A stretch of DNA of 64,000 nucleotides. Source: Oscillospiraceae bacterium. Its GTDB lineage: Bacteria; Bacillota; Clostridia; UBA1212; SIG427. The translations under genes were made by a program, and so were the position numbers. The stretch spans positions 98,753-162,752 of the forward strand of contig SVJE01000006.1 in the NCBI GenBank assembly GCA_015069135.1. The letters run 5' to 3'. Positions within the stretch are counted from its first letter, which is position 1. Every line of letters begins with the position of its first letter. The notes beneath the pieces were generated by a model. The model saw only the letters and a list, made by a program, of their open reading frames with translations. It was not told the origin of the DNA and searched no databases. Below are positions 1 to 64,000 of this stretch, piece by piece.

Positions 1-2
1 AT

Positions 3-1289
3 CCGGAACAGAAGGGGGTTCTCAGTCAGCAAGGTAATTATGTTTCTTCCAGAATAGTTGATGGTAGATTGTATGTTTTTTCCTCTTACAACATATATAC
101 AGGTAATATTGCTAAAGATCAATATGACACATATATTCCTAAGGTGAGTGCGAATGACAAGGAATATTTTGTTCCGGCTGAAAACATTTACTGTTGTCCA
201 TCATTGTCAGGAAGTACCGGTAGGAATTATCTGGTAATTTCCTCAGTAGATACAGAAAATGCTGATAAGTTTATAGATACAAAATCTGTTTTGGGGTTAA
301 ACGGAGACATATACATGAATCAAGATAACCTTTTTATAGGTATGTATAATGGTTGTTACGGAACTGATGATTCTAATGTTACTGATACCACTGCCATAAT
401 CAAGTTTGAAGTTAAAAATGGTATATTTAACAGGGCGGCTTCTTGTATTGTTCAGGGTAAACTTCTTAATCAGTTCTCTATGGATGAATACAAGGGGCAT
501 CTCAGAGTGGCTACTACAGTTTCATATTATGAGGTGAGACAGCAACTAGGCAGCGATGGCAATCTTCCGGTTATGTATGAATATTTTTATGACATATCAG
601 AAAGTAATGATATATATGTATTGAACGAGAAATTGGAAGAGGTAGGTTCTGTTACCGGACTTGCGGAAAACGAATCAATTTACTCTGTACGGTTTGACGG
701 TGACAAAGGATATGTTGTGACTTTTGAACAGGTTGATCCGCTTTTTGAAATTGATTTAAGCAATCCTAAAGCTCCTGCAGTTACCGATTCTTTGAAAATA
801 ACCGGAGTCTCCAGATACCTGCATTTATTTAAAGATGATTTGCTGTTTGGTATAGGAAGTAACGGAACTGTCAACGGACTTGATGGCCGTTTGAAATTGT
901 CAATGTTTAAAGTGAATGACGATGGTGAAAATGTCGAGATTCATAAATACGTTACAAAGCATGATACCAATAGTCCTGCCTTTAATAATCATAAAGCCTT
1001 ATTGATTGATGCTGATAAGAATATTATTGGTTTTCCTATGAGTTCTGCAATAGATGAAGTAAATCATAAAGTAATATTTGGCCAATGTTATACAGTTTTT
1101 TCTTATGATGAAGAAACCGGGTTTAATCAGGAACTTGTGGTTTTTGATAATGACGATGAAAGAGACTATGGCGACACAGTGAGAGGTTTGTATATCAATG
1201 ATGTGCTTTATGTTGTATTTACGAATAAAAATATAAAGGTTTTTGATATGGATAACTTTGAGTTTATTGCCGAAACAGATATTTATTAA
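3..1289 (+). CDS. Secreted beta-propeller domain protein, 5'-partial
   Basis: Frame is open from base 3 (PEQKGVLSQQGNYVSSRIVDGRLY...), so the start is upstream of the window. Motifs GKLLNQFSMDEYKGHLRVATT, ESIYSVRFDGDKGYVVTFEQVDPLFEIDLSNP and LKITGVSRYLH are typical of the Beta_propel family. Confidence 0.85.
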   Translation, partial: PEQKGVLSQQGNYVSSRIVDGRLYVFSSYNIYTGNIAKDQYDTYIPKVSANDKEYFVPAENIYCCPSLSGSTGRNYLVISSVDTENADKFIDTKSVLGLNGDIYMNQDNLFIGMYNGCYGTDDSNVTDTTAIIKFEVKNGIFNRAASCIVQGKLLNQFSMDEYKGHLRVATTVSYYEVRQQLGSDGNLPVMYEYFYDISESNDIYVLNEKLEEVGSVTGLAENESIYSVRFDGDKGYVVTFEQVDPLFEIDLSNPKAPAVTDSLKITGVSRYLHLFKDDLLFGIGSNGTVNGLDGRLKLSMFKVNDDGENVEIHKYVTKHDTNSPAFNNHKALLIDADKNIIGFPMSSAIDEVNHKVIFGQCYTVFSYDEETGFNQELVVFDNDDERDYGDTVRGLYINDVLYVVFTNKNIKVFDMDNFEFIAETDIY

Positions 1290-1365
1290 TTAAATTTATC
1301 CTTTACTAATCCTCTTAAATATGGTTAAATAAACCCATATAAGTTTTATTAAGAGGTACAGGCGT

Positions 1366-2892
1366 ATGACGGTAAAAATGTTAGATAAAGAGGTATGGTA
1401 TGGTCCTTGGGCACACTTAGGTCATGCCATGCCTTTTGATATAAATACAGATATTTCAATCAACTGTTTACCAAGTAATTCGGGCAATCAGGTGCAACCT
1501 TTAATGCTTTCCAATAAAGGTCGATATATATGGGATGATGAAGGCTTCAATGTTGAAATTAAAAATGGCGAGCTTAATTTTACGCGTGGTGAACCTACAT
1601 TGTATGAAGCCGGAAACACTTTGAAAGAGGCTTTCTTGGTCGCCACGAAGGCACATTTTCCTGCTAACGGTAAAATGCCTCCTGAAGAGTTTATACATGT
1701 GCCACAATATAATACCTGGATTGAGCTTACATATAATCAGACGCAAGAAGCAGTTCTTAAATATGCTCATGATATTATTGATAATGGATTTCCTCCTGGA
1801 ATCATTATGATTGATGATAACTGGAGCGAATATTATGGGGGTTGGCGCTTTAATAAAGCAGTATTTCCTGACCCAAAGAAGATGACAGATGAATTACATG
1901 CCATGGGCTTTAAGGTTATGCTTTGGATTTGTCCTTTTATTGGCGCGGACCGTGCAGAATACAGAGAAGCTCGTGGCTTAGGCCTTTTGGTTCACGAAAG
2001 AAACAAAAGAGGAATTGTGAAGCCTAAATTGGTGGAGTGGTGGAACGGTTTTTCAGTGGTACTGGATTTCAGCAACCCTGCTACAGAACCTTGGCTTAAA
2101 GAAAAATTGCAACCATTAATTGATGATTATGGCATTGACGGATTTAAATTGGATGCAGGTGATCCCATGTTCTATGAAGAGGACGATATAACCTTTGCAC
2201 CTACAACACCTAATAAGCAGTGCGAAGCGTGGGCCAGATTTGGTCTGAATTATAAATACAACGAATACAGGGCATGTTATAAGTGTGCAGGTCTTCCTTT
2301 AGTACAGAGGCTGTGCGATAAGAATCATCGGTGGGAAGGTAATGGCCTTGATACATTGGTTCCAAACAGTTTAGCTCAAGGTATTTTAGGATATGCTTTC
2401 ACTTGTCCTGATATGATTGGCGGTGGAGATATATGCGATCTTTCTAATGATTCTATTTCTTTTGATGCGGAATTGTTTATGAGAAATATTGCAGCTGCCT
2501 GTTTGTTGCCAATGATGCAGTTTTCTGCAGCACCATGGAGGGTGCTTTCCAAAGAGTACCTACAGTATTGTAAAGACTTGGTGGCTTTAAGAGCTGAATA
2601 TGCAGACTATATTGTAGAATTAAGTCGTGAAGCTGCTGTTACCTGTGAGCCTGTAATAAGATATATGGAATATATGTATCCCGGTCAAGGCTACGAGAAG
2701 ATAATAGACCAGTTTGTTATAGGGGATAAAATATTAGTTGCACCTATTATTAAAAAGGGTACAATGGAAAGAGACGTTATTTTACCTGAAGGAACTTGGC
2801 GAAATGAAATTACCGGTGAAACATTAGAGGGTGGAGTAACAGTAAAGGTAACTGCAGATCTTAATCAGGTACCTGTATTTGTAAAATGTTAA
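1366..2892 (+). CDS. Glycoside hydrolase family 31 (alpha-glycosidase)
   Basis: PQYNTWIE, IIMIDDNW, GFKLDAGD (nucleophile Asp), PDMIGG and C-terminal ILVAPII motifs; gaggt RBS. Confidence 0.85.
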   Translation: MTVKMLDKEVWYGPWAHLGHAMPFDINTDISINCLPSNSGNQVQPLMLSNKGRYIWDDEGFNVEIKNGELNFTRGEPTLYEAGNTLKEAFLVATKAHFPANGKMPPEEFIHVPQYNTWIELTYNQTQEAVLKYAHDIIDNGFPPGIIMIDDNWSEYYGGWRFNKAVFPDPKKMTDELHAMGFKVMLWICPFIGADRAEYREARGLGLLVHERNKRGIVKPKLVEWWNGFSVVLDFSNPATEPWLKEKLQPLIDDYGIDGFKLDAGDPMFYEEDDITFAPTTPNKQCEAWARFGLNYKYNEYRACYKCAGLPLVQRLCDKNHRWEGNGLDTLVPNSLAQGILGYAFTCPDMIGGGDICDLSNDSISFDAELFMRNIAAACLLPMMQFSAAPWRVLSKEYLQYCKDLVALRAEYADYIVELSREAAVTCEPVIRYMEYMYPGQGYEKIIDQFVIGDKILVAPIIKKGTMERDVILPEGTWRNEITGETLEGGVTVKVTADLNQVPVFVKC

Positions 2893-2917
2893 TTTTACCG
2901 AAAGGAAGTGGCTTTAA

Positions 2918-4159
2918 GTGAGGGCCGAAATTCTGTCAGTGGGCACTGAACTCCTTATGGGTCAGATAGCCAACACAGATGCTGAATATATATCAAAAAG
3001 ATTACCGGAGGTAGGAATCGGAGTATTCTACCACACCGTTGTGGGAGATAATCCCGGACGTTTGGAAGAATGTCTTAAACTGGCTCTCTCAAGAGCAGAT
3101 GTGGTTATAACTACAGGAGGCTTAGGACCTACTCAGGATGATCTTACTAAGGAAACCATAGCTAAAGTGTTGGGTTTGGCTATGGTGGAAGACGAGGAAA
3201 GTATTGGCGCTATAAGAGCTTTCTTTGAAAGAAGAGGCTCGGTTATGGCAAACAACAACTTAAGACAAGGTTGTTTCCCTGAGGGTGCGTTAATACTTAA
3301 AAATGATATGGGTACAGCTCCGGGGTGTGTAATAACCACAGGCGATTCCAAGTATGTTATTATGCTTCCGGGTCCACCAAAAGAGCTTAAACCTATGTTT
3401 GATAATGGGGTAATGCCTTTCTTAAAAGAAAAAGCTCAGAAACCTTTGGTGTCAAAATTTGTAAGAGTTACAGGCGTCGGTGAGTCTTCATTAGAAGAAA
3501 AAATAATGTCCCTTATAGATGGTCAGACAAACCCTACATTCGCAACTTATGCAAAAGACGGTAATGTTACTATAAGAGTTACTGCTTCTGATGAAGATGG
3601 TAACGGAAATCAGCTTCTTGAAGAGGCTGTTGGCAAAATAAAAGACATATTAGGTGATGCGGTATATTCCACTGAGGATGAAGAATTGGTGCAGGTTGTG
3701 CTTAATATGTTAAAAGAAAGAAATCTTGAGATAGCTTGTGCTGAGTCATGTACCGGAGGAAGTCTTGCAAAGCTTATTACTTCATGTCCCGGTTCCTCAG
3801 AAGTATTTCACACAGGTCTTGTTACCTACAGTGAAGACAGTAAAATGAAACTTCTGGGGGTTAAAAAGGAAACTCTTGATAAGTACACTGTTTACAGTGA
3901 GCAAGTGGCAGGGGAAATGGCAGAAGGCCTCCAAAAACTTACGGGAGCCCAGGTTTGTGTGGGTATTACAGGAGTAGCCGGTCCCGGTGGCGGAACTGAA
4001 CAAACTCCTGTTGGAACTGTGTTTATTGGTGTAAAATACAAGGAAAGACTTTCTGTTACGAAACATTGCTTTGCAGGAATGAGCCGTGACAGAGTAAGAA
4101 TATTAAGTGTTGTTAACAGTCTTAATAACATAAGAAAGGAAATGCTTAAAGATGGATGA
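2918..4159 (+). CDS. cinA: Competence/damage-inducible protein A (MoCF-like + PncC domains)
   Basis: AEILSVGTELLMGQIANTDA, TTGGLGPTQDDLTKE, LPGPPKEL and ACAESCTGG motifs. Confidence 0.95.
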   Translation: MRAEILSVGTELLMGQIANTDAEYISKRLPEVGIGVFYHTVVGDNPGRLEECLKLALSRADVVITTGGLGPTQDDLTKETIAKVLGLAMVEDEESIGAIRAFFERRGSVMANNNLRQGCFPEGALILKNDMGTAPGCVITTGDSKYVIMLPGPPKELKPMFDNGVMPFLKEKAQKPLVSKFVRVTGVGESSLEEKIMSLIDGQTNPTFATYAKDGNVTIRVTASDEDGNGNQLLEEAVGKIKDILGDAVYSTEDEELVQVVLNMLKERNLEIACAESCTGGSLAKLITSCPGSSEVFHTGLVTYSEDSKMKLLGVKKETLDKYTVYSEQVAGEMAEGLQKLTGAQVCVGITGVAGPGGGTEQTPVGTVFIGVKYKERLSVTKHCFAGMSRDRVRILSVVNSLNNIRKEMLKDG

Positions 4160-4928
4160 AGAAAAAATAATAGAGGAGATTTCTGTAAAGGAAAATACAG
4201 AAAGAAAGAAAAATAAATATAAGAATATTCTATCCTGGGTGGCAACTATTCTGGCGGCATTTGTTGTTGCGTTACTTATCAATACATATGTATTCAGAAC
4301 CAGTATGATATATGGTTCTTCCATGTATCCTACATTGGAAAACGGACAGGTTGTTACACTTTCCAAGCTCCCCTATTTTTTTTCTGAGCCTGAGTTTGGA
4401 GATGTTATAGTTCTGGATTCAGAAAGTGTATATTATACCTGTAATGCCTGCGGAACCCATACCGGCTTATTAGAAGCAGGTCCTACATGTCATCAGTGGG
4501 ATAAAGCCAAGGGCACTGTATGTAATGATGTGTTTGACGAAAAAGACAAGTATAAGGATCCGGGCTTTTTTGGTAATCTTGCCCTGTCTCTTAAATACAA
4601 TGTGATAAGTCAGAAATTATTTGGTGTTGATAACCAACAGGAACGTTTCTGGATTAAACGTGTTATAGGAGTAGCAGGGGATACTATTGAGTTTAAAGAG
4701 AATACATTTTACCTTAATGGTGAAGAAATAGAAGAAAGTTATGTAAATACTGAAATATCACCTCAGTACGATAATGTGTATCACAATGCATATGTTAACG
4801 CTTCACTTACAGTACCTGACGGTTATGTTTTTGTGATGGGTGACAACAGAGGTGCCAGCAAAGATAGTCGCCTTATGGGTGTAGTACCTATTTCAGCAAT
4901 TATAGGAAAAGTAACTTCAGGGGTGTAA
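4152..4928 (+). CDS. lepB: Signal peptidase I with Cys/His-containing insertion
   Basis: N-terminal TM segment, GSSMYPTL (Ser), WIKRVIG (Lys), FVMGDNRGASKDSR. Confidence 0.92.
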   Translation: MDEEKIIEEISVKENTERKKNKYKNILSWVATILAAFVVALLINTYVFRTSMIYGSSMYPTLENGQVVTLSKLPYFFSEPEFGDVIVLDSESVYYTCNACGTHTGLLEAGPTCHQWDKAKGTVCNDVFDEKDKYKDPGFFGNLALSLKYNVISQKLFGVDNQQERFWIKRVIGVAGDTIEFKENTFYLNGEEIEESYVNTEISPQYDNVYHNAYVNASLTVPDGYVFVMGDNRGASKDSRLMGVVPISAIIGKVTSGV

Positions 4929-4930
4929 TT

Positions 4931-5542
4931 ATGTACATAATAGCTGCAACACATAACAAGAATAAATTAAGAGAATTTGGTGAGATTTTTGGCTGCCCGG
5001 TTCATTCAGCATCAGCTCTTGGTGCCTGTTCTGATCCTGAAGAAACAGGTATTACTTTCAGTGAAAATTCCAAAATCAAGGCAACAGCTATATATGATGA
5101 ACTTATGGAAGTGGGAAATTTACCTGAAGGTGATTTCTGGGTAATAGCTGATGACTCAGGTCTTTGTGTAGATGCCTTAGACGGTGCCCCAGGTGTGTAT
5201 TCTGCAAGATATGCAAGTACAGACGGACACAATGCAACGGATGAAGAAAATGTGGAAAAACTTCTTAAAGACCTTGAAAACGTTCCGGAAGAAGAAAGAA
5301 AGGCTGCCTTTGTGTGTGCTATTACTGCTGTTAACCGACAGGGAGAGGTACATACTGCAGAAGGTTTTCTTAAGGGATATATTGCTTTTGAACCTGTTGG
5401 CAACGGAGGCTTTGGTTACGATCCTGTTATGTATATAAAAGAGAAGGCCAAGACCGTTGCAGAGATGACTCCGGATGAAAAAAATGCTATCAGCCACAGA
5501 GGTCAGGCTCTTAAAGTGCTTAAGGAGAAAATATGGTTCTGA
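4931..5542 (+). CDS. rdgB: Non-canonical purine NTP pyrophosphatase (RdgB/HAM1)
   Basis: ATHNKNKLRE, ADDSGLCVDALDGAPGVYSARY, GFGYDP and KNAISHRGQAL motifs. Confidence 0.95.
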   Translation: MYIIAATHNKNKLREFGEIFGCPVHSASALGACSDPEETGITFSENSKIKATAIYDELMEVGNLPEGDFWVIADDSGLCVDALDGAPGVYSARYASTDGHNATDEENVEKLLKDLENVPEEERKAAFVCAITAVNRQGEVHTAEGFLKGYIAFEPVGNGGFGYDPVMYIKEKAKTVAEMTPDEKNAISHRGQALKVLKEKIWF

Positions 5543-6684
5543 TACAAAAGTGTTCTACTTATGACAGAGAAGTTATATTAGAGAGAGTAAAAGAAATATT
5601 TGAAAAAAACGGTGGTATAGAAAAGTTTGCTTCTCCCGGTAAAAAGGTCGTTATTAAACCTAACTTGGTAAGCAAAAAGTCACCGGAAGCGGCTGCTACT
5701 ACCCATCCGTCTTTAGTATGGGCTGTAGCTACTTTGTGTAAAGAGGCCGGAGCCGATGTTGTTATTGCTGAAAGCTCCGGAGGACCTTATGAAAAACCTC
5801 TGATGAAAGCTTTATACAGAGCCACAGGTATTGAGCAGGCTGCTTTGGACAGTGGTGCTATACTTAACTATGACCTTACTGAAACAAAGGTGGATAATCC
5901 TGGGGCTAAGTATCTTAAGAGCCTTAATATAATAACCCCGGTGGCAGAAGCAGACACTGTAATAAGTCTTTCTAAACTAAAGACTCATGGCATGATGGTG
6001 TATACAGGTGCTGTCAAAAATCTTTTTGGTGTAATTGCAGGTCTTCAGAAGGCTGAATATCACATGAAAATGTCAGACTACGATGAATTTGCCGATTGCA
6101 TTATAGATATATTTTTATCTGCAAGGGTGTCCCTTAATATTATTGATGCGGTGGTAGGCATGGACAGAGACGGTCCTACTGCAGGCGATCCTAAGAAAAT
6201 GGATCTTCTTATATCTTCCACTGATGCTTTTGAGGCTGATATGACAGCTCTTGAAATTATAGGAGTTAAACCTGAAAGAGTACCTGTTTTTAAGAATGCT
6301 ATAAAAAGAGGTTTGGTGAAAGAGAATACAAAGGACTTTGATTTTGCAGGAGGATTGAAACCATCAGATGTTTTGGTGCCTGATTTCAAGGTAAAATATA
6401 ACGATCAGCTTAATAACCTATATTTTATTAAAGGTCCATTTGGCAAATGGTTTTCTAAGATAATAAGACCAAGACCGGTATTTCACAGAAATAAATGTAA
6501 AGCTTGCAGAGAATGTGAAAAATGTTGCCCTGCTAAAGTTATTACCGTAACTAAGGAAAAAGGTGCAAAGGTAAACTTGGATGGTTGTATCAGATGTTAT
6601 TGCTGCCAGGAACTTTGTCCTTTCAAAGCAGTAACTATAAAGAAACCGCTATTAAATAAGTTGTTTATAAGGAGTAAAAAATAA
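5533..6684 (+). CDS. DUF362 domain protein with C-terminal 2x[4Fe-4S] ferredoxin
   Basis: VVIKPNL, LSKLKTH, GAVKNLFG; CKACRECEKCCP and CIRCYCCQELCP. Confidence 0.9.
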   Translation: MVLIQKCSTYDREVILERVKEIFEKNGGIEKFASPGKKVVIKPNLVSKKSPEAAATTHPSLVWAVATLCKEAGADVVIAESSGGPYEKPLMKALYRATGIEQAALDSGAILNYDLTETKVDNPGAKYLKSLNIITPVAEADTVISLSKLKTHGMMVYTGAVKNLFGVIAGLQKAEYHMKMSDYDEFADCIIDIFLSARVSLNIIDAVVGMDRDGPTAGDPKKMDLLISSTDAFEADMTALEIIGVKPERVPVFKNAIKRGLVKENTKDFDFAGGLKPSDVLVPDFKVKYNDQLNNLYFIKGPFGKWFSKIIRPRPVFHRNKCKACRECEKCCPAKVITVTKEKGAKVNLDGCIRCYCCQELCPFKAVTIKKPLLNKLFIRSKK

Positions 6685-7190
6685 TGAATATAGTTTTGGT
6701 AGAGCCTGAGATTCCGCAGAATACAGGTAATATTGTAAGAACTTGTGCCGGATGTAACGCAAGATTGCATTTAATAAGACCTCTTGGTTTTTCTACAGAT
6801 GATAAATATCTTAAGAGGGCTGGTCTTGATTATTGGCATTTTGTTGATATAAATTATTATGATAGTTTTGAAGAATTGGTGGAAAAGGCAACTTCAGAAA
6901 ATAATGGAGTTAAACCTAATTTCTACTACGGCACTACAAAAGGTAAAAAACGTTATAGTGACATAACATATACCAATGATGATTATCTTGTTTTCGGTAA
7001 AGAAACAAAGGGGCTTCCGGAAAGCCTTTTAGCGGAGAATTATGACCATTGTATCCGCATTCCTATGAGGGAGGAATTCCGTTCCCTGAATCTTTCAAAT
7101 GCCGTGGCAATTGTTATTTTTGAGGCTATGCGTCAGTTAGGTTTCCCGGATATGGAAACAGAGGGCGCTTTAAGAGATTATGATATGTAA
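6684..7190 (+). CDS. trmL: tRNA (cytidine/uridine-34-2'-O)-methyltransferase
   Basis: LVEPEIPQNTGNIVRTC, KRAGLDYW, VFGKETKGLP and RSLNLSNAVAI motifs. Confidence 0.95.
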   Translation: MNIVLVEPEIPQNTGNIVRTCAGCNARLHLIRPLGFSTDDKYLKRAGLDYWHFVDINYYDSFEELVEKATSENNGVKPNFYYGTTKGKKRYSDITYTNDDYLVFGKETKGLPESLLAENYDHCIRIPMREEFRSLNLSNAVAIVIFEAMRQLGFPDMETEGALRDYDM

Positions 7191-7205
7191 AGGGAGGCTT
7201 GAAAT

Positions 7206-9074
7206 ATGAAATTAGGATTTAAAGGCGATTATTCAGAAGTTAAAAAAGGTATTGAGATTTTACAGAAAAGACTTGGTTTTGTTCCGGTGTTTGATGGCGA
7301 GGGTGAACTTACCATTGATGTTTCTGTAGACAATAGCCATGCTCTTTGTTATAGCATTAAAGGTAATGAGGGAAGTATAAGCTATGAAAAGCCATGTAAC
7401 TTTTTCAGAGCTCTGGCACTTGGTTTGGCTGCATATAAAAGAGGAGAAGCGGTTAATAGATCTGAAGACAGTAATTTTACCATGGATGGCGTTATGGTAG
7501 ACTGTTCAAGAAATGCTGTACCCACTGTAGCAGGGGCTAAAGATATGCTGGAGGCAATGGCGTGTATGGGTCTTGATATGATGATGCTTTACACTGAAGA
7601 TACATATGAGATTCCTGAATTGCCATACTTCGGTTACATGAGAGGCAAGCTTTCACAGGCTGAAATTAAGGAGATTGATAAGTATGCTATTGACCTTGGT
7701 ATTGAGCTTATTCCTTGTATCCAGACAGCGGCTCACCTTATGCATGCCCTTAAATGGCCTTGGGCAGATCCTATCTGGGATTTTATTGATGCTTTGCTGG
7801 TTGGTGAAGAAAAGACTTACGAGTTCCTTGACAAGGCTATTAAGAGTTGCGCTGATACTTTCACCACAAAGAGAATACATATCGGTTATGATGAAGCTAT
7901 CTGGGTTGGCAGAGGTAAGTATTTAGAACGCCACGGTTATGAGAAAAACACAGTTCTCTTGCAGAGACATTTAGTAAGAGTTAAGGAAATTCTTAAGAAA
8001 TATGACCGTATTCCTATGATGTGGGGAGATATGTACCTTAATATGTACAATGAAAACGGCACCAAGGAAGAAGATGGGATGGGTGTTGTTTATTGGAACT
8101 ACTATGAGCATGAACAGGAAACTTATGAGAAGACTATAGATAAGTACAGAGAATTTTCTGATAATGTTATCTTTGCCGGCGGTTCCTGGACATGGGGTAT
8201 GTTGGTAGCTCCATACTATCAAACTTTAACTACAACTATGCCTGCCCTTCGCGCTTGCGTTACAAAGGGTGTTAAAGAAGTGCTGGCCACTATGTGGGGT
8301 GATGACGGACAGGAAACAACCTGGTTTGCAGGACTTCCTGGACTTCAGATGTATGCAGAGTACAGATACTGTGGCAAGGACATAGATTCTGTAACAGAGG
8401 AACTGATTGCTTCACGTATGAAAGATTGTATAGGTGCTGATTTACAGGCTTTTAAAGATATGGCAAGAATTGATCTTTTCAAGGATGCTAAGGAGTACAG
8501 GGAGTTTCCGGGAAATCCTTCTAAAGCAGTGCTCTGGTCTAACCCTATGATGAGTGTTTATGACAAGGATTTGGAGAATGCAGGAAAGCTCTTTGATTTA
8601 GATGCTCACTATCAGGAATTTGCTGACAAGCTTAAGGTTCACGCTAAATCCGGCAATGCTTATTCTTGGTTGTTTGAATTCCCTGCAGAATTGGCTTCTT
8701 TCTGTAAATCAAAATGGAGCTTAGGTTTAAGACTTAAGAAGGCTTATGATGAAGGGGATAAGGTAACTCTTGGTAAAATAGCAGACGAGATGGTTTCTTT
8801 AATTGAACAGGCTAAACTCTTAAGAGAACTCCATAAGAAACAGTGGTTCATGAACTGTAAGTCTTTTGGTTGGGATGTAATGGATGTACGTTACGGAGCT
8901 CTTGTAAATCACATGGAAACCGGTGTAGAGAGAATCAGATTTTATGTAGAGGGTAAAATTGAAGTTCTTGAGGAACTGGCTCAGGAAAGACTTCCTTTCG
9001 GAGAAACAGTAGATGAAATGGGCCGTATGGGAGTTACACATTGGAATAGAGTAGTTACAGGTTGTCCGTTGTAA
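7206..9074 (+). CDS. Glycoside hydrolase family 20 (beta-N-acetylhexosaminidase-like)
   Basis: VMVDCSRNAV, ELIPCIQTAAH, IHIGYDEA (catalytic DE pair) and TMWGDDG motifs. Confidence 0.85.
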   Translation: MKLGFKGDYSEVKKGIEILQKRLGFVPVFDGEGELTIDVSVDNSHALCYSIKGNEGSISYEKPCNFFRALALGLAAYKRGEAVNRSEDSNFTMDGVMVDCSRNAVPTVAGAKDMLEAMACMGLDMMMLYTEDTYEIPELPYFGYMRGKLSQAEIKEIDKYAIDLGIELIPCIQTAAHLMHALKWPWADPIWDFIDALLVGEEKTYEFLDKAIKSCADTFTTKRIHIGYDEAIWVGRGKYLERHGYEKNTVLLQRHLVRVKEILKKYDRIPMMWGDMYLNMYNENGTKEEDGMGVVYWNYYEHEQETYEKTIDKYREFSDNVIFAGGSWTWGMLVAPYYQTLTTTMPALRACVTKGVKEVLATMWGDDGQETTWFAGLPGLQMYAEYRYCGKDIDSVTEELIASRMKDCIGADLQAFKDMARIDLFKDAKEYREFPGNPSKAVLWSNPMMSVYDKDLENAGKLFDLDAHYQEFADKLKVHAKSGNAYSWLFEFPAELASFCKSKWSLGLRLKKAYDEGDKVTLGKIADEMVSLIEQAKLLRELHKKQWFMNCKSFGWDVMDVRYGALVNHMETGVERIRFYVEGKIEVLEELAQERLPFGETVDEMGRMGVTHWNRVVTGCPL

Positions 9075-9089
9075 AAAGCAGTGTTATTT

Positions 9090-9126
9090 TGGAGGTTGTC
9101 CTTGAATGGGGCAACCTCTTTTTTGC
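9090..9126 (+). terminator. Intrinsic terminator after GH20
   Basis: gaggttgtcc-ttgaatg-gggcaacctc followed by a T-run. Confidence 0.8.
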
Positions 9127-9173
9127 CTGGCTGAATAAGTTAAAAAGCTATTGATGACTAGGTCAATCAACTG

Positions 9174-9233
9174 TTGACAAATTTGTCTATTTGCGATAGA
9201 CTGAACTCGACGAAGTGTCTATCGCGAGTAGAC
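9174..9233 (+). promoter_or_regulatory. Sigma-A promoter overlapped by two palindromic BlaI-type operators
   Basis: TTGACA (9174-9179), 17 bp, TAGACT (9197-9202). Palindromes GTCTA-N7-TAGAC at 9185-9201 and 9217-9233, 32 bp apart, directly upstream of a BlaI-family repressor. Confidence 0.7.
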
Positions 9234-9254
9234 AAAAACGGAAGGAGCTTTATC

Positions 9255-9608
9255 ATGGAAGAAATTAGATTAGGTTTAGTTGAATCTCGTTTCGCTGATA
9301 TAGTCTGGCGGAATGAACCATTATCCACTAAAGAACTGGTGGCTATATGCCAAAAAGAACTAAATTGGAAACGTACTACCACATATACAGTTCTTAAAAA
9401 GTTATGTGAACGAGGTATTTTTGAAACAGAGAACAGCACAGTGACTTCGTTGATTTCAAAAGAGCAGTTTTTCTCGATTCAAAGCGAAAAATTTGTTGAT
9501 GAGACTTTTAACGGTTCTCTTCCTGCGTTTGTTGCTGCTTTCACTGCCAGAAAAACTCCAACAGCGGAGGAAGCAGAAGCAATCCGTAAAATGATTGATA
9601 AGTTTTAG
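9255..9608 (+). CDS. BlaI/MecI/CopY family transcriptional repressor
   Basis: ESRFADIVWRNEPLSTKELV, WKRTTTYTVLKKLCERG, FNGSLPAFVAAF. Start moved to ATG 9255 behind a gaaggag RBS. Confidence 0.92.
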   Translation: MEEIRLGLVESRFADIVWRNEPLSTKELVAICQKELNWKRTTTYTVLKKLCERGIFETENSTVTSLISKEQFFSIQSEKFVDETFNGSLPAFVAAFTARKTPTAEEAEAIRKMIDKF

Positions 9609-9619
9609 GAGGTGCAACT

Positions 9620-11875
9620 ATGGGAGGCATCTTTCTGAAAATATTTAATATGAGTATTACAACAGGATGGTTTATATTAGCTGTTGTGGTGTTACGACTT
9701 TTATTAAAAAAAGCACCCAGGTGGATTACCTGTTTACTGTGGGGAGTAGTTGCTCTGAGACTTATAGTGCCTTTTTCTATGGAAAGTGTAATGAGTCTTG
9801 TGCCTAGTGATGAGACGATACCTGAAAATATATCCGCATATAGCGTGCCTGTTATTGAAAGTGGTGTGCCGATAATAGATGAAGCAGTAAATCCTGTGAT
9901 TTCTGATGTCCTGGAACCTCAGGTAAATGCAAATGTGAATCCTATGCAGATGATTTTGTATGTGGCTTCAGTAGTATGGCTTATGGGAATGTCAGTAATG
10001 TTTGCTTACAGTATATTTTCATATATAAGGCTACATTGCAAAGTAAGGGCTTCATTGAAGTATAGGGATAATATATTTTACTGTGATGATATTAAATCTC
10101 CTTTTATTCTGGGAATTATAAAACCGAAGATTTATCTTCCTTCTGGAATTAAAAAAGAACAGATGGAGTTTGTTATTGACCACGAAACAGCACATCTTAA
10201 GCGAAAAGATCATTTATGGAAACCTCTTGGTTATCTGCTTCTTTCTGTATATTGGTTTAATCCAGCTATTTGGCTAGGCTACATTCTTCTTTGCAGAGAT
10301 ATTGAAAATGCCTGTGATGAAAAAGTTATATATGATATGGATTCGGATACAAAGAAAGCATATTCACGAGCATTGGTAGATTGTAGCGTACAGCGGAGAA
10401 CAGTAATGGCTTGTCCTCTTGCTTTCGGAGAAGTTGGAGTAAAGAACAGAGTCAAATCAGTGCTTAACTACAAAAAACCTGCTTTTTGGGTTATTGCAGT
10501 TGCTATTATAGCCGGAATTGTTGTGTCAGTGTGTTTTCTTACAAATCCTAAAAAAAGAACAGGTAATAAATATATAGCGGTGCGTATAATACATGAAGCT
10601 TATCAGGCTGACTGGCCGGACAGTAGCTTGGAGTATATGATATCAGATGATATGCATTTGTTGTATAAAAGCTACCCTGATAATACCTCTGAAGAATGGC
10701 ATGATATAGGTAAATTTAAAGAAATAGAGCTTAATGAAGATACATTTTATAAGTTCATAAAAAAGGATTCTGCTTGGTGGTATGAGGGATATTCACTGGA
10801 AACTCTACGAGAGAATAATTCAAAAGCTTATTCTGTATATAATTCCTACAAAAGAAGAACGGAAATATTACTGAAACAAAAAGATGGAACTTACTTTATT
10901 GCTCGTAAGGATGGGAATACAGATGAAATTGTTCTGATACATATTCTTGAAGATTTTGCACCAACTCCAACACCTTTTGAAACTTATTCATTTGTAAATA
11001 ATCACTACATAACAGACAGTTTGGTATATGAAAGTGGTTTATATGAAAGCATGGAATTAAATAATGCGGATTGGCATTATATTATACACAACTACACATC
11101 TAGTGTTGGGGCCCCTATTATTGTGCTTTCGATAAATAATTATCCGACAGATCCGGATTCTGCTTCATGGGGGGATATAGGACAGCTAAACAAAATACAA
11201 CTTGAAGAAAGTGATTTTGGTAAAATGATTAAGGATTCAGGGTGGACTGATGGCTGGTCTACAAAATCAATTATTGAAAATAATCAAAATGCATTTTATG
11301 TACGTGATACTGGATTTGGTATGTTTAGTTTTTTATTGGAACAAAAAAATGGTGATATTTATATTGCTCATGGGGAAGAAGGTTCGGATACTATTAGATG
11401 GATATTCAAAACTAGACTTTGGGATTATGTAGAGGATTTAAAAAATGATGAATATACAAAAAGAACCTTTTACGAAGGTACTCACTATGTTTTCAACATT
11501 GATTCTAGAACTTCTGTTATAGATATTGAGCCGGCATATTGTATAACAGACGATTTTCTATCTTTCAGCGTAGCGGGACAGAAAGAAATGAATGATTTTG
11601 GATATACAGACATAGATGAATTGGTAGATTTCACACTTACAGAAGAAAATTTTGATAACCTTTTTGATGAAAGTGGTCAATGGTTTAATGGGTATACGGC
11701 TAACTCTTTCAGAGAAAAAGTTACAAGAGCCAGGTTCGCCGGCAGTTTTTCTGGAACATTTTTTTATGTTCTTGAAATTGATGAAAAAACTTATATCCTT
11801 CACGGAACTACAGTTTATGGTAAAAAGCTTGTGTCGATGATGATGGAAACTGTTGCCGGTAACAGCAAACCTTAA
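9620..11875 (+). CDS. M56 (BlaR1-like) metallopeptidase with triple-repeat extracellular C-terminus
   Basis: SPFILGIIKPKIYLP, HETAHLKRKDH (HExxH), YWFNP, ENACDE and VKNRVKSVLNYKKP; follows blaI. Confidence 0.9.
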   Translation: MGGIFLKIFNMSITTGWFILAVVVLRLLLKKAPRWITCLLWGVVALRLIVPFSMESVMSLVPSDETIPENISAYSVPVIESGVPIIDEAVNPVISDVLEPQVNANVNPMQMILYVASVVWLMGMSVMFAYSIFSYIRLHCKVRASLKYRDNIFYCDDIKSPFILGIIKPKIYLPSGIKKEQMEFVIDHETAHLKRKDHLWKPLGYLLLSVYWFNPAIWLGYILLCRDIENACDEKVIYDMDSDTKKAYSRALVDCSVQRRTVMACPLAFGEVGVKNRVKSVLNYKKPAFWVIAVAIIAGIVVSVCFLTNPKKRTGNKYIAVRIIHEAYQADWPDSSLEYMISDDMHLLYKSYPDNTSEEWHDIGKFKEIELNEDTFYKFIKKDSAWWYEGYSLETLRENNSKAYSVYNSYKRRTEILLKQKDGTYFIARKDGNTDEIVLIHILEDFAPTPTPFETYSFVNNHYITDSLVYESGLYESMELNNADWHYIIHNYTSSVGAPIIVLSINNYPTDPDSASWGDIGQLNKIQLEESDFGKMIKDSGWTDGWSTKSIIENNQNAFYVRDTGFGMFSFLLEQKNGDIYIAHGEEGSDTIRWIFKTRLWDYVEDLKNDEYTKRTFYEGTHYVFNIDSRTSVIDIEPAYCITDDFLSFSVAGQKEMNDFGYTDIDELVDFTLTEENFDNLFDESGQWFNGYTANSFREKVTRARFAGSFSGTFFYVLEIDEKTYILHGTTVYGKKLVSMMMETVAGNSKP

Positions 11876-11968
11876 CACAATGGTTACTTTTTTATCTATT
11901 GTAATTTCCCAAAATATGGGGTATAATGACCGTTGGTAAAATAAATTATTATTTTGGAGGTTAATATT

Positions 11969-12970
11969 ATGGCAGTTAAAGTAGCTATTAACGGTTTTGG
12001 CCGTATCGGTCGTCTGGCTTTCAGACAGATGTTTGGCGCTGAGGGATATGAGGTTGTTGCAATTAACGACTTGACAAGCCCTAAGATGCTTGCTCACCTT
12101 TTGAAGTATGACTCTGCTCAGGGTAAATATGCTCTTTGCGACACAGTTTCTTACGGTGAAGATTCTATCACAGTTGATGGAAAGACAATTAAAATTTATG
12201 CAGAAAAGGACGCTAAGGATCTTCCTTGGGGTGCTTTGGATGTAGACGTTGTTCTTGAGTGTACAGGTTTCTACACATCTAAGGAAAAAGCTTCTGCTCA
12301 CATCGCAGCAGGTGCTAAGAAGGTAGTTATTTCTGCTCCTGCAGGTAACGATCTTCCTACAATCGTTTACAACGTAAACCACGATACATTGAAGCCAGAA
12401 GATACAATCATTTCTGCAGCTTCTTGTACAACAAACTGCTTGGCTCCTATGGCTAAGGCTCTTAACGATTTGGCTGGTATCAAGTCCGGTATCATGAGCA
12501 CAATTCATGCTTACACAGGTGACCAGATGATCCTCGACGGTCCTCAGAGAAAGGGTGACTTAAGAAGATCAAGAGCAGGTGCAGTTAACATCGTTCCTAA
12601 CAGCACAGGTGCTGCTAAGGCTATCGGTTTGGTTATTCCTGAACTCAATGGTAAGCTCATCGGTTCTGCTCAGCGTGTTCCTACACCTACAGGTTCTACA
12701 ACAATCTTGGTTGCTACTGTAGAAAAGAGCGTAACTAAGGACGAAATCAACGCTGCTATGAAGGCTGCTGCTACTGAGTCTTATGGTTACAACGAAGATG
12801 AAATCGTATCTAGCGACGTAATCGGTATGACATATGGTTCTTTGTTCGATGCTACTCAGACAATGGTAGGCGAGGACAACTTGGTTCAGGTTGTTTCTTG
12901 GTATGACAACGAAAACTCTTATGTAAGCCAGATGGTTAGAACAATTAAGTACTTCGCTGAATTGAAGTAA
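11969..12970 (+). CDS. gap: Type I glyceraldehyde-3-phosphate dehydrogenase
   Basis: [43 protein letters not shown]; ggagg RBS before ATG 11969; codon bias of a highly expressed gene. Confidence 0.98.
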
Positions 12971-12993
12971 TTTATTAACCTGAAAGTTTAGTT

Positions 12994-13027
12994 AACTGCT
13001 CCGGATTTTATCCGGGGCAGTTTTTTC
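12994..13027 (+). terminator. Intrinsic terminator after gap
   Basis: aactgctccgga-tttta-tccggggcagtt followed by a T-run. Confidence 0.85.
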
Positions 13028-13086
13028 TTGCTATTTTATTATCCGGTGATATAATTACCATGTTAAGGCATTTTTTTGGAGGCAGT

Positions 13087-14244
13087 ATGATACGTAGCAA
13101 GATATTTAAAATAACAGGTTTTGTACTTTCTTTTATATTATCTGTTCTGGTACTATTACCGGCACAGTATAATCTGCACGATTTAATCTTTAACACAGGT
13201 GTGGAATATCACCCTACTGATGTGCCTTCAAGTGATGAAGAAACTATAACTCCCGGAATTACACCGGAAACAACACCTGGGGCTACTCAGTCTGCAACAG
13301 GTGAGCCGGTTAATACTCCTTCGGTTTCAGCAACACCGTCTCAGTCATATTACGAAAAATATACTACTCCTTATGTGGGAACAGGAACTACACCTAAATA
13401 TTCAAGAGAGTCTCACCATTACAGTATTTCAGTAAAATATCCTGATACATATAAAGTGGAGAATACACTTTACTTTAAGATGGTACTTAATGCACAACTT
13501 TTACATGTATACAGACGTAACAGTAAAGGCGAGCCTACAGAACATATCCGTACAATTCTTGTATCTTCCGGTGTGGATAAAAACTCATGCGTTACACCTT
13601 TAGGCAAGTTTATGATTTTAGATAACAATCTGATCAGCTCTGCTAAATCAAGATGGATGCATTTTACCCAGGAATGGGCTCAATATACCTCCAGACTTTA
13701 TTATATAACTTCTCAGTCGTCTACAGGGATGACAGGGTATAATACAGGCTTTTTGTTCCATTCTGAGCTTTATAGAGCGGCAGATCCTACAAGGCTTATT
13801 GTTGATGAATTTAATACTTTAGGTTATCCAAGGTCTCATGGCTGTATCAGAATGCAGGTTAAGGATGCCAAGTGGATATATGAAAATGCCAGAGCAGGAT
13901 CCATAGTGGAAATTGTGGATGGTGTGGCAGATCCTGCTACATGGGCGGCTTTAAAGCCTGCTTTGTTGCCAACAGGTACAGACTATGACCCGACAGACCC
14001 GGCAAAGCCAGGGGTGTCATCAGAACCTAAGCTTTATTTTGATGATTCAACTCCAAAGCCGGCTGTTAAACCTACTAATATTCCAACTATTGCGCCTACT
14101 GTTGTTCCCACTGCTAGTCCCGTGGTTACACCGGTAGCGACTCCGGAGCCAACATCTGAGCCAACTCCAGCAACTACTCCTGAAGCTACAATATTACCTT
14201 CTGAAAGTCCGGAAGCAACACCGGAGGGGACATCTGATGTTTAA
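13087..14244 (+). CDS. L,D-transpeptidase (YkuD) with N-terminal anchor and Pro/Thr-rich linkers
   Basis: TPLGKF, FLFHS and SHGCIRM (His/Cys catalytic motif); ggagg RBS before ATG 13087; PT-rich tail. Confidence 0.88.
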   Translation: MIRSKIFKITGFVLSFILSVLVLLPAQYNLHDLIFNTGVEYHPTDVPSSDEETITPGITPETTPGATQSATGEPVNTPSVSATPSQSYYEKYTTPYVGTGTTPKYSRESHHYSISVKYPDTYKVENTLYFKMVLNAQLLHVYRRNSKGEPTEHIRTILVSSGVDKNSCVTPLGKFMILDNNLISSAKSRWMHFTQEWAQYTSRLYYITSQSSTGMTGYNTGFLFHSELYRAADPTRLIVDEFNTLGYPRSHGCIRMQVKDAKWIYENARAGSIVEIVDGVADPATWAALKPALLPTGTDYDPTDPAKPGVSSEPKLYFDDSTPKPAVKPTNIPTIAPTVVPTASPVVTPVATPEPTSEPTPATTPEATILPSESPEATPEGTSDV

Positions 14245-15163
14245 AGGAACAACTGACAACTTCGATCCAATGAGGGTAAAAATGATTTCTGTTGAGGACC
14301 ATTGTGGCGAAAATGAGTATTTATCTGTTTTGTCAGATTGTTTTGCGTTGGTACTTGTTCATGCAGGTAAAATAAGTTTTACTATTAATGGAACTGCAAA
14401 CATTTATGGTAAGTCTACAATTATTTGTCTTAGCAACAGAGATGAAAAAACAGACATAAGAATGTATCCCAAAAGTAAAGTCAGCATTGTGTATTTCGAT
14501 ACTGTTTTTTTAGCCAAAGGTCTTTCCATGAATATGCTTTTTAATAATGATTTCAAAGATTTGGCAGAGCAGCATTGCTTTTTTCAGCTAAAACCTTTTA
14601 TGGAATCGGATGCAAAGAATAAATGTTTTGTTCTTGACAGTATAGTATATAACAATTTCTGTCGGCTTATTGAGGAAATAAAAAAGCAGCTTAAGGTGCA
14701 ACCGGATTATTTCTGGTCTTGTCGAAGCAGAAGTTACCTGTTGGAATTGCTTATGGTAATGGAGAATTATTTATATGAATTTGCAACTCCTGATGATTCC
14801 GGTGATATAGAGGATTTTAAAGAAATATCAGAATATGTATGTGGAAATCTCAGTCAAAATGTCACATTGGAACAATTAGCAGAGACTTTTTATATAAACT
14901 CACAGAAAATACAGCGATTGTTTAAGAAAAACAGTGGTATGACATATAAACAATATGTGAAAGAACAGCGTTTTTTATTGGCAAAATATTTTTTGCGATT
15001 TACAAATTTATCTGTAGATGAATTAGCTTCCAAGACAGGATATTCCAATGTACAGGGTTTTGCAAAATTTTTCACCCAGATGAGCGGTATTTCACCTATT
15101 GAATTCAGAATACAACAAGTAAATGCCAGAAAAGCAGACTCAAGGCTTTATCACAAAAAGTGA
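14237..15163 (+). CDS. AraC-family regulator (paralog 1)
   Basis: C-terminal double HTH (LEQLAETFYINSQ ... SKTGYSNVQGFAKFFTQMSGISPIEFR). Confidence 0.88.
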   Translation: MFKGTTDNFDPMRVKMISVEDHCGENEYLSVLSDCFALVLVHAGKISFTINGTANIYGKSTIICLSNRDEKTDIRMYPKSKVSIVYFDTVFLAKGLSMNMLFNNDFKDLAEQHCFFQLKPFMESDAKNKCFVLDSIVYNNFCRLIEEIKKQLKVQPDYFWSCRSRSYLLELLMVMENYLYEFATPDDSGDIEDFKEISEYVCGNLSQNVTLEQLAETFYINSQKIQRLFKKNSGMTYKQYVKEQRFLLAKYFLRFTNLSVDELASKTGYSNVQGFAKFFTQMSGISPIEFRIQQVNARKADSRLYHKK

Positions 15164-15172
15164 TAGAGCTTT

Positions 15173-15204
15173 TTTTATCCAAATTTATTCTGCTTTTATC
15201 CAAA
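15173..15204 (+). promoter_or_regulatory. Candidate AraC operator (direct repeat, 21-bp period)
   Basis: TTTTATCCAAA at 15173 and 15194, between an araC gene and an ABC gene. Confidence 0.45.
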
Positions 15205-15378
15205 ATAGTTAATTATTTCAGAAAGTATTTCCTAAAATATATTTAAATCGTATAGTTTATTTTAGCCCAACATCATTGAAAATTTAAGAGAGTTACGAGA
15301 AGAAGGAGATGACTTAAGGAGGTATAGAAAAGTAAGTCAGTTCATTTTGTTATATTTAAAATGAAAGGGAATTAAAAA

Positions 15379-17169
15379 ATGAAAGATACATTAAAAGCTG
15401 TTAAGTTGAATTTTAAGGGTTTGAGAAGAATGTGGGAGTTGGATAAATGGTTTGTAATTATAACTATCGTATGGCCGCTTTTGTTCATGCCTATAAGACT
15501 CTTCGATCTATATGTAATAAAGTATATTACGGATGGTCTAGTTGACGGTAAACCATTTTCTTCGATTCTAACAATAATTTTAATATCTTTAGCAACGCAT
15601 CTGATACGAAATTTAATAGGTAACATATACAATAAAACATACGATTTGATGAAGAGAGAAGAAATTGAACAGAAGTTGCGTATTAATTTTTTAGGAAAGG
15701 TTTCTTCTTTGGACATACAATGTTTTGATGATGCTGAATTTTATGACAAGTATGTTAAAGCATTACAGGAAGCAGATTCCAGATATTTTCAAGTATTAGA
15801 TTGCCTGAAAAATTTTGTACAAAGTGTGGTTACATTAATTGCATATTTTTCTGTTGTAATTAGTTTAGATGCAACTTTAATGATTTTTGCCGCTTTGCCG
15901 ATTTTTGTTGATCTTATTTTTATAGGACGACAAGATAAGCTGAAATTTAAATTCGGAGAAGAAGGGGTTCCCATTGGCAGAAGGGTTAACTATATAATGC
16001 GCATATTTTACCTGAGTAATTATGCCAAGGAAATCAAACTAAATAATGCAGGTGGTTTTTTTGTGAAAAAGCTTAAAAAGAACTATGAGGATTATAACAA
16101 GTTACTTAAGAAGCTGGGTCACGACGAAATAAAACTTACTTTGCCGGAACATTTTTTGTCAATAATAATTCCTGTATTATTGCAGATATATCTTGTTGCC
16201 AGAACTGCCTTTGGTTTTCTTACATTAGGTAGCTATACAATGCTTGAATCTACTACATGGCAGGTTTCAGGCTACCTTACAAGTATTATTAAAATTGTTC
16301 CTCAGTTAAAGCAAAATTGTATGTATCTGGAGAATTTAGATGCAATTCTTGATTATGAGCCAATAATAAAGGACAAAGAGAATGCTGTACTTTTAGATAA
16401 AAAGATTCTTCATGAGATTAGTGTTAAGAATCTTACATTTACTTATCCTAACAACGATAGTCCTACGTTACATAATGTCTCTGTGGATATTAAACCCGGA
16501 GAAAAGATTGCTATTGTTGGATATAACGGAGCAGGTAAGTCTACATTTATAAAGCTTCTTATGAGACTTTATGATGTGGATCAGGGTTCTGTGGAAATCG
16601 ATGGTCTTAATATACAAGAATACAGCCAGAGTTCATTGCGGGATAATTTTGGTGTTGCTTTTCAGGATTTTCAGTATTTTGCCTATGATTTTGCAGAAAA
16701 TATTATATTTAAAGATTCATCAGAGGTAACGGAAGATGAAAAGGAACAAATGGATCTTGCCATAAGCTATGCCGGGCTTAAGGAAAAAATTGATACGTTT
16801 AATCAGGGTTTGTTTACACAGCTTACTAAAGAATTTGATAGCGAAGGTGCGATGCTTTCCGGTGGGGAAACTCAAAAACTGGCATTGGCAAGAGCCTTTG
16901 TTAAAAAAAGTAATATTTTAATTCTTGACGAGCCTACCAGTGCTATGGACCCTATAGCTGAGAATCGTTTATATCAGAATATGTTTAAGATAGCTGAAGG
17001 TAAGACACTGATATTTATTTCCCATAAACTGTCTTCTGCAAAAATGGCTGACAGAGTATTGTTGTTTGAGGATGGTCGGATAATTGAATCAGGAAGCCAC
17101 GAAGAATTAATGGAATTTGATGGTAAATATGCAGAGATGTTTAAGACCCAGTCAAGCTATTACGCCTGA
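15379..17169 (+). CDS. ABC exporter, fused TMD-NBD (copy 1)
   Basis: TM helices, GYNGAGKST, LSGGETQK, ILDEPT; collinear with 38688-40478. Confidence 0.93.
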   Translation: MKDTLKAVKLNFKGLRRMWELDKWFVIITIVWPLLFMPIRLFDLYVIKYITDGLVDGKPFSSILTIILISLATHLIRNLIGNIYNKTYDLMKREEIEQKLRINFLGKVSSLDIQCFDDAEFYDKYVKALQEADSRYFQVLDCLKNFVQSVVTLIAYFSVVISLDATLMIFAALPIFVDLIFIGRQDKLKFKFGEEGVPIGRRVNYIMRIFYLSNYAKEIKLNNAGGFFVKKLKKNYEDYNKLLKKLGHDEIKLTLPEHFLSIIIPVLLQIYLVARTAFGFLTLGSYTMLESTTWQVSGYLTSIIKIVPQLKQNCMYLENLDAILDYEPIIKDKENAVLLDKKILHEISVKNLTFTYPNNDSPTLHNVSVDIKPGEKIAIVGYNGAGKSTFIKLLMRLYDVDQGSVEIDGLNIQEYSQSSLRDNFGVAFQDFQYFAYDFAENIIFKDSSEVTEDEKEQMDLAISYAGLKEKIDTFNQGLFTQLTKEFDSEGAMLSGGETQKLALARAFVKKSNILILDEPTSAMDPIAENRLYQNMFKIAEGKTLIFISHKLSSAKMADRVLLFEDGRIIESGSHEELMEFDGKYAEMFKTQSSYYA

Positions 17170-17208
17170 TCTGTAATTCCACAAGGTTTTAAGAAAGAAG
17201 GTGTACAT

Positions 17209-18012
17209 ATGAGAAAAAAGGAAAAATACAAACTTAATAACATTAGTAGATTTAAGGATTGTCTGTATTACACTATTCTGATTGCATGTCAGGAAATGAA
17301 TATAGATAAATTTAAATCCTGTGCTGCGCTTTTATATCCATATGATGGCATTGCGATTTCCAGAAAACTGCCACTCTTTCCGGAACTGTTGAAAGCGGAT
17401 GGTATAAAATTACTAATACGTCATTGCAATAATAATTTAGTAAGTTCTATAATAGAGGACATTAACAATAACAAACCGGTAATTGTTGGTGTTGACATCT
17501 TTTATGATCCCATGTGCAAAATAACATTTGGTAAATTTCATTCTGAACACTTTCTTGTTATCAGCGAGTATAATTCCGCAACAGAAGTTTTTCGCGTAGT
17601 GGAGCATGATTATGTAAATGAAAATACATACCAATACAGAGATATGAGCTTTAAAGAGCTTGAAATGTGTTTTTCCGGACGGTATTTTGCTTTTGAGAAA
17701 ACTGAACCTATAAAATGCCGGCAGTTGTGTGAAGACTATGCAATGGCTACTGAAGAAATGATGTCTTTGTTATCAGTAATTCCTGCGGGTAAAATGTTTC
17801 AGAAGCAGGTAGATAAGATTATTGATATGCAAAGCGCACTTACTTGTCTCTATGTAGAGCAGCTGGGATATGAAAGTATACTTACAGAATATGTAGCTCA
17901 TGTAGAAATGGCCTGGAAGGCTGTGAAAGAATCCTATACAAAGGAGAATGTGGAAAAAGTATTGGAATGTAACAAAAATCTTTGTTTTAAAATGGCTGAA
18001 TTGCTGAAATGA
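17209..18012 (+). CDS. BtrH-N / C39-like papain-fold protein (satellite copy)
   Basis: N-terminal KDCLYY (Cys), KPVIVGVDIFY, FHSEHFLVISEY (His), VVEHDYVNENTY (Asp); similar to 42231-43163. Confidence 0.65.
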   Translation: MRKKEKYKLNNISRFKDCLYYTILIACQEMNIDKFKSCAALLYPYDGIAISRKLPLFPELLKADGIKLLIRHCNNNLVSSIIEDINNNKPVIVGVDIFYDPMCKITFGKFHSEHFLVISEYNSATEVFRVVEHDYVNENTYQYRDMSFKELEMCFSGRYFAFEKTEPIKCRQLCEDYAMATEEMMSLLSVIPAGKMFQKQVDKIIDMQSALTCLYVEQLGYESILTEYVAHVEMAWKAVKESYTKENVEKVLECNKNLCFKMAELLK

Positions 18013-18034
18013 TAATTGTAGGGAAGGAGCGTTT

Positions 18035-18952
18035 ATGACAAGAAAAATAATTGACGTAAAGGAGATTCATTGTCAGGAAGAAAGAAATATAACTTTAAGC
18101 AGAGATTTCTTTGCACTTATATATGTTTCCATGGGGAAAGTGTATGGTTCTGTAAATGACGATGTTAATGTATTTCATGCACCTTCCATAATCTGTCTCA
18201 GTAACAGGGATCAGGTATCGGAGTTACGGCTTCATAAGAATACCAGAGTCAGTATAGTTTATTTTGATACTGTTTTTCTCACAAAGGATATGAGTATGGA
18301 TACATTATTTACAAATGGCTTTATTGATGTGGTAGAGCAACATTATTTCTTACAGCTGGCTCCTTTTATTGAGAAGAAACTTAAGCGCAAGTGTTTTATT
18401 CTGGATAGGGTGCTTAGTAGGCATTTTACCCGCATAATCGGTAAAATGAAATTACAGCTGATACATAGAAATGATTTTTATTGGCCATACCGTACCAGAA
18501 GTTGTTTGTTGGAAATTTTGAGCATTATTGAAAAAATGCTTTATGACAACATGGCAATTTATAGTGCTAAGGTTCAGGAAAATAAAGAAGACAAGGCTGA
18601 ATTAGAGAAAATTCTGGAGTTTATTAATGGTAATCTGGATAAGAATATTACGTTGGAAGATTTGTACAAAAAGTTCTATATTAACGGACAGACTGTAGAA
18701 AAGCTTTTCAACAGATATCTTAAGATTACCTACAAGCAGTATGTTAAGAATCAGAGATTTGCTCTGGCTAAGCAAAACTTAAGATTTACAGAGTTGCCTC
18801 TTGAAGCTGTAGCCATAAAGTCAGGCTACTCATCAATTCAGAGTTTTTCAAAATTCTTTAAGAAGATGAGCGGCACTTCGCCTATGGCTTTCAGGAAAGA
18901 GCAGGTGAACTTAAGAAAGGTTGAGGGTCAGCCAAGATTCAAATTGAAATAA
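18035..18952 (+). CDS. AraC-family regulator (paralog 2)
   Basis: Double HTH ending GYSSIQSFSKFFKKMSGTSPMAFR; N-terminus alignable with paralog 1. Confidence 0.88.
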   Translation: MTRKIIDVKEIHCQEERNITLSRDFFALIYVSMGKVYGSVNDDVNVFHAPSIICLSNRDQVSELRLHKNTRVSIVYFDTVFLTKDMSMDTLFTNGFIDVVEQHYFLQLAPFIEKKLKRKCFILDRVLSRHFTRIIGKMKLQLIHRNDFYWPYRTRSCLLEILSIIEKMLYDNMAIYSAKVQENKEDKAELEKILEFINGNLDKNITLEDLYKKFYINGQTVEKLFNRYLKITYKQYVKNQRFALAKQNLRFTELPLEAVAIKSGYSSIQSFSKFFKKMSGTSPMAFRKEQVNLRKVEGQPRFKLK

Positions 18953-19060
18953 TACAGTAAATACCCCTTGCTGTATTGTGAAAAAACGGTGAATATGATG
19001 AGTATTGACCGTTTTTGTTTTTTGTATAAGATAAGTGTAGTTTTAGGAAGAAGAATTGGT

Positions 19061-19605
19061 ATGAAAACAGATATACCAAGATTGTTATTTGCTACTCGCG
19101 AAGAGTTTCGTGACTGGCTTTCCGAAAATGCTGAAACCAGTGGTGGTGTTTGGTTGGTTTTTGGCAAAAAGGGTTTAGATATAGTTTCACTATCTCAGGC
19201 AGAGGCCCTGGAAGAAGCTTTTTGTTTTGGTTGGATTGACGGACAGTTTGCAAAGGGTGATGACTATATGTTTATTAAGTATTTTGCAAAACGAAGAAAG
19301 CAGAGTCTTTGGTCTGAAAAAATAAGAAGATTGTAGAAGAACTTATAGAGAAAGGCTTGATTACAGAGCTTGGACTGGTTGCTGTTGAAGCAGGCAAGAA
19401 AAATGGTAAATGGTATGCCGGTAATGAAGTGAATGTGGAAGTGTTTACTAAGAAGTTAGAGGATTATCATCAGGCATATGAAAATCACATGAAATTCCCC
19501 CCCATACAGAAGGATTGTTTAAGCCAGAAGATAAATTCTTTCAAAACAGAAGCGGCCAAAGAACGGGATTTTTTGAAGATTGTGGATATGTTGAATAAAC
19601 TTTAG
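19061..19605 (+). pseudogene. YdeI/OmpD-associated family protein, frameshifted
   Basis: FATREEFRDWL...EEAFCFGWIDG...RRKQSLWSEK. Adding one A to the A6 run at 19317-19322 restores WSEKNKKIVEELIEKGLITELG and joins it to the 19357-19605 ORF. Confidence 0.8.
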
Positions 19606-19623
19606 ATATAGGAGGAATAAATT

Positions 19624-19728
19624 ATGACAAATAATGAAGAGTTGAAAGATATAATTAAAGAGTTTGCTGATTGCGGCTGTTCATTTGATCCTTTGTATAA
19701 GAGAGCTCGGGAGCTGTTAATGGCATAA
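19624..19728 (+). CDS. 34-aa small ORF (MTNNEELKDIIKEFADCGCSFDPLYKRARELLMA)
   Basis: AGGAGG RBS at ~19610; below the ORF-track length cutoff; translated by hand. Confidence 0.5.
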   Translation: MTNNEELKDIIKEFADCGCSFDPLYKRARELLMA

Positions 19729-19980
19729 AAATTACGAAGTTTTCTCAACTACAAAGTTTAGTGTATAAACTTTATAGGTGTTTTTTGTTTTTTAGAAAAG
19801 TCTTATCTATTTATTTGAATAAATGAAAAAGTATTAATAAATTATTGTTAATTTGTTACTAAAATGATAGTTTTTTGATAGTCCTCGGTTATATATTTAG
19901 GCGGACTGTGAAACAGGTATTTTTTAAATACCTTTATCTATCCGACCTTAAGAGAATATAGCTTATATTGGAGGATAATT

Positions 19981-20517
19981 ATGATTGAAAATTTAAAAAA
20001 ACTAAGTTCCTGTAGAGTGTGTCCTTTATTTGATGATGTTTTTAGAAAACGGTTTTCTATGATTAAGGAAAACAAAAAAAAACAGATTGATGAACAATTA
20101 GTCTTACAATGCTGTATGTTGAAGACTTTGATAATTTTTGAGAATAATTATGTGGTTTCTTCCCTTGAAAAAACAGAGTTTAAAAGTTTGGTTGACTATG
20201 TAATAGGTAATCTCGATAAACAAATCAAACTGGAGGACCTCTATAAAAAATTCTTTATTAATACACAGGCAATTGAAAAGATGTTTAATAAGTATCTGAA
20301 TACTACATATAAGCAGTATGTGAAAGAGCAACGTTTTGTTTTATCTAAGAGAGCTTTATTGTTTACAGATATGTCAGTTAAAGAGATTGCCAGTAAAGTA
20401 GGTTATTCATCTACACAAAGTTTTTCAAAATTTTTTAAAAATATGAGTGGTACAACGCCTCTTTCTTTTAGATATGCCATTATTGATAATGAAGATGGTT
20501 CCGAAAGAACTTTATAG
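19981..20517 (+). CDS. Short AraC-family protein (DNA-binding domain, little sensor domain)
   Basis: GNLDKQIKLEDLYKKFFIN...GYSSTQSFSKFFKNMSGTTP closely matches the C-terminus of 18035-18952; ggagg RBS. Confidence 0.75.
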   Translation: MIENLKKLSSCRVCPLFDDVFRKRFSMIKENKKKQIDEQLVLQCCMLKTLIIFENNYVVSSLEKTEFKSLVDYVIGNLDKQIKLEDLYKKFFINTQAIEKMFNKYLNTTYKQYVKEQRFVLSKRALLFTDMSVKEIASKVGYSSTQSFSKFFKNMSGTTPLSFRYAIIDNEDGSERTL

Positions 20518-20743
20518 TTTCCATTTATAATGGTTATTCTTGTTTTTATTGATTCAGAATTTTATCAATGTTATCTTGTAACCACAACTTAAGAAGTTAA
20601 TGTTTTAGTACATCGGTGGGTCGTGTATTAAAAAGTAACGGACAATATGGTTTCTAATAAAATTGGCTTGAAAAAGAGTCAAATGGCGAAGCTTTGTCTT
20701 TTACGGATTCTTAAGTATATAAACACAATAAGGAGGAATAAAC

Positions 20744-22674
<1,931 letters not shown>

Positions 22675-22707
22675 ATAATAAGTTTTAATTTTTTATTTAT
22701 ACTATAA

Positions 22708-22765
22708 TAAAATAGCTTTGCCAAATTTTTCAGAAGCTTTTAGCAATTGGTAAAGCTGTTTTATT
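22708..22765 (+). terminator. Hairpin after groEL
   Basis: aatagctttgccaa ... ttggtaaagctgtt followed by T-rich sequence. Confidence 0.55.
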
Positions 22766-22805
22766 CTTGTTTTTAGAAAGTTAAATAATTTTTTAGTAAG
22801 CAAAA

Positions 22806-23660
22806 ATGACAATTAAAATCGCAATTAATAGCTTAGAATGGAATATTAAAATTTTTTTACCAGATAAAAAGAGTTTAAGTTTTTTTTGTAATGTGTTTTC
22901 CTGTTATGATCTCTCTTTTTCAAGTGATAAAGACAATGCGGATTGCATAGTTGAATTATGCAATGACCCAATGAAGTATAATTTAAAGTTTACAAAAAAT
23001 AATACTTATTTTGAAAAAAGAAGTATAGAGGAGATTTACGTCGCAATTTGTGTATATTTATTTAATTTAAAAAACTATTATAACGAAAATTGCTGGATTT
23101 TACATGGAGCTGCATTTATCTATAAAAAACAAACCTGTTTAATTATTGGTCCCACTCATTCAGGCAAGTCTACATTAATTACACAATTGATATCACAGAA
23201 AGGTGTAAAGTATATTACAGATGATTCTATTGTATTTGATAAAAAAACACTTAGTATTATTCCTTTTCCAAAGCCAATAAATTTAAGAGATGTCGATTGT
23301 GTATATGATTTTATTAATCATAATCATATTTACAAGGCTAATAATAAACTATTAAAAACATATGTGTATAATCCTACTAATGCAATTTTTTTGGACAAAA
23401 TTAATTGCATTAATATAAATATTTTTGTATTAAACAGAAAAAAAGAAATTAGAAATATTTCTATACAAGATATAGGTAATGTAGAACAATTTTTAGAAAT
23501 ATTATTAAATTCATTTCGAACGCAATTCTCTGAAAATTACAATATTGCAAGTAAACTTTTAAATCAAACGCAAAGTATGTTTAAAGTGAATTATAGAAAT
23601 AAAACTGAAGCTCTCGAACTTGTTTTTTCAAAGTTAGATACTACAGGTCTTAGACAATAG
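22806..23660 (+). CDS. HPr-kinase-like P-loop kinase (RiPP-associated type)
   Basis: ILHGAA, IIGPTHSGKSTL (Walker A) and YITDDS; directly upstream of the precursor. Confidence 0.75.
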   Translation: MTIKIAINSLEWNIKIFLPDKKSLSFFCNVFSCYDLSFSSDKDNADCIVELCNDPMKYNLKFTKNNTYFEKRSIEEIYVAICVYLFNLKNYYNENCWILHGAAFIYKKQTCLIIGPTHSGKSTLITQLISQKGVKYITDDSIVFDKKTLSIIPFPKPINLRDVDCVYDFINHNHIYKANNKLLKTYVYNPTNAIFLDKINCININIFVLNRKKEIRNISIQDIGNVEQFLEILLNSFRTQFSENYNIASKLLNQTQSMFKVNYRNKTEALELVFSKLDTTGLRQ

Positions 23661-23698
23661 ATATAAATTAATTATTGTACAGAAAGGAGGTGATTACA

Positions 23699-23884
23699 AT
23701 GAAATACAGTAAACCGCAAATCAAAATAATGTCAGAACATGAAATTGAAGAAAGTGTAAAAGTTATGGCTAATTCATCATTTGAAGCGGGTGGGTGTTTA
23801 ACATACGGACTCTATTCACAATGGCATTATAATTGTGATACAGGGGCCGTGGCCAATTACGATTTCTATGCCGATTTTGGTTAA
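23699..23884 (+). CDS. RiPP precursor peptide candidate 1 (61 aa)
   Basis: AAAGGAGGTG RBS then ATG 23699. MKYSKPQIKIMSEHEIEESVKVMA-NSSFEAGGCLTYGLYSQWHYNCDTGAVANYDFYADFG: YxxP leader motif, acidic leader, aromatic/Cys-rich core, next to a PqqD gene. Confidence 0.85.
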   Translation: MKYSKPQIKIMSEHEIEESVKVMANSSFEAGGCLTYGLYSQWHYNCDTGAVANYDFYADFG

Positions 23885-24131
23885 AATATAACCTGAAAAT
23901 TATACTTTGGCCTGTAGTATATTTGTTTATGTTAAGATTATAAACAAAATGATAAAAAAACAATTGTTAAATATTTTAAATGAGGAATATTGTTAAAGTT
24001 AACTTCAATGTTAGGGAAGCGGCCTTTATATGAAGCAACCAAACTCAGTTTAACAAACCTGTTAAATAAATTCATTTAAGTTATACAGATACATTTATGT
24101 ATCTATATAACATTATACGAGGAGATGTGTA

Positions 24132-24413
24132 ATGTATTATATAAAAAACAATGATTTGAATGTAGAAACATTTGAAGATGGAACAGTATTATATGATTCT
24201 GAAAAAAAAGAACTTTATTTACTAAACGAAACTGCCTCTTTTTTATGGAAAAATTGTGAAAACAATAACAAAGAAAAACTTATTAATTGCTTTTTGCTAG
24301 CATTAGAACATGAAGCAGATGCTCCTTCTTCTCATATCATAAAAGAAGAATGTAGTACCCTTATTGATATTCTAGTAAAAAAGGGAATAATTTATGAAAG
24401 GTATATAAACTGA
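24132..24413 (+). CDS. PqqD-family RiPP recognition element (RRE)
   Basis: 93 aa; VLYDSEKKELYLLNETASFLW ... LVKKGII, typical of stand-alone PqqD proteins. Confidence 0.85.
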   Translation: MYYIKNNDLNVETFEDGTVLYDSEKKELYLLNETASFLWKNCENNNKEKLINCFLLALEHEADAPSSHIIKEECSTLIDILVKKGIIYERYIN

Positions 24414-24415
24414 TT

Positions 24416-25465
24416 ATGTATAAAAATTTTATAATCAAGGGATGTTATATAGAATTGACAACAAGATGCAATTTGTCCTGCGTTCATTGTTATAATAATT
24501 CTGGTAAAGAAAATTTCCACTTGACTTTTGATAATTTAATTGGTGTATTAGATTTGTTATTAAAACATGAAGTTAAAAAAATTACGTTGTCAGGTGGAGA
24601 ACCATTTTTATATGAAAGAATATACGATTTATTAAAATATATATCTCAAAAAAACTTTTTAGTAACCTTTGCTACTAATGCTACATTAATTAATAAAAAA
24701 AATATAGAATTTATTTCTTCTCTTAAAAATAAAGAAAATATTGTTTTTCAAGTTAGTTTAGAAGGTGCAACCCCCGATACAAATGATGTAATACGGGGAA
24801 CAAATAGTTTTTCAAAAGTTATTAAAACTATTGATTTGTTAAAATGTTATAATTTAAAGTACTACTTTAGAGTGTCAATTTCCCCATTTAATTCTAATGA
24901 TATTGAAAAAATTGTTGAATTTGCAATAAAAAGAAAAACAAAGCATTTGGACTTTTCGTTTGTTTTACCATATGGCAGAGCAAGGGATAAAGCTTTATTT
25001 TTAAATGATGAACAAAAGGTTGAAGTGTTAACAAATATCATTGATTTACACAAAAAGTATAAAAAAGATATTAATGTTTTAATACCACACTTTGAACGAC
25101 AAGGTTGTCCAATTTTTGGCGAACGAAAAGAGGCTGTTGTTATTCCAAGGATTGATGCAAAAGGAAATGTTTTTCCGTGTCAACTTATGAATTTGGCAGA
25201 GTATTCTATAGGGAATATTTATAATGATAATTTGTTTGATTTACTAAAATCAGACAAATTAATAGATATAGATAATTTTATTAAATACAAAAATAAATAT
25301 AACTCTGAGTGTAAAAAATGTTATGCTTTTTCTATATGCAAATATGGCTGTCCAGCTGTAAGTGTTGGAAATAATTTGATCTCAAGCGGAGATGGTTTTT
25401 GCGAATATAGAAAAAAGGTATTTAAAGATATTTTAAATAAAAAGGTGTTTTGTGAAAAAAGTTGA
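24416..25465 (+). CDS. Radical SAM / SPASM peptide maturase
   Basis: CNLSCVHC (CxxxCxxC), SGGEP, then GCP...IDAKGNVFPC...IGNI...CKKCYAFSICKYGCP...C. Confidence 0.92.
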   Translation: MYKNFIIKGCYIELTTRCNLSCVHCYNNSGKENFHLTFDNLIGVLDLLLKHEVKKITLSGGEPFLYERIYDLLKYISQKNFLVTFATNATLINKKNIEFISSLKNKENIVFQVSLEGATPDTNDVIRGTNSFSKVIKTIDLLKCYNLKYYFRVSISPFNSNDIEKIVEFAIKRKTKHLDFSFVLPYGRARDKALFLNDEQKVEVLTNIIDLHKKYKKDINVLIPHFERQGCPIFGERKEAVVIPRIDAKGNVFPCQLMNLAEYSIGNIYNDNLFDLLKSDKLIDIDNFIKYKNKYNSECKKCYAFSICKYGCPAVSVGNNLISSGDGFCEYRKKVFKDILNKKVFCEKS

Positions 25466-27080
25466 TTTTGCTGATTATAATAGAAAAGATGATTTTCCGT
25501 CAAATACTGTAAAACGTATAAAAGAAATATTAGATAAAAAGAATATAAGTACAGTGATAACAAATTTACTTTCCTACGAAAAAGCTTGGTACTCGGTTCG
25601 AGTAGAACTTTTAGGAATAGATAATATAGGAGTTAACGGAAAAGGTATTACAAAGGAATACGCTTTGGCTAGTGCATATGCAGAATTAATGGAAAGGTTG
25701 CAAGCTGGATATTTAATCAAGCCTTATAATAAACAAGTAAAGCAGTTACTATATAAGCATACTTATATTGATTTTTTTTCGGGAGAAAAATTTAGGCTTG
25801 AAAATAATTTACTTGAAACTTCATGTGGTTCAAATGGACTTGCTGCTGGAAATACAAAAAAAGAAGCCATAGTACAGGCTTTGTGTGAGACTTTAGAACG
25901 TAAAGCAATAAAGGAAATATTTTTTTGTGAAAATTTTAATTGTGGACATTTTCCGATAAGTTATTTTGAAAATAATAAATGCTATATACTTTTAAAATAT
26001 ATTTTAGATAAAGGGTATAATCTCCTTGTTTTTGATTGTACATCTGGTGGCAAGATGCCCGTATTAGGGGTTATGATATGTGATGCAAATCAAAATAAAT
26101 ATATTTGTAAAATTGCCAGTGATATCAATATTGATATTTGTATTCAAAGATGTATTACTGAGATTTTTCAAGGTAAAAGATTTGATATAATTTTTAATAA
26201 CTGTCTAAAAAATAAATATGATAATAATATATTAATCTATAATAATGATTTTTATAAAAGTTATGAATATATAAGATTTGTAATTGATGGAAGTGGTTTT
26301 TTTCCTCCTAATGTATTAGAAAATATATTTAACAAGGAATCTTCGATATCTAATCTTAATGTTTTTTGTAATAAAAAACTTAATAATGCACAGGCGTTAA
26401 GTAAAATAAGCGTCATAGTTAAAAAATTTAGCAATAGACTCTTTATCAAAGATTACTCTATATTAGGTTTTCCTACGTATCGAATATATATACCAAATTT
26501 TAGTGAAGCATTTTTATTGCCAGGAGATACTCCTCAAAAATATATTGAAATAATAAAAGGTATACAAAAATGTGTATTTACAAACTCGCAGAGTGTTTCA
26601 AATTATACCGTTTCAAATTTATTAAAGTTTTTATATCAGGTAAACAATTTTCCGACTTTAATATATAATTTTGATTTAGCGAGAATATGTGGAATAGAAA
26701 TAACATTTAGTGCATTTCGTGATATTGATTTACTTATTGCTTTATGTCACTTATATTTAAATAATAGGTATGAGGCATTTGCGTATGTAAACAAATATTA
26801 TTTACATATACAACATCATCATGCACATATTTTTTTTAATTTATTACAATCCATGAAAAATAATAATTTTAATCAATATTTAGAATATATAAAGTTTAAC
26901 TGTAAAGATGAAAAAATTTTATTTTTTATAAATTATATTGAAATGATATGCAATAAAAAAATGGGTATATTTAATTGCGATATAAAAAATTGTAAAACCT
27001 GTTTTTTTGAAAAAAGATGTAATCATATAAAAGCTCAAAAAACTATCAACCAATTATTCGAAAGTACAGAGAATTATTAA
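25452..27080 (+). CDS. YcaO-like protein
   Basis: NGKGITKEYALASAYAELMERLQ and SNGLAAGNTKKEAIVQALCETLER ATP/Mg-binding motifs; GFPTYRIYIP. Confidence 0.88.
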   Translation: MKKVDFADYNRKDDFPSNTVKRIKEILDKKNISTVITNLLSYEKAWYSVRVELLGIDNIGVNGKGITKEYALASAYAELMERLQAGYLIKPYNKQVKQLLYKHTYIDFFSGEKFRLENNLLETSCGSNGLAAGNTKKEAIVQALCETLERKAIKEIFFCENFNCGHFPISYFENNKCYILLKYILDKGYNLLVFDCTSGGKMPVLGVMICDANQNKYICKIASDINIDICIQRCITEIFQGKRFDIIFNNCLKNKYDNNILIYNNDFYKSYEYIRFVIDGSGFFPPNVLENIFNKESSISNLNVFCNKKLNNAQALSKISVIVKKFSNRLFIKDYSILGFPTYRIYIPNFSEAFLLPGDTPQKYIEIIKGIQKCVFTNSQSVSNYTVSNLLKFLYQVNNFPTLIYNFDLARICGIEITFSAFRDIDLLIALCHLYLNNRYEAFAYVNKYYLHIQHHHAHIFFNLLQSMKNNNFNQYLEYIKFNCKDEKILFFINYIEMICNKKMGIFNCDIKNCKTCFFEKRCNHIKAQKTINQLFESTENY

Positions 27081-27541
27081 TGACAAATATTGAATATAAA
27101 ATATTATTAACAAAAATAAAGACTCTTGGAAGGTATCAGATATATGTATCGGGAATGAGCATGTTTCCGTGTTTGTTGCCAAATGATTTGATAACAATAG
27201 AGTCACAAGATGAATATAATATTGGAAATGTTGTTGTTTTTTTATATAAGCATGGAGAGATATTGGTCCATAGAATTGTTAAAAAAAATAATTACACTAT
27301 TTTTTGCAAAGGTGACAATTCGTTTCGATTGGAAGATATACAAGAGTCACAAATTGTTGGAAAAGTAATATCTTATTGTAGAAATGGTTTGAATTGTCTG
27401 ATTAAAGCTGCTGACGAAGAATTTATTAATATGTCATATAGAGTTGGTCAGGAGTTTAGAAAAGTTGGGTATGATAAAGAGAAACTAATGTTGACAAAAA
27501 ACTATATCAAATATTATTATAGATATATAAAAATAGATTAA
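27080..27541 (+). CDS. S24/S26-family peptidase
   Basis: SGMSMFP (Ser), LVHRIV (His) and KGDN motifs; TAATG overlap with the YcaO stop codon. Confidence 0.82.
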   Translation: MTNIEYKILLTKIKTLGRYQIYVSGMSMFPCLLPNDLITIESQDEYNIGNVVVFLYKHGEILVHRIVKKNNYTIFCKGDNSFRLEDIQESQIVGKVISYCRNGLNCLIKAADEEFINMSYRVGQEFRKVGYDKEKLMLTKNYIKYYYRYIKID

Positions 27542-27574
27542 GCCATATACAATGGTTTTGATAAGGAGTTAACT

Positions 27575-28231
27575 ATGTTGGAATTTGCGATGTGGGTAAT
27601 AGGTATAATTGCTTTCTTGGTGTGGGGTATTCCTGTAATTAAATTTATTATCAAGCGTTTATGGTTTGCTTTTCGTCTGTTTTTGAAGTCTACATTTTGT
27701 AAAGGTTTTGAATATTGCTATAAAAATCCATTTTCTGTTTTTTCTTTACGAAGAGGCAGGAATTCTGATGTATTGGTTTATTATGGTGGAACCATATATA
27801 TTATAAAACTGTGCGGTGTGTTTAGAAAATTTACTGATATCATTGTACATGATAATGATTTCTGGCAGATTGATACATATATTGGCACGGGATATTTGTT
27901 CAGAGGCACTAAAAATACAGACACAGAGAAGGTTTTGTTTAATTTACCCAGAGAAAAAGAATCGTTTGAAAGTAATATATGGAATATTAGCGGAATTAGT
28001 CAGATAAATACAATGCTATTGTTGTTGCCAAAACCAAAAGCTTTTGGAGTTCATGTAGAGACTTACAATGAATGGTTGTGTAGCGGTAATTTATGTGGTG
28101 GGAATATTGTAGGAACCACAAGATATTTTTGGAGAACACTTAGAGAGCTTAAAGAAGAATCGGAAAACTTCATGTATGTTGACGAAAAGCAATGGGAGTT
28201 AATTAAAAAGGAGTATAAAAAAGCTAAATGA
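27575..28231 (+). CDS. Hypothetical protein with N-terminal membrane anchor
   Basis: aaggag RBS; hydrophobic N-terminus; overlaps the next gene. Confidence 0.6.
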   Translation: MLEFAMWVIGIIAFLVWGIPVIKFIIKRLWFAFRLFLKSTFCKGFEYCYKNPFSVFSLRRGRNSDVLVYYGGTIYIIKLCGVFRKFTDIIVHDNDFWQIDTYIGTGYLFRGTKNTDTEKVLFNLPREKESFESNIWNISGISQINTMLLLLPKPKAFGVHVETYNEWLCSGNLCGGNIVGTTRYFWRTLRELKEESENFMYVDEKQWELIKKEYKKAK

Positions 28232-29733
28232 AACTAAGTTTGTTTTCACGAGAATATGTTCATACTGATTTACAATATGAAGACAACCTGAAAATGCGAG
28301 CTTTTTTTGAGCACTTTTATTCCAAAGAAACAAGTAAACTTCTTTTGGATTTTTGTTCTGTATATTGCGATAAGAAAGAACTTGTAAAGCGACAGAGCTT
28401 TTTTCGAGAGATAACAGAGAAAACTAAATGTAGGGAATTTTTAAAAAGTATAAGAAGCTTTTATCGTGATGTAGAAAATGCTGTTTTGATTTACAAAAAA
28501 AAGACGGATTTGCCTGACAAAGATATTTGGGGCATAAATCTCCTTAATCAATATGCTAAGTTTGTAAAATCAGTTATTGAAATTAAGAGTGGCTCAGGTT
28601 TGGAATTTTGCTCGGAGATATTAAAGTCGTTCTATTGTAAGATAGAAAACTTTTATGTTTCAGAAGGTTTTTACGATTTATGTAAAAGTTTGGATGATGT
28701 TGAATTAAAGCTTTCGGAAATAAGGCAAATGAATATTTATGGTGATTATATTAATGCCCTTATTTCTTCCTATGGCTTGAAATCCGGAGTCCAAGAAAAT
28801 ATCTATGAGACAATAGCTTTATATCTATCCGATTTGGGTTTAGAATCTCCTAAAAAAACGAATGTTTCTAATGCCAGGGATATGGATTTATATGAAAAAT
28901 ATATTAGTTATATTGTATCAAAAACACCGGCTGTTTCAGAAGTACTAAGAAAAGTCAATGATAAATTTTCAGAATTAATACAGTCAATAGAATTGATAGA
29001 AATTACAGATATAAAGACTTCTTTAGCATGTTGTGAATTGTATGATATGTTAGTAAAAAATAAAATTCACTTGTGTTATCCATTGATTTCTGAAGATGGT
29101 AGTTTTTCTGTGAAAGATGCAAGTGATATAACATTACTGATGCAAAAAGATAATATAATTACTAACAGTATGGATCTTTCGAAAAGTGAGCAGGTATCTT
29201 TTATTTCTGGTGCTAATGGTGGTGGAAAAACTTCGTTTGTAAGAGCTTTAGGTATTTGTAATGTGATGTTCTCCTGTGGTTTATTTGTTCCGGCGATTTC
29301 AGGAAAATTTTCCATATGTGATAACATTTTTACAGTGTTTCCCCATAAAGAGCTGATATATCAAGAAGGGCGTTTTGTTGCTGAAAAAGGTTTTGTTGAA
29401 AAAGTGATGTCTGAAGCAACTCCTAACAGCTTGGTTTTGACTAATGAACTGTTTTCCAGTACAAATGAGTCAAAAGGCTGTAAGCATTATGAGCTTATTG
29501 TGTCGGGATTGCAAGAAAAAGGGGTTCGCTCATTTTTAGTTACACATTTTACAGATGTAATAGAGATTTTTGCTTCAAAAAATTATCCATGCTTTTCTTG
29601 TGTAATGGAGAATGATGTTGTAACTTTTAAAATTGAAAGAACCGGAAAACATTCTTCTTCTGTAAATATCATATTAGAAAAATATAGTTTAAGAAAACAT
29701 CAGTTGAAAGAGAGGTTAGAGTTAAATGATTGA
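28228..29733 (+). CDS. MutS-related ATPase-domain protein A
   Basis: ISGANGGGKTSFVRALG, GLFVPA, LVLTNELFSSTN and FLVTHF (MutS domain V); no mismatch-binding domain recognised. Confidence 0.75.
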   Translation: MKLSLFSREYVHTDLQYEDNLKMRAFFEHFYSKETSKLLLDFCSVYCDKKELVKRQSFFREITEKTKCREFLKSIRSFYRDVENAVLIYKKKTDLPDKDIWGINLLNQYAKFVKSVIEIKSGSGLEFCSEILKSFYCKIENFYVSEGFYDLCKSLDDVELKLSEIRQMNIYGDYINALISSYGLKSGVQENIYETIALYLSDLGLESPKKTNVSNARDMDLYEKYISYIVSKTPAVSEVLRKVNDKFSELIQSIELIEITDIKTSLACCELYDMLVKNKIHLCYPLISEDGSFSVKDASDITLLMQKDNIITNSMDLSKSEQVSFISGANGGGKTSFVRALGICNVMFSCGLFVPAISGKFSICDNIFTVFPHKELIYQEGRFVAEKGFVEKVMSEATPNSLVLTNELFSSTNESKGCKHYELIVSGLQEKGVRSFLVTHFTDVIEIFASKNYPCFSCVMENDVVTFKIERTGKHSSSVNIILEKYSLRKHQLKERLELND

Positions 29734-31075
29734 TAAGAATACAGTTTCTAACCTTAATTTGACCGATATAACAAGAGTGTTTTGTATTAATGAAAAACAG
29801 TGTGGATATGTTGTCGAAGTCTTATCTTCCATAGAAAAATCACCTGAGATAATTAGAAAAAAACAGGAAATTGTAAAGGATTTTGTAAATAATCCTGATT
29901 TTTTTCTTGATTGTAAAAATGTGTTGGCACAGTTTGAAGGGGTTATTTCTGAACGGAAAACAGTAAAGCGACTATCTTTTCAACCTCGTAGCATATATGA
30001 AGCTAATCAAAGAAAGAAAACCAGAACAACATTTGGTAATCTTTCTGATATATCAAAAATGTTGCTTAAATATATTCGATTGTATGTTAATATGAGCAAT
30101 TTGTTTAATAAATACAATTTTAAGTCTGAATATATGACAGACCTTAAAGAGTATTTTGTTAACTTTGCTACTAAAGAAAGTTTTCAGAAGTTTGGAAATG
30201 TTATAAATCAGCTTTCTAATATAGAAGTTGAAAATAGTAACATTTGTATGAATGTTCTTCTTGATAAAGAAATCGGCAAAATACATGTTTTCTTTGTTTC
30301 TGTTAATGGGGAAAAACAAAGTCCTGGGATAGAATTTGTCAATCAGACAGATACAGAAATTATTACAAGACTTACAGGGGTTGCTGTTAAAGATTTATGC
30401 GATTATCTTAATGATATTGTTGAAATCATGGAAGATAAACTGTTAAGTTTTTATGATGAGCTTATGTTTTATAGATTTGCCATCAGATACATCGAGGAGC
30501 TAAAGGAAAGAGGTTTACCGATTTCATATCCTGATATTGCTGATGAAAATGACAAAATTCATTTTAATGAACTTTATAGTATAGAGTTAATAGCAAAAAA
30601 TCTTACTAAAATAGTGCCACATGATATAGAACTTTCGCGCTTCACTGTTTTGCATGGAGACAATAATACCGGAAAGACATGCTATGTAAGAAGTGTTGCT
30701 TTGGCATATATTTTTGCCCAGGCGGGTCTTCCTTTACCAGCCATATCAGGTGTGATTTCTCCAGTAACAAATATACTTTCTCAGTTTGCCGTAGGAGAGA
30801 AGAATTTGGGACGATTTGAGGAAGAAGTAAGTGAAGTAAGTGAAATTGTAGATAAAGTAAACTCTAAAACATTGATTATTTTCAATGAAACATTTCAAAG
30901 CACGGTTTATGAAGAGATTGCTCAACCTTATATGGATATACTTGAAGGTATTGTATCAGCAGGAGGGCATGCATTGGTTGTTTCACATAATGAAATGTTT
31001 ATTGAGCTTTGTACGAAAAAAACAGATGTGACATTGTTAAAAATGGATAATGAACATAAGATAATAAATAGTTAA
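29726..31075 (+). CDS. MutS-related ATPase-domain protein B
   Basis: LHGDNNTGKTCYVRSVALAYIFAQAGLPLPA, GRFEEE, IIFNETFQST and VVSHN motifs. Confidence 0.75.
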   Translation: MIDKNTVSNLNLTDITRVFCINEKQCGYVVEVLSSIEKSPEIIRKKQEIVKDFVNNPDFFLDCKNVLAQFEGVISERKTVKRLSFQPRSIYEANQRKKTRTTFGNLSDISKMLLKYIRLYVNMSNLFNKYNFKSEYMTDLKEYFVNFATKESFQKFGNVINQLSNIEVENSNICMNVLLDKEIGKIHVFFVSVNGEKQSPGIEFVNQTDTEIITRLTGVAVKDLCDYLNDIVEIMEDKLLSFYDELMFYRFAIRYIEELKERGLPISYPDIADENDKIHFNELYSIELIAKNLTKIVPHDIELSRFTVLHGDNNTGKTCYVRSVALAYIFAQAGLPLPAISGVISPVTNILSQFAVGEKNLGRFEEEVSEVSEIVDKVNSKTLIIFNETFQSTVYEEIAQPYMDILEGIVSAGGHALVVSHNEMFIELCTKKTDVTLLKMDNEHKIINS

Positions 31076-31326
31076 AAATATATGAGCTCTTTTTATAAAT
31101 GAACCGTTCAATTGCTTTTAGCAATATAGATTTTGAAGAAATAGAATAAAAAGAGATTAAAAACTAAGTGCTAACATATAAGATGTTTTACTATATTAAG
31201 GAAGTCAATTAGGTATTAATACTTTTGTTTATATTTGTAACATAAAACTAGATGTGAAAATTTTTTTGTTCCACCTTAAATTAAGAGAAATCCTAAATAA
31301 GACCAATATGACATAATAAGTTATTA

Positions 31327-32241
31327 ATGCTAAAACAATTGGATGATGAAATGAATCATAATTTATTCAAAAAAATTCAAGGACAGTGTTTTTTTTATAA
31401 TATTAAAAATTTGTTCTCTGTTCCATATGCTGTTATTAAAGGCGAAGCATTATCAAAACAGGCATATGGAAGTGTTGGTCAGCGAACAAGCAGTGATATT
31501 GATATTTTGGTTTCACGTAAGTATTTAAATGATATTGAGCTATCTTTACTTTCTGCTGGATTTGAAAATACTCAAAAATCACGTCAAGATAGAATTTTAA
31601 TGTTATCCAATTCGCATCAAGTTGCGCCGTGGATAAAAGTGTTTAAGCCGTGGGGTTATTTAGTAGTGGATCTGAATTTTGATATTTTCTGGGGTGAATA
31701 TGAAGGAACACGCATAAATATTGAAGAGTTTTTATCAGATACTATTGATGTGGATATTTATGAAAATACAATAAAAGCTCTTTCTCCGCCCAAGGCTATG
31801 GTGCAACTTGTTTTACATAATTACAAAGATATGAATTCCGTTTTTTTGCTTACTACACGGAATCGTTTAAAAAAGACCATGTTTGAGGATTTATATTATC
31901 TTTTAAAGAACAATTTGGATACAATTTCAATAGAAAAGCTATATACAATAAGTGAAGAATACAAAATTATTCCATATGTTTTTTATATGTTTTATTATAC
32001 CAGTAAAATATTTAATGATGATATTTTAAAAAGATATGTTGAAGCCTTTAGGACAAAAGAAGGTGATGCTTTGCTTGATTTTTATGGTTTGTGTGATAAA
32101 GAGCGTAAAGAATGGAAATGCGATTTTGAAACACGATTAAAATCAAAAAATATATTTGATTTAATAAAAAATGATTTGACGGAAAAAGACAAAGAGAAGA
32201 TTGCAATAAATAAACGTATATTTATGGGAGTAGAGGAATGA
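31327..32241 (+). CDS. Nucleotidyltransferase family protein (NTP_transf_5-like)
   Basis: YAVIKGEALSKQAYG...RTSSDIDILV motif of the nucleotidyltransferases found in Bacillota RiPP loci. Confidence 0.8.
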   Translation: MLKQLDDEMNHNLFKKIQGQCFFYNIKNLFSVPYAVIKGEALSKQAYGSVGQRTSSDIDILVSRKYLNDIELSLLSAGFENTQKSRQDRILMLSNSHQVAPWIKVFKPWGYLVVDLNFDIFWGEYEGTRINIEEFLSDTIDVDIYENTIKALSPPKAMVQLVLHNYKDMNSVFLLTTRNRLKKTMFEDLYYLLKNNLDTISIEKLYTISEEYKIIPYVFYMFYYTSKIFNDDILKRYVEAFRTKEGDALLDFYGLCDKERKEWKCDFETRLKSKNIFDLIKNDLTEKDKEKIAINKRIFMGVEE

Positions 32242-32483
32242 ATAATATATTGATAGAAAAAATATTAGAAATTATAAATGACAACATTGAAAATTCAGAA
32301 ATTGATATCACTCAAATAGATGAGGATTTGATTACTTTGGGAATGGATTCTATCGTTTTTATTAAAATAGTTGTTGCTTTAGAGGAGACATTTCAATGCG
32401 AAATTCCTGATTCTAAGCTATTAATTTCAAAGATGAATACTGTTAACAAAATTTTTATGGTATTAGATTCAATAGAAAAATAA
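32238..32483 (+). CDS. Acyl carrier protein 1
   Basis: 81 aa, acidic; LGMDSI phosphopantetheine Ser motif, ALEETF. Confidence 0.88.
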   Translation: MNNILIEKILEIINDNIENSEIDITQIDEDLITLGMDSIVFIKIVVALEETFQCEIPDSKLLISKMNTVNKIFMVLDSIEK

Positions 32484-32485
32484 AT

Positions 32486-34072
32486 ATGAATTCAAATAGT
32501 TTTTCGGGAAAACATTTATACGATAAAAAAATTAATATTTTAAATATCGTTTTGGTATCAAATATGGCAGTGGAACCTTTTTTTGTATCTAAATTAAAAG
32601 GTATATTTTCTAAAAAAAGTGTTTCTGTAAATACGACAGCGGTTTTTTATGATGAACTTCAATTTGATAAGAATTGTATTGTATTTACAAAAGCAGATTA
32701 TATTATTGTTTGTCTCAATTTTGACTCTCTATATCCAAATGCAATTAACGATATTCTAATAACGAATAATAATATAGAATTGTTAGAGAAGGCAAAAGCT
32801 AGATGTATAAGACTATATAATTATATTAAAACACAAACACAGGCTCCAATTTTTTGGTTTGGCTTTGAAGATTATTTCTATCAAACTGCCTTTGTCAGAG
32901 GGAACATTATTAATAATGATAATTTAATAAATCTAATAAATAACGAACTTTATTGGTTATTTAAAAAGCAAGATGTGTTTATTGATCTAAAAAGACTTAT
33001 TGCCAATATAGGTATTAAAGCTTCTTATGACAATAAAAGTAAATATAGATGGAACTTTCCTTATACGAAACAATTAACTATAGAGATTTGTAACGAGGTA
33101 TATAAACAATATTTAATTTGCCAAGGTAATACAAAGAAATGCCTCATACTAGATTGTGACAATGTACTTTGGGGAGGTATTCTTTCAGAAGACGGAATAG
33201 AAAATGTTTATTTGGGAAGTAGTGGTTTGGGTCGCTCATATCAAGATTTTCAACGATATTTATTAAATTTATATTACCATGGTGTTATACTTACAGTTTG
33301 TAGTAAAAATGAGATTTCTGATGTAATGATGATGTTTGAAAATCATAGTGAAATGATATTAAAAGAAAAACATATTGCTTGTTTTCAGGTTAATTGGAAT
33401 AATAAAGCCGATAATATAAAAAGAATAGCAGAATCATTAAATATTGGTTTTGATAGTTTAGCTTTTATTGATGATTCTGATTTTGAAATTCAATCAGTAA
33501 AGTCATTATTACCGGAAGTGACGGTGGTAAAATACGAACGCGATACCATTTATGAACAATTGTCATGCTTTAATTTAAAGAGTAATATAAATTTAGAAAA
33601 TATTATACAACGAAATGACACATATAAAACAAATCAATATCGTCGGTTATTGGAGTCAGAATCTAAATCATATGAGGAGTATCTGAATGCTCTTGAAATG
33701 CAAATTGACATACATAAAACTTTGCCAATTGAAATTAGCCGAGTTTCCGAATTAACACAGAGAGCAAATAAATGTACAAATGGAAGACGTTATACTGTAG
33801 AGCAACTTAAAGATATTATTGAACAAGATGATTATGAACTGTTCTCTGTTTCTGCATCTGATAAGTTTTCAAATCTGGGAATTGTTGGAGCTTTTGGAAT
33901 TTGTAAAAAGAATCTTGATTTGTTTGTTTTATCATGTAGAGCCTTAGACAGGCATATTGAGGATGAAATGCTCAATAAGATTTTAGATAAGTCTGTGTTT
34001 AATTTTAATTTTATTACAACTGGTAAAAATGAAGAGTTAAAACATTTACTTGAAAGTAATATAAAAGGATGA
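32486..34072 (+). CDS. FkbH-like HAD-IIIC protein (glyceryl-ACP transferase type)
   Basis: LILDCDNVLWGG, GVILTVCSKN, NWNNKADNI, FIDDSDFE, LTQRANKCTNG and LSCR motifs. Confidence 0.88.
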   Translation: MNSNSFSGKHLYDKKINILNIVLVSNMAVEPFFVSKLKGIFSKKSVSVNTTAVFYDELQFDKNCIVFTKADYIIVCLNFDSLYPNAINDILITNNNIELLEKAKARCIRLYNYIKTQTQAPIFWFGFEDYFYQTAFVRGNIINNDNLINLINNELYWLFKKQDVFIDLKRLIANIGIKASYDNKSKYRWNFPYTKQLTIEICNEVYKQYLICQGNTKKCLILDCDNVLWGGILSEDGIENVYLGSSGLGRSYQDFQRYLLNLYYHGVILTVCSKNEISDVMMMFENHSEMILKEKHIACFQVNWNNKADNIKRIAESLNIGFDSLAFIDDSDFEIQSVKSLLPEVTVVKYERDTIYEQLSCFNLKSNINLENIIQRNDTYKTNQYRRLLESESKSYEEYLNALEMQIDIHKTLPIEISRVSELTQRANKCTNGRRYTVEQLKDIIEQDDYELFSVSASDKFSNLGIVGAFGICKKNLDLFVLSCRALDRHIEDEMLNKILDKSVFNFNFITTGKNEELKHLLESNIKG

Positions 34073-34279
34073 TTATGTAGTAATAATTTATGTTTAACTT
34101 TTTTGCCAAGACAAGTTAGTAAATTTCAAAGTTTTTATAATATAGGAATAAGTATTATACAAAAGTAATAAAATCGTTTCCAAATTGAACATATATCGTA
34201 AAATAAATTGCTATGTATATGCCTAAGGGTATATTCTTTTTGGTAATTAAAATAGCTGACTTGAATAAGGAGGTGGAAT

Positions 34280-35125
34280 GTGAAGCAATTTAAATTGTCA
34301 AGAGACATATTCAATAAATTTGCTGGATTATCTTGTGTAGAAAACTATTTGTTATATGTTCTAGTTGCTGAGAATTACCCATATCAGTGTGTATATTATA
34401 AATCATATATTTCTTTAGTAGACATTATAACCAGTTTTATTAATGGAGAAAAGTATGAATCTTTTCATGCAATTAACAGATTGCACTCTGTTGCAGCATT
34501 CGAAGGATTGATTAATATACGAAGATTTAACTATGGAGATTTTAAATGTTTTAATTCATATGATTTTAACTGTATTGAAGTTAAACCTGAATATATGATT
34601 AAGAAATATGGTCAATCTTTGTGGAGAAATGATCACTATATACTCCTCGGTGAGGGAAATAATCTAGATCTATATTTCTACATAAATGATGTACCTAGAG
34701 ATATTGGAAATATTACTAAAGAAGAATTAAAGGATGCAAGTGCAGGAAATATATTTTGTTTTAATATAAGAAAAATGCCTGATGACATACAAAAGAAAAA
34801 CTTCTTTATTTCTTTTTATAAATCTCTTCAATCTAAGAACGAAAATAATATTGGATATATTGATGACATTATAATGGCAAGAGATATTATAGGGGTACAC
34901 AAAATTATTTGCAAACGTGTCATGGACTTTTGTAATCAATATATCCAAATGAATTTTTATAAAGCACATTTGAGTAATATAGAAAAATTATTTACCAGGT
35001 TAGAATATATGAGATTGTCAAAAGAAAACAATTTAAATCGGGTTAATTCTTTTATGGAATATATGGTTGAAGAAGATAGTCGATATATTGAAATATTAAG
35101 GAATAAATTGGAGGAGTTGTTGTGA
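34280..35125 (+). CDS. Divergent BtrH-N / C39-like protein
   Basis: GLSCVENYL (Cys), WRNDHYILL (His), YINDVP (Asp); aaggaggt RBS, GTG start. Confidence 0.5.
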   Translation: MKQFKLSRDIFNKFAGLSCVENYLLYVLVAENYPYQCVYYKSYISLVDIITSFINGEKYESFHAINRLHSVAAFEGLINIRRFNYGDFKCFNSYDFNCIEVKPEYMIKKYGQSLWRNDHYILLGEGNNLDLYFYINDVPRDIGNITKEELKDASAGNIFCFNIRKMPDDIQKKNFFISFYKSLQSKNENNIGYIDDIIMARDIIGVHKIICKRVMDFCNQYIQMNFYKAHLSNIEKLFTRLEYMRLSKENNLNRVNSFMEYMVEEDSRYIEILRNKLEELL

Positions 35126-35361
35126 ACATTGTAGGACAAGTGTTAGATGTAATCGCAGGGAAAGCGGTTGTGGAAAAGAACGAGATTTGCGTAGAAGACA
35201 AGCTGTTGAATTTGGGTATAGATTCCTTAAAAAAAGTAGAGCTAATTATTGCTATAGAAAATGATTTTGGTATTCACTTTTTGGAATCAGATTTAAATCC
35301 AAATTATTTGATAACTGTAGAAGACATAATTAGACTTGTTGAGAAAACAATAAAGGCTTAG
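35122..35361 (+). CDS. Acyl carrier protein 2
   Basis: 79 aa; LGIDSL...IENDFGI. Confidence 0.9.
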   Translation: MNIVGQVLDVIAGKAVVEKNEICVEDKLLNLGIDSLKKVELIIAIENDFGIHFLESDLNPNYLITVEDIIRLVEKTIKA

Positions 35362-35363
35362 GT

Positions 35364-36776
35364 ATGTGGCAATATGTTTCTAAAAGGATGAGTCGTAATT
35401 TAAACTCATGTATTGGTAATTATACATATAAAGAATTACTTGACATTGCTTCAAAAATTGGACTTACTCTCAAAGCTTTACTACCACCAAAAGCGAAATG
35501 CGGTATTCTCTGTAAAAAGGAAATTAATAGTGTCATATCTTTATTGGCATGTTGGTGTGCAGATTTAATTCCAGTTCCCATGTCAGCACATTATGGAGAT
35601 AAACATAATCAGAGAATTGCAGAGGCAATGTCTATTGAATTGATTGTTCCTGATAATGATTTGCATAATAACCAATATAAAACTGTATTTAACATATTAA
35701 GTGGCAATATATATGGCTCAAAATTTGAATTCAGTCCAGAAAGTGTTCTAGAAGATGTTTCAGTAATTCTTTCTACTTCAGGTACTACAGGAATACCAAA
35801 AGAAATAATGCATACAAAAGAATCTTTGCAAAGTAATATAGAAGGTATATCAGAATACTTTCAGATTAATAATAAAGATACTGTTTTAATTGCAAGACCA
35901 ATATGTCATTCAGCTGTGTTTACGGGGGAACTTCTTACTGCTTTATCAAATGGAAGTAATATTGTGTTCTTTTCGGACAAGTATAACCCTATAGGGATAT
36001 TAAATAAATTAATTGACGGCCATACATCTGTACTTGGTGCAACACCTACTATGTTATTTCATATGACTTGTATTAAAACTGATAAAGCTATTCCGTTGAA
36101 AAAATTAGTAATTAGTGGTGAACCTACAAATAATAGGGTTGTTCAAAAAATAAAAGCTTATTTTCCAAAAACAAAAATATACAGTGTATATGGACTAACA
36201 GAAGCTGGTCCCAGAGTTAGTTATTTAGAACCGGAAAAGTTTGGTCAGCTAGATAATGCTGTTGGTGTACCATTAAAAAATGTAAAAATAAAAATTGTAG
36301 ACAAGGATTATAAAGAAATTTCAGATGGTAGCAAAGGCTTAATAATGGTTAAAAGTCCTAGCATTATGAAAGGTTATTATAAAAATAATGAACTTACTGA
36401 AAAAGCAATTAAGAAGGGCTGGCTAGATACAGGAGATATAGGTTATATAGATGACAGTAGATGTTTACATGTTTGCGGTAGGAAAGACGAACTGATAATT
36501 AAAGCAGGTATGAATATATATCCAAAAGAAATTGAAGATTTGATTGATTCTTTATCAGTCGTGAATAAAAGTTTTGTGTATGGATTTGAGACAGACTCAG
36601 GACAGGATATTGCCGTAGATATTGTATTGGAAAGAATCTACAACAATATTAGAAAAAAAGATGTAATGATGTTGATATCTGGTGTTTTGGCTGAATATCA
36701 GATGCCTGCGCGTCTTAATATAGTCGAAAACTTTAATAGTACCTTATCGGGAAAGGTAAAGCCCTATGAAATATGA
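35364..36776 (+). CDS. Adenylate-forming acyl/aminoacyl-ACP(CoA) ligase 1
   Basis: STSGTTGIPK, YGLTEAGP, TGDIGY, GRKDELII and SGKV motifs. Confidence 0.9.
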   Translation: MWQYVSKRMSRNLNSCIGNYTYKELLDIASKIGLTLKALLPPKAKCGILCKKEINSVISLLACWCADLIPVPMSAHYGDKHNQRIAEAMSIELIVPDNDLHNNQYKTVFNILSGNIYGSKFEFSPESVLEDVSVILSTSGTTGIPKEIMHTKESLQSNIEGISEYFQINNKDTVLIARPICHSAVFTGELLTALSNGSNIVFFSDKYNPIGILNKLIDGHTSVLGATPTMLFHMTCIKTDKAIPLKKLVISGEPTNNRVVQKIKAYFPKTKIYSVYGLTEAGPRVSYLEPEKFGQLDNAVGVPLKNVKIKIVDKDYKEISDGSKGLIMVKSPSIMKGYYKNNELTEKAIKKGWLDTGDIGYIDDSRCLHVCGRKDELIIKAGMNIYPKEIEDLIDSLSVVNKSFVYGFETDSGQDIAVDIVLERIYNNIRKKDVMMLISGVLAEYQMPARLNIVENFNSTLSGKVKPYEI

Positions 36777-37029
36777 AAGTGAAATAATAGATATTATAAA
36801 AATGATAACTCCTTTAAAGGAAAAAGTAACAAAAATCGGACTAACAAGTAAGTTGTCGGATATTGGTATTGATTCAATATTGTATGTAAGAATTTTGGTT
36901 GAATTAGAGAATAGTCTTGGCATTACTTTTCCTGATACTTACTTATCTATTAATCCATCGTACACAATAATGGATTTATGTAAAGCTGTAAAAAATATTA
37001 TGGCATCAGAAGGTCAAGAAAATGAATAA
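36766..37029 (+). CDS. Acyl carrier protein 3
   Basis: 87 aa; IGIDSI...LENSLGI. Confidence 0.85.
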   Translation: MKYESEIIDIIKMITPLKEKVTKIGLTSKLSDIGIDSILYVRILVELENSLGITFPDTYLSINPSYTIMDLCKAVKNIMASEGQENE

Positions 37030-37726
37030 ACCTATATTTAGTGCAGAATATTTTTCTGGTAGATTAGATGCAATGTCTGACCAGGATATATTATATAAAA
37101 CAGTAGGCTGTCCTGGTTTTGTTGATGATAGTCAAATAAAACAGAAGGTACTGTCATTACCCAGTGGTAGTGCAGTAGGGTATGCTTTGAATAATGACAT
37201 ATATGATCAGTTATCTGATGAAATGACAATAGAAGCTTTTTTTTATTATAGTGATGTTCAAACAAAGATTCCTAACATGATATTTGGAAACAATTCAGAT
37301 TTAGGTGGTTTTTGCTTATATGAAACAGGTATAGGAGAGTCTTTTGGTGGTATGGTTTTTTCTGTTTGTACATGTTCTGCAAATGTATCAGCTAGAGCTC
37401 TGAAAAAAGAATGTCTTTATTTAAGAGATAAATGGCATCATGTCATTGGTGTGTTTCAAAAAGGGACAGTATCTTTATATCACAACGGTTCTCTTGAAGG
37501 AACTAGTGTAGGTAATGGTGATGTAATTGGAGAAATAATGCATCCGTCACCTCCAAATCAAATCCTTTTTGTGGGAGGTAATGTTAAAAATTCAGAATTA
37601 AATTTGGATACAGACTCTAATGTTAAGTTTGGTTTTTTTAGAATATACAACATGGCTTTTAGTAGTGAACAAGTGAAAAAGAATTATGAATTATCAAGAG
37701 CATATGAATATCAGGAGGAAACATGA
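37022..37726 (+). CDS. LamG / ConA-like jelly-roll protein
   Basis: MTIEAFF, KWHHVIGVF, SLYHNG, LFVGG and FRIYNMAFS motifs; no signal peptide seen. Confidence 0.75.
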   Translation: MNKPIFSAEYFSGRLDAMSDQDILYKTVGCPGFVDDSQIKQKVLSLPSGSAVGYALNNDIYDQLSDEMTIEAFFYYSDVQTKIPNMIFGNNSDLGGFCLYETGIGESFGGMVFSVCTCSANVSARALKKECLYLRDKWHHVIGVFQKGTVSLYHNGSLEGTSVGNGDVIGEIMHPSPPNQILFVGGNVKNSELNLDTDSNVKFGFFRIYNMAFSSEQVKKNYELSRAYEYQEET

Positions 37727-38679
37727 TATTAAAAAATTTTAAGCCATATAATCATCTGGATTATTTTGACTGCTATTATAAAGCAATGTTCCATATAATG
37801 GATTATTTTGGTATAGACGTATATAGATTTTTGCTTAATCAGCTTTATGTATATAAATATTGTGATGAAGGAAAGTATAGCTTTTCTCTATTTCAATATA
37901 GTTTACAGCAAGATACCTTGGAGTATACTGGGCTAGTCAGAGAGAAAGTGCTAATAAATGATAATCCTATTTTGCAGATAAATCAAAAAATTGAATCCAG
38001 TAAGCCTGTTATGTTTTTAATGGATTGTTTTTATATACCTTTTCGAATTGATACATACAATAGCGTGCATACAAGTCATTTTATTTGTATTTATGGTTTC
38101 AATAATAAACGGAATATTTTTAATATTATTGATCATGACTATGTGAACAGCTTTGCCTATAGAGAACACGAACTTAGTTATGATGCTTTACTTGATTATA
38201 TAAATGCCTACAAGAAAAATAATTTATACTTTTATGCATTTTCAAAAGATGAATCTATAGACCAATCGGATAAATCATATATACAGGAATATTCAAATGT
38301 TGTATTAAGAAATAAGAATTTGTTGAATGATGGTATCAGGCGATTATATGATTTTATAGATTTTTTTACAAGTGAACTTCAAAGCAGTACGGCAAACGAA
38401 TTTGTAGAAAAAATAATGATTGTAATTGTAAATATAACAAGATCAGTTAAGCAAAGGGAAGATTTGCTGAAGGCGTATATATTGGATTCACAATTAATTA
38501 TGTTTCTAGAAGCTATATCTCAAAAGTGGACTGTTATTCGCTCCTTGTTATTTAAATTTGTACGATATGAGCAAGATAAAAAATTGTCTCTAATTCCAAA
38601 TGTTTGTAATTATATTAAAGAGGTGTTTGAAATGGAAAGCGAATTTAATAAAAAACTAATTAATTATTGCAAAGGATAA
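37723..38679 (+). CDS. BtrH-N / C39-like protein
   Basis: FDCYYKA (Cys), KPVMFLMDCFYIPF, HTSHFICIYG (His), IIDHDYVN (Asp). Confidence 0.72.
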   Translation: MILKNFKPYNHLDYFDCYYKAMFHIMDYFGIDVYRFLLNQLYVYKYCDEGKYSFSLFQYSLQQDTLEYTGLVREKVLINDNPILQINQKIESSKPVMFLMDCFYIPFRIDTYNSVHTSHFICIYGFNNKRNIFNIIDHDYVNSFAYREHELSYDALLDYINAYKKNNLYFYAFSKDESIDQSDKSYIQEYSNVVLRNKNLLNDGIRRLYDFIDFFTSELQSSTANEFVEKIMIVIVNITRSVKQREDLLKAYILDSQLIMFLEAISQKWTVIRSLLFKFVRYEQDKKLSLIPNVCNYIKEVFEMESEFNKKLINYCKG

Positions 38680-38687
38680 TATAAGAT

Positions 38688-40478
38688 ATGAAAGAAATTA
38701 TAAATGTTATCAAAATTAATTTTAAAGGTCTAAAACATATTTGGGATATAAACAAAGGTTATGTAATATTATCTTTTATATGGCCTATTATCTTTATGCC
38801 AATACAGCTATTTGAAGTATATGTTATAAAATATGTTACAGACGGTCTTGTGTATGGCACTCCTTTTGCTACACTGTTGTTTATAATAATATCCCTGGGT
38901 TTACTTAAATTATTGCGCAATTTTATAGGAAATTTCTATAATAAAAGATACCAAGTTATAAAGAACGAAGAGATTGAGCAAAAATTGCGCCTTAATTTTT
39001 TAAAAAAAGTATCATCTCTTGATATAGAATGTTTTGATAATGCGGAGTTCTACGATAAATATGTTAAGGCTTTACAGGAAGCTGACTCTAGATATTTTCA
39101 GGTTTTGGGACATTTGAGTAACTTTTTATATAGTTTAATAACTTTATGTGCTTATTTTTCTTTAATTATTAGTTTAGATGGTTTTTTAATAGTATTTGCC
39201 GTGCTTCCCGTATTAGTAACACTAATTTTTTCTGGAAAACAAAACAAGATGAGTTTTAATTTTGGTGAAGAGACTGTTCCTATTGGCAGGAAAGTTAATT
39301 ACATTATGAGAATTTTTTATCTTAGTAATTATGCAAAGGAAATTAAGTTAAATAGAGCAGGCGGCTTTTTTATTGATAAACTTAAGAAATACTATAATGA
39401 ATATAATGTAAAATTAAAAAAGTTTGGAATTGATGAATTGAAAATTACGCTACTAGAGCACGGATTATCAATTGTAATACCAGTATTACTTCAAATATAT
39501 CTAGTAGCTAAGACTGCCTTTGGTTTATTGTCCGTAGGTAGCTATGCAGCATTAGAGTCAACTACTTGGCAGGTGTCCGGCTATTTGCAGTCAGTAATAC
39601 AAATCATTCCACAGCTAAAGCAAAACAGCAGGTTTCTTAAAAATCTGGATGAAATATTGGAGTATGAGCCTAAAATTAAAGATAAAGTAGAACCAAAGGT
39701 ATTGGATAAAAAAATCTTACATGAAATATCTGTTAAAAATCTAACTTTTACATATCCTAATAATGAGCAGCCTACATTGCATAACATTTCAATGAAAATA
39801 AAGCCTGGAGAAAAGATTGCCATAGTAGGATATAACGGGGCTGGCAAGTCCACATTTATTAAGCTATTAATGAGACTATATGATACAAGTATAGGCTCTG
39901 TCAAAATAGATGGTGTAGATATAAAAGACTATAGTCAGGATTCCTTGCGTGATAATTTTGGTGTAGCTTTTCAGGATTTTCAGTATTATGCGTATAATTT
40001 AGCAGAAAATATTTTGTTTAAAGAATCTGATAAAATGACCAATGCGGAAGAAACAAAAATGAATCAGGCTGTGGAATATGCCGGTCTGAAGGATAAAATA
40101 GATACATTTAATGCTGGTATATATACAATGCTTACTAAAGAATTTGATAGTGAAGGAGCGATTCTTTCCGGTGGTGAGACTCAAAAATTAGCACTGGCCA
40201 GAGCGTTTGTGAAAGATTGTAGCATTCTAATTTTAGACGAACCAACCAGTGCCATGGATCCAATTGCCGAAGATAAGCTATATAAAAATATGTTTAAAAT
40301 AGCAGAGGGTAAGACCCTTATATTTATATCACATAAACTGTCTTCTGCTAAAATGGCTGACCGGGTATTCTTGTTTGAAAACGGTAGAATTATAGAATCA
40401 GGTAGTCATGAAGAACTTATGGAATTAAACGGGAAATATGCTGAAATGTTCAATACTCAATCAAGCTATTATTCATAA
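38688..40478 (+). CDS. ABC exporter, fused TMD-NBD (copy 2)
   Basis: GYNGAGKST, LSGGETQK, ILDEPT; 596 aa like copy 1. Confidence 0.93.
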   Translation: MKEIINVIKINFKGLKHIWDINKGYVILSFIWPIIFMPIQLFEVYVIKYVTDGLVYGTPFATLLFIIISLGLLKLLRNFIGNFYNKRYQVIKNEEIEQKLRLNFLKKVSSLDIECFDNAEFYDKYVKALQEADSRYFQVLGHLSNFLYSLITLCAYFSLIISLDGFLIVFAVLPVLVTLIFSGKQNKMSFNFGEETVPIGRKVNYIMRIFYLSNYAKEIKLNRAGGFFIDKLKKYYNEYNVKLKKFGIDELKITLLEHGLSIVIPVLLQIYLVAKTAFGLLSVGSYAALESTTWQVSGYLQSVIQIIPQLKQNSRFLKNLDEILEYEPKIKDKVEPKVLDKKILHEISVKNLTFTYPNNEQPTLHNISMKIKPGEKIAIVGYNGAGKSTFIKLLMRLYDTSIGSVKIDGVDIKDYSQDSLRDNFGVAFQDFQYYAYNLAENILFKESDKMTNAEETKMNQAVEYAGLKDKIDTFNAGIYTMLTKEFDSEGAILSGGETQKLALARAFVKDCSILILDEPTSAMDPIAEDKLYKNMFKIAEGKTLIFISHKLSSAKMADRVFLFENGRIIESGSHEELMELNGKYAEMFNTQSSYYS

Positions 40479-40496
40479 AAAGGAACGGTGATTATT

Positions 40497-41654
40497 ATGA
40501 AAAACTATTATTTTACTTCAGAATCTGTTACTGAAGGACATCCGGACAAGATTTGTGACCAGATTTCAGATGGAATATTAGATGCTATTCTAGCACGGGA
40601 TCCTAATGCTCATGTGGCATGTGAGGTTGCAATCACTACAGGCATGGTATTAATTATGGGAGAGATTTCTTCTGATTACAATGTTGATATGCCTAAAATT
40701 GCTCGTGATGTAATTAGTGATATTGGTTATAATGATTCAAAGTTTGGCTTTGATTCAAAATCATGTGCTGTAATTACAGCCGTAGATAAACAGTCTGCTG
40801 ATATTGCCATGGGAGTAAATAAATCAACAACGGAAGAAATGGGAGCCGGTGATCAAGGAATGGTATTTGGCTATGCCTGTGATGAGACGCCTGAATATAT
40901 GCCTTTGGCTATTTCTTTGGCACATAAATTATCTCAGCGTTTATCATATGTAAGGCGGCAAGATATTATCAAAGGTCTTGGCCCGGACGGCAAATCACAA
41001 GTGACTGTGGAATATGAAAATGATATTCCTAAAAGAATTGATACAATTATTATTTCTGCTCAACATAGTGAAGCTTTAGAGCTAACTGAATTAAGAGACT
41101 CAATTATAGAACATGTTATTTCCTGCGTAGTACCGGAAAGCTTAATAGATAAAGATACAAAGATTTTTGTAAACCCTACAGGACGTTTTGTTATAGGCGG
41201 ACCTAAGGGTGATAGTGGCTTAACCGGAAGAAAAATTATTGTAGACACATATGGTGGTTATGGACGACATGGTGGTGGAGCATTTTCTGGTAAAGATCCT
41301 TCAAAAGTAGACAGAAGCGGAGCCTATATGGCCAGATATATTGCTAAAAATATTGTATCAGCTAAACTGGCAAAAAAATGTGAAGTGCAAATTTCATATG
41401 GAATTGGACTAGCTGAACCTGTATCTGTTATGGTTAATACTTTTGGAACTGGTAAATATTCTGATGAAGATATTGAAAAAGCTGTAAGATGTGTTTTTGA
41501 TATGAGACCAGGAAAAATAGTAGAGTATTTGGACTTGAGAAAGCCTATATACGAAGAGTTAGCAGTATTTGGCCATATGGGAAGAGAAGATTTGAATTTA
41601 AAGTGGGAAGAAACCGATAGAGTTAAGGAGCTAAATGCTTTTTTTGTTAGATAA
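40497..41654 (+). CDS. metK: S-adenosylmethionine synthetase (cluster-embedded copy)
   Basis: [40 protein letters not shown] and [15 protein letters not shown] motifs. Confidence 0.97.
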
Positions 41655-41671
41655 TTGATCAGGGTAATAAT

Positions 41672-42244
41672 ATGAGTTGGTATGTGGTATTTGTAAAAAC
41701 TGGACAAGAGAATAAAGCAGTAATGGATTTACGTTCAAAAGTGGACGAAGAGACAACGTTTCCTTTTGTGCCCATGAAAGAACTTCTTTTTAAAAAAAGA
41801 GGAGAAGTAAGAAAAGAAAAAGAAGTGCTTTTTCCTGGTTACATATTTGTGGAAACTGAAGAAACCAATGAAGCTTGTCCAATAAATTTATTTGATGCTG
41901 TAGTAAAGAGCCGACATTGTCATAGGATATTAAATTATGGTTCTTATGAAAATTCAGCTATGAACGAAATAGAGCAGGATTTATTGTGCTCCTTAATGGA
42001 TGAAGATGGGTTAATTGAATCAAGTGATGCTTTATTAGTAGGTGATAGAGTTATGGTGATTTCAGGGGCATTAAAGGGGTATGAAAACAGGATAGTATCT
42101 TATGACAGACATAAAAGAACAGCTGTTATAGAAGTAACTATGATGAATAAAAGCATACCTGTAACAGTTGCACTTAATACTCTTATTAAATTACCTGACG
42201 ACAAAAATAAATGCAGAAATGAGGATACTTATGAATTCATATGA
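41672..42244 (+). CDS. loaP: NusG-paralog antiterminator, LoaP-like
   Basis: WYVVFVKTGQE, FVP...KK.G...LFPGYIFVE (NGN domain) and a KOW domain GDRVMVISGALKG; embedded in a biosynthetic cluster. Confidence 0.75.
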   Translation: MSWYVVFVKTGQENKAVMDLRSKVDEETTFPFVPMKELLFKKRGEVRKEKEVLFPGYIFVETEETNEACPINLFDAVVKSRHCHRILNYGSYENSAMNEIEQDLLCSLMDEDGLIESSDALLVGDRVMVISGALKGYENRIVSYDRHKRTAVIEVTMMNKSIPVTVALNTLIKLPDDKNKCRNEDTYEFI

Positions 42245-43163
42245 AAAATATAATTTAAACAAATACAATGGACTTAACAATTGCTTTTTTTCCTCAGCTA
42301 TAACAATATGTGATTATTTTGGTGTGGATGAATGTAAGAAAGGTATAGCTTTGTTGTATCCATATTCTATAGGTAATACAACACCAATTCAGTTATCTGT
42401 AGAGAATAATGGTGAAAATATATCAGAATTACTTAATTTATCATGTGTAAACTATCTGACACGAAATTGCCAAACAAATTTGATTGGGACAATAATTAAT
42501 GATCTTGATGAGAAGAAGCCAGTTATGCTGTATATTGATTGTTTCTATGATTCTATGAGTAAGTTCTCCTTTGGAAGATTTCATTTAAGGCATTATATTA
42601 TTGTTTGTGACTACATAGTTGAAGAAAATAGTTTTTGGATTGTGCAACATGATTATGCAAATGAAAATACATATACGTATAGAAAAATTAGTTTTAAAGA
42701 GCTGGAAAATTGCTATTATGGTGGATTAAAACATTTTAAACAAAAGAAATCTACATATTTTTGGTTTTACAAATCTAATGACAAAGATTTACATACAAAA
42801 AGTATCTCAAATAACAGTCTTTTATATGAATACAAACATTCTACGGATGTTCTAGAACAGTTTTTACAGTTCTTTTTTGTATGTGTAAAGGAAAACGTGT
42901 CTGATGTATATCTTGCCCCCTTTGTAAAGAATTTTAATGAAATTTTGCAGGTGAAGAAAACCCTTGCTACGTTTTATATAAATGAAGTTGGAGAAAGCGA
43001 TAATTTAACTCAAGCTGTATCTAAAATTGCTTATGCATGGGAGCAGCTTTATCAGATCGTAAAGAATGAGTCAAGAACAATTAATGATATAAGCAAAAGT
43101 ATTTCAGACATAATAGGTTGTGAAAGTGGATTATGTATAAAACTTGGAAAATTATTTGAGTGA
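42231..43163 (+). CDS. BtrH-N / C39-like protein
   Basis: NNCFFSS (Cys), KPVMLYIDCFY, FHLRHYIIVCDY (His), IVQHDYANENTY (Asp); start moved to ATG 42231 behind gagga. Confidence 0.7.
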   Translation: MNSYEKYNLNKYNGLNNCFFSSAITICDYFGVDECKKGIALLYPYSIGNTTPIQLSVENNGENISELLNLSCVNYLTRNCQTNLIGTIINDLDEKKPVMLYIDCFYDSMSKFSFGRFHLRHYIIVCDYIVEENSFWIVQHDYANENTYTYRKISFKELENCYYGGLKHFKQKKSTYFWFYKSNDKDLHTKSISNNSLLYEYKHSTDVLEQFLQFFFVCVKENVSDVYLAPFVKNFNEILQVKKTLATFYINEVGESDNLTQAVSKIAYAWEQLYQIVKNESRTINDISKSISDIIGCESGLCIKLGKLFE

Positions 43164-43175
43164 GGAATTTTAAAT

Positions 43176-43859
43176 ATGAATAAAAAATTAATTGTTATAT
43201 TTTTATCTGTTATATTGCTATTTGCCTCTTGCAAAAATACAAAAGACAATATAACTAATAATTCACCTGATAAAACAACAAAAACAAACACAATTGAACC
43301 TAATACTACAGCAAAACCTGTGAAGAGAGATGTGTTTTATTATTTCATTTCTGATGGTGAATTCGCTCAATTGTCAGAAACAGAATATAGTGAAATTGAA
43401 AATCTTTCAGAAGCCGATGTTTTGTCTGTAGTTACAGAATATTACGATAATAAACATTGTAGCATTAAGATTATGTGGTTAAATAGTCCTAGGTACTCAA
43501 AAAAAGTAAATATAAATATTGATAATGTAATTCTGGATTCTGGTACAGGAATTGTTGTGTATGATACAAAGTGTAAAGGCATCTCTAATATATTTGACTT
43601 AAACCATATATATAGAAACAATAGAAGTTATAGTTTTGAAGAATTAGATATTGTGCCAGAGAAAAACGATAGTACAGGTGTTAAATTTGCTGTCAATATT
43701 GAAAAAGGTATATTTTGTCCATATTATATAGGCCCTACCAGGAATGCTGAGTATTTCCAAGAACATACGGTAGAGTGGAACGAGGTGGCATTAAATTATT
43801 ACTGCACTGTTTTTAATAAAAACAAAAATGTAGAGGTAAATATAAGTTCTTTCAAATGA
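43176..43859 (+). CDS. Lipoprotein of unknown function
   Basis: MNKK, hydrophobic core, LFAS-C lipobox, then a T/N-rich linker. Confidence 0.75.
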   Translation: MNKKLIVIFLSVILLFASCKNTKDNITNNSPDKTTKTNTIEPNTTAKPVKRDVFYYFISDGEFAQLSETEYSEIENLSEADVLSVVTEYYDNKHCSIKIMWLNSPRYSKKVNINIDNVILDSGTGIVVYDTKCKGISNIFDLNHIYRNNRSYSFEELDIVPEKNDSTGVKFAVNIEKGIFCPYYIGPTRNAEYFQEHTVEWNEVALNYYCTVFNKNKNVEVNISSFK

Positions 43860-43988
43860 GGTGTGATTTAAGTGTCCAAATATATACTTGTTGTGTCAAA
43901 AAAGTGAAAATGTTCAAAAACCTATTTATTTAATCAAAGTAATAATGTATTGTGATTTTAATAAAAATTACTTTTAGGAGCAGCTTGT

Positions 43989-44921
43989 ATGTACCAGGAA
44001 TTGCAGATTGAAGACTTTATTGATGAAGAAATTAGTATAGATGTACAAAAATTTCTAGGTGAAAATGATATAAGTGAATATTTCAATAAAGAACAATTTC
44101 ATTTAGTTTTTTTGTCAAAAGGTAAATTAAGTGGAAATATAGATAATCGAAAATACAATTTGTATTCTCCTTTAATAATTTGTCTTAGTGATAGAAATGT
44201 AGTTGAAAAGTTTGTATGTGATCGATGGTCTGAAGTTTATATAATTTCTTTTAATCCAATCGTACTTAATCAAAATTTAAATATAGAACATATTTACTAT
44301 AAGACCTATACACAACTATCTGAAAAACATTACTTAAAACAATTAGAGCCTTTTATGGAAAAAGAGGTTTCTCGTAAATGTTTTTCAATTAACCAACAAT
44401 CAGCACAGTCATATCTAAATAGGATTTTGAAACTTGAAAAATATTTAACAGAGAAAAAAGATTCTTTCTGGTACTTTCGTGCAAGAAGTGAATTAGTAGT
44501 GTTGTTATATTTTATTGAAAATATAATGCTTAATTATATGTCAAAAAAACAAAAGGATATTATACCTACAGAATTTGCAAATATTATTAAATATATAGAT
44601 GAACATATATCTGAAACAATTACATTGAAATTTTTATATGATAATTTCTATATTAATGCAAATAAAGTAGAGGAACTATTCAATATACATTACGGAACAA
44701 CCTTTAGAAAGTATATAAGGGAAAAAAGACTGGAAATTGCAAAGGATAAGCTTCGATTTACAAGTTTATCTAATAAAAGTATTGCAAGCCTAATAGGTCT
44801 TTCAACTTCACAAAACTTCTGTAAATTTTTTAAAAGCATGACAGGTACATCACCTGAGGTTTTCAGAAAAGAGCAGGTGGCTGAAAGAAGTGAAGAGCCA
44901 AGGTTAAAGAAACCTGTGTAA
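43989..44921 (+). CDS. AraC-family regulator (paralog 4)
   Basis: Double HTH, GLSTSQNFCKFFKSMTGTSPEVFRKEQ; alignable with paralogs 1 and 2. Confidence 0.88.
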   Translation: MYQELQIEDFIDEEISIDVQKFLGENDISEYFNKEQFHLVFLSKGKLSGNIDNRKYNLYSPLIICLSDRNVVEKFVCDRWSEVYIISFNPIVLNQNLNIEHIYYKTYTQLSEKHYLKQLEPFMEKEVSRKCFSINQQSAQSYLNRILKLEKYLTEKKDSFWYFRARSELVVLLYFIENIMLNYMSKKQKDIIPTEFANIIKYIDEHISETITLKFLYDNFYINANKVEELFNIHYGTTFRKYIREKRLEIAKDKLRFTSLSNKSIASLIGLSTSQNFCKFFKSMTGTSPEVFRKEQVAERSEEPRLKKPV

Positions 44922-45093
44922 AAATGCATGGATTTGACCGTTAATTAGTTGTTTTTTGTAATAGACCTTTTTAGTTAAATATTATAATTAAATTAGACAA
45001 TTTTAAAGTGCTTAAGGTTTAGTAAAATACACAGTTAAACAAAGTTGGACTATTAAAATTTAATTTGGATTCATATAGAAAAAAAGGATTGCT

Positions 45094-46455
45094 ATGTCTA
45101 GAGTGGCTATAATTGGCGAAAATTCAATTGAATACATTGAAAAACTTCTTGAAATTTGGAACGCAGGTGATTGTGCGGTTCTAATTGACAGAAAGACTCC
45201 TTTAGGAACAGCGCATGAAATGATAATGGAAGCAGCTGTGCATAAGTGTTATATAGAAGAACATATATTTAAAAAATGTGAAAACTATTTACCGACAAAT
45301 ATTGAGCTTTCACCATTCAAGTGTACAACACATTCTGCTACAGTTTTAAAAAAAGAAATATATGAAAAGTATAGAGATAATTACAGTAGTAATGAGGCTC
45401 TCGTAATATATAGTTCAGGGACAACCGGTAAATCTAAAGGCATTATTCTTTCTCATTATGCAATCAGTACAAATGCAAATGCGATTATTGACTATATGAA
45501 ACCAAATTGTAATGATTGTATATATATTGTGAAATCGTTGACACATTCATCGACATTAATTGGGGAATTATTAGTAGGCCTTAAATCTAACGCAAAATTA
45601 ATTGTGGCTCCAACAATTGTTCCTCCAAGACACATTGTTGGTAATGTTAAAGAAAAAAAGGCTACCATACTTTGTCTTAATCCTATGCTTCTTTCATTAA
45701 TAAGTGAATATGTTATACAAAATAAATGCCAGTTCTCATTTCTGAAAAAAATTTATGTTAGTGGATCTATTTTGAGTGATAAAACATATGAACGTGCTCA
45801 CTATGCATTCAAAAATATACCTATATATAATGCATATGGTTTATCGGAAGCAGGACCGCGAGTGGCAGTGCAACGGGATGATTGCTGCAAGAATAATTCA
45901 GTAGGTAAGCCAATAAAAGGAGTAGAATTAATACTTGTTGATAAGCAAGGTAGTCCAGTAAAAAAAGGTAGTTGTGGAATCATTCATATAAATACCAAGA
46001 GTCAATTTCTAGGTTATATATCCGGAAATGAAAAACACAAATCATTATATCATGGATGGTTAAATTCAGGAGATGTCGGATATATCGATGAACGAGATGA
46101 GTTACATATTGTAGATAGAGTTGATGATGTCATAGTAATTAATTCACATAAAATATATCCGAGTGATATTGAAAATCAAATTTTGGCTAATCTTCCGTTT
46201 AATGATTGCGCTGTTGTTCCATTCAAAAACGGAAATAGGTGTTATATCGGCTGTTTGTATACGACGAATATTGAAGTTAAAGATATTCGTCGACAGCTTA
46301 TGAACGTTTTGCTCCCTTATGAGATACCTGAAGTTTTTTTCAGAAGTGATTTCATGCCACGAACAATAAATGGAAAAATTTCAAAGAATAATATACAAAA
46401 AATATTGCAAAAAGAAGTGAGAGGAAGAATTAAAGATGGAAATTACAAGCGTTAA
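45094..46455 (+). CDS. Adenylate-forming ligase 2
   Basis: YSSGTTGKSK, YGLSEAGP, SGDVGY, DRVDDVI and NGKI motifs. Confidence 0.9.
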   Translation: MSRVAIIGENSIEYIEKLLEIWNAGDCAVLIDRKTPLGTAHEMIMEAAVHKCYIEEHIFKKCENYLPTNIELSPFKCTTHSATVLKKEIYEKYRDNYSSNEALVIYSSGTTGKSKGIILSHYAISTNANAIIDYMKPNCNDCIYIVKSLTHSSTLIGELLVGLKSNAKLIVAPTIVPPRHIVGNVKEKKATILCLNPMLLSLISEYVIQNKCQFSFLKKIYVSGSILSDKTYERAHYAFKNIPIYNAYGLSEAGPRVAVQRDDCCKNNSVGKPIKGVELILVDKQGSPVKKGSCGIIHINTKSQFLGYISGNEKHKSLYHGWLNSGDVGYIDERDELHIVDRVDDVIVINSHKIYPSDIENQILANLPFNDCAVVPFKNGNRCYIGCLYTTNIEVKDIRRQLMNVLLPYEIPEVFFRSDFMPRTINGKISKNNIQKILQKEVRGRIKDGNYKR

Positions 46456-46732
46456 ATTAGAGTTAATGGTCATACTAATGAGACTTTTTTCTTGCAAAGG
46501 TTTTAATGAAAGTCATTTCGAGTATATGAACTTAATAGAGGATATGGGAATGGATTCTATTAATTTTATTACCCTTATAGTTGAAATTGAAAAAAGATTT
46601 AATATCATAATTCCAGATGATACATTACTTATGGAGAATTTCAAAAGTATAAATGATATTATTTTAATAGTGGAACAACAGATTAATTGTAAATCTAAAA
46701 TTGAAGAGAGGAAAATTAATGCTAAAACTTGA
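46436..46732 (+). CDS. Acyl carrier protein 4
   Basis: MGMDSINFITLIVEIEKRFNI. Confidence 0.85.
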   Translation: MEITSVKLELMVILMRLFSCKGFNESHFEYMNLIEDMGMDSINFITLIVEIEKRFNIIIPDDTLLMENFKSINDIILIVEQQINCKSKIEERKINAKT

Positions 46733-47951
46733 ACACATATTAAAATACATTTCGGAAAACAATGAGTTTTATAAAAATGTTATTAAGAAGTATGAAATAT
46801 CTAATAGCATGGATATATTACAATATCCAATGCTTACAAGAAAGCAACTTCAAGAGCATCGATATAATATGTTTTCAGAAGGATATAAAACTAAATATTT
46901 TTATCAACAACTTAAACGTCAGTCTTCTTCTGGATCATCAGGTGTTCCAGTAAATGTATATTGGGATTATAAAGATTGGTATGCATCAAATCTATCACTG
47001 TGGCGCAAAAGATATCAATGGTATCAGATTTTACCAAGTGATAACTTGATAAAGTTTGAGTTAAATATATTTGATGACAAGGTGAATGGCAGTGATATTT
47101 ATTTTATTCAAAATCCTGAAAACATACTTACTATCAATGTCTCATTACTTTGTTCAGATGAAGCATATTTAAAAGTTGTTGAAGCTATAAACCAGTTTAA
47201 ACCTGTTTGGTTATATGTTCAACCATTTGTACTAAATAAGCTGATTAATATTATTGAAAAATATAATGTAAAAAAACCGGAAAGCTTGAAGCATATTGAG
47301 TTTGTCGGGGAGATATTATCCTCAGATTTAAGAAGAAGAACTGTTGATTTTTTTGGAGTAACTATATCAAATTTATATGGGTCGGAAGAAATGAATGGAA
47401 TTGCATATGAGTGCCCTTGTCATAATATGCACATTCTGGAAGACAATGTTTATGCTGAAGTTTTAAACAAAAATGGATTTGAAATTAGTGGCAGAGGAGA
47501 AGCTGTGATTTCAAATTTAAACAATTATTGTATGCCACTTATTCGATACAATTTGGAAGATCAAATTATTTTAAATGAACATCAAACTTGTGCCTGTGGC
47601 TGTAGCTCTGCAATTATTGATGTAATTATTGGAAGAAGTCGTGAAAGTGTTCTTACAGATAAGGGAGTTGAAATAAATTCGTTTATGTTGGCGGAAGTGA
47701 TTTCTGAAGTAAATAATCAATTTAATGATATTATTAGAGAGTATAGATATACTTTTTTTAAGGCAAAACAGATATTATTATGTGAAATAAGACTTGAATA
47801 TGGGAAAAGTCATTGGTTTTGTAATGTGAAAAGATGTATAAACAATATTTTTATAATAAAATTAGGGAATAATTATATAACTGAAATAGAGGTAAAACTA
47901 GTCGATGCTATTTATAAGAATAAGAAAAGAAAGATTTTGAATATTGTTTGA
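46719..47951 (+). CDS. Phenylacetate-CoA-ligase (PaaK/CapK)-like adenylating enzyme
   Basis: SSSGSSGVP, LYGSEE..IAYECP, MPLIRYNLED and IIGRS motifs. Confidence 0.82.
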   Translation: MLKLEHILKYISENNEFYKNVIKKYEISNSMDILQYPMLTRKQLQEHRYNMFSEGYKTKYFYQQLKRQSSSGSSGVPVNVYWDYKDWYASNLSLWRKRYQWYQILPSDNLIKFELNIFDDKVNGSDIYFIQNPENILTINVSLLCSDEAYLKVVEAINQFKPVWLYVQPFVLNKLINIIEKYNVKKPESLKHIEFVGEILSSDLRRRTVDFFGVTISNLYGSEEMNGIAYECPCHNMHILEDNVYAEVLNKNGFEISGRGEAVISNLNNYCMPLIRYNLEDQIILNEHQTCACGCSSAIIDVIIGRSRESVLTDKGVEINSFMLAEVISEVNNQFNDIIREYRYTFFKAKQILLCEIRLEYGKSHWFCNVKRCINNIFIIKLGNNYITEIEVKLVDAIYKNKKRKILNIV

Positions 47952-47972
47952 TATAATATAAGGAGGATAGGA

Positions 47973-49352
47973 ATGAAAGAAATACCAATGGATTGTCCTG
48001 TGTTTAAAATATTTTACTATAAAGACAATTATTTTTTATATGATACTTATACAAATAGTATATTTAAAATATTGAAATCACATTTTGAAGAATTATATTT
48101 ATTGCAAAATATAGGGATTTCTAATTATGTTAATCTTAATAAATCTACCAAGGAATATAATGATGTTTTACATTTAATTAACAAAGGAATGTTGAAATTT
48201 GGGTTTATTAAAAAAGTAGAACATCCTGAAACATGTAATATAAAATTCCTTCTTGACAGATGTGTAAATGATATTACTTTGCAAGTTACACGTGATTGCA
48301 ATTTTAAATGTCGATACTGTTTGTATGCAAATGATAGTAAAACAGAGAGAAATCATGAAGATATTAATATGTGTTGGGAAACAGCAAAAAAAACTATAGA
48401 TTTTTTGTATCAACATTCTATAGATGTTGATACTGTTAATATTTCTTTTTATGGTGGGGAACCGTTGCTCAACTTTGATTTGATTGTTAAAACAGTCAAT
48501 TATGCTAGTGAAAAATTACAGACTAAAAAAGTGCATTATAATATGACAATTAACGGTTCATTGTTAACGGACAATATTATTAATTTTTTAATATTGCACA
48601 ATTTTGATATTTCAATTAGCCTTGATGGACCCCAAAAAATACAAAATAATCATCGCAAGTTTCTTAGAACGGGTGGTGATACATATGATACGGTAATAAA
48701 AAAAATAAATAGTATAAGACGGTTAAGCGAATCATATTTTATGCAACATGTTTATTTTTTGCCAGTTTATTTAAATGATGAAAATTATCAAGAAGTATAT
48801 GACTTTTTTGAAAAGATTGGAGTAATGAAGGATAAAGTTACACCAATTAAAGCAAATTTAGGAGGCATGGATTATATCCTTAGTGAGTGGAAAATTCATA
48901 ATTTAAATAAAAAAAAGAATGGATTAATTAAGGGTTATACAGAAAATGAGATTTCTAAGATCAATAAGATAATAAATAATAAAAATTTACTTCCTCCGTG
49001 CTGGCATCATAACGGGCAATGTATCCCGGGTGTACAGCGTGTTTTTATAGATGTCTATGGAATTATGTACCCTTGTGAAAAAATCACAGAAAACAAGTCA
49101 TTTTCAATTGGCAATATACAAGAAGGTTTTGATGTTGAACGAATTATAAAGTTTCTTAATGTTGGCAAATTGACAGCAACTGAATGTAAAAAATGTTGGG
49201 CAATGAGATTTTGTGAAGGGTGTATATCTTTATGTAATGATATAGATTTATGTGATATAACACGAGATCGAAAACTGGTCTCGTGTGAAAAACAGAAAGA
49301 AAAAGCTCTATATGATATTAAATCCTTTATTGATAGAACTAGTAAGCTTTGA
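47973..49352 (+). CDS. Radical SAM/SPASM maturase, CcpM-like, with N-terminal RRE-like region
   Basis: TLQVTRDCNFKCRYC, FYGGEPLLN, CIPGVQRVFID..G..YPCEK and CKKCWAMRFCEGC resemble clostridial Cys-rich peptide maturases (recalled as TIGR04068; needs an HMM check). Confidence 0.8.
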   Translation: MKEIPMDCPVFKIFYYKDNYFLYDTYTNSIFKILKSHFEELYLLQNIGISNYVNLNKSTKEYNDVLHLINKGMLKFGFIKKVEHPETCNIKFLLDRCVNDITLQVTRDCNFKCRYCLYANDSKTERNHEDINMCWETAKKTIDFLYQHSIDVDTVNISFYGGEPLLNFDLIVKTVNYASEKLQTKKVHYNMTINGSLLTDNIINFLILHNFDISISLDGPQKIQNNHRKFLRTGGDTYDTVIKKINSIRRLSESYFMQHVYFLPVYLNDENYQEVYDFFEKIGVMKDKVTPIKANLGGMDYILSEWKIHNLNKKKNGLIKGYTENEISKINKIINNKNLLPPCWHHNGQCIPGVQRVFIDVYGIMYPCEKITENKSFSIGNIQEGFDVERIIKFLNVGKLTATECKKCWAMRFCEGCISLCNDIDLCDITRDRKLVSCEKQKEKALYDIKSFIDRTSKL

Positions 49353-49362
49353 GGTAATTAAT

Positions 49363-50289
49363 ATGTGTAAAATATTTTTATGTACAGATTCCTACGCATT
49401 AAGAACATTACATTGTTCTCTTGATTATGTTTTAAATGTAAAAGTTAAAGAAATAATTGTTTTAAAGGAAAATTATAAAAAAGATGAGGTGTGCAAAAGG
49501 CGTTCGGATATTAAAATTACTGTATATGACACGATATATGAATGTATCTTAAATAGCGAATGGACAATTATTGTTTCTAACTCAAATATACCAGCAAAAA
49601 CAATTGATTATATTAAACAGGTATCTCATAATATGAAAAAAGGATACTATTTTATTGAGAATCCTTGGAACTTGGAAAGTGAACTCAATGATAGACTTAT
49701 TTTTTCAATTAAAGGCTCAGAAGTTAGCACTTTGCCAATTATAGCTCAAGTATCTTTAGGAATTTTATCGCAACCTTATTTTACGGAAATTGCTTTAAAC
49801 AAAAAGTTTAGCAAAGAAAATATTAAAGTTCGACAAATTTTTACCGACGAAACTAATAGATTGTTAAATGAATTAAATAAATGTGAACTGTTAAATGGCT
49901 CGTTGTCGAATCAAATTGATAATCGTGTGAAGAATTTTGATATTTTATGCTACTCTATAAATGTTGGAAATGATATATATAGCATTAAGAATTATATTCA
50001 TTTATTCTCAAATTTAAAACCTGATTATTTAATTTTACAAACAGATTTTCGTTTTAATAATTATGATTTAGCAAACCAAATTGTAAAATACTGGTGTTTT
50101 TCTGATTTGGATATAATACTTAAGTCGCATTATACATTGTCAGACCAAAAATATAAGCTATATTGTGATGAGCAGTTATCTTTGAAAGAAAATGTATTAG
50201 ATATAGAATCAGCAGAAGTAGAAGAAAATCTGTTTCGTTCTATTTTTAATAAACTGTCTCTACCAAAGGGGATTTTTAGAATAAGCTAG
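49363..50289 (+). CDS. Peptide maturation system protein, TIGR04066-like (tentative)
   Basis: Follows the CcpM-like gene; LPII...G...EIAL...F..ENIKVRQI pattern; gaggt RBS before ATG 49363. Confidence 0.45.
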   Translation: MCKIFLCTDSYALRTLHCSLDYVLNVKVKEIIVLKENYKKDEVCKRRSDIKITVYDTIYECILNSEWTIIVSNSNIPAKTIDYIKQVSHNMKKGYYFIENPWNLESELNDRLIFSIKGSEVSTLPIIAQVSLGILSQPYFTEIALNKKFSKENIKVRQIFTDETNRLLNELNKCELLNGSLSNQIDNRVKNFDILCYSINVGNDIYSIKNYIHLFSNLKPDYLILQTDFRFNNYDLANQIVKYWCFSDLDIILKSHYTLSDQKYKLYCDEQLSLKENVLDIESAEVEENLFRSIFNKLSLPKGIFRIS

Positions 50290-50318
50290 AAATGTTAAAT
50301 TACTAGTAATAATTATCG

Positions 50319-50588
50319 GTAGTTAGAAAGTGCTGATGTAAAAGAGAAAAAACTAGGGAGGTGAAATAATGATATTTGAAAAAACAACGAGTTTTTCGGG
50401 TGCAACGCCTTTAGCAAAATGTTCTGGTTGCAGTAACAGTGGCGAGCAAGTATTTCAAACAAATTTATCAGGGTTTTTGGCACATAATGCTGGTAGATGT
50501 ACAACAAAAGGTTAATTTTATTTAAATTTATTTACTTATAATGATGTTTTAAGGAAGGATTCCTTTTACATTAGCACTTTCTAACTAC
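50319..50588. repeat. 26-bp inverted repeat pair enclosing a small ORF
   Basis: GTAGTTAGAAAGTGCTGATGTAAAAG (50319-50344) versus CTTTTACATTAGCACTTTCTAACTAC (50563-50588): 25/26 complementary, and the one mismatch is a G-U pair in RNA. Confidence 0.9.
50369..50515 (+). CDS. RiPP precursor peptide candidate 2 (48 aa, absent from the ORF track)
   Basis: GGGAGGTG RBS 7 nt before ATG; MIFEKTTSFSGATPLAKCSGCSNSGEQVFQTNLSGFLAHNAGRCTTKG; directly downstream of the CcpM-like module. Confidence 0.75.
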   Translation: MIFEKTTSFSGATPLAKCSGCSNSGEQVFQTNLSGFLAHNAGRCTTKG

Positions 50589-50793
50589 TGAATAATTAAA
50601 TGTGAAATATTGCACAAAATTATTATTGCTATATAAATATATTAAGTTACACATATTTTATGATGAGATAAATTTTTTCTTTAATCTTGCTTTTTAACTA
50701 TAAATTGATATATTCTGACTTGATTTTATGTAAAAATTGTTGTAATGTGTGAAGTGTTGATTAATAAGTAAAAGCTTTCTGGAGGGATATTAT

Positions 50794-51603
50794 ATGAAAA
50801 AAATACCGTTTGTGCATTTTATGGATTATTTATTCAAATATGATAAATCCATTCCGGGTGAAGTGTTACTCGATAATTACTGTGTATATAAAGAAAACTA
50901 TTTATCAGGGAAATCAAGTTCTGACTTTTATTATAAATCAGGCTTTGTAATTGACTTTTCCACATATATAAACAATGATGAATGTACAGTGTTCTGCTTT
51001 TTGCATCAGATTAATGATTTATGCGATATTGAAAGTGTACTTAATTCAGTGCGAGTATTAATTGATGAACAACAAAAAGTTTTTAGGGTGTCATATGAAA
51101 TATTTGCTTCTGTAAAAATGTCCATCGCTGAAAAATTTGTCGACAGTATCGAGATGTACAGATTCAAGCGTTATGGTATAAGTTATCGTTCTAGTTTCAA
51201 TATTCAAAAAATTAGCAATGAAGATATTGGTACAGTAAAGAGTGTGATTGCAGAAAAAATTGAAAATGATTCTCATTTTGGAAGAGTGATAGCAAAAGGA
51301 TTTATGGATTTTTGTTGTGACGATATTAACAAATTGATAGGGTGTTTTGAAGAAGATAAACTTTGTGGAATAGCCTCATATGCATTTTTTGAGGAAGCTG
51401 ATATGGCTGAATTATCAAGTATATATGTATTGCCTGAGTTTCGAAATATTGGTGTTGGAAAAGAATTAGTACTATCTGCTTTAAATGAATATCCTAATAA
51501 ACAATGGATATACCAGGCCGGAGCAAAAAATGAGATGTCAATTAGACTTGCCCAATCTACGGGGTTTAAGCTTTCCGGAGCGGCCTTATATATTCGTGTA
51601 TAA
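50794..51603 (+). CDS. GNAT-family N-acetyltransferase
   Basis: LSSIYVLPEFRNIGVGKELV (motif A) and NEMSIRLAQSTGF. Confidence 0.82.
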   Translation: MKKIPFVHFMDYLFKYDKSIPGEVLLDNYCVYKENYLSGKSSSDFYYKSGFVIDFSTYINNDECTVFCFLHQINDLCDIESVLNSVRVLIDEQQKVFRVSYEIFASVKMSIAEKFVDSIEMYRFKRYGISYRSSFNIQKISNEDIGTVKSVIAEKIENDSHFGRVIAKGFMDFCCDDINKLIGCFEEDKLCGIASYAFFEEADMAELSSIYVLPEFRNIGVGKELVLSALNEYPNKQWIYQAGAKNEMSIRLAQSTGFKLSGAALYIRV

Positions 51604-51650
51604 TATGCTTGCATCAAATAAGTATGTTACTTATTTGATTATTTGCAATA

Positions 51651-51692
51651 AAAAAACAGGGGCTGTTTTACTTTGACAGTCCCTGCTTTTTT
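51651..51692. terminator. Bidirectional terminator between convergent GNAT and galM
   Basis: aaaaaa-caggggctgt-tttacttt-gacagtccctg-ctttttt. Confidence 0.8.
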
Positions 51693-51698
51693 GCGTTA

Positions 51699-52766
51699 TC
51701 ATTTGGTTTTAAATGTATAAACAGTTCTGTGTGTATAAACCTCTCCCGGTTTTAATACAATGCTTGGCCATTCAGGATGATTTATTGAGTCAGGGTAGTG
51801 TTGTGTTTCCATACAGAAAGCGCCACGTTTTTTGTAAACATATCCATCTTTACCAACAGTATCACCACTCATAAAGTTGCCTGTATAAAGCTGCATACCA
51901 GGTTGGTCTGTATATACTTCCATAAATATTCCTGTTTTTTCAGCATAAGCAGTAGCTGCAAGCCCGAATTCACCATAGGCTTTGTTAAGAATGTAGTTGT
52001 GGTCATAGCCGCCACCAGCGGTAATGTCAGGATCAGTACCTTCAGTCTGGAGTCCAGGATACAATTCTTTCTCTTCTCTTAAATCCAAAGGAGTTTCCTC
52101 TACATCAATGATTTCGTCAGTAGTGCAACAGAAATCATCACCCCTTATAAATTGCTCCGCATTTACTTTAACTTTATGATGACAGATACAACCCTGATTA
52201 TGACCTTCCAAATTGAAATATGCATGGTTTGTCATATTAACTATAGTATCGGCATCTGTTTCTGCCTTATAAAGAATCTCAAGGCTGTTGTTATCGTCAA
52301 AAGTATAAACAACTTTAACATTAAGATTTCCCGGATAGTTTTCCTCACCGTCAGGGCTTAACAGATTAAGCTCTAATTTGTTACCATCTTCTCCTTCAGG
52401 AAGGGTGGTATCCCATATCTTCGCGTTAAAGCCAACGGTTCCCCCGTGGAGATGGTTAGGACCGTTATTAATTGCCAACTGGTATTCTTTTCCGTTAAGG
52501 GTAAATTTACCGTTTCTTATTCTGTTTCCTACACGACCTATCAATGCTCCGTAATATGCATCTTCTGTATCTATGTACCCCTGGATGTTATCAAAACCAA
52601 CCAATACGTCAGCCAGGTTACCGTCACGGTCTGGAACCATGAGAGAGTGGAGAATACCGCCATAGTTAAGAATTTCAACATAAGCTCCGGTTTTGTTTGT
52701 TATACGATAAACATAAACTTCAGAGCCATTGTTAAGTTTATCAAATAATTTTTTAGTAATACTCAT
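51699..52766 (-). CDS. galM: Aldose 1-epimerase (galactose mutarotase)
   Basis: GALIGRVGNRI, NHLHGG, NMTNHAYFNL, GYDHNY and FCMETQHYPDS motifs. Confidence 0.95.
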   Translation of the reverse strand: MSITKKLFDKLNNGSEVYVYRITNKTGAYVEILNYGGILHSLMVPDRDGNLADVLVGFDNIQGYIDTEDAYYGALIGRVGNRIRNGKFTLNGKEYQLAINNGPNHLHGGTVGFNAKIWDTTLPEGEDGNKLELNLLSPDGEENYPGNLNVKVVYTFDDNNSLEILYKAETDADTIVNMTNHAYFNLEGHNQGCICHHKVKVNAEQFIRGDDFCCTTDEIIDVEETPLDLREEKELYPGLQTEGTDPDITAGGGYDHNYILNKAYGEFGLAATAYAEKTGIFMEVYTDQPGMQLYTGNFMSGDTVGKDGYVYKKRGAFCMETQHYPDSINHPEWPSIVLKPGEVYTHRTVYTFKTK

Positions 52767-52875
52767 AATTTAATACTCCTGTTTTTTATTTGTATTGGTA
52801 ATATTTTAGCATACAAAAAAACACTGGACAATATATTTACTATGTGTTATCATAACTTCCGGTAAATTAATATAT

Positions 52876-52951
52876 GCTTTCATAGCTCAGTAGGCAGAGC
52901 GCATCCATGGTAAGGATGAGGTCGCCGGTTCGATCCCGGCTGAAAGCTCCA
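52876..52951 (+). tRNA. tRNA-Thr(GGT)
   Basis: Acceptor stem GCTTTCA/TGAAAGC, anticodon arm CATCC-ATGGTAA-GGATG, GGTTCGATCCC T-arm, encoded CCA. Confidence 0.96.
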
Positions 52952-52958
52952 AGAAAAT

Positions 52959-52990
52959 GGCTGTTTCAAAAAAATTGAGACAGCTTTTTT
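52959..52990 (+). terminator. Terminator after tRNA-Thr
   Basis: ggctgtttcaa-aaaaa-ttgagacagc followed by a T-run. Confidence 0.75.
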
Positions 52991-53177
52991 GATTTAGTTA
53001 TAAAACACAGTTTGAGAAAAGTACAAAACATACGGTAAATATATATAGTCTGGTACAATAGTAAGTTTGTCTTTCAACTTCAGGTTGAACACTTCGTGGT
53101 ATCCGTTATTGAATAATATCTGGTAAAACATATAATTATGGACATTAAGTGAAGCTAAACAACGGAGGATACATATA

Positions 53178-53759
53178 ATGAACATAGGTAAGAACATTAA
53201 GCTTTTAAGAAATCGCAAAAATATTTCACAAGAAAAACTTGCGGAGCATTTAAACGTTTCTTTCCAGGCAGTTTCCAAATGGGAAAATCATTTTAATTTG
53301 CCGGACATAAGTTTATTACCCAAAATTGCGGAATTCTTTAATGTTTCAATAGATGCTCTTTTCAGCGAAGATGCTTTGACATATAATGTACAGGAAGGTG
53401 TGGACAATACGTCGCTTTTTCCTTGGGAAGACGATGATATTATAAGAGGTGTTGTCTGCCACGGAAGAAGAATACTTCATGTATCAGAAAACCTGACCGG
53501 TAAATTCACATTTGAATTTGTTGGAGATGCCAAGTCTGTAAGAAGTGAATGTGATTTAACCATAAACGGTTCTGTGTCAGGCGACTGTAGTGCCAATGGA
53601 GATGTGATTATATCCGGAGATCTGTCAGGTAAATGCCAGGCCGGGGATGACGTAGCAATAGGCGGTGATTTTTCTGGTTTTTGTGATGTGGGAGACGATG
53701 TTACCTTTGGGGGAGAAGTTAACGGAGAAATTGCTTCCGGAAGTGACAAACAAAAGTAA
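53178..53759 (+). CDS. XRE-family HTH protein with C-terminal beta-helix-like Gly/Asp repeats
   Basis: IGKNIKLLRNRKNISQEKLAEHLNVSFQAVSKWE...PDISLL; repeated G-D-V/L-x-x-x-G units. Confidence 0.85.
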   Translation: MNIGKNIKLLRNRKNISQEKLAEHLNVSFQAVSKWENHFNLPDISLLPKIAEFFNVSIDALFSEDALTYNVQEGVDNTSLFPWEDDDIIRGVVCHGRRILHVSENLTGKFTFEFVGDAKSVRSECDLTINGSVSGDCSANGDVIISGDLSGKCQAGDDVAIGGDFSGFCDVGDDVTFGGEVNGEIASGSDKQK

Positions 53760-53776
53760 AATAAGGAGTTTTCAAA

Positions 53777-54280
53777 TTGAAAAGTAAAGAGCTTACACAT
53801 GAACATATTGCGGAATGTTTAAAGGAAAAAGCAAATGATTTATTTCAGAATTTAGCAGGGTTTTCTGTGGTTTTGTTTTTGTTTTTTTTAATAGGCTCGT
53901 TGGCTTTGGTACATGTATATTCAAACAATCTGTTTTGGCTTTTATTACTTATTCCTTCAGGTCTTTTTGCCTATGCTGTTTTTTACTTAAAACAAAAAAA
54001 GAAAATGATTGAGAACAGACAGTATTCAGTGGTGAAAGATATACTTATTAGAAAATATAACACTTTGGTGGGGTGGAGAGCTTTGTTACCCCGACCTAAA
54101 TATAAAAAAGACTATTATAGTACCTTCGAGTTTTCGTATTTTGGTCTTCATCCTGTTTTCTCCGGGCAGGAAATGTCTACTTTTGAACTTTCAGACTGCG
54201 GCGACACATTTTATATCGTAGTATATAACAACAGAAAAGAAAGAGCTGTAGCGTTTTTTAACGCAAAACTGTACGATTAA
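53777..54280 (+). CDS. Hypothetical membrane protein
   Basis: aaggag RBS, TTG start, two hydrophobic segments. Confidence 0.6.
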   Translation: MKSKELTHEHIAECLKEKANDLFQNLAGFSVVLFLFFLIGSLALVHVYSNNLFWLLLLIPSGLFAYAVFYLKQKKKMIENRQYSVVKDILIRKYNTLVGWRALLPRPKYKKDYYSTFEFSYFGLHPVFSGQEMSTFELSDCGDTFYIVVYNNRKERAVAFFNAKLYD

Positions 54281-54331
54281 TACCCCTTGACACTTCTTTT
54301 CTGTAGGTATATATTACCCTTGTAAATAATT

Positions 54332-54430
54332 AGCAGAGCAGATATTGCGCGTTAAGTACCGAGGGATGGGAGTATAGCCCCCGGGCGAAAAGTCATAGAA
54401 GACTTGCGGTGCAATATTTCATCCGCTGTA
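54332..54430 (+). promoter_or_regulatory. THF (tetrahydrofolate) riboswitch
   Basis: GCAGAGCAGA..TGC-GCGTTAAGT...ATGGGA...CGAA...GCGGTG-CA...ATCCGCTG matches the THF aptamer layout; sits upstream of a folate ECF S-component. Confidence 0.88.
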
Positions 54431-54478
54431 TTCAGGGGTGCTGCTCTTCTTCATTTTACCAAGAAGGAGAGTTTTTTT

Positions 54479-55000
54479 ATGGAAAAAAATATGTTTAAGG
54501 GGGGACTTAAAGTCCTTGTTACTTTAGCAATGCTGGTTGCCTTAAGCTCTGTATTCGGCAAATTCATGTCGGTGGATATTACACCGTATTTGAGGATAGG
54601 TTTTGAAAATCTGCCTATAATCCTTTCCGGAATAATTTTTGGTCCTTTGGCAGGTTTTGTTACAGGTGTTGCGTCGGATCTTTTAGGCTGCCTGCTTAAA
54701 GGTTTCCCTGTGAATTTTATAATCACATTGGCATCAGGCGTTATAGGATTTGCAGCAGCAATTTTAAGACATTTTATAAAAGGTGTATCCTTTATGAAAA
54801 TATGGCTCATCACTATAATTCCTCATTTTATCAGCACTATCATATTAAGAACTGTAGGACTGTGTGTTCTTTACGGTAACCCCTGGCAGATAATATTCTT
54901 AAGAGCTCCTTTTTATATTGTCTGGGGGACTTTAGAGGCATTTTTGATTTATACATTTTACCGAAAAAATATTATGAAACAACTGGGGGCAAAATATTGA
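54479..55000 (+). CDS. folT: Folate ECF transporter S component
   Basis: LRIGFENLPIILSGIIFGP...SDLLG; multiple TM helices; start moved to ATG 54479 behind gaaggag; downstream of the riboswitch. Confidence 0.85.
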   Translation: MEKNMFKGGLKVLVTLAMLVALSSVFGKFMSVDITPYLRIGFENLPIILSGIIFGPLAGFVTGVASDLLGCLLKGFPVNFIITLASGVIGFAAAILRHFIKGVSFMKIWLITIIPHFISTIILRTVGLCVLYGNPWQIIFLRAPFYIVWGTLEAFLIYTFYRKNIMKQLGAKY

Positions 55001-56226
55001 ACATTCAGGAAACATTTGAATATATACACAAAGTGAATTGGAGAGGAAGTAAGCCGGGTTTGTCGAGAACAAAGGAACTTCTCACTATGATAGGGAATCC
55101 TCACAATAAACTTAAATTTATACATGTGGCAGGTACTAACGGCAAAGGCTCCACCTGTGCTATGTTGGCAAACATATTAAAAGTACAGGGCTATAAGACA
55201 GGTCTTTACACATCACCATACATATATGTTTTTAACGAAAGAATGCAGATTAACGGTGAAAATATACCTGACGAAAAGCTCTGTGAAATAACTACCTATG
55301 TAAGACAGTTTGCAGACAAAATGGAAGATGCCCCTACAGAGTTTGAACTTATTACAGTGGTGGCCATGGAGTACTTTGCAAGGGAACAATGTGATATTGT
55401 GGTACTGGAGACAGGCCTCGGCGGGGAACTTGACTCAACTAATGTAATTAATACCCCTGAAGTAGCGGTGATTACAGCAATAGGTCTTGACCATGTGAAG
55501 GAACTGGGGTCAGATATTTCAGACATTGCAAGGGCAAAGGCAGGAATAATCAAACCGGAAGGCAGAGTGGCATTTTACGGGGGAGAGGTTGAAGTCCTTG
55601 ATGTAATCGAAAAAGCCTGTGAGGAAAAAGGTTGTCTGTTAAGATTTCCAAAACGTGGTGCAGCAGACAGTTTTGATATAGGTCTTAAAGGTGTGTATCA
55701 GCGTAAAAATGCAGAGCTTGTTCTGTGTACTGTCAGCCTATTAAGAGAAGCAGGTTGGGAAATTGAGGAAACTTCCGTAAGGCAAGGCATAGCAACGGTA
55801 AAATGGCCCGGTCGTTTCCAGAAGGTGCACAAAAAGCCTGATGTGATTGTTGATGGTGGTCATAATCCTCATGGGGTACAAGGAACTGTTGACAGCCTTA
55901 AATTCTATTATTCTGATAAAAAAATTCATTTTATTATGGGAGTTATGGCAGATAAAGAAGTGGATGAAATGTTGGAAATCATGAAACCGGTAGCTGCAGA
56001 TTTTGTTACAGTAACTCCGGACAATCCAAGAGCTATGAAGGCTGTTGACCTGGCCGATCTTATTGGTAAAATGGGTATTTCTTCGGTTGCTGCAGGTTCC
56101 GTGGATGAGGGCGTGCGTATTGCTATGGCAAAGGCCGGTGAAGATGATGTTATTTGTGCCATAGGTTCTCTATACATGTTTAAAGAAGTAGTGGATAGCC
56201 TTGTTAATTATGCAAAACTTTGGTAG
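54997..56226 (+). CDS. folC: Folylpolyglutamate synthase / dihydrofolate synthase
   Basis: HVAGTNGKGST, GLYTSPY, LETGLGGELDSTN, WPGRFQ and VDGGHNPHG motifs. Confidence 0.95.
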   Translation: MNIQETFEYIHKVNWRGSKPGLSRTKELLTMIGNPHNKLKFIHVAGTNGKGSTCAMLANILKVQGYKTGLYTSPYIYVFNERMQINGENIPDEKLCEITTYVRQFADKMEDAPTEFELITVVAMEYFAREQCDIVVLETGLGGELDSTNVINTPEVAVITAIGLDHVKELGSDISDIARAKAGIIKPEGRVAFYGGEVEVLDVIEKACEEKGCLLRFPKRGAADSFDIGLKGVYQRKNAELVLCTVSLLREAGWEIEETSVRQGIATVKWPGRFQKVHKKPDVIVDGGHNPHGVQGTVDSLKFYYSDKKIHFIMGVMADKEVDEMLEIMKPVAADFVTVTPDNPRAMKAVDLADLIGKMGISSVAAGSVDEGVRIAMAKAGEDDVICAIGSLYMFKEVVDSLVNYAKLW

Positions 56227-56265
56227 AATTAAAGGTAAGTATTAAGAAAGCTTGAGGTATATATT

Positions 56266-56685
56266 ATGGAGTCAGCAGGATTAGGTAGTAGGGAAGTGGC
56301 TTCTGCAGCTTTAAGAGTTGCAATATCAGCTAATCGTGAAGAAGAAAAAAGTTTACAGGCGGAGTTCTCTTCTCAAGGAATTTACACAGCAGGTGTGGAT
56401 TTCGGCGGAGAGTTTATAAACTCTGTTACAAAGATAATTGAAAGAGCAATTGTGGCTGCTAAAAGAGAAGGTATCATTCAGGATTCTCATGTTGAAGAAG
56501 GTGCCGTGGCAGGTGCAGCTAAAGAAGCTGTTACTCAGATTGTAAATAAGGCAATAGGTCTGAATGTAGGCGGCAAACTTGCCATTGCCAGAAGTGGGGA
56601 TCATGTAAGTGTGGCTTTGTTTTTCGGAGTAGGGCTTCTCCATCTTAATGAAATGGTTGTAGGTTTAGGTCACAGAGTAATATAA
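56266..56685 (+). CDS. hutP: HutP-family RNA-binding protein
   Basis: ERAIVAAKREG..DSHVEEGAVAGA and GLGHRVI; typical length. Confidence 0.8.
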   Translation: MESAGLGSREVASAALRVAISANREEEKSLQAEFSSQGIYTAGVDFGGEFINSVTKIIERAIVAAKREGIIQDSHVEEGAVAGAAKEAVTQIVNKAIGLNVGGKLAIARSGDHVSVALFFGVGLLHLNEMVVGLGHRVI

Positions 56686-56704
56686 AGGAAAAGAGGAGTG
56701 TAAA

Positions 56705-57394
56705 ATGTCTATACAGATAGCAATTGACGGACCAGCAGGTGCAGGTAAGAGCACAATAGCCAAAATACTGGCAAAAGAAAAGAATTTTATATATCTTGAT
56801 ACAGGAGCTATGTACAGAGGCTTTGGCCTTTATGCTATCAGAAAAGGTGTTAGCTTTGAAGGCTGGGATGAAACAAATGCGGATGAAAGACTTGGCGGAA
56901 TATTAGACGATTTTACCATGAATATAGAATACCGGGACGGAAGTCAACATGTTGTTGTTAATGGAGAAGATGTTACTGATATGATAAGAACACCTGAAGT
57001 TTCTCTGGCAGCTTCTAAAGTAGCGGTTGTTCCTGCAGTAAGACTTAAGTTGGTTGAACTTCAGAGAAAGATTGCAGCCGATAACAACGTGGTTATGGAC
57101 GGAAGAGATATAGGTTCTTATGTACTTCCTGGTGCTACTGTTAAGATATTCCTGACAGCTTCTGCTGAGGCAAGAGCGCAGAGACGCTATATTGAACTTC
57201 AGGAAAAAGGACAGACCGATGTGACTTATGAAGAAGTTCTTGAAGATATGAAGTTCCGTGACAAGAACGACAGCTCCAGAAAATTTGCTCCTCTTACTTG
57301 TGCAGAAGATGCAATTAAGGTTGATACTACAGAATGTACTTTGGAAGAATCTATTAATAGAATCAAAGAGGTTGTAGAAAGCAAATTATGTTAA
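56705..57394 (+). CDS. cmk: Cytidylate kinase
   Basis: IAIDGPAGAGKST, LDTGAMYR, VMDGRDIG and KIFLTASAEARAQRR motifs. Confidence 0.97.
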   Translation: MSIQIAIDGPAGAGKSTIAKILAKEKNFIYLDTGAMYRGFGLYAIRKGVSFEGWDETNADERLGGILDDFTMNIEYRDGSQHVVVNGEDVTDMIRTPEVSLAASKVAVVPAVRLKLVELQRKIAADNNVVMDGRDIGSYVLPGATVKIFLTASAEARAQRRYIELQEKGQTDVTYEEVLEDMKFRDKNDSSRKFAPLTCAEDAIKVDTTECTLEESINRIKEVVESKLC

Positions 57395-57975
57395 GATTAC
57401 GCATTATACAGGTCCTTTTTAAAGTTATATTTAATGTTTTTCTCAGAGTAAAGGTGGAAGGATACGAGAATGTTCCTATTGAAGGAAAGGCTTTGATTCT
57501 GCCTAATCATACAGGAATTTTGGATATGTTCATGGTTGGATACAAAATACCTCGTATGATTCACTGGATGGCGAAAGCAGAACTTTTCAAGAATAAACTT
57601 TTTGGTAAAGTATTGTCATTTTACGGGGCTTATCCTGTTAACCGTGGGGCTCACGATACCAGGGCGGCCAGAAGAACTTTTGAGCTTCTGGAGCAGGGAG
57701 AACTTGTGGGGATTTTTCCTCAGGGAACCCGTGCCAGGAAAGATAAACCAATACCACGTGCCAAGAGTGGGGCTATAAAATATGCTGTTGAAACGGATAC
57801 AACGGTAATTCCTGTGGCAATCTGGGGAAAGAAAAAACTCTTCGGTAAAATGAATGTAAAGTTCGGAACAGCTTTTAAGTTCCCTGCGCCTTCTGAAGAT
57901 GATAAATATTCAAGGGAAGAATATCTTGAAATGGCACAGAAGTTTATGGATGACATATACGCCATGATGGAGTAG
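57388..57975 (+). CDS. plsC: 1-acyl-sn-glycerol-3-phosphate acyltransferase
   Basis: PNHTGILD (HX4D), MAKAELF and IFPQGTR motifs. Confidence 0.92.
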   Translation: MLRLRIIQVLFKVIFNVFLRVKVEGYENVPIEGKALILPNHTGILDMFMVGYKIPRMIHWMAKAELFKNKLFGKVLSFYGAYPVNRGAHDTRAARRTFELLEQGELVGIFPQGTRARKDKPIPRAKSGAIKYAVETDTTVIPVAIWGKKKLFGKMNVKFGTAFKFPAPSEDDKYSREEYLEMAQKFMDDIYAMME

Positions 57976-57984
57976 GAGAATTTT

Positions 57985-60114
57985 ATGGAAATAATTAAAG
58001 CGGAGACCGCCGGCTTTTGTTTTGGTGTAGCGGCTGCTTCGGATAAAGCTTTTAAATTAGCGGAAGAAAGAGTACAGGGGAATATTTATACCTTCGGGCC
58101 CCTTATTCACAATGCAGGAGTTGTGAAGAAACTTGAAAATATGGGTGTCGGAGTGGTGGAAGATACATCTGATCCAAGATTGGAAGGTGCTTCCGTTATA
58201 ATTCGTGCCCATGGTGTGGCTCCTCAGGTGAAAAAAGAACTTGAGGCAAGAGGCTGCAAGATAACTGATGCTACCTGTCCTTTTGTAGGTAAAATTCATC
58301 GTCTGGTTAAGAAAGAGTATGGAGAGGGTAAGCAGATTGTTATTATTGGTGACCCTGAACATCCTGAAGTTAAAGGAATTAACGGTTGCTGTGATAATAC
58401 AGCATATATTATTAAAGAAACAGATGATGTTAAAGGTTTGGAATCCTGGGTTCAGGAAGGGAAGTCTGTAAGTATCGTTACACAGACAACTTTTAACATT
58501 AAGAAATTTGGTGAAATTTCCCATCTGATTGAAAAAACAATTGACAAACACGAATTTTTTGATACAATATGCAGTGCGACTAGTTTACGGCAGAAAGAGG
58601 CAGAACAGATTGCGTCAAAGGTTGATTTAATGATCATTGTAGGGGGACGAAATAGTTCAAATACATTGAAACTCTACGAGATTTGCAGTCAACTTTGTGA
58701 CAATGTCAAGTTGGTTGAATCAGCTGATGAATTGGAAGCAAAATGGTTTAAAAATATTAGGAAAGCGGGTGTTACCGCCGGGGCATCTACTCCCGGGTGG
58801 AGCATCGAGGAGGTAATTGGTGTAATGAGTGACATTGATTTTATTGAAAATGAGGCAAAGAATACAGCAGAGGAGAATTTCGAGTCCATGCTGGAAGATA
58901 CTTTGACTACAGTAACAAGTGGAGAAATCGTGAAAGGTGCTATCAATAAGATTGATGACAAGGGTGTCTATGTTGATCTTGGCTTCAAGTATGAAGGTTT
59001 TATTGCTATAGATGAGTTTGCACCTGTTCCCGGTATCGAAACAGAATTGCCAAAGGTAGGCGACGAAGTTGAGGCTAAAGTTGTAAGAGTAAGCGACAAA
59101 GATTGCGAAGTTATCTTGTCTAAGAGACGTATTGACTATGCTAAGAACATGCAGGTTATTGAAGAGTCTTTCAACAACAAGACTCCAATCACTGTTAAAG
59201 TTACTGAAGCTATCAAGGGCGGTGTTATTGCATTTGCAGGTAGCGTAAGAATCTTTATTCCTGCTTCTCAGATTGCTTTGAGATTTGTTAAGGATTTATC
59301 TACATTCGTAGGTCAGGAAATGGAAATCATCATCACTTCTTTTGAGAAGGGTATAAAGGGCAGAATGAAGATTGTTGGTTCCAGAAAGGTTATCGTTGAA
59401 GCTGAATACAACGAGAAAGAAGAAGCTTTCTGGGGTGATATGTACGAGGGTAAAGTTTGTAAGGGTATCGTTAAGAGCTTTACAACATTCGGTGCTTTCG
59501 TTGACATCGGTGGTTATGACGGACTTATCCACTTGACTGAATTGGCTTGGAGAAAGGTTAAACACCCATCCGAGATTCTTACTATCGGTCAGGAAGTAGA
59601 AGTTAACGTTATTTCTTTCGACAGAGAAAAGAAGAAGATTTCTTTAGGTTATAGAAAAGCTGAAGATAATCCATGGAAAGATGCTGAGAACCTTTACCAG
59701 GTTGGCGACATCTTCGAGGTAACAGTTGTAAGATTTGTTAACTTCGGTGTGTTCGTAAACATTGCTGAAGGTGTTGACGGTTTGGTTCACATTTCTCAGA
59801 TTTCTAACAAGAGAATCAAGGCTGCTTCTGACTGCCTCGAGTTAGGTCAGAAAGTACAGGCTAAGGTTATTGATACAGATCTTGAAAACCACAAGATTAA
59901 CTTGAGCATTAAAGAGGTTCAGGCTTACGATCCTCCATATGTTGAAGAAGAACCTGTAGCTGAAGAAGCTGCTGAGGAGAAGGCTCCTAAGAAGAGAGCT
60001 CCAAAGAAAAAGAAAGAAGTTAAGGAAGAGGATGACTACAAGCAGGAAATCGTTTCTTCCGGTGCTTCAATTGCTGATATCTTAGCTTCTAAGGGCGAAG
60101 AAATCGAAGAATAA
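57985..60114 (+). CDS. ispH: IspH - ribosomal protein S1 fusion
   Basis: AGFCFGV, IRAHG, DATCPFV, DTICSAT and TAGASTP (IspH), then four S1 repeats (e.g. FGAFVDIGGYDGLIHLTEL). Confidence 0.95.
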   Translation: MEIIKAETAGFCFGVAAASDKAFKLAEERVQGNIYTFGPLIHNAGVVKKLENMGVGVVEDTSDPRLEGASVIIRAHGVAPQVKKELEARGCKITDATCPFVGKIHRLVKKEYGEGKQIVIIGDPEHPEVKGINGCCDNTAYIIKETDDVKGLESWVQEGKSVSIVTQTTFNIKKFGEISHLIEKTIDKHEFFDTICSATSLRQKEAEQIASKVDLMIIVGGRNSSNTLKLYEICSQLCDNVKLVESADELEAKWFKNIRKAGVTAGASTPGWSIEEVIGVMSDIDFIENEAKNTAEENFESMLEDTLTTVTSGEIVKGAINKIDDKGVYVDLGFKYEGFIAIDEFAPVPGIETELPKVGDEVEAKVVRVSDKDCEVILSKRRIDYAKNMQVIEESFNNKTPITVKVTEAIKGGVIAFAGSVRIFIPASQIALRFVKDLSTFVGQEMEIIITSFEKGIKGRMKIVGSRKVIVEAEYNEKEEAFWGDMYEGKVCKGIVKSFTTFGAFVDIGGYDGLIHLTELAWRKVKHPSEILTIGQEVEVNVISFDREKKKISLGYRKAEDNPWKDAENLYQVGDIFEVTVVRFVNFGVFVNIAEGVDGLVHISQISNKRIKAASDCLELGQKVQAKVIDTDLENHKINLSIKEVQAYDPPYVEEEPVAEEAAEEKAPKKRAPKKKKEVKEEDDYKQEIVSSGASIADILASKGEEIEE

Positions 60115-60224
60115 TTTTTGTTTGTTACATAGCCGGTTGACACTTGTTTTTGTTAACCGGCTATGCTATAATCTAAAACCGTTGCGGTTGTTGTAAAGGG
60201 ATACGGCAGTTGCAACGTTAAAAC

Positions 60225-60311
60225 GCGGATATGGCGGAATTGGCAGACGCGCATGGTTCAGGTCCATGTCTTAGCAATAAGGTACAGGTTCAAGTCCTGC
60301 TATCCGCACCA
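60225..60311 (+). tRNA. tRNA-Leu(CAG)
   Basis: Acceptor stem GCGGATA/TATCCGC, anticodon arm CATGG-TTCAGGT-CCATG, long variable arm, GGTTCAAGTCC, CCA. Confidence 0.96.
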
Positions 60312-60366
60312 AAAAGTAGAAATCCGAACCCAAAGCCGGTAGGCGAAGGGTTCGGATTTCTTTTTG
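60312..60366 (+). terminator. Strong hairpin after tRNA-Leu
   Basis: agaaatccgaaccc / gggttcggatttct 14-bp stem followed by a T-run. Confidence 0.75.
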
Positions 60367-60485
60367 TGTTCGGTGATCTGTGATGCTGACTTGCTGTTGT
60401 TGGCATCACGCCCGAGCACCGCCTAAGTAAATATCCTTGATAGTTGATGCCAAACGAAAACGAATTTTAAGAAAGGATATTTACA

Positions 60486-60842
60486 ATGAAAAACGAAATC
60501 ACTTATACCGAACATAACGGACTTTACTACCCCGATCTTGCACTTCCAGAGCAAACAAATCACCCACTTGGAAAGTACGCTAATCTGCGACTCGACTTTA
60601 TGAAAAAGCATCGTCGCGGAACTTACACCACCCTTCTTACTGAAGGACGATTAAACGAATACCTACACGCCATTGATATTCAAGCTCACGAATTGCTCGA
60701 TGACATAATTCTTCGCCTCGCCCAAGAACGCGGCATAGTCGAAGTTCTGAAGGCTCATAACGCACTCCAATGGACTGCCGAGAAGAACAACATCAAAGCA
60801 AGCGCAGAGGAGATTGTTTTGCGGGAGGTGGTCTATCAATGA
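60486..60842 (+). CDS. tnpV: Transposon-encoded TnpV family protein
   Basis: GLYYPDL...LGKYANLRLDFMKKHR...YTTLLTEGRLNEYLHAID...W..EKNNIKASAEEIV. Confidence 0.85.
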   Translation: MKNEITYTEHNGLYYPDLALPEQTNHPLGKYANLRLDFMKKHRRGTYTTLLTEGRLNEYLHAIDIQAHELLDDIILRLAQERGIVEVLKAHNALQWTAEKNNIKASAEEIVLREVVYQ

Positions 60843-61105
60843 GGTCAATCATCAACGAGCTTTGGCATGGAAACATCATACCGCAAGAGGATAGTCGAAC
60901 CAACTCAAAGGAAATGAAAGAACTCCTCGGCTACATGTCACGGCATCATGAGAATTTGGAGAAAAGCTTTACCGACGAGCAGAAAGAAATCTTCGAAAAA
61001 TTCCACGATTGTTGGAGTGAATATATGAGCCTTGGTGAAGCAGCCATCTTTGGATATGCTTTCAAGCTCGGTATGCAAATTGCCATTGAAACATTAACCG
61101 AATAA
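60839..61105 (+). CDS. DUF6809-like small protein
   Basis: gggaggtg RBS, ATGA overlap with tnpV; MRSIINELWHGNIIPQE...AFKLGMQIAIE. Confidence 0.65.
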   Translation: MRSIINELWHGNIIPQEDSRTNSKEMKELLGYMSRHHENLEKSFTDEQKEIFEKFHDCWSEYMSLGEAAIFGYAFKLGMQIAIETLTE

Positions 61106-61278
61106 CGAAAGGCGGCGAGGCTTGTCCTCGCCGCCTTCTCTATACGATTTCACAAACCAACATTATCTCAACTCAAAACATGAACAATCCGACACAAATC
61201 GACAATTGTATCTTAAAATTTTGTAGTAATATGGTATAATATATTTTGTAAAAGTTTATTTTCAAGAAGATATGAAAA

Positions 61279-61473
61279 ATGTCTGAGAGAATTGATATGC
61301 CTAATCGTTGGTATTCCACAAAAGAAATCTGTGCTTATCTTGGTATAAGTCGTGATACGATGCTTGTATGGATTGCCAAAAAGAATATGCCTGCTCACAA
61401 GGTTGGACGCAATTGGATGTTCAAAACAAGCGAGATTGACGAGTGGGTGAGAAAAGGACAGATGTCCGAATAA
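61279..61473 (+). CDS. Excisionase-like HTH (HTH_17) protein
   Basis: WYSTKEICAYLGISRDTMLVWI...PAHKVGRNWMFKTSEIDEWV. Confidence 0.88.
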   Translation: MSERIDMPNRWYSTKEICAYLGISRDTMLVWIAKKNMPAHKVGRNWMFKTSEIDEWVRKGQMSE

Positions 61474-61489
61474 AAGAAAGGTTATTAAA

Positions 61490-62224
61490 ATGAAATCTAA
61501 ATTTGTATTTTTGATATTTTTTATTGGATACATAATAATTATGTTTAGTAATGCTGCAGGATTCATTATCGTTGGCGATGAAATACTTTTGGGATTATCT
61601 TTATCAGCATTACTTATGTCATTAGGGGATTGTGTAACTGGTATCAAAATATCTATGTGTCAGTCTAATCAAATGGCGTATATTACAAAGTGTACATCTT
61701 TTTTTATTGAGGATAGATTTAAGAAAAAAGTTCCAGTGTCAAACACAGGAATTAATATTAGAAATGTGAAGAAGAATCTTGAGATTCAAAATCCTACATA
61801 TCGTAAAGCTAAACATCCTAATGAGTATATTAACACTAAAAAGATCAAGGTGTGTAAATGGGTTGAATTAGTATTTTTCTTCTTATCGATACTTTCTTTT
61901 GTGGTAACTCCATTTTTAAGGATATCGCTTGTTACTATAAAAGCATTAACCATATCGACAACTTTGCTTGCGTTTGGATTTATGTGTTTAAATTTGTTCC
62001 TTTCGGAAATTAATGAGGAACTAAACAAACGACATATTGATTTTATTAATAACACCCAAATACATGTAAGTTCTGCCTATAATGATTTTTCGTACTGGCT
62101 AAATAATCAACTGAATTTTAGAGAGGATTTAAAAGCAGCACAAGAAGAAGCGGAGAGACACGGCACTTGGGGAATTGTAGGAATGGAACCCATTGATCAA
62201 GAAAACGATTTAGATAGCCACTAA
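61490..62224 (+). CDS. Hypothetical membrane protein
   Basis: Four hydrophobic segments; gaaagg RBS. Confidence 0.6.
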   Translation: MKSKFVFLIFFIGYIIIMFSNAAGFIIVGDEILLGLSLSALLMSLGDCVTGIKISMCQSNQMAYITKCTSFFIEDRFKKKVPVSNTGINIRNVKKNLEIQNPTYRKAKHPNEYINTKKIKVCKWVELVFFFLSILSFVVTPFLRISLVTIKALTISTTLLAFGFMCLNLFLSEINEELNKRHIDFINNTQIHVSSAYNDFSYWLNNQLNFREDLKAAQEEAERHGTWGIVGMEPIDQENDLDSH

Positions 62225-62336
62225 CAAAATTTTAAAGCTATAATAGCGAATAATTTTTTGATTGGCAAATAGATGGCATAGTGAGCTCCAATCTCTATTA
62301 AAACTGAAGAATTGGATTTGAAAGTAGTATGATGTT

Positions 62337-64000
62337 ATGAAAGAAAAGAAATACATAATTGATAATGCCGAGCTGATGGCAGAATGGAATTGGGAAAAGA
62401 ATAATGAATTAAAATTCGATCCTAATGCACTAACCCTTGGAAGCAATAAAAAGGTTTGGTGGAAATGTAGTAAAGGGCATGAATGGCAAGCATCGATAGG
62501 TCATAGAACCAAAGGGCGTGGGTGCCCATATTGTTCAGGTAGATATGCTATTAAAGGCGAAAATGATTTGCAAACGGTCAATCCAACTTTAGCCAAAGAA
62601 TGGAATTATGAAAAAAATAATGAATTAACACCAGCGTATGTATTGCCTAATAGTGACAAAAAAGTATGGTGGAAATGTAGTAAAGGGCACGAATGGCAGG
62701 CATCAATAAGTCATAGAAGTCAAGGGCGTGGATGCCCATATTGTTCTGGTAGAAAGACATTAGAAGGTTATAACGATTTACAATCGATTAATCCTGCAGT
62801 AGCAAAAGAATGGAATTATGAAAAAAATAATGGATTAACACCAACAGACGTTACGCCTAATAGTGATATAAAAGCTTGGTGGACGTGTAGTAAAGGACAC
62901 GAGTGGCAAGCTACGATAGGCAGCAGGCATAAAGGAAGCGGCTGCCCATATTGTTCTGGCAGAAAGACATTAAAAGGTTATAACGATTTACAATCGATTA
63001 ATCCTGCAGTAGCAAAAGAATGGAATTATGAAAGAAATGGTAATTTCAAGCCTGAACATTTCACAGCGAGTAGCAATAAAAAAGTATGGTGGAAGTGTAG
63101 TAAAGGACACGAGTGGCAAACTACGATAAACAGCAGAAATGATGGCTGTGGCTGTCCTGTTTGCAGTTCCGAACGAAAAACATCTTTTCCCGAATATGCG
63201 ATTGTGTATTATCTCAAAAAACATGGTTTAGAAGCGATACACACATATAAAGAAAAAGGTTATGAACTTGATGTTTTTATACCTTCAAAAAAAGTTGCAA
63301 TCGAATATGATGGGTATCTTTGGCACAAAAACAGAACAAAACAAGATTTAGATAAAAATTTAAAATGCTTAAATGATGGGATAAAGTTATACAGAATTAG
63401 AGAAGGATTGCACCTGTTAAACGATAGTTCTTTGGATTATGTTGTTCACAAAACTCAAAAAGATTTATCCTTTGTGCTTGAAAAAGTTTTAAGTGAAATA
63501 ATCGGAATGGGCATTCTTGTTGACTTGAATAGAGATGCGATTGCTATAGAAAACTTACGGGAATTAACAGAAAAGGAAAGTTCACTTTTGTTTTCAAATC
63601 CTGAAATTGCAAAAGAATGGAATCATGAAAAAAACGGCAATTTGAAGCCTGAGCATTTTGCATCAAATAGCAATAAAAAAGTGTGGTGGAAGTGTAGCAA
63701 AGGTCACGAGTGGCAATCGAAGATAAGCCATAGAAATAATGGGAGCGGATGTCCATATTGTTCAGGCCAAAAATCTTTAAAAGGTTATAACGATTTACAA
63801 ACTGCTAATCCAATTTTAGCAAAAGAATGGAATTATGAGAAAAACGGTGAAATAACACCGAATATGGTTACTATAGGTAGCACGAAAAAAGTTTGGTGGA
63901 AGTGTGACAAAGGACACGAATGGCAAGCTTCAATAAATAATAGGAGTATAGGGCGTGGATGTCCCTATTGCTCAGGAAGATACGCCATAAAAGGTGAAAA
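62337..64000 (+). CDS. Zinc-ribbon (DUF4379-like) repeat protein with internal Vsr/PD-(D/E)xK-like nuclease domain, 3'-partial (not in ORF track)
   Basis: Hand-translated and open to the window end. At least six ~70-aa repeats (KEWNYEKN...KVWWKCSKGHEWQ...GCPYCSG), four before and two after ELDVFIPSKKVAIEYDGYLWH. Confidence 0.88.
   Translation, partial: MKEKKYIIDNAELMAEWNWEKNNELKFDPNALTLGSNKKVWWKCSKGHEWQASIGHRTKGRGCPYCSGRYAIKGENDLQTVNPTLAKEWNYEKNNELTPAYVLPNSDKKVWWKCSKGHEWQASISHRSQGRGCPYCSGRKTLEGYNDLQSINPAVAKEWNYEKNNGLTPTDVTPNSDIKAWWTCSKGHEWQATIGSRHKGSGCPYCSGRKTLKGYNDLQSINPAVAKEWNYERNGNFKPEHFTASSNKKVWWKCSKGHEWQTTINSRNDGCGCPVCSSERKTSFPEYAIVYYLKKHGLEAIHTYKEKGYELDVFIPSKKVAIEYDGYLWHKNRTKQDLDKNLKCLNDGIKLYRIREGLHLLNDSSLDYVVHKTQKDLSFVLEKVLSEIIGMGILVDLNRDAIAIENLRELTEKESSLLFSNPEIAKEWNHEKNGNLKPEHFASNSNKKVWWKCSKGHEWQSKISHRNNGSGCPYCSGQKSLKGYNDLQTANPILAKEWNYEKNGEITPNMVTIGSTKKVWWKCDKGHEWQASINNRSIGRGCPYCSGRYAIKGE

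Follow-up and report, generated by a model that had tools for sequence, protein, structure and literature searches.

A putative mosaic of three biosynthetic modules in a Clostridia genome, two of them peptide-modifying systems that recruit acyl-carrier proteins

The window analyzed here, 64,000 nucleotides of a gut-type Clostridia genome, contains at positions 22806-51603 a run of co-oriented genes (~29 kb, all on the + strand) flanked by groEL on one side and a tRNA on the other. Does this island encode one biosynthetic system or several neighbors? The initial annotation had read its ~31 genes as a single system in which both precursor peptides receive cross-links and subsequently acyl groups drawn from one shared pool of ACP-borne units, with two or three clusters lying side by side as a fallback. 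The single-system reading is favored by the co-orientation, by the presence of LoaP, by the uniformly low GC content (0.26-0.31 per 2-kb bin against 0.34-0.41 in the flanks, with only one outlying bin of 0.35 around metK) and by the sole strong terminator-like site, located at 51657-51685 just past the GNAT gene. Most gene junctions overlap or are shorter than 35 bp, with exceptional gaps of 247, 251, 207, 129, 172, 79 and 278 bp.

Families were assigned by Pfam and NCBIfam profile matches, which recovered at 22806-51603 every gene family listed in the initial annotation; two MutS-domain-V ATPases and a membrane protein (27575-28231) had been overlooked. What is shown directly is the gene content, the patterns of conservation, the conserved catalytic residues and the fold; we infer the chemistry throughout. 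Because comparison with other genomes splits the island into three units, a single 29-kb system is not supported, and the fallback is nearer the truth: judging from sequence comparison, three adjacent evolutionary modules make up the island as a mosaic, A (22806-34072), B (34280-44921) and C (45094-50515). The 207-bp gap falls between FkbH and unit B, the 172-bp gap at the other unit border, and the 251-bp gap inside unit A, between the rSAM/YcaO operon and the NTP5 (PF14907) trio. Two of the three modules modify peptides and draw on acyl-carrier proteins; the literature searched contains no description of either. The island encodes four ACPs (starts 32238, 35122, 36766 and 46436), all with the DS[IL] attachment motif, and three adenylating enzymes (starts 35364, 45094 and 46701). 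The genes of unit A are as follows.

22806..23660, + strand: HprK-related (LppK-like) kinase, 284 aa (TIGR04352, E 3.6e-11, below cut-off; P-loop matches)
23696..23884, + strand: precursor 1, probably 61 aa from the ATG at 23696; MKYSKPQIKIMSEHEIEESVKVMA / NSSFEAGGCLTYGLYSQWHYNCDTGAVANYDFYADFG; YxxPxI leader, predicted V-x-A cleavage site, two-Cys core
24132..24413, + strand: discrete PqqD-type RRE, 93 aa (PF05402, E 5.7e-8, above cut-off)
24416..25465, + strand: radical SAM/SPASM peptide maturase, 349 aa (PF04055 and PF13186)
25452..27080, + strand: stand-alone YcaO, 542 aa (PF02624, E 7e-31), a window-specific addition to unit A
27080..27541, + strand: S24/S26 LppS-like leader peptidase, 153 aa (PF00717; TIGR02228, E 1.8e-10)
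27575..28231, + strand: membrane-anchored protein, 218 aa, hydrophobic N-terminal helix
28228..29733 and 29726..31075, + strand: two paralogous MutS-domain-V/KamC-like ATPases, 501 and 449 aa (PF00488), window-specific
31327..32241, + strand: PF14907 NTP transferase (LppN-like, NTP5), first of a coupled trio
start 32238, + strand: ACP81, middle of the NTP-transferase/ACP/FkbH trio
32486..34072, + strand: FkbH, 528 aa, with an N-terminal extension of ~215 aa (TIGR01686, 229 bits, above cut-off)

From its gene content, unit A appears to hold the core of the LPP RiPP family, linear polyphosphorylated peptides encoded by lppAKBSDN of Paenibacillus alginolyticus and described in 2026 (Popov et al., Nat Commun 2026, PMC13381572). 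Shared are the HprK-like kinase, a discrete RRE, a leader peptidase of the archaeal signal-peptidase-I-like type (TIGR02228 is the best NCBIfam match here), the PF14907 NTP transferase, a cluster-encoded MsbA-like ABC, a leader of the type YxxPx[I/V/L] and Ser at core positions 2-3; the precursor 1 leader also fits [Y/W]xxPx[L/V/I], the motif given for the RREs of LPPs and lasso peptides (PMC13381572). However, precursor 1 lacks LxHQxIxFETxxS, the extended form of the LPP leader motif, the ABC lies 7 kb off within another module, and the host belongs to Clostridia rather than Bacilli. Unit A adds to the LPP core a radical SAM/SPASM enzyme, YcaO, two MutS-like ATPases and an ACP-FkbH pair, the latter part of the tightly coupled trio with the NTP transferase (junctions of -4 and +2 bp); the paper on LPPs makes no mention of rSAM, FkbH or ACP. 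Because of these added enzymes, the product of unit A is not expected to be linear. A second likeness is to the paeninodin and pseudomycoidin lasso clusters (PadeK kinase, PsmN nucleotidyltransferase; PMC6993621), which have in common with unit A the kinase and PF14907 pair, an RRE of the B1 type and a leader with YxxP; in contrast to them, unit A has neither a lasso cyclase nor a B2 protease, a signal-peptidase-like enzyme would remove the leader, and a radical SAM enzyme replaces the class-defining enzyme. The 218-aa membrane protein had no family match in the Pfam and NCBIfam profile searches, and the two MutS-like ATPases are 26% identical to one another.

Is this combination of RiPP and acyl-carrier genes peculiar to the window? 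A genome-wide scan seeded solely by two patterns from the FkbH N-terminal domain returned eight loci. In four independent MAGs (L024, L027, L029 and L030), no more than 10 kb separates ACP-FkbH from rSAM349-like, NTP5 (PF14907) and ABC genes, with HprK-like and S24 genes also nearby in L024, L027 and L030 and a PqqD gene in L027, L029 and L030; in L026, NTP5 adjoins ACP-FkbH and the rSAM is distant. Since an FkbH-only seed recovered ACP-FkbH near this set of RiPP genes in at least four further MAGs of Clostridia, the unit A type of RiPP/ACP hybrid is, on this comparative evidence, real and recurrent. The proposed coupling of the two machineries thus stood, although in smaller units than had been suggested. 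The trio, or a pair from it, is kept at 48-62% identity in L007/L020, L024 and L026-L030; homologs of the 349-aa rSAM/SPASM protein (e-40) adjoin FkbH in L024, L029 and L030; the peptidase motifs SM.P, HR and KGDN are kept in L024, L027 and L030; and the leader type of precursor 1 (Y-x-[KR]-P-x-[IV]) is also seen in L027, L029 and L030. The kinase gives BLAST values of e-11 to e-15 against the kinases of L024, L027 and L030; its identity as a kinase rests on below-threshold matches. No MutS-like ATPases occur in the related FkbH-seeded loci, and the closest YcaO relatives, at only 33-37% identity, belong to a different cassette of rSAM, ACP-like, YcaO and ABC genes (L016-L018). FkbH/OzmB-type enzymes form glyceryl-ACP in polyketide and tetronate pathways. 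As in those systems, the FkbH domain of unit A stands beside a dedicated ACP, but FkbI/FkbK-type dehydrogenases, PKS and tetronate genes are absent, the context is that of a RiPP, and the N-terminal extension is clade-specific.

These data suggest that unit A is related to the LPP family and elaborated by radical SAM and YcaO enzymes. The discrete RRE would bind precursor 1 via its Y-S-K-P-Q-I leader, the rSAM/SPASM enzyme would introduce cross-links, most likely thioethers judging from its family, into the two-Cys core, and YcaO would activate a backbone amide using ATP. The SipW-like peptidase may cleave after V-M-A, and a Ser near the new N-terminus, where the core begins NSS, may be phosphorylated by the HprK-like kinase; LppK phosphorylates Ser3 of its own core, and LppN is reported to be inactive alone, with a missing partner postulated (PMC13381572). 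The trio would make glycolysis-derived glyceryl-S-ACP, which might decorate the peptide directly or via the phosphate handle.

Unit B follows after the 207-bp gap.

34280..35125, + strand: probable CtaG-like papain-fold protein, 281 aa (C19/H119/D137 invariant; low-confidence model)
35122..37029, + strand: ACP79, AMP-ligase (470 aa, start 35364) and ACP87 (PF00550, PF00501; DSL/DSI motifs)
37022..37726, + strand: LamG/concanavalin-like protein, 234 aa (PF13385, E 2e-12)
37723..38679, + strand: predicted CtaG/CcbD/BtrH-like papain-fold ligase (carrier-protein-dependent), 318 aa (weak PF14399)
38688..40478, + strand: MsbA-like ABC exporter, 596 aa (PF00005; TIGR02203, 5e-70)
40488..42244, + strand: MetK and LoaP antiterminator (TIGR01034, 583 bits; NF033641, 149.8 bits, above cut-off)
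42231..43163, + strand: second CtaG/BtrH-like protein, ~310 aa (hhalign against the 318-aa family; C18, H118/H121 and D141 invariant)
43176..43859, + strand: lipoprotein, 227 aa, candidate immunity protein (lipobox LFASC)
ends 44921, + strand: AraC regulator, 310 aa (PF12833), where relatives of unit B end

The gene order from the 281-aa protein through LamG, BtrH, ABC, MetK, LoaP, the second BtrH and the lipoprotein to AraC is kept in L006 and L007 at 28-77% identity (LamG ~60%, the ABC exporter 75-77%), and past AraC both loci continue into sigma-70 and cotJ genes; the copy in the L007 lineage looks partly decayed, with the ligase deleted, an ACP frameshifted and AraC split. Unit B recurs once adjoining A-like genes. 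Its other recurrence is at the end of a giant thiotemplated cluster of purely nonribosomal type (at least 35 kb; L011/L032), which has no RRE, kinase, peptidase or FkbH genes. Because it is present on this RiPP-free cluster, unit B needs no ribosomal peptide.

Another important point is what the BtrH-like proteins do, three of which had been proposed. The two at 37723-38679 and 42231-43163 are clearly homologous (hhalign probability 98.9); the one at 34280-35125 is a probable third member, on the basis of its conserved Cys19/His119/Asp137 pattern and a low-confidence model. In the 318-aa protein, C17, H116/H119 and D137/D139 are invariant, and its AF2 model (pLDDT 80) gives full-length Foldseek matches to AziU3/U2, CtaG and CcbD (E 1e-7 to 1e-3), with which it shares a two-domain papain-plus-helical architecture; sequence identity to CtaG is ~15%. 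These proteins could instead be stand-alone C39-type leader peptidases for peptidase-less ABC exporters, the ACPs serving otherwise. Weak Peptidase_C39_2 matches point that way, as do two BtrH-like genes that abut an ABC gene without a C39 domain (37723 before ABC 38688, and 17209 after ABC 15379) and the PCAT1 and ComA peptidase domains among the lower Foldseek matches of the 281-aa model (pLDDT 52), whose top matches are still CtaG and CcbD. We nevertheless consider such a peptidase role quite improbable: the best full-length structural matches are carrier-protein-dependent ligases (CtaG and CcbD) and AziU3/U2, no C39 peptidase is among the significant matches of the confident 318-aa model, the family has multiplied to at least six copies in the ACP- and ligase-rich nonribosomal cluster L011/L032, and the precursors have no double-glycine leader end.

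By analogy, unit B is a putative closthioamide-type thiotemplate module without a condensation domain. With closthioamide assembly (CtaG/CtaH/CtaI/CtaE; PMC7183216, PMC12865890), CcbD and BtrH it shares stand-alone ACPs with a Ser motif, an adenylating loader, papain-fold Cys-His-Asp proteins of predicted CtaG/CcbD fold, and the lack of C or KS domains. It differs from closthioamide in having no ATP-grasp CtaD, CtaF decarboxylase or CtaC thioamide synthetase, but instead FkbH, LamG, MetK and LoaP, and in adjoining a RiPP core. The initial view of the gene combination as unrecognized thus needs updating, since the core of the first block belongs to the LPP family and the KS/C-free acyl-transfer logic is that described for CtaG (PMC7183216). 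The single ligase would charge an acid onto ACP79 or ACP87, and two or three CtaG-like ligases would pass the ACP-bound acyl groups to amines; the ABC would export the product, LoaP would sustain the long transcript, MetK would supply the rSAM enzyme, and the lipoprotein may protect the producer.

The genes from 45094 to the terminator-like site are as follows.

start 45094, + strand: AMP-ligase, 453 aa
start 46436, + strand: ACP98
start 46701, + strand: PaaK-like ligase, 416 aa
47973-49352, + strand: CcpM-like rSAM, 459 aa
ends 50289, + strand: 334-aa protein with no assigned function, after the rSAM
50369..50515, + strand: precursor 2, MIFEKTTSFSGATPLAKCSGCSNSGEQVFQTNLSGFLAHNAGRCTTKG; conserved family C[SY]GCSN.G..V[YF]
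50794..51603, + strand: GNAT acetyltransferase, 269 aa (PF00583), last gene ahead of the terminator-like site; of uncertain unit membership

The first five, which with precursor 2 make up unit C, are kept in the same order at 30-55% identity in four sampled loci (L012-L015), where the CcpM-like rSAM is always accompanied by the ligase, ACP and PaaK-like ligase. Homologous small ORFs with a strong RBS occupy the equivalent position in L012, L013 and L014; precursor 2 matched no NCBIfam peptide model. In the four loci, the unit lies beside T4SS, recombinase or agr genes with its own ABC, which occupies the place of the missing GNAT, and no A or B genes stand beside it. Unit C is a widespread cassette, complete in itself and frequently carried on mobile elements, and is best read as an independent neighbor of A and B that may mature its own C[SY]GCSN-type peptide. 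That one system spans the island is very improbable, as unit C is complete in the four sampled loci, where it brings ligases, an ACP and a precursor of its own and no A or B genes, relatives of unit B stop at AraC, one of them sits among nonribosomal genes only, and the nearest YcaO relatives belong to another cassette. The closest catalogued likeness is Haft's Cys-rich peptide system (TIGR04068 CcpM rSAM and TIGR04069 ACP-related protein), for which the literature searched contained no experimental characterization. Unit C resembles it in the CcpM-like rSAM/SPASM, ACP-related protein and small Cys-containing peptide, but scores below both curated cut-offs (360 vs 500 bits and 33 vs 70 bits) and has two extra adenylating enzymes and the ~300-aa protein without assigned function.

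Do units A and B, then, work together? Most likely they cooperate as one gene cluster in this genome, and the peptide would therefore be acylated from ACP-borne units and exported by the unit B pump. Among the sampled A-type loci, all those whose flanks are intact carry an ABC of their own, whereas here the only ABC of the cluster is that of unit B; the same side-by-side arrangement recurs in the L007/L020 lineage (SPASM C-terminus, HprK, NTP5, ACP and FkbH, then unit B); BtrH/C39-like proteins come after FkbH in L026 and L028; in each of the three lineages, the metK of unit B goes with an rSAM located upstream; and no strong terminator was found between A and B. The three units could alternatively be fully independent clusters brought together by a shared integration hot spot, A making a cross-linked, phosphorylated, glyceryl-decorated peptide, B a small nonribosomal closthioamide-like amide and C its own peptide. 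Unit B on the RiPP-free cluster L011/L032, A-type loci without B, C-type loci without either, and the 207- and 172-bp gaps at the unit borders agree with independence. So does a second set of ABC, BtrH-like and AraC genes lying upstream that could serve unit A; its ABC, a paralog with 73% identity located 6 kb away, could export for unit A in place of that of unit B. We regard full independence as rather unlikely, since it leaves unit A without the ABC of its relatives, leaves the recurrence in L007/L020 to be explained, gives unit B a metK with no SAM-using enzyme of its own in the window to justify it, and sets one ligase against two ACPs and three CtaG-like ligases, so that the amine acceptors are unaccounted for. 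Although the 251-bp gap, the below-threshold kinase matches, the missing extended leader motif and the partly decayed copy in the L007 lineage speak against it, the full reading, with an LPP-related unit A and a closthioamide-type unit B forming one cluster next to an independent unit C, appears moderately probable.

The island comprises ~31 co-oriented genes between groEL (21046-22674) and the aldose epimerase/tRNA genes (51699-52948), with a GC content of 0.26-0.31 per 2-kb bin, one exception of 0.35 around metK, and 0.34-0.41 in the flanks. Every family named in the initial annotation was confirmed by Pfam and NCBIfam scans; absent from that list were two paralogous MutS-domain-V ATPases (28228-31075) and a membrane protein (27575-28231). 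A DS[IL] motif is present in each of the four ACPs. The gene junctions mostly overlap or are shorter than 35 bp, larger gaps occurring at 23884/24132, 31075/31327, 34072/34280, 43859/43989, 44921/45094 and around precursor 2, and the sole strong terminator-like hairpin lies directly after the GNAT gene. In this AT-rich DNA, promoter matches across the island were no commoner than in shuffled sequence, Rfam revealed no riboswitch or leader element inside it, and no integrase was seen at either border. No close relative of the whole island was found in 60 related genomes, apart from two distant YcaO matches. Comparison with loci from other genomes and MAGs (L006-L032) divides the island into three units:

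22806-34072, + strand: unit A, with a kinase, precursor 1, an RRE, a radical SAM (rSAM)/SPASM enzyme, YcaO, an S24/S26 peptidase, the MutS-like pair and the PF14907 NTP transferase (NTP5), ACP81 and FkbH
34280-44921, + strand: unit B, with a 281-aa protein, ACP79, a 470-aa ligase, ACP87, LamG, a 318-aa BtrH-like protein, ABC, MetK, LoaP, a second BtrH-like protein (331 aa), a lipoprotein and AraC
45094-50515, + strand: unit C, with an AMP-ligase, ACP98, a PaaK-like protein, a CcpM-like rSAM, a 334-aa protein and precursor 2

The initial annotation had read the island as a single 29-kb two-precursor RiPP/acyl-carrier system, and unit C does not support this. Its ligase, ACP, PaaK-like, rSAM and ~300-aa protein genes recur in the same order, at 30-55% identity, in all four sampled contexts (L012-L015), where the cassette is complete on its own, is followed by an ABC exporter and is never flanked by unit A or B genes; the flanks consist of T4SS, recombinase, toxin-antitoxin or agr genes. 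The CcpM-like rSAM itself has thousands of homologues. In the relatives, a small ORF with a strong RBS follows the ~300-aa gene, in the same place as the 48-codon ORF of the window and clearly homologous to it, and precursor 2 is therefore considered real.

Precursor-2 family in the window and in three relatives of unit C
Window: MIFEK...CSGCSNSGEQVF..N...RC
L012: VKFEK...CSGCSNYGQQVY
L013: MTFEK...CYGCSNNGQEVY
L014: VNFEK...CSGCSNQGQQVY

Judged by these contexts, unit C is evidently a self-contained, widespread cassette, often located on mobile elements. It resembles the Cys-rich peptide system catalogued by Haft as TIGR04068/TIGR04069, but lies below both curated cut-offs (360.5 bits versus 500 for the rSAM and 32.9 versus 70 for the ACP-related protein), and its peptide fits no model, precursor 2 having no NCBIfam match at E<=10. 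Unit C is a sister of that system. A literature search for TIGR04068/CcpM found no experimental characterisation. The precursor-2 ORF is flanked by a long inverted repeat (50319-50588), and the same bracketing is present in L013 at ~12340-12600 (GCACTATGGCTAGCAGAAG / CTTCTGCTAGCCATAGTGC) and in L014 at ~12285-12530 (AATAAGTGGAAGGAA / TTCCTTCCACTTATT), pointing to a conserved stem at the peptide gene that would stabilise or process the mRNA. Unit C, an ACP-containing peptide cassette that is widespread and mobile among gut anaerobes, offers genome-mining tools a clear precursor signature to search for. The division of the island also calls for caution in annotation: long co-oriented LoaP-containing arrays can be mosaics.

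For unit A, 185,579 species genomes were scanned with two patterns from the FkbH N-terminal extension as the only seeds, which gave eight loci. In four of them (L024, L027, L029 and L030), ACP-FkbH (48-57% identity) lies within 10 kb of homologues of the rSAM/SPASM enzyme, the PF14907 transferase and the ABC exporter; an HprK-like kinase and an S24 peptidase are also present at L024, L027 and L030, and PqqD at L027, L029 and L030. RiPP and ACP genes do co-occur in other genomes. For unit A, and separately for unit C, conserved co-occurrence supports the proposal that ribosomal peptides are tailored from ACP-borne units; the 29-kb island as one system is not supported. L026 contains the NTP5/ACP/FkbH trio with a distant rSAM and an ABC, and L025 contains ligase, ACP, BtrH-like and rSAM genes. 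Small peptides of L027, L029 and L030 share the leader type of precursor 1 (starting MYEKPMITV..., MKKYNKPIVIS... and MAYTRPTVMS..., respectively, and MKYSKPQIKIM... in the window) and have cores with 2-3 Cys. The leader of precursor 1 ends in V-M-A, consistent with the -3/-1 rule, and the predicted core starts with N-S-S, so that Ser2 and Ser3 are present.

The S24/S26 peptidase of unit A (27080-27541) matches PF00717, with TIGR02228 as its best NCBIfam match (E 1.8e-10, below cut-off), and keeps the SM.P, HR and GDN motifs; 2.7 kb upstream of it lies the PqqD RRE (PF05402, 33.4 bits versus a cut-off of 23.4). The kinase, a candidate HprK-like protein, reaches E 3.6e-11 with TIGR04352 but only 42.7 bits versus a cut-off of 200, has no PF07475 match, and matches the kinases of related loci at e-11 to e-15. 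The NTP transferase (PF14907, 71.9 bits versus 31.2) and FkbH (TIGR01686, 229.5 bits versus 146.65) exceed their cut-offs; ACP81 ends 2 bp upstream of FkbH, and NTP5, ACP81 and FkbH are translationally coupled. An above-cut-off FkbH domain with an adjacent ACP is also the arrangement of FkbH glyceryl-ACP loaders. Literature searches found no paper linking FkbH to RiPPs, or to RiPPs together with radical SAM.

Which known family does this gene set resemble? A lasso cluster was ruled out, as the Pfam and NCBIfam scans of the cluster proteins contained neither an Asn-synthetase-like cyclase (C) nor a transglutaminase-like B2 protease. The gene set of unit A and the FkbH-seeded loci matches that of the linear polyphosphorylated peptide (LPP) RiPP family, defined only in 2026 (published in May; PMC13381572), in which a kinase polyphosphorylates core Ser3 and a peptidase removes the leader (PMC13381572). 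An archaeal-type SpI (SipW-like) peptidase beside the RRE, a discrete PqqD-like RRE and PF14907 are all present in unit A. The LPP core cluster includes an MsbA-like exporter; an MsbA-like ABC (TIGR02203, 5e-70) is present in the island too, but among the unit B genes, 7 kb away from the peptidase. Of the LPP leader motif YxxPxVLxHQxIxFETxxS, precursor 1 has only the Y-S-K-P-Q-I part, and the rest (KIMSEHEIEESVKV) does not fit. An LPP-type peptide would be expected to be linear, with polyphosphate on a Ser of the core; the presence of rSAM/SPASM and YcaO in unit A argues against linearity there. Radical SAM, FkbH, ACP and Clostridia are not mentioned in the LPP paper (PMC13381572). By gene content, unit A is a putative system of the LPP kind, in which the rSAM, YcaO and ACP/FkbH additions are what is new.

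No YcaO homologue exceeding 37% identity was found in a set of 5.8 billion proteins. Azoline- or thioamide-forming YcaO systems have an E1/Ocin-ThiF-like or TfuA partner, to which Pfam and NCBIfam gave no match among the cluster proteins; the RRE is the discrete PqqD. The nearest homologues (33-37% identity) occupy a different, RiPP-like cassette (L016, 6170-13574; L018, 6432-13497), which indicates that YcaO is a window-specific addition to unit A. The genes there encode, in order, an rSAM of 430-440 aa, an ACP-like protein of 76-77 aa that has a DSL motif, a short peptide with the end ...GE[AG]HGG.C.C.G., a ~600-aa protein (DUF1611 in L018), YcaO and ABC; the L016 cassette adjoins agr genes. 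A loose likeness between the precursor-1 core (TYGLY...H.NC..GA) and these peptides (...GLYGEAHGGKCNCAGA) is a weak lead.

Several further features of the A-type loci were recorded. The MutS-domain-V pair, inside the RiPP operon, carries only the ATPase domain V of MutS, has the KamC reactivase ATPase as its best NCBIfam match, and is missing from all related loci. The S24 peptidase of L024 (9593-10354) has a C-terminal PqqD-like domain, forming a peptidase-RRE fusion, and at 6446-8652 of this locus inserted integrase-like ORFs separate FkbH from the kinase. L026 (4164-4487) encodes a tandem pair of peptides whose leaders are acidic and helical (...DELDEIEMLCGCTGK[RS]C...). The pair has a 349-aa P-loop protein on one side and an ABC on the other, with a 469-aa rSAM nearby, and represents a precursor type unlike precursor 1 in a locus with NTP5/ACP/FkbH.

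For the 318-aa BtrH_N protein of unit B, a set of 5.8 billion proteins contained only seven homologues. Their contigs share the order 281-aa protein, (ACP), LamG, BtrH-like, ABC, MetK, LoaP, second BtrH-like, ~230-aa protein and AraC, after which the cluster ends and sigma-70 and cotJ genes follow. LoaP exceeds its cut-off (NF033641, 149.8 bits versus 125) and sits in a long co-directional biosynthetic array. PDB sequence searches gave nothing meaningful for the 318-, 331-, 281- and 334-aa proteins. The AlphaFold model of the 318-aa protein (pLDDT 80) matches AziU3/U2, CtaG and CcbD over its full length (E 1e-7 to 1e-3), CtaG at E 4e-7 over ~330 aligned columns. CtaG is the ligase of the closthioamide pathway, and CcbD is a lincosamide condensation enzyme whose structure was solved with its PCP. 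No C39 peptidase was among the significant structural matches, and a role of the BtrH-like proteins as C39 peptidases was rejected, the fold matches being CtaG and CcbD. Within the 318-aa family, Cys17, His116/119 and Asp137/139 do not vary, and the homologous 331-aa paralogue (hhalign probability 98.9) keeps Cys18, His118/121 and Asp141. The 281-aa protein is a probable third CtaG-like member because it keeps Cys19, His119 and Asp137 and because its poor model still matches CtaG and CcbD first; in hhalign, its family was related neither to the BtrH family nor to the post-FkbH proteins.

CtaG, a papain-like transacylase, transfers an acyl group from one carrier protein to an amine on another (PMC7183216). 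Together with this mechanism, the modelled fold and the Cys/His/Asp matches argue that unit B is a CtaG-type, condensation-domain-free thiotemplate module. Its carriers and loader are represented by three PF00550 matches and PF00501, with DS[IL] motifs. The ATP-grasp, decarboxylase and thioamide synthetase of the closthioamide pathway are absent from it; the iterative ATP-grasp CtaD is the family-defining handle of closthioamide-type assembly, and none of the 31 cluster proteins matched an ATP-grasp family. Unit B would be a new version of CtaG-type thiotemplate logic. On one 58-kb contig (L006/L011/L032), a unit-B-type module forms the end of a co-directional cluster, at least 35 kb long, with at least five ACPs, at least four adenylating enzymes, at least six BtrH/CtaG-like proteins, a PLP enzyme, rSAM, aaRS-like, ACAD+ETF, glycosyltransferase, PPTase, MetK and LoaP. 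This cluster is condensation-domain-free, contains no RRE, kinase, peptidase, FkbH or YcaO, and is possibly a large closthioamide-like pathway. The unit-B copy of the metagenomic lineage L007 (5572-7035, 13364-14320) looks decayed, and assembly errors may account for this: the 470-aa ligase is down to its last ~50 residues and fused to ACP-LamG, ACP79 spans two frames and AraC is in two pieces.

These data raise the question of whether units A and B form one pathway or are separate neighbours, and we lean slightly towards their working together. Unit A has no ABC of its own here, although A-type loci with intact flanks have one, which favours cooperation; against it, an ABC 73% identical, gap-free, to that of the cluster lies 6 kb upstream with BtrH-like and AraC genes. 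A-type loci elsewhere lack unit B, and unit B also serves the RiPP-free cluster of the 58-kb contig, yet the juxtaposition of A-like genes and unit B recurs in L007 and L020. L020 is related to the unit-B lineage, and upstream of unit B it has a SPASM C-terminus, an Hpr_kinase_C protein, a CxxCxxCC protein, NTP5, ACP and FkbH; in the upstream direction, the contigs of the L007 lineage reach as far as the inside of a SPASM gene. Cooperation is further favoured by BtrH/C39-like proteins after FkbH in L026 and L028 and by the rSAM upstream of the unit-B metK in all three lineages. A 207-bp gap, consistent with separate units, lies between A and B, but it holds no strong terminator.

The protein families of units A and B would predict thioether cross-links on the peptide, backbone activation by YcaO, Ser phosphorylation, glyceryl transfer from an ACP and amide formation by the CtaG-like enzymes. 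A tentative and rather unlikely outcome would be a new kind of hybrid product of units A and B together, in which an LPP-type peptide, rSAM cross-linked and YcaO-modified, is acylated with a glycolysis-derived glyceryl and with another unit loaded by a ligase. The acylating enzymes would be papain-fold ligases of the closthioamide type, working from free-standing ACPs. Such a product would be the first example of a RiPP whose tailoring relies on condensation-domain-free thiotemplate chemistry. To our knowledge, reports of FkbH-derived glyceryl units and of CtaG-like ligases have until now been confined to polyketide, aminoglycoside and nonribosomal systems; the literature searched contained no paper tying either to ribosomal peptides, and this link, if true, would be a new way of decorating RiPPs. 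The LPP NTP transferase LppN was inactive, and the authors of the LPP paper speculated that a partner encoded elsewhere provides its substrate (PMC13381572). The coupling of the NTP transferase to ACP-FkbH in a recurrent Clostridia branch provides a concrete, testable candidate for this substrate-supplying role, and the ACP/FkbH pair may be the postulated 'missing partner'.

No PPTase is encoded inside the four-ACP island; across the 1.9-Mb genome, PF01648 (phosphopantetheinyl transferase) has a single match, on another contig (G000:C2:45996-46166). A tRNA gene (52876-52948) lies ~1.3 kb downstream of the island, with a THF riboswitch further on (54332-54430). Upstream of groES/groEL (14237-20517), the satellite set containing the 73%-identical ABC (596 aa) also encodes AraC proteins of 308 and 305 aa, a short AraC of 178 aa, an ORF of 122 aa and a 267-aa BtrH/C39_2-like protein with 34% identity to the 331-aa paralogue; the set may provide one of the units with a spare exporter or with immunity.

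Follow-up and report, generated by a model that had tools for sequence, protein, structure and literature searches.

A very rare RiPP gene cluster that probably joins an LPP-type module to a radical SAM cross-linking enzyme and a YcaO protein

The window, a 64,000-nucleotide stretch of contig SVJE01000006.1 from an Oscillospiraceae bacterium, holds a genuine, very rare cluster of genes for a modified peptide. Its features are as follows, each with the evidence for it.

22806..23660, forward strand: HprK-like P-loop kinase (LppK/PadeK-like); NCBIfam profile, motif and fold matches
23685..23690, forward strand: ribosome-binding site AGGAGG, 8 nt 5' of the precursor ATG; read directly in the sequence
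23699-23884, forward strand: precursor ORF, 61 aa; ribosome-binding site and conservation
23699..23770, forward strand: precursor leader, residues 1-24 (MKYSKPQIKIMSEHEIEESVKVMA); Y3-x-x-P6-x-I8 RRE-binding motif, proposed cut after A24
23771..23884, forward strand: precursor core, residues 25-61 (NSSFEAGGCLTYGLYSQWHYNCDTGAVANYDFYADFG), and stop codon; invariant residues in six precursors
24132..24413, forward strand: discrete PqqD-type RiPP recognition element (RRE; LppB/B1-like); PF05402, 5.7e-8
24416..25465, forward strand: radical SAM (rSAM) enzyme with a full 7-Cys SPASM and without a fused RRE; PF04055 9.3e-25, PF13186 1.6e-8
25452..27080, forward strand: E. coli-type YcaO with a C-terminal Cys motif; PF02624, 7e-31
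27080..27541, forward strand: soluble archaeal/ER-type signal-peptidase-I homolog (LppS/SipW-like), proposed leader peptidase; PF00717 (Peptidase_S24) 3.4e-7
27575..28231, forward strand: 218-aa protein with an N-terminal membrane helix; KD19 2.53 at residue 8
28228..29733, forward strand: MutS-domain-V ATPase 1, KamC-like over most of its length; PF00488 4.1e-17
29726..31075, forward strand: MutS-domain-V ATPase 2; PF00488 1.4e-12
31327..32241, forward strand: NTP_transf_5 nucleotidyltransferase-like protein (LppN/PsmN-like); PF14907, 8.2e-20
38688..40478, forward strand: ABC exporter, an uncertain candidate for the peptide; PF00005

The kinase, precursor, PqqD, rSAM/SPASM, YcaO and peptidase ORFs were all found where a sequence-only reading had placed them, and its description of a RiPP cluster with rSAM-SPASM and YcaO in one operon is borne out. 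The last four of these genes are as tightly packed as it had claimed: PqqD and rSAM lie 2 bp apart, rSAM overlaps YcaO by 14 bp, and YcaO shares 1 bp with the peptidase gene.

The 61-aa ORF is a genuine precursor, as seen from its strong ribosome-binding site, the selection acting on it and the residues that it has in common with distant relatives. Compared with its one close homolog, in L001, it is under purifying selection (pS 0.91, with synonymous sites saturated, and pN 0.145; for the core, pN 0.124, again at saturated synonymous sites). Aligning the precursors of homologous loci, as had been proposed, gave a six-member family with conserved synteny in which the ORF is conserved and M1, Y3, P6, A24, S26, C33, G37, Y44, C46, G49 and Y54 are invariant; Y3-x-x-P6, A24, S26, C33, G37, Y44, C46, G49 and Y54 are the residues common to the five more distant relatives. 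The YxxP leader noted earlier thus holds across the alignment, with Y3 and P6 invariant in all six, and [Y/W]xxPx[L/V/I] is the leader motif bound by the RREs of lasso and LPP (linear polyphosphorylated peptide) systems (PMC13381572). A cut after V-M-A, also proposed from the sequence, fits the alignment, in which the -1 Ala is invariant and position -3 is V, A or L (6/6 precursors), and the core that follows indeed contains 5 Tyr, 3 Phe, 1 Trp, 1 His and 2 Cys. Its members come from one species and five metagenome contigs, so that this is a very rare family.

Kinase, precursor, PqqD and rSAM genes are seen across L001, L106, L107/L110, L108 and L109, with a PqqD homolog directly 3' of the precursor in L001, L106, L107, L109 and L110, and the order precursor, PqqD, rSAM is kept in five independent loci. 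In these gene orders, precursor, PqqD and rSAM-SPASM form the conserved core of the precursor family. Two other, diverged clusters, L023/L024 and L054, likewise bring together YcaO, rSAM-SPASM, PqqD, kinase, NTP_transf_5 and a peptide with a [Y/W]xKP leader. The L023 and L054 precursors contain Cys, have no conserved aromatic pattern and are unrelated to the core described here, so the recurrence of YcaO with rSAM marks a toolkit, not one product class.

The RRE is a discrete B1-type protein, as had been recognised from the sequence, with a score under the curated NCBIfam cut-offs. The rSAM retains the invariant Cys residues C18/C22/C25 and C231, C255, C299, C302, C308, C312 and C329, and is 35% identical over its full length to the enzyme of L109. 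We think it fairly likely that it is the conserved, family-defining maturase of this precursor family. Its best solved relatives are SkfB, anSME and CteB, with SkfB at the top (2.6e-18), and SkfB and CteB are thioether-forming. No family cut-off was reached among the NCBIfam profiles, and the enzyme is about equally far from MftC, ScmE, AlbA, WgkB and SkfB; because of this equidistance, we prefer thioether chemistry but do not count it as a result. C-C or C-O cross-links would suit the invariant Tyr44 and Tyr54 just as well, and the same cluster could encode an rSAM that forms such links on these two residues in the manner of PqqE, MftC, cyclophane or darobactin enzymes, with the Cys residues left as a disulfide or as thiazoline substrates of YcaO. 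An aromatic-rich core with two invariant Tyr points in this direction, as do the pairing of a stand-alone rSAM with a discrete PqqD, which mirrors PqqE/PqqD and MftC/MftB, the role of free Cys as the usual YcaO nucleophile, and an NCBIfam ranking headed by MftC (115.6 bits), with scores for WgkB and DynA families as well. However, all of these matches lie far below their cut-offs and are no better than those to thioether enzymes, SkfB, the best solved relative, forms thioethers, and the peptides of the related L023 and L054 toolkits have Cys with no conserved aromatic pattern. We therefore regard Tyr cross-linking as a tentative alternative, somewhat unlikely on balance, and retain thioethers as the preferred chemistry.

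The YcaO carries the ATP/Mg motifs S74-x3-E78-x2-E81 and E146-x2-E149-R150 and a C-terminal four-Cys motif (C509-x4-C514-x2-C517-x5-C523) found in 23/30 relatives, and its AF2 model (pLDDT 87.7) best matches E. coli YcaO (4q86, TM 0.70, full length). A profile search of the whole genome found no TfuA. The sequence-only reading had treated rSAM and YcaO as a co-core pair in place of the lasso cyclase, and in its strongest form this would make both essential and together the definition of a new RiPP class. The two genes do overlap within one operon, L023/L024 and L054 pair YcaO with rSAM-SPASM, PqqD, kinase and NTP_transf_5, an rSAM lies within 10 kb at 37/80 genome loci of the YcaO clade, and ItfB/ItfD provide a precedent for YcaO and rSAM on one peptide, as far as the account in PMC11002830 describes them. 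Yet L109, whose precursor is of the same family and whose rSAM is the closest, runs in the order ABC exporter (two genes), precursor, PqqD, rSAM, membrane protein and two MutS_V genes; on its one 10.6-kb contig, rSAM is followed by the membrane-protein/MutS genes without a YcaO in between. Two metagenome contigs of the same species carry a 1-bp indel that splits YcaO, through either assembly error or real loss, and the diverged toolkits serve unrelated precursors. The co-core claim thus does not seem to hold, with precursor, PqqD and rSAM-SPASM constant and YcaO absent at the equivalent position of L109, and a class-defining pair seems improbable to us. Since L109 lacks YcaO at that position, we favour YcaO as what looks, from gene order, like a lineage-specific tailoring enzyme, an accessory reading that is based on the single 10.6-kb contig, as a YcaO could still lie elsewhere in that genome.

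The remaining modification genes match the set that defines the LPP family. The kinase, whose best NCBIfam match is TIGR04352 HprK_rel_A (E 3.6e-11, 42.7 bits, below the 200-bit cut-off), has the motif LHGAA..G-x4-GKST..L..G..(Y)LTDD..LR in common with its L108, L054 and L023 homologs (32% identity with that of L108 over 217 aa) and yields a low-confidence AF2 model (pLDDT 52.6) for which all top Foldseek matches are HprK/P or PEPCK folds; the HprK-like kinase of the earlier reading is accordingly kept, as part of an LPP-type set and on a below-cut-off profile match. The S26-type peptidase likewise stands, as a soluble protein without a hydrophobic segment (maximum KD19 1.03): it best matches archaeal-type signal peptidase I (TIGR02228, 1.8e-10), aligns S27 (GMSMFP) and H64 (LVHR) with SEC11A motifs, followed by K-G-D79-N, and is 37% identical to the S24 peptidase that, with the kinase, adjoins the family precursor of L108. 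The NTP_transf_5 gene at 31327-32241, whose stop codon overlaps the start of a downstream ACP gene, fits the nucleotidyltransferases such as PsmN that the earlier reading had named, and its product is 43% identical over its full length to the counterpart in the L023 YcaO/rSAM/kinase cluster. All LPP core functions being present (PMC13381572), the locus might be an ordinary LPP cluster that makes a linear phosphorylated peptide, with rSAM and YcaO as unrelated neighbours or acting on another substrate. Against this stand the close packing of PqqD, rSAM, YcaO and peptidase, the precursor-PqqD-rSAM order kept in five independent loci, invariant Cys, Tyr and Gly positions for which a linear peptide that is only phosphorylated would have no use, and the lack of any reported rSAM or YcaO in the clusters of the LPP paper, and we find this explanation hardly credible.

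Further downstream, the membrane protein and the two MutS-domain-V ATPases belong to the operon and are kept in L109, the one relative whose sequence reaches comparably far downstream. The 218-aa protein has no match in Pfam, NCBIfam or PADLOC and is a candidate immunity or accessory protein; L109 has a 177-aa membrane protein at the equivalent position (weak similarity, E 0.046), followed by a homologous MutS_V pair. ATPase 1, translationally coupled with its neighbours, matches NF052383 KamC below the cut-off (1.4e-22), and ATPase 2 is 25% identical over its full length to the second MutS_V protein of L109. As a guess, the three proteins may serve self-protection or assist the enzymes. The sequence-only reading missed the membrane protein and ATPase pair (27575-31075) and, as it ended at 27541, left the NTP_transf_5 gene outside its range. 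The ABC exporter has a second copy at 15379-17169 and shows 28% identity to both exporters directly 5' of the L109 precursor; LPP clusters include an MsbA-like exporter (PMC13381572).

Taken together, 22806-32241 is a RiPP biosynthetic cluster, probably built of two kinds of parts. In its best reading, which we consider reasonably likely, an LPP-type module has been combined with a cross-linking rSAM enzyme and with a YcaO. The first part would be an LPP/paeninodin-type module of PqqD RRE, HprK-like kinase, soluble SipW/Sec11-type serine peptidase and NTP_transf_5, for recognition, phosphorylation and processing; the second would be the stand-alone 7-Cys SPASM rSAM, always 3' of the RRE in the precursor family, with YcaO inserted between rSAM and peptidase in this lineage for an extra, ATP-dependent backbone tailoring. 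Gene identities, operon structure, precursor selection, conserved synteny and conserved residues are shown by the data, whereas the chemical steps are our inference, in the following order. The RRE would dock the Y3-x-x-P6 leader, and the rSAM would form intramolecular cross-links, preferably thioethers, through the invariant Cys33 and Cys46. YcaO may then activate one backbone amide, with an azoline or an ItfB-like amidine as the likely outcome and a thioamide unlikely because TfuA is absent. By analogy with LppK, which polyphosphorylates core Ser3 (PMC13381572), the kinase would phosphorylate the invariant Ser26, the RRE would present the leader to the peptidase for a cut after the invariant Ala24, and an ABC exporter would release a core of ~4.1 kDa.

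Several known systems resemble this cluster in part. SynChlorMet (ScmC-F) also surrounds a small peptide that contains Cys with an rSAM-SPASM and a PqqD-like RRE as well as an HprK-like kinase and an S26-fold peptidase. ScmE and ScmD rank among the better-scoring NCBIfam matches here, but both stay far short of the Scm cut-offs (ScmE 109.8 against 400, ScmD 19.6 against 100). The sactipeptide and ranthipeptide maturases SkfB, AlbA, CteB and PapB are 7-Cys SPASM enzymes acting on leader-bearing peptides with conserved Cys; unlike them, our rSAM has no fused N-terminal RRE, the RRE being a separate protein, and scores 83-99 bits against family cut-offs of 300-850, while the precursor is unrelated to known ones and its thioether is only proposed. 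The ItfB/ItfD pathway of Bacteroides thetaiotaomicron (Clark & Seyedsayamdost 2022, via PMC11002830 and PMC10352776) likewise sets a YcaO beside a SPASM/twitch rSAM for one peptide, and in these accounts neither system has a TfuA or E1-like partner; ItfB is a YcaO fused to an [Fe-S]-recognition domain, which by description resembles the YcaO with the four-Cys motif. As described there, however, itf has a GG-type leader, a C39 ABC transporter and a precursor ending in Ile-Thr-Phe, with no RRE, kinase or S26 peptidase, and an ItfA-like peptide was found at 0/80 YcaO-family loci.

Phosphorylated lasso peptides of the paeninodin/pseudomycoidin type (PadeK, PsmK, PsmN) share with this cluster a B1-type RRE and [Y/W]xxP leader, together with an HprK-like kinase and a protein of the NTP_transf_5 type. 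Our core nevertheless lacks their conserved acidic residue at 7-9 and ends in Gly, not Ser, and the genome lacks their B2 transglutaminase-type protease and a cluster-linked Asn-synthetase-like cyclase, as the sequence-only reading had noted for the window: neither an Asn-synthase nor a transglutaminase-core domain occurs in the cluster ORFs scanned, PF13471 is absent from the whole genome, and the sole full-length PF00733 match of the genome lies on another contig (C7).

The module matches the LPP family of Paenibacillus alginolyticus and other Bacillota (LppA, LppK, LppB, LppS, LppD and LppN; Popov et al., Nat Commun 2026, PMC13381572), which is defined by an HprK-like kinase and a SipW-like peptidase together with a discrete RRE and an NTP transferase, and in which LppS needs the RRE and has a Ser/His/Asp triad (PMC13381572). 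Both are found in Bacillota with a patchy distribution, as expected of horizontally moved genes, both leaders start with YxxPx[V/L/I], a conserved Ser lies two to three residues past the proposed cut in both, and neither has a lasso cyclase. The LPP clusters are, however, described without an rSAM, YcaO or MutS-like gene and with a linear product, whereas here the rSAM-SPASM is a conserved neighbour of the RRE and YcaO is added; the HQxIxFET part of the LPP motif is missing from our leader, Ala instead of Thr precedes the proposed cut, and the exporter is not adjacent. Of the original interpretation, a RiPP toolkit without lasso cyclase or B2 protease survives, and kinase, RRE, peptidase and nucleotidyltransferase are indeed present, but as the set of a published family and not merely as accessories borrowed from lasso clusters; YcaO as co-core probably does not survive. 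Because the LPP kinase/chaperone/signal-peptidase set is combined here with a radical SAM cross-linking enzyme and a YcaO, the product is probably a peptide type characterised by nobody so far, and a new RiPP class is possible.

The cluster at 22806-32241 is a genuine and very rare RiPP cluster, best described as a module of the linear polyphosphorylated peptide (LPP) type joined to a radical SAM-SPASM (rSAM-SPASM) maturase and an E. coli-type YcaO. Its genes are:

22806-23660, HprK-type kinase
23699-23884, 61-aa precursor peptide
24132-24413, PqqD protein (the RRE)
24416-25465, rSAM-SPASM enzyme
25452-27080, YcaO
27080-27541, S24/S26-type peptidase
27575-28231, membrane protein
28228-29733, first MutS-domain-V (MutS_V) ATPase
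29726-31075, second MutS_V ATPase
31327-32241, NTP_transf_5 nucleotidyltransferase

Reading the ORFs reproduced all the coordinates that the sequence-only reading had assigned to the first six genes and their tight spacing from PqqD to the peptidase (a 2-bp gap, then a 14-bp overlap, then a 1-bp overlap), and the residue composition given for the core peptide was also correct. The PqqD, Radical_SAM plus SPASM, YcaO and Peptidase_S24 domains each score above the Pfam threshold. What had been called lasso accessory genes is a real gene set, but that set is the published LPP module, whose defining genes, encoded together, specify a stand-alone RRE, a kinase resembling HprK, an SpI-like peptidase and an NTP transferase (Popov et al. 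2026, PMC13381572). The observation as a whole is therefore confirmed, whereas its interpretation is partly supported. The new element is the combination of the LPP module with an rSAM-SPASM core, a YcaO and a MutS pair: literature searches found no published description of this architecture, and rSAM, YcaO and MutS receive no mention in the main text of PMC13381572 or the supplements searched. What YcaO and the MutS pair do, like the chemistry of the product, is inferred or conjectural.

The precursor ORF, whose conservation the sequence-only reading had presupposed, is indeed conserved. It is preceded by AGGAGG 8 nt upstream of its ATG, and a 553-bp ENA contig (L001) carries a diverged homolog, a full 61-aa peptide 77% identical to it, whose gene lies between the tail of a kinase-like gene and the beginning of a PqqD gene. 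Between the two precursors synonymous sites are saturated (pS 0.91), pN is only 0.145, and stop codons crowd both remaining frames. The ORF encodes a protein and is under purifying selection. The same species occurs in many metagenomes with DNA at least 99.97% identical, mostly 100%, so these contigs are uninformative on selection. Pattern scans built on the precursor alignment found no further relatives in 185,579 species genomes and the JGI metagenomes; five more small relatives surfaced only when 1.84 billion proteins were searched exhaustively with HMMER, using a profile made from two sequences. The spacer between the precursor and PqqD genes (23885-24131) is 247 bp long here and 59 bp in L001; the additional sequence forms several local hairpins (z -2.3), among them a near-perfect palindrome at about 24089-24116, just ahead of the PqqD ribosome-binding site. 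This hairpin-rich spacer may be an attenuator or operator. No Rfam matches were found, and the promoter and terminator scan was uninformative in such AT-rich DNA, which gave 73 promoter-like sites where 64.5 were expected.

In the six-sequence alignment, M1, Y3, P6, A24, S26, C33, G37, Y44, C46, G49 and Y54 are invariant. The leader keeps its start, Y-x-x-P-x-(I/V/L/M), across the family, the residue preceding (N/R)-S is Ala in all six sequences with V, A or L at position -3, and the core follows the pattern C-x3-G-x6-Y-x-C-x2-G-x4-Y. The leader is predicted to be cut after the invariant Ala24; an alternative cut after residue 23 would leave an A-N-S start that parallels the A-Q-S of the LPP precursor LppA. 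In LPPs, the kinase LppK polyphosphorylates core Ser3, and the peptidase LppS (S29/H68/D93) cuts only when the leader is presented by the RRE LppB (PMC13381572). By analogy with LppK, the kinase target would be the invariant Ser26. The neighbourhoods of the relatives are as follows.

Gene neighbourhoods of the precursor relatives
L106: partial kinase (HMM E 9.6e-8), precursor, PqqD, start of rSAM
L107 and L110: precursor, PqqD; in L107 additionally the start of rSAM
L108: B12-binding rSAM, S24 peptidase (37% identity to that of the window), kinase (32%), precursor
L109 (10.6 kb): two ABC exporters, precursor, PqqD, rSAM-SPASM, 177-aa membrane protein, two MutS_V ATPases

The L109 precursor has a TTG start preceded by AAAGGAG, and the rSAM-SPASM next to it is the closest relative found of the window enzyme (35% identical over the full length). 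Since this 10.6-kb contig carries no YcaO, kinase or peptidase, the constant core of the family consists of precursor, PqqD and rSAM-SPASM. The kinase and the S26 peptidase recur across family loci, and the membrane protein with the MutS_V pair is present in both loci that reach far enough, the window and L109. The YcaO of the window and the B12-rSAM of L108 look like variable tailoring enzymes. The latter (L108 576-2168, 530 aa) is encoded upstream of the genes for peptidase, kinase and precursor, suggesting a different tailoring step, probably methylation, where the window has YcaO.

The rSAM enzyme has its CxxxCxxC at residues 18-25, a PF13186 match and all seven auxiliary cysteines of a full SPASM domain, which are invariant among relatives; it carries no fused RRE. 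It reaches the cut-off of no curated NCBIfam family, scoring 93-116 bits against MftC, ScmE, NirJ2, AlbA, WgkB, StsB and SkfB, with cut-offs of 265-850. Its closest relatives in a collection of 5.8 billion proteins share no more than 32% identity and occur in different gene contexts, and its best solved relatives are SkfB, anSME and CteB. The chemistry of the enzyme is not readable from homology.

The YcaO retains intact ATP/Mg motifs. Its AF2 model is confident (pLDDT 87.7) and matches full-length E. coli YcaO (TM 0.70) far more closely than the methanogen thioamidation enzymes or the heterocyclases LynD and TruD (TM of at most 0.44). A C-terminal motif, C-x2-4-C-x2-C-x4-8-C, occurs in 23 of 30 family members and here spans residues 509-523 (26976-27020). 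The four-Cys clade is a large group of E. coli-type YcaOs of about 560-620 aa, mostly from Bacillota and Bacteroidota; one relative, P0131, has a true SPASM domain fused to YcaO. Among the 80 species-genome loci of the clade, an rSAM lies within 10 kb of YcaO in 37, and the kinase, RRE and NTP-transferase module accompanies it only in L054. In two same-species metagenome contigs (L008 and L009), identical to the window save for a single 1-bp indel, YcaO is split into 184-aa and 366-aa ORFs, which reflects either a homopolymer assembly error or a naturally occurring loss or phase variation of YcaO. By score, the nearest relatives of the YcaO (loci L021/L022 and L025/L027) belong to a different, also uncharacterised architecture, comprising an rSAM of 430-440 aa, a small ORF of 76-81 aa, a protein of about 600 aa (DUF1611 once), YcaO and one or more ABC exporters; L021 has an AgrB/two-component quorum-sensing set upstream.

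The kinase assignment of the sequence-only reading is less secure. Its motif, LHGAA..G-x4-GKST..L..G..LTDD..LR, is common to homologs in three other clusters, and an AF2 model from four sequences, albeit poor (pLDDT 52.6), has top predicted fold matches exclusively among HPr kinase/phosphatase and PEPCK; the best NCBIfam match, HprK_rel_A (E 3.6e-11), is well under its curated cut-off, and sequence searches against solved structures gave no meaningful match. The peptidase contains no hydrophobic segment and aligns to human SEC11A through its G-x-S-M-x-P and V-H-R motifs, making it a soluble homolog of archaeal/ER-type signal peptidases; it has S27 and H64, and the segment K-G-D79-N-S-F-R-L-E85 supplies an acidic residue. 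Two ABC exporters of 596 aa each, 26-28% identical to the two immediately upstream of the L109 precursor (L109 1-3406), flank the window cluster:

15379-17169, ABC exporter 5.6 kb upstream
38688-40478, ABC exporter 6.4 kb beyond the NTP_transf_5 gene

To judge from this similarity, one or both may export the peptide and not, or not only, a product of the neighbouring ACP island. The genes at 27575-31075, encoding an N-terminally membrane-anchored small protein and a tandem MutS-domain-V ATPase pair, show translational coupling with the RiPP genes; the first ATPase resembles KamC along most of its length, and the same trio follows the rSAM in L109 (5306-8602). Our literature searches turned up no account of MutS-like proteins in RiPP clusters, and PADLOC returned nothing but generic P-loop noise for the membrane protein, the MutS pair, the kinase and the NTP transferase. 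MutS matches near three other YcaO loci (L061, L068 and L081) were set aside; the L061 match, an ORF of 819 aa, is probably just a neighbouring MutS2 of the ordinary kind.

Similar toolkits accompany unrelated core peptides elsewhere. The diverged cluster L023/L024 encodes two rSAMs, a YcaO (36-37% identity), a protease with a transglutaminase core, PqqD, a kinase of the HprK-like type and an NTP_transf_5 protein (43% identical to that of the window), together with a 34-aa peptide, MKKKYVKPIIKKFGDLETIILSGKSAHSCKTSCN; L054 combines kinase, PqqD, rSAM-SPASM, NTP_transf_5 and YcaO with a 36-aa peptide beginning MKRWKKPCVV. A motif scan found credible peptides with a [Y/W]x[K/R]P start only in loci with kinase and RRE or, in the case of L001, with fragments of these genes. 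The combination thus recurs, though rarely, as a design applied to unrelated cores. A candidate link between the 342-aa first gene of L023 and the BtrH-like proteins of the window was rejected, as blastp found none.

The cluster lies inside a block of low GC content (26-31% between about 22 and 51 kb, with flanks at 33-41%) of a 1.9-Mb MAG, immediately downstream of groES-groEL (20744-22674). On entry into this block the GC fraction falls from about 0.34 to 0.26-0.30. No close counterpart of its YcaO exists in 60 relatives, and a six-frame search with the precursor profile in two sets of 400 genomes, one from the class and one from the phylum, returned the window's own copy and one noise match only. 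Together, the low GC, the lack of a close YcaO and the absence of the precursor from these roughly 800 genomes point to horizontal acquisition. At 32238-32241 (ATGA) the NTP_transf_5 gene shares its stop codon in part with the start of an ACP gene, which opens an FkbH/ligase/ACP island reaching about 50.3 kb. This overlap implies that the LppN-like enzyme may use a substrate made by the island, linking two apparently separate clusters. One may go further and suppose that the operon at 22.8-32.2 kb, possibly with the adjoining island, makes a new RiPP class, which we consider unlikely as a whole. Under that proposal, (i) the rSAM would form cross-links at the invariant Cys and Tyr, and Ser26 would be polyphosphorylated; (ii) YcaO, with its own Fe-S or Zn site, would modify the backbone; (iii) the product of NTP_transf_5, a gene in translational coupling with an ACP-FkbH pair, might decorate the phosphate with an ACP-borne unit; and (iv) the membrane protein and MutS_V pair would form an accessory or self-protection module that is dedicated to such peptides and has not been seen before. 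In LPPs, LppN had no activity in a heterologous host and a "missing partner" was postulated (PMC13381572); decoration from the ACP would supply it.

LPPs were first described in 2026, and this cluster puts their recognition, kinase and peptidase tools to work together with radical-SAM and YcaO chemistry, an arrangement in which one RRE would have to serve four different enzymes. The compact precursor family, with its sharply conserved Cys, Tyr and Ser, offers a testable system for ordering cross-linking, backbone activation and phosphorylation. Our work also flags two unstudied features: the four-Cys C-terminus of a YcaO clade often found near rSAM genes, and a MutS-like ATPase pair in a RiPP operon.

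The cluster can be compared with named systems. It falls short of the equivalog scores for the SynChlorMet cassette (ScmD 19.6 bits against a cut-off of 100, ScmE 109.8 against 400), and it differs from mycofactocin in its rSAM (115.6 bits against a cut-off of 265 for MftC) and in its precursor C-terminus, Asp-Phe-Gly instead of the Gly-Val-Tyr of MftA. Its YcaO scores 50.5 bits against a cut-off of 219 for the SagD-type YcaO of TOMMs (TIGR03604), the cluster ORFs include no E1/Ocin-ThiF-like partner and no FMN dehydrogenase or nitroreductase, and TfuA, the partner in YcaO thioamidation, is missing from the whole genome (PF07812). The nearest functional precedent for this YcaO, likened by description and not by sequence homology, is ItfB of B. 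thetaiotaomicron, which according to published accounts is a YcaO fused to an [Fe-S]-recognition domain (PMC11002830) and, alongside the rSAM ItfD, installs a backbone amidine (PMC11002830; PMC10352776). The window YcaO carries the C-terminal four-Cys motif; no ItfA-like peptides (ending ITF) occur in the 80 YcaO-family loci. Sactipeptides and ranthipeptides likewise use a SPASM rSAM that binds two auxiliary clusters, for which the window enzyme has all seven auxiliary Cys, and the two invariant Cys of the precursor are candidate sites for a Cys-S-carbon thioether, whereas the enzyme scores only 83-99 bits against AlbA, SkfB, StsB and PapB (cut-offs 300-850). Lasso peptides share the B1-type RRE and the YxxP leader, matched here by the PqqD domain and by Y3 and P6, invariant in six precursors. 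As the sequence-only reading had noted, however, neither lasso maturation enzyme occurs in the cluster ORFs scanned: the sole full PF00733 match for the Asn-synthetase-like C-protein cyclase in the genome is on contig C7, away from the cluster, and the B2 transglutaminase-core protease (PF13471) is absent from the whole genome. The Asp/Glu acceptor conserved at lasso core positions 7-9 has no conserved acidic counterpart, the only such residue nearby, E29, being Gly in L001 and not conserved in the family. The closest likeness is to LPPs, all four of whose defining genes are in the cluster, with kinase and RRE below NCBIfam cut-offs and their motifs present. The leaders have Y-x-x-P-x-(I/V/L) and a downstream Ser in common, whereas the HQxIxFET of the LPP consensus (YxxPxVLxHQxIxFETxxS; PMC13381572) is missing and the window leader is about five residues longer; the invariant S26 is a candidate counterpart of the polyphosphorylated core Ser. 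The MsbA-like exporter of LPPs lies in the core cluster; the ABC exporters of the window lie kilobases away, and the two homologous ones of L109 adjoin its precursor. LPPs are linear, with phosphorylation as the primary modification and without a cross-linking enzyme, whereas here an rSAM-SPASM and a YcaO are translationally coupled in the operon.

Follow-up and report, generated by a model that had tools for sequence, protein, structure and literature searches.

The 48-residue open reading frame (ORF) considered here is located distally in a series of genes that share one direction, in a 64-kb stretch of Oscillospiraceae DNA, the whole of which is referred to as the window. The series contains genes for an AraC-family regulator, an AMP-ligase, a carrier protein, a PaaK-like ligase, a radical SAM/SPASM enzyme, a 308-residue protein, the 48-residue ORF, and a GNAT-domain protein, placing the small ORF approximately 5 kb into the operon and behind five enzyme genes. 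The radical SAM enzyme is CcpM-like, scoring 360 bits against the CcpM model, which is under the 500-bit cut-off of that model. The features of the locus are collected in Table 1.

Table 1. Genes and RNA features around the small ORF, in window coordinates.
Feature	Position	Strand	Remarks
CcpM-like radical SAM/SPASM peptide maturase	47973..49352	+	anchor for finding related loci
Upstream 308-aa gene, no family match	49366..50289	+	start as called in public collection
Left (5') arm of helix	50310..50348	+	core 50319-50344; mean core pair probability 0.99
Shine-Dalgarno GGGAGG	50356..50361	+	7 nt before ATG, in loop, outside helix
48-aa ORF MIFEK…CSGCSN…AGRC	50369..50515	+	presumed RiPP precursor
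3' trailer, stop codon to right arm	50516..50559	+	44 nt
Right (3') arm of helix	50560..50598	+	core 50563-50588; 1-nt bulge at 50591
Downstream 269-aa gene, C-terminal GNAT domain	50794..51603	+	after AT-rich gap

The gene upstream of the small ORF has an alternative reading in the ORF listing, in which it encodes 334 residues from a GTG at 49285. The AlphaFold model of the 308-residue protein (pLDDT 84.8, pTM 0.86) has its best structural matches among DUF1611 proteins (2g0t, 2obn), the acetyltransferase DgcN (7xrj), and MurD ligases, with TM scores of 0.38-0.45 or lower, and the modeled fold suggests that the protein is probably a nucleotide-dependent biosynthetic enzyme. This protein was also considered as an RNA-binding or nuclease partner of the RNA stem described below, and was rejected in that role given its predicted DUF1611/MurD-like two-domain α/β fold; the structural matches of the model include no nuclease or RNA-binding fold.

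A consensus scan of 49900-50900, from the upstream gene to the next gene, found no terminator-like sites. Promoter-like matches around the left arm are at background (11, compared with 8.0 ± 2.7 expected) and none adjoins the arm, although such a scan is uninformative in DNA this AT-rich. The downstream GNAT gene starts about 195-205 nt past the right arm. Elsewhere in the same assembly, contig 7 carries a gene for RNase III (PF14622, 141.8 bits, 249-residue open frame). A 190-residue NusG paralogue with a NusG N-terminal domain and a KOW domain is encoded in the window at 41672-42244, within the neighboring carrier-protein cluster and directly after a SAM synthetase gene; this protein may be a LoaP-like, cluster-specific antitermination factor.

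The small ORF is bracketed by an inverted repeat. A repeat search of the window identifies arms of 29 nt at 50316-50344 and 50563-50591 that are 93 % complementary and have 218 nt between them. Within these arms, the 26-nt core forms 25 Watson-Crick pairs and one G·U pair in the sense RNA, and an imperfect match extends outward as TAATTAT and ATAATTA (50310-50316 and 50592-50598), all of which agrees with the original prediction, made from this DNA alone, of a 26-bp repeat matching at 25 of 26 positions with a G-U exception. Two further points of that prediction also hold, namely that the bracketed unit contains only the Shine-Dalgarno sequence, the 48-residue ORF, and a short trailer, and that the window sequence has no target-site duplication at the repeat. 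Folding of 50300-50610 by RNAfold, one of the checks it had proposed, closes a 38-bp helix with two 1-nt bulges (MFE of -81.7 kcal/mol, compared with -55.3 ± 4.9 kcal/mol for dinucleotide shuffles, z = -5.4). Twenty nucleotides separate the upstream stop codon from the left arm, and 7 nt separate the arm from the Shine-Dalgarno sequence, which is not sequestered, in keeping with the earlier expectation that the arm would not occlude it; the Shine-Dalgarno region has an unpaired probability of 0.41 in the partition-function fold.

The bracket is the top-ranked spaced inverted repeat across the 64-kb window. The second-ranked repeat (24710/24993) lies in the other peptide cluster and was rejected as an AT-rich, low-complexity match in a coding region. 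A search of the window with the 27-mer arm (≤3 mismatches) returns this pair alone, where shuffles predict 0, and the 27-mer is found nowhere else in the 1.9-Mb assembly, indicating a single pair per genome. The exact arm pattern has 0 matches among metagenome contigs. An Rfam scan assigned the region to no family, its sole match being a chance hit to SNORD14 (20.3 bits compared with a gathering threshold of 64 bits, E = 0.46).

Comparison at the strain level gave no information, as the four independent metagenome contigs that encode the neighboring protein match the locus at 100 % identity, and a DNA search of 40 relatives for the locus found nothing. With the approximately 300-residue protein as an anchor, genome contigs yielded no relatives with either a single sequence or a profile, metagenome contigs yielded one locus, a word-indexed protein search returned the protein itself and one other, and a survey of 400 genomes of the class returned its own genome only. 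The related loci were gathered via the radical SAM protein, which has roughly 3,700 homologues; the neighborhoods of those that are 45-61 % identical to it led to eleven further distinct loci. The order of genes is the same in all of these (radical SAM gene, ~300-residue gene, small ORF, next gene), with the ~300-residue gene immediately 5' of the helix in every case and the gene after the small ORF usually encoding an ABC exporter. The small ORFs, with homologues in the 11 other loci, constitute one family with the pattern M-x-FEK … C-x-G-C-S-N … R-C, and in each of the 19 contigs examined the small ORF runs in the same direction as the operon.

An inverted repeat surrounds the small ORF in 12 of 12 distinct loci. 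The ungapped cores span 13-38 nt, with 19-38 nt in 11 loci and 13 nt in L030. No empty orthologous site was found, as all 12 loci are occupied at the same position. Two of the observations named in advance as refuting the prediction came out differently: the 26-mer does indeed occur nowhere else in the genome, while orthologous loci that lack the repeat were not encountered, all of them carrying it.

The related clusters vary in their surroundings, as noted for L013, L015, L018, and L027. Most have a nitroreductase-family gene first and an ABC exporter last, and several adjoin LytTR/histidine-kinase or AgrB genes, whereas the window cluster has neither a nitroreductase nor an adjacent exporter and has an AraC regulator instead. 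One related contig, L025, contains a resolvase-family gene (331-945) on the opposite strand approximately 5 kb upstream of the precursor, which is found at this locus only. In L022 the gene caller missed the 46-residue precursor ORF (6402-6542) because it had over-extended the ABC-exporter ORF across it, upstream to a TTG at 6409; the true start of the exporter is probably the ATG at 6626, past the right arm. The gene after the right arm in L020 (5763-5969) and the corresponding region of L024 (~6560-6870) resemble, by eye, the N-terminal half of the 269-residue GNAT protein of the window, for example in FIDY/FMDY near the start. Should this likeness between the sequences hold, a layout of precursor followed by a GNAT-type gene would be common to a sub-group, with the other loci having an ABC exporter.

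Comparison of the arms indicates that pairing has been kept while sequence has changed. The arm sequences diverge across loci, with the left arms having a mean pairwise identity of 42 % and a minimum of 24 %. RNAduplex energies for the 5' and 3' flanks of the same locus are -25 to -65 kcal/mol across the 12 loci. The controls for these values were mononucleotide shuffles and the arms of other loci: shuffled 3' flanks give mean duplex energies of -13 to -25 kcal/mol, such that a locus's own flanks have z scores of -4 to -10, and the best flank borrowed from another locus gives -19 to -38 kcal/mol.

The arms were also aligned, using 30 nt per arm in the register of each locus's own helix, with the left arms anchored on an RAAG motif and the two arms joined by an artificial linker; MAFFT left this alignment ungapped except for one base in L018. 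In total 82.2 % of the cells are paired, compared with 55.7 ± 2.0 % when the 3' arms are dealt among the loci (0/500), and the covariation score is 0.726 compared with 0.241 when shuffled (0/500), where covariation means that each arm matches its own partner and is not a blind test, the register having been taken from each row's own helix. Sliding the partner by 1-3 columns reduces pairing to 42-51 %. Changes are present on both sides in 27 of the 30 pairs, a count with which a separate tabulation of our own agrees, while three invariant central pairs (A-U, A-U, and G-C) are built in by the RAAG anchor. The arms of L020 and L024 are similar enough to be aligned with each other, and 7 positions differ as read by eye. 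Four of these 7 constitute two compensated pairs (C-G to A-U and U-A to C-G), and one changes A-U to G·U. The trailers beside the arms of these two loci are unalignable by eye.

The mismatches in the helix point to the strand on which pairing operates. The ungapped cores of the 12 loci contain 290 Watson-Crick pairs and 20 mismatches, of which 14 are G·U in the sense strand, 2 are G·U only in the antisense strand, and 4 are others (binomial test of 14 against 2, p = 0.004). Base composition cannot cause this bias, as every Watson-Crick pair can turn into either kind of mismatch by a single transition. A mutation spectrum that differs between the strands is the only process that could mimic it, and with a 2:1 spectrum p is about 0.06. 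In 9 of 12 loci the plus-strand duplex is more stable than its antisense counterpart, and in the other 3 the two are of about the same stability. The closing helix has a pair probability of 0.81-0.99 in all 12 partition-function folds. Spacing is also constrained, with a loop of 196-255 nt, 19-47 nt from the end of the left arm to the start codon (ungapped cores), and 18-69 nt from the stop codon to the right arm across the 12 loci, so that ribosomes initiating or terminating on the ORF would have footprints that stop just short of the stem. Pairing of the Shine-Dalgarno region varies among the folds (unpaired probability 0.22-0.60 across loci). Taken together, the maintenance of pairing through changed sequence in 12 loci, the bias toward G·U in the sense strand, and the ribosome-clearing spacing indicate that the bracket is very probably a selected sense-strand mRNA helix. 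The first of three options offered by the original prediction, a long-range 5'-3' mRNA helix, gains support from the same observations.

Most likely, this long-range mRNA stem, probably of the RNase III type, sets the peptide-precursor cistron apart within its operon. In the sense mRNA of a RiPP operon, the arms would be the two sides of a leader-trailer helix, one 5' and one 3' of the precursor; the operon has the order ligase, ACP, ligase, radical SAM enzyme, 308-residue gene, precursor, and next gene. Once RNA polymerase clears the right arm, a duplex of ~38 bp would shut around the precursor cistron, leaving the Shine-Dalgarno sequence, start codon, and stop codon in the loop, such that the ORF would be translatable with the stem closed. 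Host RNase III could then cut both strands of the duplex to produce a precursor mRNA of ~250 nt with its 5' and 3' ends still paired, and these paired ends would make the released mRNA a poor substrate for exonucleases acting from either end. Unprotected ends would be left on the enzyme and exporter segments to either side, and the outcome would be a high ratio of precursor to enzyme message despite the promoter-distal position of the gene. In this scheme we infer co-transcription of both arms, cleavage by RNase III, and the stabilizing outcome, and the full reading, that of an RNase III stem that both releases and stabilizes the precursor message, is judged to have slightly better than even chances of being correct.

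An RNase III stem is suggested by duplexes of 19-38 bp in 11 of 12 loci, the presence of an RNase III gene in the organism's own assembly, and the paired ends that a double cut would leave. As expected of an RNase III stem, near-continuous double-stranded RNA of at least about two helical turns flanks the RNA that would be released. In the window no intrinsic terminator lies between the upstream gene and the next gene, and only weak terminator-like hairpins are seen, in 2 of 12 loci, which fits transcription reading through both arms. In B. subtilis, RNase III is known to cut mRNA duplexes that arise from intramolecular pairing over >100 nt (PMC11780869). Against an RNase III step, the helices of L030 (13-14 bp) and of L021 and L025 (19-20 bp) are short for this enzyme, and the left arm starts 0-10 nt past the upstream stop codon in several loci, where terminating ribosomes would open the outer part of the arm. 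RNase III cleavage can also destabilize mRNA as well as stabilize it, which counts against the proposed outcome.

It is possible, though rather unlikely, that the same sense-strand helix is not cut and acts by clamping the precursor message at its UTRs; the RNA involved would be the polycistronic one or a primary transcript that starts at an internal promoter. An uncut clamp would block RNase J1, RNase Y, and 3' exonucleases and might bring the stop codon near the ribosome-binding site for re-initiation, and a precedent is found in the hbs mRNA of B. subtilis, where an interaction of the 5' and 3' UTRs limits ribonuclease attack (PMC5737220). Structure and comparison speak for a clamp just as they do for an RNase III stem, the arm-to-codon spacing of at least 18-19 nt leaves the stem compatible with translation, and the 13-20-bp helices of L030, L021, and L025 suit a clamp better than an RNase III substrate. 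However, no convincing promoter was found just upstream of the left arm in the scan, where matches are at the background level, and near-perfect duplexes of 23-38 bp are generally expected to be cut where RNase III is encoded. A related proposal is a dedicated "cistron clamp" of a family of radical-SAM peptide clusters, in which both ends are protected with or without a cut and ribosomes re-initiate on the ~250-nt message, as the helix would leave no more than a few tens of nucleotides between stop codon and ribosome-binding site. This proposal is regarded as quite unlikely; if true, it would represent a bacterial closed-loop mRNA that makes an operon-distal gene the most highly expressed.

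The helix could instead be a negative element, in which RNase III cleavage or the stem itself triggers decay of the precursor message, or uncouples or damps expression of the next gene downstream, for an exporter or an acetyltransferase. In 10 of 12 loci, 14-50 nt separate the right arm from the start codon that follows, a distance at which the stem could hinder 30S binding, and pairing of the 5' and 3' UTRs of S. aureus icaR promotes RNase III cleavage and represses translation (PMC3868564). A negative role is nevertheless decidedly improbable, as the Shine-Dalgarno sequence of the precursor lies outside the stem with the unpaired probabilities given above, and the helix is still kept where the next gene is about 195-205 nt (window) and 333 nt (L024) away. 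In addition, a RiPP precursor that comes last behind five enzyme genes would be expected to need more expression rather than less.

At the DNA level, the repeat could be an invertible segment, a MITE-like cassette that carries precursor genes from place to place, or a quasi-palindrome whose symmetry is maintained by template-switch repair and not by selection on RNA. Exchange between the arms, by recombination or template switching, is expected to change them in concert and thus to mimic compensation, and a resolvase gene lies 5 kb upstream in one related contig (L025). MITEs would be expected in multiple copies, with target-site duplications and with empty sites in relatives, yet the repeat is single copy in the genome, lacks a target-site duplication, and occupies the same place in 12 orthologous loci with no empty site. 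For an invertible segment, the orientation of the ORF would be expected to vary, but it is constant in 19 of 19 contigs, and no recombinase family was matched among the genes scanned with Pfam from 31327 to 52766. The mismatches are skewed 14:2 toward sense-strand G·U, and the spacing to start and stop codons reflects a constraint of translation, not of DNA. The MITE-like or invertible cassette, put forward as a second option in the original prediction, is thus very improbable, as are the other DNA-level elements. It is likewise very unlikely that the arms form an antiterminator/terminator switch akin to the 'zipper-type' attenuator of pLS20. Such a switch would use pairing with the left arm either to prevent or to form a terminator at the right arm and would thereby set downstream read-through. 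In the window (50552-50564) and in L018 (8555-8572) a weak terminator-like hairpin overlaps the right arm at its inner end, and 'zipper-type' attenuators with long-range complementarity have been described in Gram-positive plasmids (PMC13401043), but these two hairpins have 5-bp stems and poor U tracts, the other 10 loci have no terminator-like hairpin at this point, and the consensus scan of 49900-50900 found none. The third option of the prediction, paired operators, here taken as sites where a DNA-binding regulator would loop the DNA that holds the precursor gene, is extremely unlikely in spite of the AraC-family gene at the head of the window operon, since the arm sequences differ between orthologues as described above, other loci have LytTR/histidine-kinase or AgrB neighbors rather than AraC, arms of 26-38 bp are far longer than operators, and the strand-biased G·U pattern has no DNA explanation.

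The proposed RNase III stem has elements in common with several known systems. RNase III processes the leader-trailer stems around 16S and 23S rRNA and removes the ORF-carrying intervening sequences found in 23S rRNA. As in the rRNA stems, the flanks at the present locus pair into a long helix from which a double cut would release the enclosed unit; the enclosed unit, however, is a translated mRNA cistron in a biosynthetic operon rather than a stable RNA. In type I toxin mRNAs such as hok, fold-back between the 5' and 3' ends (fbi/tac) sequesters the translation signals of a small hydrophobic toxin, and an antisense RNA takes part in control. The analogy to such mRNAs that was drawn initially stands in part, in that the two ends of a small-ORF mRNA engage in long-range pairing, and fails in part, as the Shine-Dalgarno sequence is free here, the locus is not known to have an antisense RNA partner, and the peptide is not toxin-like, being hydrophilic, equipped with 3 conserved Cys residues, and tied to a radical SAM maturase rather than destined to be a membrane toxin.

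Stem-loops are also familiar from RiPP and bacteriocin clusters. The intergenic hairpins between the A and B genes of lasso-peptide clusters, and those of nisA and mccA, form locally, 3' of a precursor gene that lies near the promoter, and serve as leaky terminators or 3' stabilizers. Their presumed purpose, more precursor than enzyme message from one cluster, is the same as that proposed here. In contrast to these hairpins, no local terminator is present, the precursor gene lies far from the promoter, and the entire cistron is enclosed by the stem; a terminator or attenuator would be expected to have a local GC-rich hairpin and U tract 3' of the precursor, where weak 5-bp hairpins are seen in 2 of 12 loci. 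Among Firmicute mRNAs, there is a likeness to the long-range RNase III duplexes of B. subtilis (Taggart et al., NAR 2025, PMC11780869), in which sequences >100 nt apart pair into a duplex of a length that RNase III uses, compared with arms 196-255 nt apart and stems of 19-38 bp in 11 of 12 loci here. The B. subtilis sites were experimentally mapped and are not described in that paper as conserved cistron-bracketing stems, whereas cleavage in the present case is inferred and the stem, which a whole family of gene clusters has conserved, surrounds exactly one small cistron, complete with ribosome-binding site. In icaR (PMC3868564) and hbs (PMC5737220), sequences on either side of one ORF also pair and control access of ribonucleases. 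These messages are monocistronic and their interactions short, compared with a stem of 20-38 bp inside a polycistronic unit, and the 3' UTR of icaR pairs with the Shine-Dalgarno sequence to repress translation whereas the Shine-Dalgarno sequence is free here. A search of the open-access literature found no description of a stem that brackets the cistron of a RiPP precursor.

In RiPP pathways the substrate peptide is needed in far larger amounts than the enzymes, and the textbook ways of achieving this are to give the precursor gene a strong promoter of its own or to place it near the promoter with a leaky terminator behind it. Should the stem serve in processing or stabilization, it would constitute a third, RNA-level solution to the RiPP stoichiometry problem and a natural case in which a leader-trailer helix singles out a whole cistron of an operon transcript, in the manner of rRNA. 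Consequences for the study of these clusters would follow. A small ORF within a long inverted repeat beside a maturase gene could be used in genome mining to reveal precursors missed by gene callers, such as that of L022, and heterologous expression of such clusters may need both arms as well as a host RNase III.

The bracket has a limited distribution among CcpM-type systems. Two canonical CcpM clusters of other genomes (L045 and L046) contain no long-range repeat, indicating that the bracket is not general to TIGR04068 systems. In contrast to a long-range bracket, L046 has a local hairpin with a 17-nt stem and a 3-nt loop (5705-5741) immediately before the radical SAM gene. A distant CcpM-like cluster, L048, contains a perfect 13-bp repeat, ATAGAACAATGCA, at 2716-2728 and 3000-3012 that surrounds a different Cys-rich ORF of ~56 residues in the same relative position (score of 13, compared with a shuffle maximum of 8). 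On the cistron-clamp reading, this weaker, 13-bp version hints that the device is older and wider than the FEK…CxGCSN…RC family. A related 12/13 repeat in the paralogous cluster L047 (minus strand, ~4734-4973) is not significant alone. Both clusters belong to the same genome (G433), which thus has two CcpM-like clusters, each with a Cys-rich ORF of ~56-61 residues (KKxFKK…C…C) after a gene of ~365 residues.

Follow-up and report, generated by a model that had tools for sequence, protein, structure and literature searches.

A probable RiPP precursor gene with three cysteines, bracketed by a conserved predicted RNA stem, in a radical SAM cassette related to CcpM systems

This study revealed that a 48-aa open reading frame (ORF) at positions 50369-50515 (+ strand) of a 64,000-nucleotide stretch of DNA from an Oscillospiraceae bacterium (the whole stretch analyzed, hereafter the window) is very probably a real and conserved precursor gene of a biosynthetic cassette, bracketed by a conserved helix. 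The locus is best explained if this ORF is the precursor gene of a seven-gene set that comprises an AMP-ligase, an acyl carrier protein (ACP), a PaaK-like enzyme, a radical SAM (rSAM)/SPASM enzyme, a TIGR04066-like protein, the precursor, and an ABC exporter. As judged from sequence comparisons, the cassette is a rare and divergent sister branch of the CcpM systems and not a member of them.

The CcpM system was defined bioinformatically, in Clostridia and Paenibacillus. Clusters of the CcpM type are annotated in many gut Firmicutes, have received little experimental study, and lack clear substrates. For the sister clade, a precursor family, a conserved seven-gene core, and a probable minimal substrate with three Cys are now available, which makes direct reconstitution feasible. 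In addition, the TIGR04066-type protein and the carrier and ligase genes are now tied to a specific peptide for study.

A small gene closes the cassette

The 48-aa peptide (MIFEKTTSFSGATPLAKCSGCSNSGEQVFQTNLSGFLAHNAGRCTTKG) begins with the leader motif MIFEK and, by residue count, carries Cys at positions 18, 21, and 44. The pattern C18-x2-C21 followed by C44 agrees with an earlier note on this DNA, which had described a CxxC motif plus a distal Cys. The note had also reported a near-perfect ribosome-binding site (RBS) ahead of the ORF, and this site (GGGAGGTG) was read from the sequence at 50356-50363 (+ strand), with a spacing of 5 nt to the ATG. The ORF is located directly 3' of the accessory gene at 49363-50289 and, as claimed, closes the run of ligase, ACP, PaaK-like, rSAM, and accessory genes. 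The antisense ORF mentioned in the note is likewise present in the mechanical ORF listing; it spans 50313-50507, encodes 64 aa, and overlaps the peptide ORF.

The identical 48-aa peptide is annotated as a gene on 23-24 assembled contigs in a public collection, and the peptide region is 100% identical across 7 metagenome contigs of the same strain, without within-strain variation. No second ORF of the precursor type was found in the 64-kb window or in the rest of the genome. A word-indexed protein search with the 48-aa peptide returned only the peptide itself, and a peptide search of three other genomes of the family returned a single chance match (E 0.03). Because the word-indexed searches yielded self-matches only, synteny searches were needed to find homologues.

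Conservation of the peptide across orthologous loci

The same cassette was identified in approximately 25 other loci from genomes and metagenomes. We analyzed the 18 non-redundant loci whose DNA extends beyond the accessory gene. An ORF of 43-68 aa with a strong GGAGG-type RBS was located 40-80 nt 3' of the accessory gene in 18/18 loci. The absence of an equivalent peptide beside orthologous rSAM genes had been named in the earlier note as an observation that would speak against a precursor; such a peptide was present at every one of the 18 loci. The encoded peptides share an N-terminal M-x-F/L-x-K motif and a CxC or CxxC cluster beginning at residue 16-26, and most of them have a Cys 0-4 residues from the C-terminus. 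Conservation is confined to the N-terminal pentapeptide and the Cys positions; the remainder is hypervariable, with a mean column identity of 27%. Three Cys residues were the commonest pattern among the 18 clade peptides. The remark that three Cys are few for a CcpM-type family was correct, and three Cys are typical of this clade. When the 18 peptides were compared with the NCBIfam models at E <= 10, no match was obtained except a chance match to a Zn-ribbon model (0.081).

The fixed position, the conservation, and the presence of a small Cys-bearing gene behind an rSAM gene give the ORF the appearance of a RiPP precursor, and the family displays what is generally expected of such precursors: a small gene beside a modifying enzyme, a conserved leader motif, and a variable core with Cys. 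We weighed this reading against two others. The ORF is short and is overlapped by the 64-aa antisense ORF, as might be expected of a frame that is open by chance in AT-rich spacer DNA; however, its RBS is strong and ideally spaced, and an intact frame, an RBS, and common motifs occur in 18/18 diverged loci, a conservation that refutes this reading and leaves it a negligible probability. It is also very unlikely that the small protein, though conserved, is no substrate of the maturase and serves instead as an immunity, regulatory, or chaperone-like protein while the true substrate is encoded elsewhere. The precursor role of the peptide is predicted from sequence; moreover, three Cys are few for a CcpM-type system, and the peptide matches no known precursor family. 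Nevertheless, neither the window nor the genome contains an alternative small ORF of this type, and the hydrophilic character of the peptide argues against a membrane immunity protein. The combination of a conserved pentapeptide and Cys residues with a hypervariable rest (27%) is the pattern of a RiPP leader and core, and the corresponding position in a related locus, L027, is taken by a small ORF rich in Cys.

Enzymes of the cassette and the exporter

The first cassette gene encodes an AMP-binding (ANL) ligase (45094-46455, + strand; PF00501, E 5.7e-39), the orthologues of which, at 39-60% identity, occupy the same position in approximately 25 loci. The ACP gene (46436-46732, + strand; PF00550, E 3.9e-9) encodes the DS serine motif DMGMDSINF. 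Against TIGR04069 the protein scored 32.9 bits, short of the cutoff (70); it is a PF00550 carrier of the ordinary kind with a DS serine and is kept in the orthologous loci. The PaaK/F390-synthetase-like adenylate-forming enzyme (46719-47951, + strand) gave weak matches to the FlxY, DVU_1553, PaaK, BagE/FevW, and DdaG models. No other cassette protein is as well conserved: its orthologues are 43-56% identical along their entire length and share an invariant SSGSSG.PVNVYWDY block.

The CcpM-like rSAM/SPASM peptide maturase is encoded at 47973-49352 (+ strand). TIGR04068 was its best model by a wide margin, with 360.5 bits in two stretches; the cutoff is 500 bits. The link to CcpM drawn in the earlier note therefore stands insofar as TIGR04068 is the best rSAM model, but with a score under the cutoff the relationship is remote. 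The next-best models were RumMC (186.5 bits, cutoff 720) and PapB (185.4 bits, cutoff 340), and further matches below cutoff were obtained with the models of the lachnocin rSAM, QhpD, and SCIFF maturases. PF04055 and PF13353 matched above their thresholds, whereas the SPASM model PF13186 remained sub-threshold (17.9 vs 21.5 bits). Ten Cys residues are invariant in 16 orthologues (C109, C113, C116, C350, C368, C405, C408, C414, C417, and C438); the CxxxCxxC motif (C109/C113/C116) and the seven SPASM Cys are those of an rSAM/SPASM maturase. Representatives of the clade share approximately 38-49% identity in this enzyme. A search of genome contigs with the rSAM alignment, which used generic patterns, returned mostly unrelated SPASM enzymes; the clade members obtained in this manner were only L023, L024, and L025, with L027 as a bridge to CcpM.

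An ABC exporter gene (38688-40478, + strand; PF00005) encodes the probable export partner. In most orthologous loci that are long enough, tblastn detected ABC genes with 26-33% identity 3' of the peptide gene; there the homologous ABC gene comes directly after the peptide gene, within 300-600 nt in most loci.

The accessory protein is a remote relative of TIGR04066

The gene at 49363-50289 (+ strand) encodes a 308-aa accessory protein for which an AF2 model predicts two alpha/beta domains with a DUF1611/Mur-ligase-like fold. The protein had no Pfam or NCBIfam match, and TIGR04066 gave no HMM match at E <= 10. A word-indexed search of 5.8 billion proteins returned only the protein itself, the same search with the TIGR04066-like protein of L027 also returned a self-match only, and a PDB sequence search revealed nothing meaningful. 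The orthologue in locus L020 shares 35% identity with the accessory protein (E 4e-53). Aligned by hhalign, 17 accessory orthologues matched 4 TIGR04066-like proteins with a probability of 96% and an E of 3.7e-9 over 262 columns; the match was significant only against this 4-sequence alignment and was insignificant against the single L027 protein. The pairing with a TIGR04066 protein that the earlier note had named thus holds as remote, profile-to-profile homology, but not as an HMM match. These comparisons make the accessory protein a distant homologue of TIGR04066 and, according to the curated model, not a member of that family. The AF2 model had a pLDDT of 85 and a pTM of 0.87. Its best full-length fold match was the DUF1611 structure 2obn, with a modest TM of 0.45, followed by DgcN and Mur ligases. 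A Walker A motif was not found in the protein.

Relation to CcpM systems

A CcpM system consists of a TIGR04068 rSAM, a TIGR04066 protein, a TIGR04069 ACP-related protein, and a Cys-rich peptide, and the canonical composition of the cluster is given in PMC4573289 and PMC10731318. The present cassette resembles this system in that its rSAM/SPASM maturase has TIGR04068 as the best model, the protein encoded directly behind the rSAM is homologous to TIGR04066-like proteins, and the genes form one operon with a carrier protein, a small Cys-bearing ORF, and an ABC exporter. The two architectures are joined by locus L027, in which the order is ligase, ACP, PaaK-like, rSAM, TIGR04066-like, TIGR04069-like, Cys-rich ORF, and ABC. 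In this locus, the rSAM scored 457.8 bits on TIGR04068, and the TIGR04066-like protein scored 90.4 bits.

In contrast to CcpM systems, the three protein models were sub-cutoff or missed in the present cassette (360 vs 500 bits for the rSAM, none for the accessory protein, and 33 vs 70 bits for the ACP), a conserved pair of an AMP-ligase and a PaaK-like enzyme is added, and the subtilase is absent. The precursor has an MxFxK leader and typically three Cys, whereas L026 and L027 have MKK-type leaders and 6-7 Cys. Moreover, a stem brackets the precursor gene in the present cassette, but L026 and L027, which resemble CcpM proper, have no such stem. The precursor (18 peptides) gave no match to any curated Cys-rich precursor model in NCBIfam. 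Genome mining has reported some CcpM-type clusters without a recognizable structural gene (PMC4573289).

Proposed modification of the precursor

In the mechanism that we propose, the N-terminal motif would act as a leader element recognized by the N-terminal domain of the maturase, which comprises approximately 100 residues, and the rSAM/SPASM enzyme would turn the Cys thiols into thioether cross-links. We regard thioether cross-linking of the peptide as somewhat likely. This chemistry is proposed because the nearest models with known chemistry (RumMC, PapB, QhpD, and the SCIFF maturases) all form thioethers, although all of these matches were below their cutoffs. The sacti- and ranthipeptide maturases with known chemistry (RumMC, PapB, and CteB, and also QhpD) are the next-best characterized relatives of the rSAM by HMM. 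They share with it the rSAM/SPASM architecture with an N-terminal leader-binding region, and their Cys-containing precursors are likewise encoded beside the enzyme. A further possible likeness concerns the Cys-X-Asp/Glu motifs of ranthipeptides: an Asp or Glu residue is located <=6 residues after the first Cys cluster in 11 of the 18 peptides, versus 7.3 expected, a marginal excess (p ~0.05). The present rSAM differs from these enzymes in scoring far under their cutoffs (186 vs 720 for RumMC and 185 vs 340 for PapB). Furthermore, we know of no sacti- or ranthipeptide system that has the trio of a ligase, an ACP, and a PaaK-like enzyme or a TIGR04066-like partner.

Functions for the accessory protein and for the ligase, the ACP, and the PaaK-like enzyme can only be guessed. 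The last three might build a carrier-bound acyl unit, and the DUF1611-like accessory protein might help attach this unit to the peptide or scaffold the complex. Carrier-dependent acylation of the peptide is a doubtful proposal.

A conserved stem brackets the precursor gene

The precursor gene is flanked by two complementary arms. The left (5') arm (50310-50348, + strand) starts 21 nt past the stop codon of the accessory gene and stops 20 nt short of the ATG, with the RBS remaining free; the right (3') arm (50560-50598, + strand) begins 45 nt past the stop codon of the peptide gene. The core of this inverted repeat, I1 (50316-50344), is 29 nt long and 93% complementary. The helix in the window comprises 29-35 bp, and the MFE fold has a free energy of -81.7 kcal/mol (z -5.4). 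Both mismatches between the arms are G.U pairs on the sense-strand RNA.

We used the longest contiguous helix as the stem statistic, with three kinds of control; a helix length from duplex folds that allow bulges was dropped because its background was too high in AT-rich DNA. The longest exact inverted match was 15-29 nt in 11/18 loci, compared with a mean of 7.5 for mismatched arm pairs and a mean of 7.0 and a maximum of 13 for 1190 sliding controls of the same geometry. Position-matched controls contained no equivalent stems. At least 10 bracket pairs were present in the MFE folds of 16/18 loci, and the arm sequences are unrelated between loci. Loci L118 and L120 had weak stems only, and in L108 the MFE fold lacked bracket pairs despite a perfect 15-bp inverted match.

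The geometry of the stem is conserved across loci, with a total span of 231-335 nt. The left arm follows the accessory stop and precedes the RBS, and the right arm is found 15-100 nt past the peptide stop. Where the stem is clear (16 loci), the distance from the end of the left arm to the ATG is 17-38 nt, and no locus has its RBS within an arm. An Rfam search revealed nothing meaningful. The structure, a long and near-perfect flanking helix conserved as structure, is of the kind that an RNase III-type clamp would have, and an RNase III gene (rnc) is encoded in the genome.

Possible roles of the stem

We propose that the arms pair in the sense RNA and that the resulting stem acts as an RNase III-type processing site and stabilizing clamp. 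The stem would release, from the polycistronic transcript, a short precursor message with paired ends, which would let the precursor far outnumber the enzymes. Such a stabilizing role is putative, with a probability that we place a little short of even. A more specific version is possible at best: the stem would be an rRNA-style RNase III module that excises a mini-mRNA of approximately 280 nt with both ends protected and thereby sets the precursor:enzyme ratio post-transcriptionally, and the product would be of a new kind, a thioether-bridged peptide to which a DUF1611-like (TIGR04066-type) transferase also adds an acyl group from a dedicated carrier protein.

RNase III stems bracket 16S and 23S rRNA, and type I toxin mRNAs such as hok have long-distance pairings between the 5' and 3' ends. 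In those RNAs, as in the present locus, a helix of 15-35 bp between the flanks closes off the entire segment as a loop, with conservation of the structure but not of the sequence. The differences are that a RiPP precursor mRNA, located within a biosynthetic operon or at its end, is looped out here, that the RBS is free and not sequestered, and that cleavage is predicted. Hairpins or leaky terminators follow the RiPP precursor genes lanA, sboA, and skfA. They would have the same presumed purpose, namely more precursor mRNA relative to enzyme mRNA, but they are local hairpins 3' of a promoter-proximal precursor gene, whereas the arms described here are approximately 215-320 nt apart, enclose the RBS and the ORF, and are distal to the enzyme genes. 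A literature search for stems bracketing a RiPP precursor, or for precursor hairpins, found nothing relevant. If the stem is a processing clamp, it would be a means of controlling the precursor:enzyme ratio for which that search on RiPP operons revealed no precedent, and it would also provide a genome-mining signature for hidden precursor genes.

The stem might instead be an RNA element with another job, such as an RNase III site that destroys or limits the message, a device that uncouples the exporter from the enzymes, or a control of translation. RNase III acts on long perfect double-stranded RNA regardless of what cleavage then leads to, and the enzyme is encoded in the genome; the ABC gene follows within 300-600 nt in most loci, and the window from the RBS to the ATG is partly paired in some predicted folds. 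We nonetheless consider this reading unlikely: none of the loci has the RBS inside an arm, only one locus shows a U-run behind the right arm, which excludes a general terminator function of the stem, and RiPP systems normally require the precursor in excess of the enzymes. An intrinsic terminator was also ruled out as such, with no terminator-like site found and the U-run confined to that one locus. At the DNA level, the inverted repeat could be an inverton that switches the precursor on and off by phase variation through flipping of the segment with the RBS and the ORF. Inverted repeats of 15-35 bp around a segment of approximately 220-270 bp are a typical geometry for such elements, and arms that are alike within a locus and different between loci could also be maintained by DNA-level processes. 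However, the segment has the operon orientation in all 24 contigs examined for the strain and in the assemblies of all 18 orthologous loci, no recombinase is present among the annotated genes at 21-52 kb or in the conserved cassette, and the arms of different loci share no common recognition motif. The mismatches are, moreover, mostly G.U on the sense strand, and the stems of L024, L104, and L124 are long only with G.U pairs. An inverton is thus highly improbable. A MITE or another dispersed repeat was ruled out: the arms were found once in the 1.9-Mb genome, and being unique they do not belong to a repeat family.

For the clamp reading, the strand on which the arms pair is of interest, and the types of mismatch lean toward pairing in sense-strand RNA. 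When G.U pairs were permitted in the sense RNA, the helix became longer in 11 loci; with such pairs permitted in the antisense RNA, it became longer in only 2. Among the arm mismatches, G.U was counted 7 times versus 1 for A.C; this excess is small, with p 0.035 at 50:50 and, by a hand estimate that allows for the G- and T-rich + strand, approximately 0.09. Read by eye, the arms of L024 and L112 differ by a double change from A-U to G-C.

A conserved short gene behind the radical SAM cassette

The frame at 50369-50515 (+) runs from ATG to TAA and translates to MIFEKTTSFSGATPLAKCSGCSNSGEQVFQTNLSGFLAHNAGRCTTKG, and the ribosome-binding site (RBS) GGGAGGTG at 50356-50363 precedes its ATG with a spacing of 5 nt. 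The earlier note had reported a missed 48-aa ORF with a near-perfect RBS, and its coordinates, translation, and RBS were all read as it gave them. Upstream on the plus strand lies a run of genes comprising an AraC-type regulator (43989-44921), an AMP-ligase (45094-46455), an ACP (46436-46732), a PaaK-like adenylating enzyme (46719-47951), a radical SAM (rSAM)/SPASM enzyme (47973-49352), and a 308-aa accessory protein, whose true start is the ATG at 49363. A GNAT gene (50794-51603) and a convergent aldose epimerase gene follow downstream. The G+C content in the window steps up at about 52 kb, from 25-31% to 38-41%, and the 48-aa ORF therefore lies close to where a low-GC island ends. This island (28000-52000), which was probably acquired horizontally, borders on housekeeping DNA that includes folC and cmk. 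The GNAT acetyltransferase carries a long N-terminal extension and stands behind the precursor in this genome only; a role in tailoring or self-protection that is specific to the strain is possible.

The identical 48-aa product is called as a gene on 23-24 assembled contigs of a public collection, all from one strain, and seven contigs of this strain are 100% identical across 551 nt; these copies are therefore uninformative on selection. The peptide occurs once in its own 1.9-Mb genome and was not found in the three other genomes of its family, and a word-level search across 5.8 billion proteins gave no homologue. We therefore turned to synteny in looking for homologues. With the window rSAM as the query, an exhaustive profile-free search revealed a distinct clade with representatives approximately 38-49% identical. 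Orthologous contexts were obtained from contigs encoding rSAM homologues (locus L020), from a genome collection (L023 and L024), and from scanning metagenomes for the PaaK-like protein, which is well conserved (L103-L137). The cassette of ligase, ACP, PaaK-like enzyme, rSAM, and accessory protein of approximately 300 aa was shared across about 25 loci.

The earlier note had named the absence of an equivalent peptide beside orthologous rSAM genes as a refutation. All 18 non-redundant loci with DNA running beyond the accessory gene carried an ORF of 43-68 aa, with a GGAGG-type RBS, 40-80 nt past that gene (for example, MTFEKRNTFDESTISRAGCGSCGGCSGDAGASANQAAFGAQQSTQRQNKGC in L023, MIFEKTNINISTTTPAYVNCKCSTSTDSTLNFSTSHGHCSSKS in L114, and MIFEKVNSSRTNGARNWTPCVNCGYKNDNPPSAEYQQRSSATASEKNEANNGKSCVS in L120). 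The 18 peptides have a common N-terminus, M-x-F/L-x-K, and a first Cys cluster (CxC or CxxC, at times longer) beginning at residue 16-26, and the last Cys lies 0-4 residues from the C-terminus in 11 of them. Outside the N-terminal motif and the Cys positions they are hypervariable. This pattern is that of the leader and core of a classic RiPP precursor. The 48-aa ORF is a real gene, and its reading as a precursor is well supported; no second ORF of the precursor type was found within the window.

This system is seldom encountered: of 400 genomes scored in the class, only the window's own carried the accessory family, and the rSAM clade had only two or three species representatives in the genome collection.

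Relation to CcpM systems

The top model for the window rSAM was TIGR04068 (CcpM), at 360.5 bits against a cutoff of 500, followed by RumMC (186.5), PapB (185.4), and then the lachnocin rSAM, QhpD, nif11-like peptide maturase, and SCIFF maturase models. The label CcpM-like, used in the earlier note, describes the neighbourhood of this system and not its membership. The CxxxCxxC radical SAM motif and seven SPASM cysteines were invariant in 16 rSAM orthologues. The ACP is a normal PF00550 carrier with a DS serine and scored just 32.9 bits on TIGR04069, and none of the 18 peptides matched an NCBIfam model.

The TIGR04066 hit that had been anticipated within 47973-50289 did not appear by HMM, the accessory protein having no Pfam or NCBIfam match even at E <= 10. 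Nevertheless, hhalign of 17 accessory orthologues against four TIGR04066-like proteins yielded a probability of 96% (E 3.7e-9, 262 columns), and because of this profile match to proteins of the type found in L027, a locus nearer to CcpM proper, the accessory protein is probably a remote TIGR04066 homologue. In the AlphaFold model of this protein (pLDDT 85, pTM 0.87) there are two alpha/beta domains, and over its full length the fold came closest to DUF1611 (2obn, TM 0.45); further matches were the DUF1611-family N-acetyltransferase DgcN, Mur ligases, and SRP GTPases. No conserved Walker A motif was found in the protein.

Canonical CcpM clusters contain rSAM, TIGR04066, TIGR04069, subtilase, and ABC genes, and in one published CcpM-type cluster the structural gene was unrecognisable (PMC4573289; PMC10731318; PMC9062424). 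L027, from a Lachnospiraceae MAG, forms a bridge between the two kinds of cassette: its rSAM scored 457.8 bits on TIGR04068 and its TIGR04066-like protein 90.4 bits, and it also carries a ligase, an ACP, a PaaK-like enzyme, a TIGR04069-like protein, a small Cys-rich ORF, and an ABC gene. The small ORFs of L027 (10907-11131) and the similarly CcpM-proper-like L026 (10978-11151) encode an MKK... leader and 6-7 Cys. The window's branch differs from canonical CcpM in having its own precursor family and an extra ligase/PaaK-like pair. By these comparisons the cassette belongs to a sister lineage that has diverged from the CcpM peptide-maturation systems and falls below every curated cutoff. In the more distant cassette L025, whose rSAM shows 33% identity, the peptide at 4254-4483 is of the MxFxK type and starts MSFVKNVVVPYGHSGCGSCGSSSCSSNCSGK.

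An inverted repeat brackets the precursor gene

The window contains a 29-nt inverted repeat whose arms, at 50316-50344 and 50563-50591, are 93% complementary. The predicted RNA fold widens this stem to about 50310-50348 and 50560-50598 (-81.7 kcal/mol, z -5.4), and its two arms frame precisely the RBS plus the ORF. A MITE was considered; the arms were found nowhere else in the genome, and the repeat is therefore not a MITE.

Orthologous loci carried inverted repeats in the same geometry with completely different sequences, including 30 nt (93%) in L020, 19 nt (95%) in L023, and contiguous stems of 27-29 bp in the metagenomic loci L103, L107, and L125. Where the stems were clear, the left arm starts 0 to about 28 nt past the accessory stop and reaches to 17-38 nt from the ATG, the right arm begins 15-101 nt past the peptide stop, and the bracket spans 231-335 nt in total. 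The longest exact inverted match between native arms was 15-29 nt in 11 of the 18 loci. By comparison, it averaged 7.5 (99th percentile 11) for arms paired across different loci, 7.1 for brackets around the ACP gene, and 7.0 (maximum 13, none of at least 15) for 1190 sliding brackets with matching geometry in these loci. When the entire region of approximately 390-465 nt was folded, the MFE structure had 10 or more bracket pairs at 16 of the 18 loci; stems were weak in L118 and L120, and a 15-bp perfect match in L108 was unused by the MFE fold. The bracket helix exists, and its structure, not its sequence, is conserved. A weaker bracket with a 14-bp helix encloses the L025 peptide, and no bracketing inverted repeat was found at L026 or L027. 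In L020, an IS110-family element (3284-4122) splits the PaaK-like gene from the rSAM gene and an IS21-type element (7360-9386) follows the precursor gene, and the precursor ORF and bracket stem are intact.

Probable pairing in the sense transcript

Allowing G.U pairs on the sense RNA lengthened the helix in 11 loci (from 16 to 29 in the window, 7 to 20 in L124, and 9 to 16 in L104), compared with one extra pair in only two loci on the antisense RNA. Isolated in-stem mismatches comprised seven sense-strand G.U, one A.C, and two transversions. The excess of G.U over A.C gave p 0.035 at 50:50 in this small test and, by a hand estimate correcting for the G-/T-rich plus strand, roughly 0.09. Between the close relatives L024 and L112, one arm pair, read by eye, changed on both sides from A-U to G-C. 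The repeat might alternatively be a DNA inverton; yet the ORF stood in operon orientation in all 24 contigs of the strain and all 18 orthologous loci, and no recombinase was found among the neighbouring genes, leaving an inverton very improbable. Given the G.U and mismatch asymmetry, the double change, the single orientation, and the lack of a neighbouring recombinase, the bracket most likely pairs in the sense transcript.

The stem region had no Rfam match, and no terminator-like site was found, a U-run following the right arm only in L023. The window's genome encodes RNase III (242.7 bits). We propose that the bracket may be an RNase III-type processing stem, which would release a mini-mRNA of approximately 280 nt, its ends paired and its RBS free, and would lift the precursor above the enzyme, much as stems flank rRNAs and 5'-3' pairings occur in type I toxin mRNAs. 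The stem could instead limit expression, or uncouple the enzyme genes from an exporter gene further downstream. At other loci the gene directly behind the peptide is an ABC exporter, and the window homologue of this exporter lies upstream (38688-40478). A literature search found no precedent for a conserved RNA bracket in RiPP operons.

Proposed maturation

RumMC, PapB, QhpD, and the SCIFF maturase CteB convert Cys thiols into thioether bridges. By analogy with these relatives, we infer that the rSAM/SPASM enzyme would do the same to the 48-aa peptide, and family knowledge suggests that the MxFxK element is a leader bound by the N-terminal domain of the maturase (about 100 residues before CxxxCxxC). 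In 11 of the 18 peptides, an acidic residue stands no more than six residues past the Cys cluster, where the expected number was 7.3 (p about 0.05); this hints weakly at Cys-to-Asp/Glu links of the ranthipeptide or QhpD type. More speculatively, the AMP-ligase may load an acid onto the ACP, the PaaK-like enzyme, which resembles the amide- and ester-forming BagE/FevW and DdaG enzymes, may extend or ligate the ACP-borne unit, and the DUF1611-like accessory protein may move the acyl unit to the peptide or scaffold the complex.

Other genes of the island and its surroundings

The window's GNAT, LoaP, BtrH-like, LamG, and MetK genes were absent from the examined flanks of the other loci. A NusG paralogue in the island (41672-42244), adjoining MetK (40488-41654), scored 149.8 bits on the LoaP antiterminator model (cutoff 125), which suggests processive antitermination of long biosynthetic operons. 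Two paralogues (37723-38679 and 42168-43163) gave weak BtrH_N/Peptidase_C39_2-like matches (E 7.8e-6 and 0.03); neither is a conserved neighbour of the cassette at other loci, and they could be ACP-to-amine acyltransferases or leader peptidases. A second RiPP-like set lies upstream, comprising an rSAM/SPASM enzyme (24416-25465), a YcaO protein (25452-27080), and an S24-type peptidase (27080-27541), with an unannotated 284-aa ORF ahead of it. At 28228-31075, two neighbouring genes encode products of 501 and 449 aa with a MutS domain V ATPase only, and a nucleotidyltransferase (NTP_transf_5) gene follows at 31327-32241.
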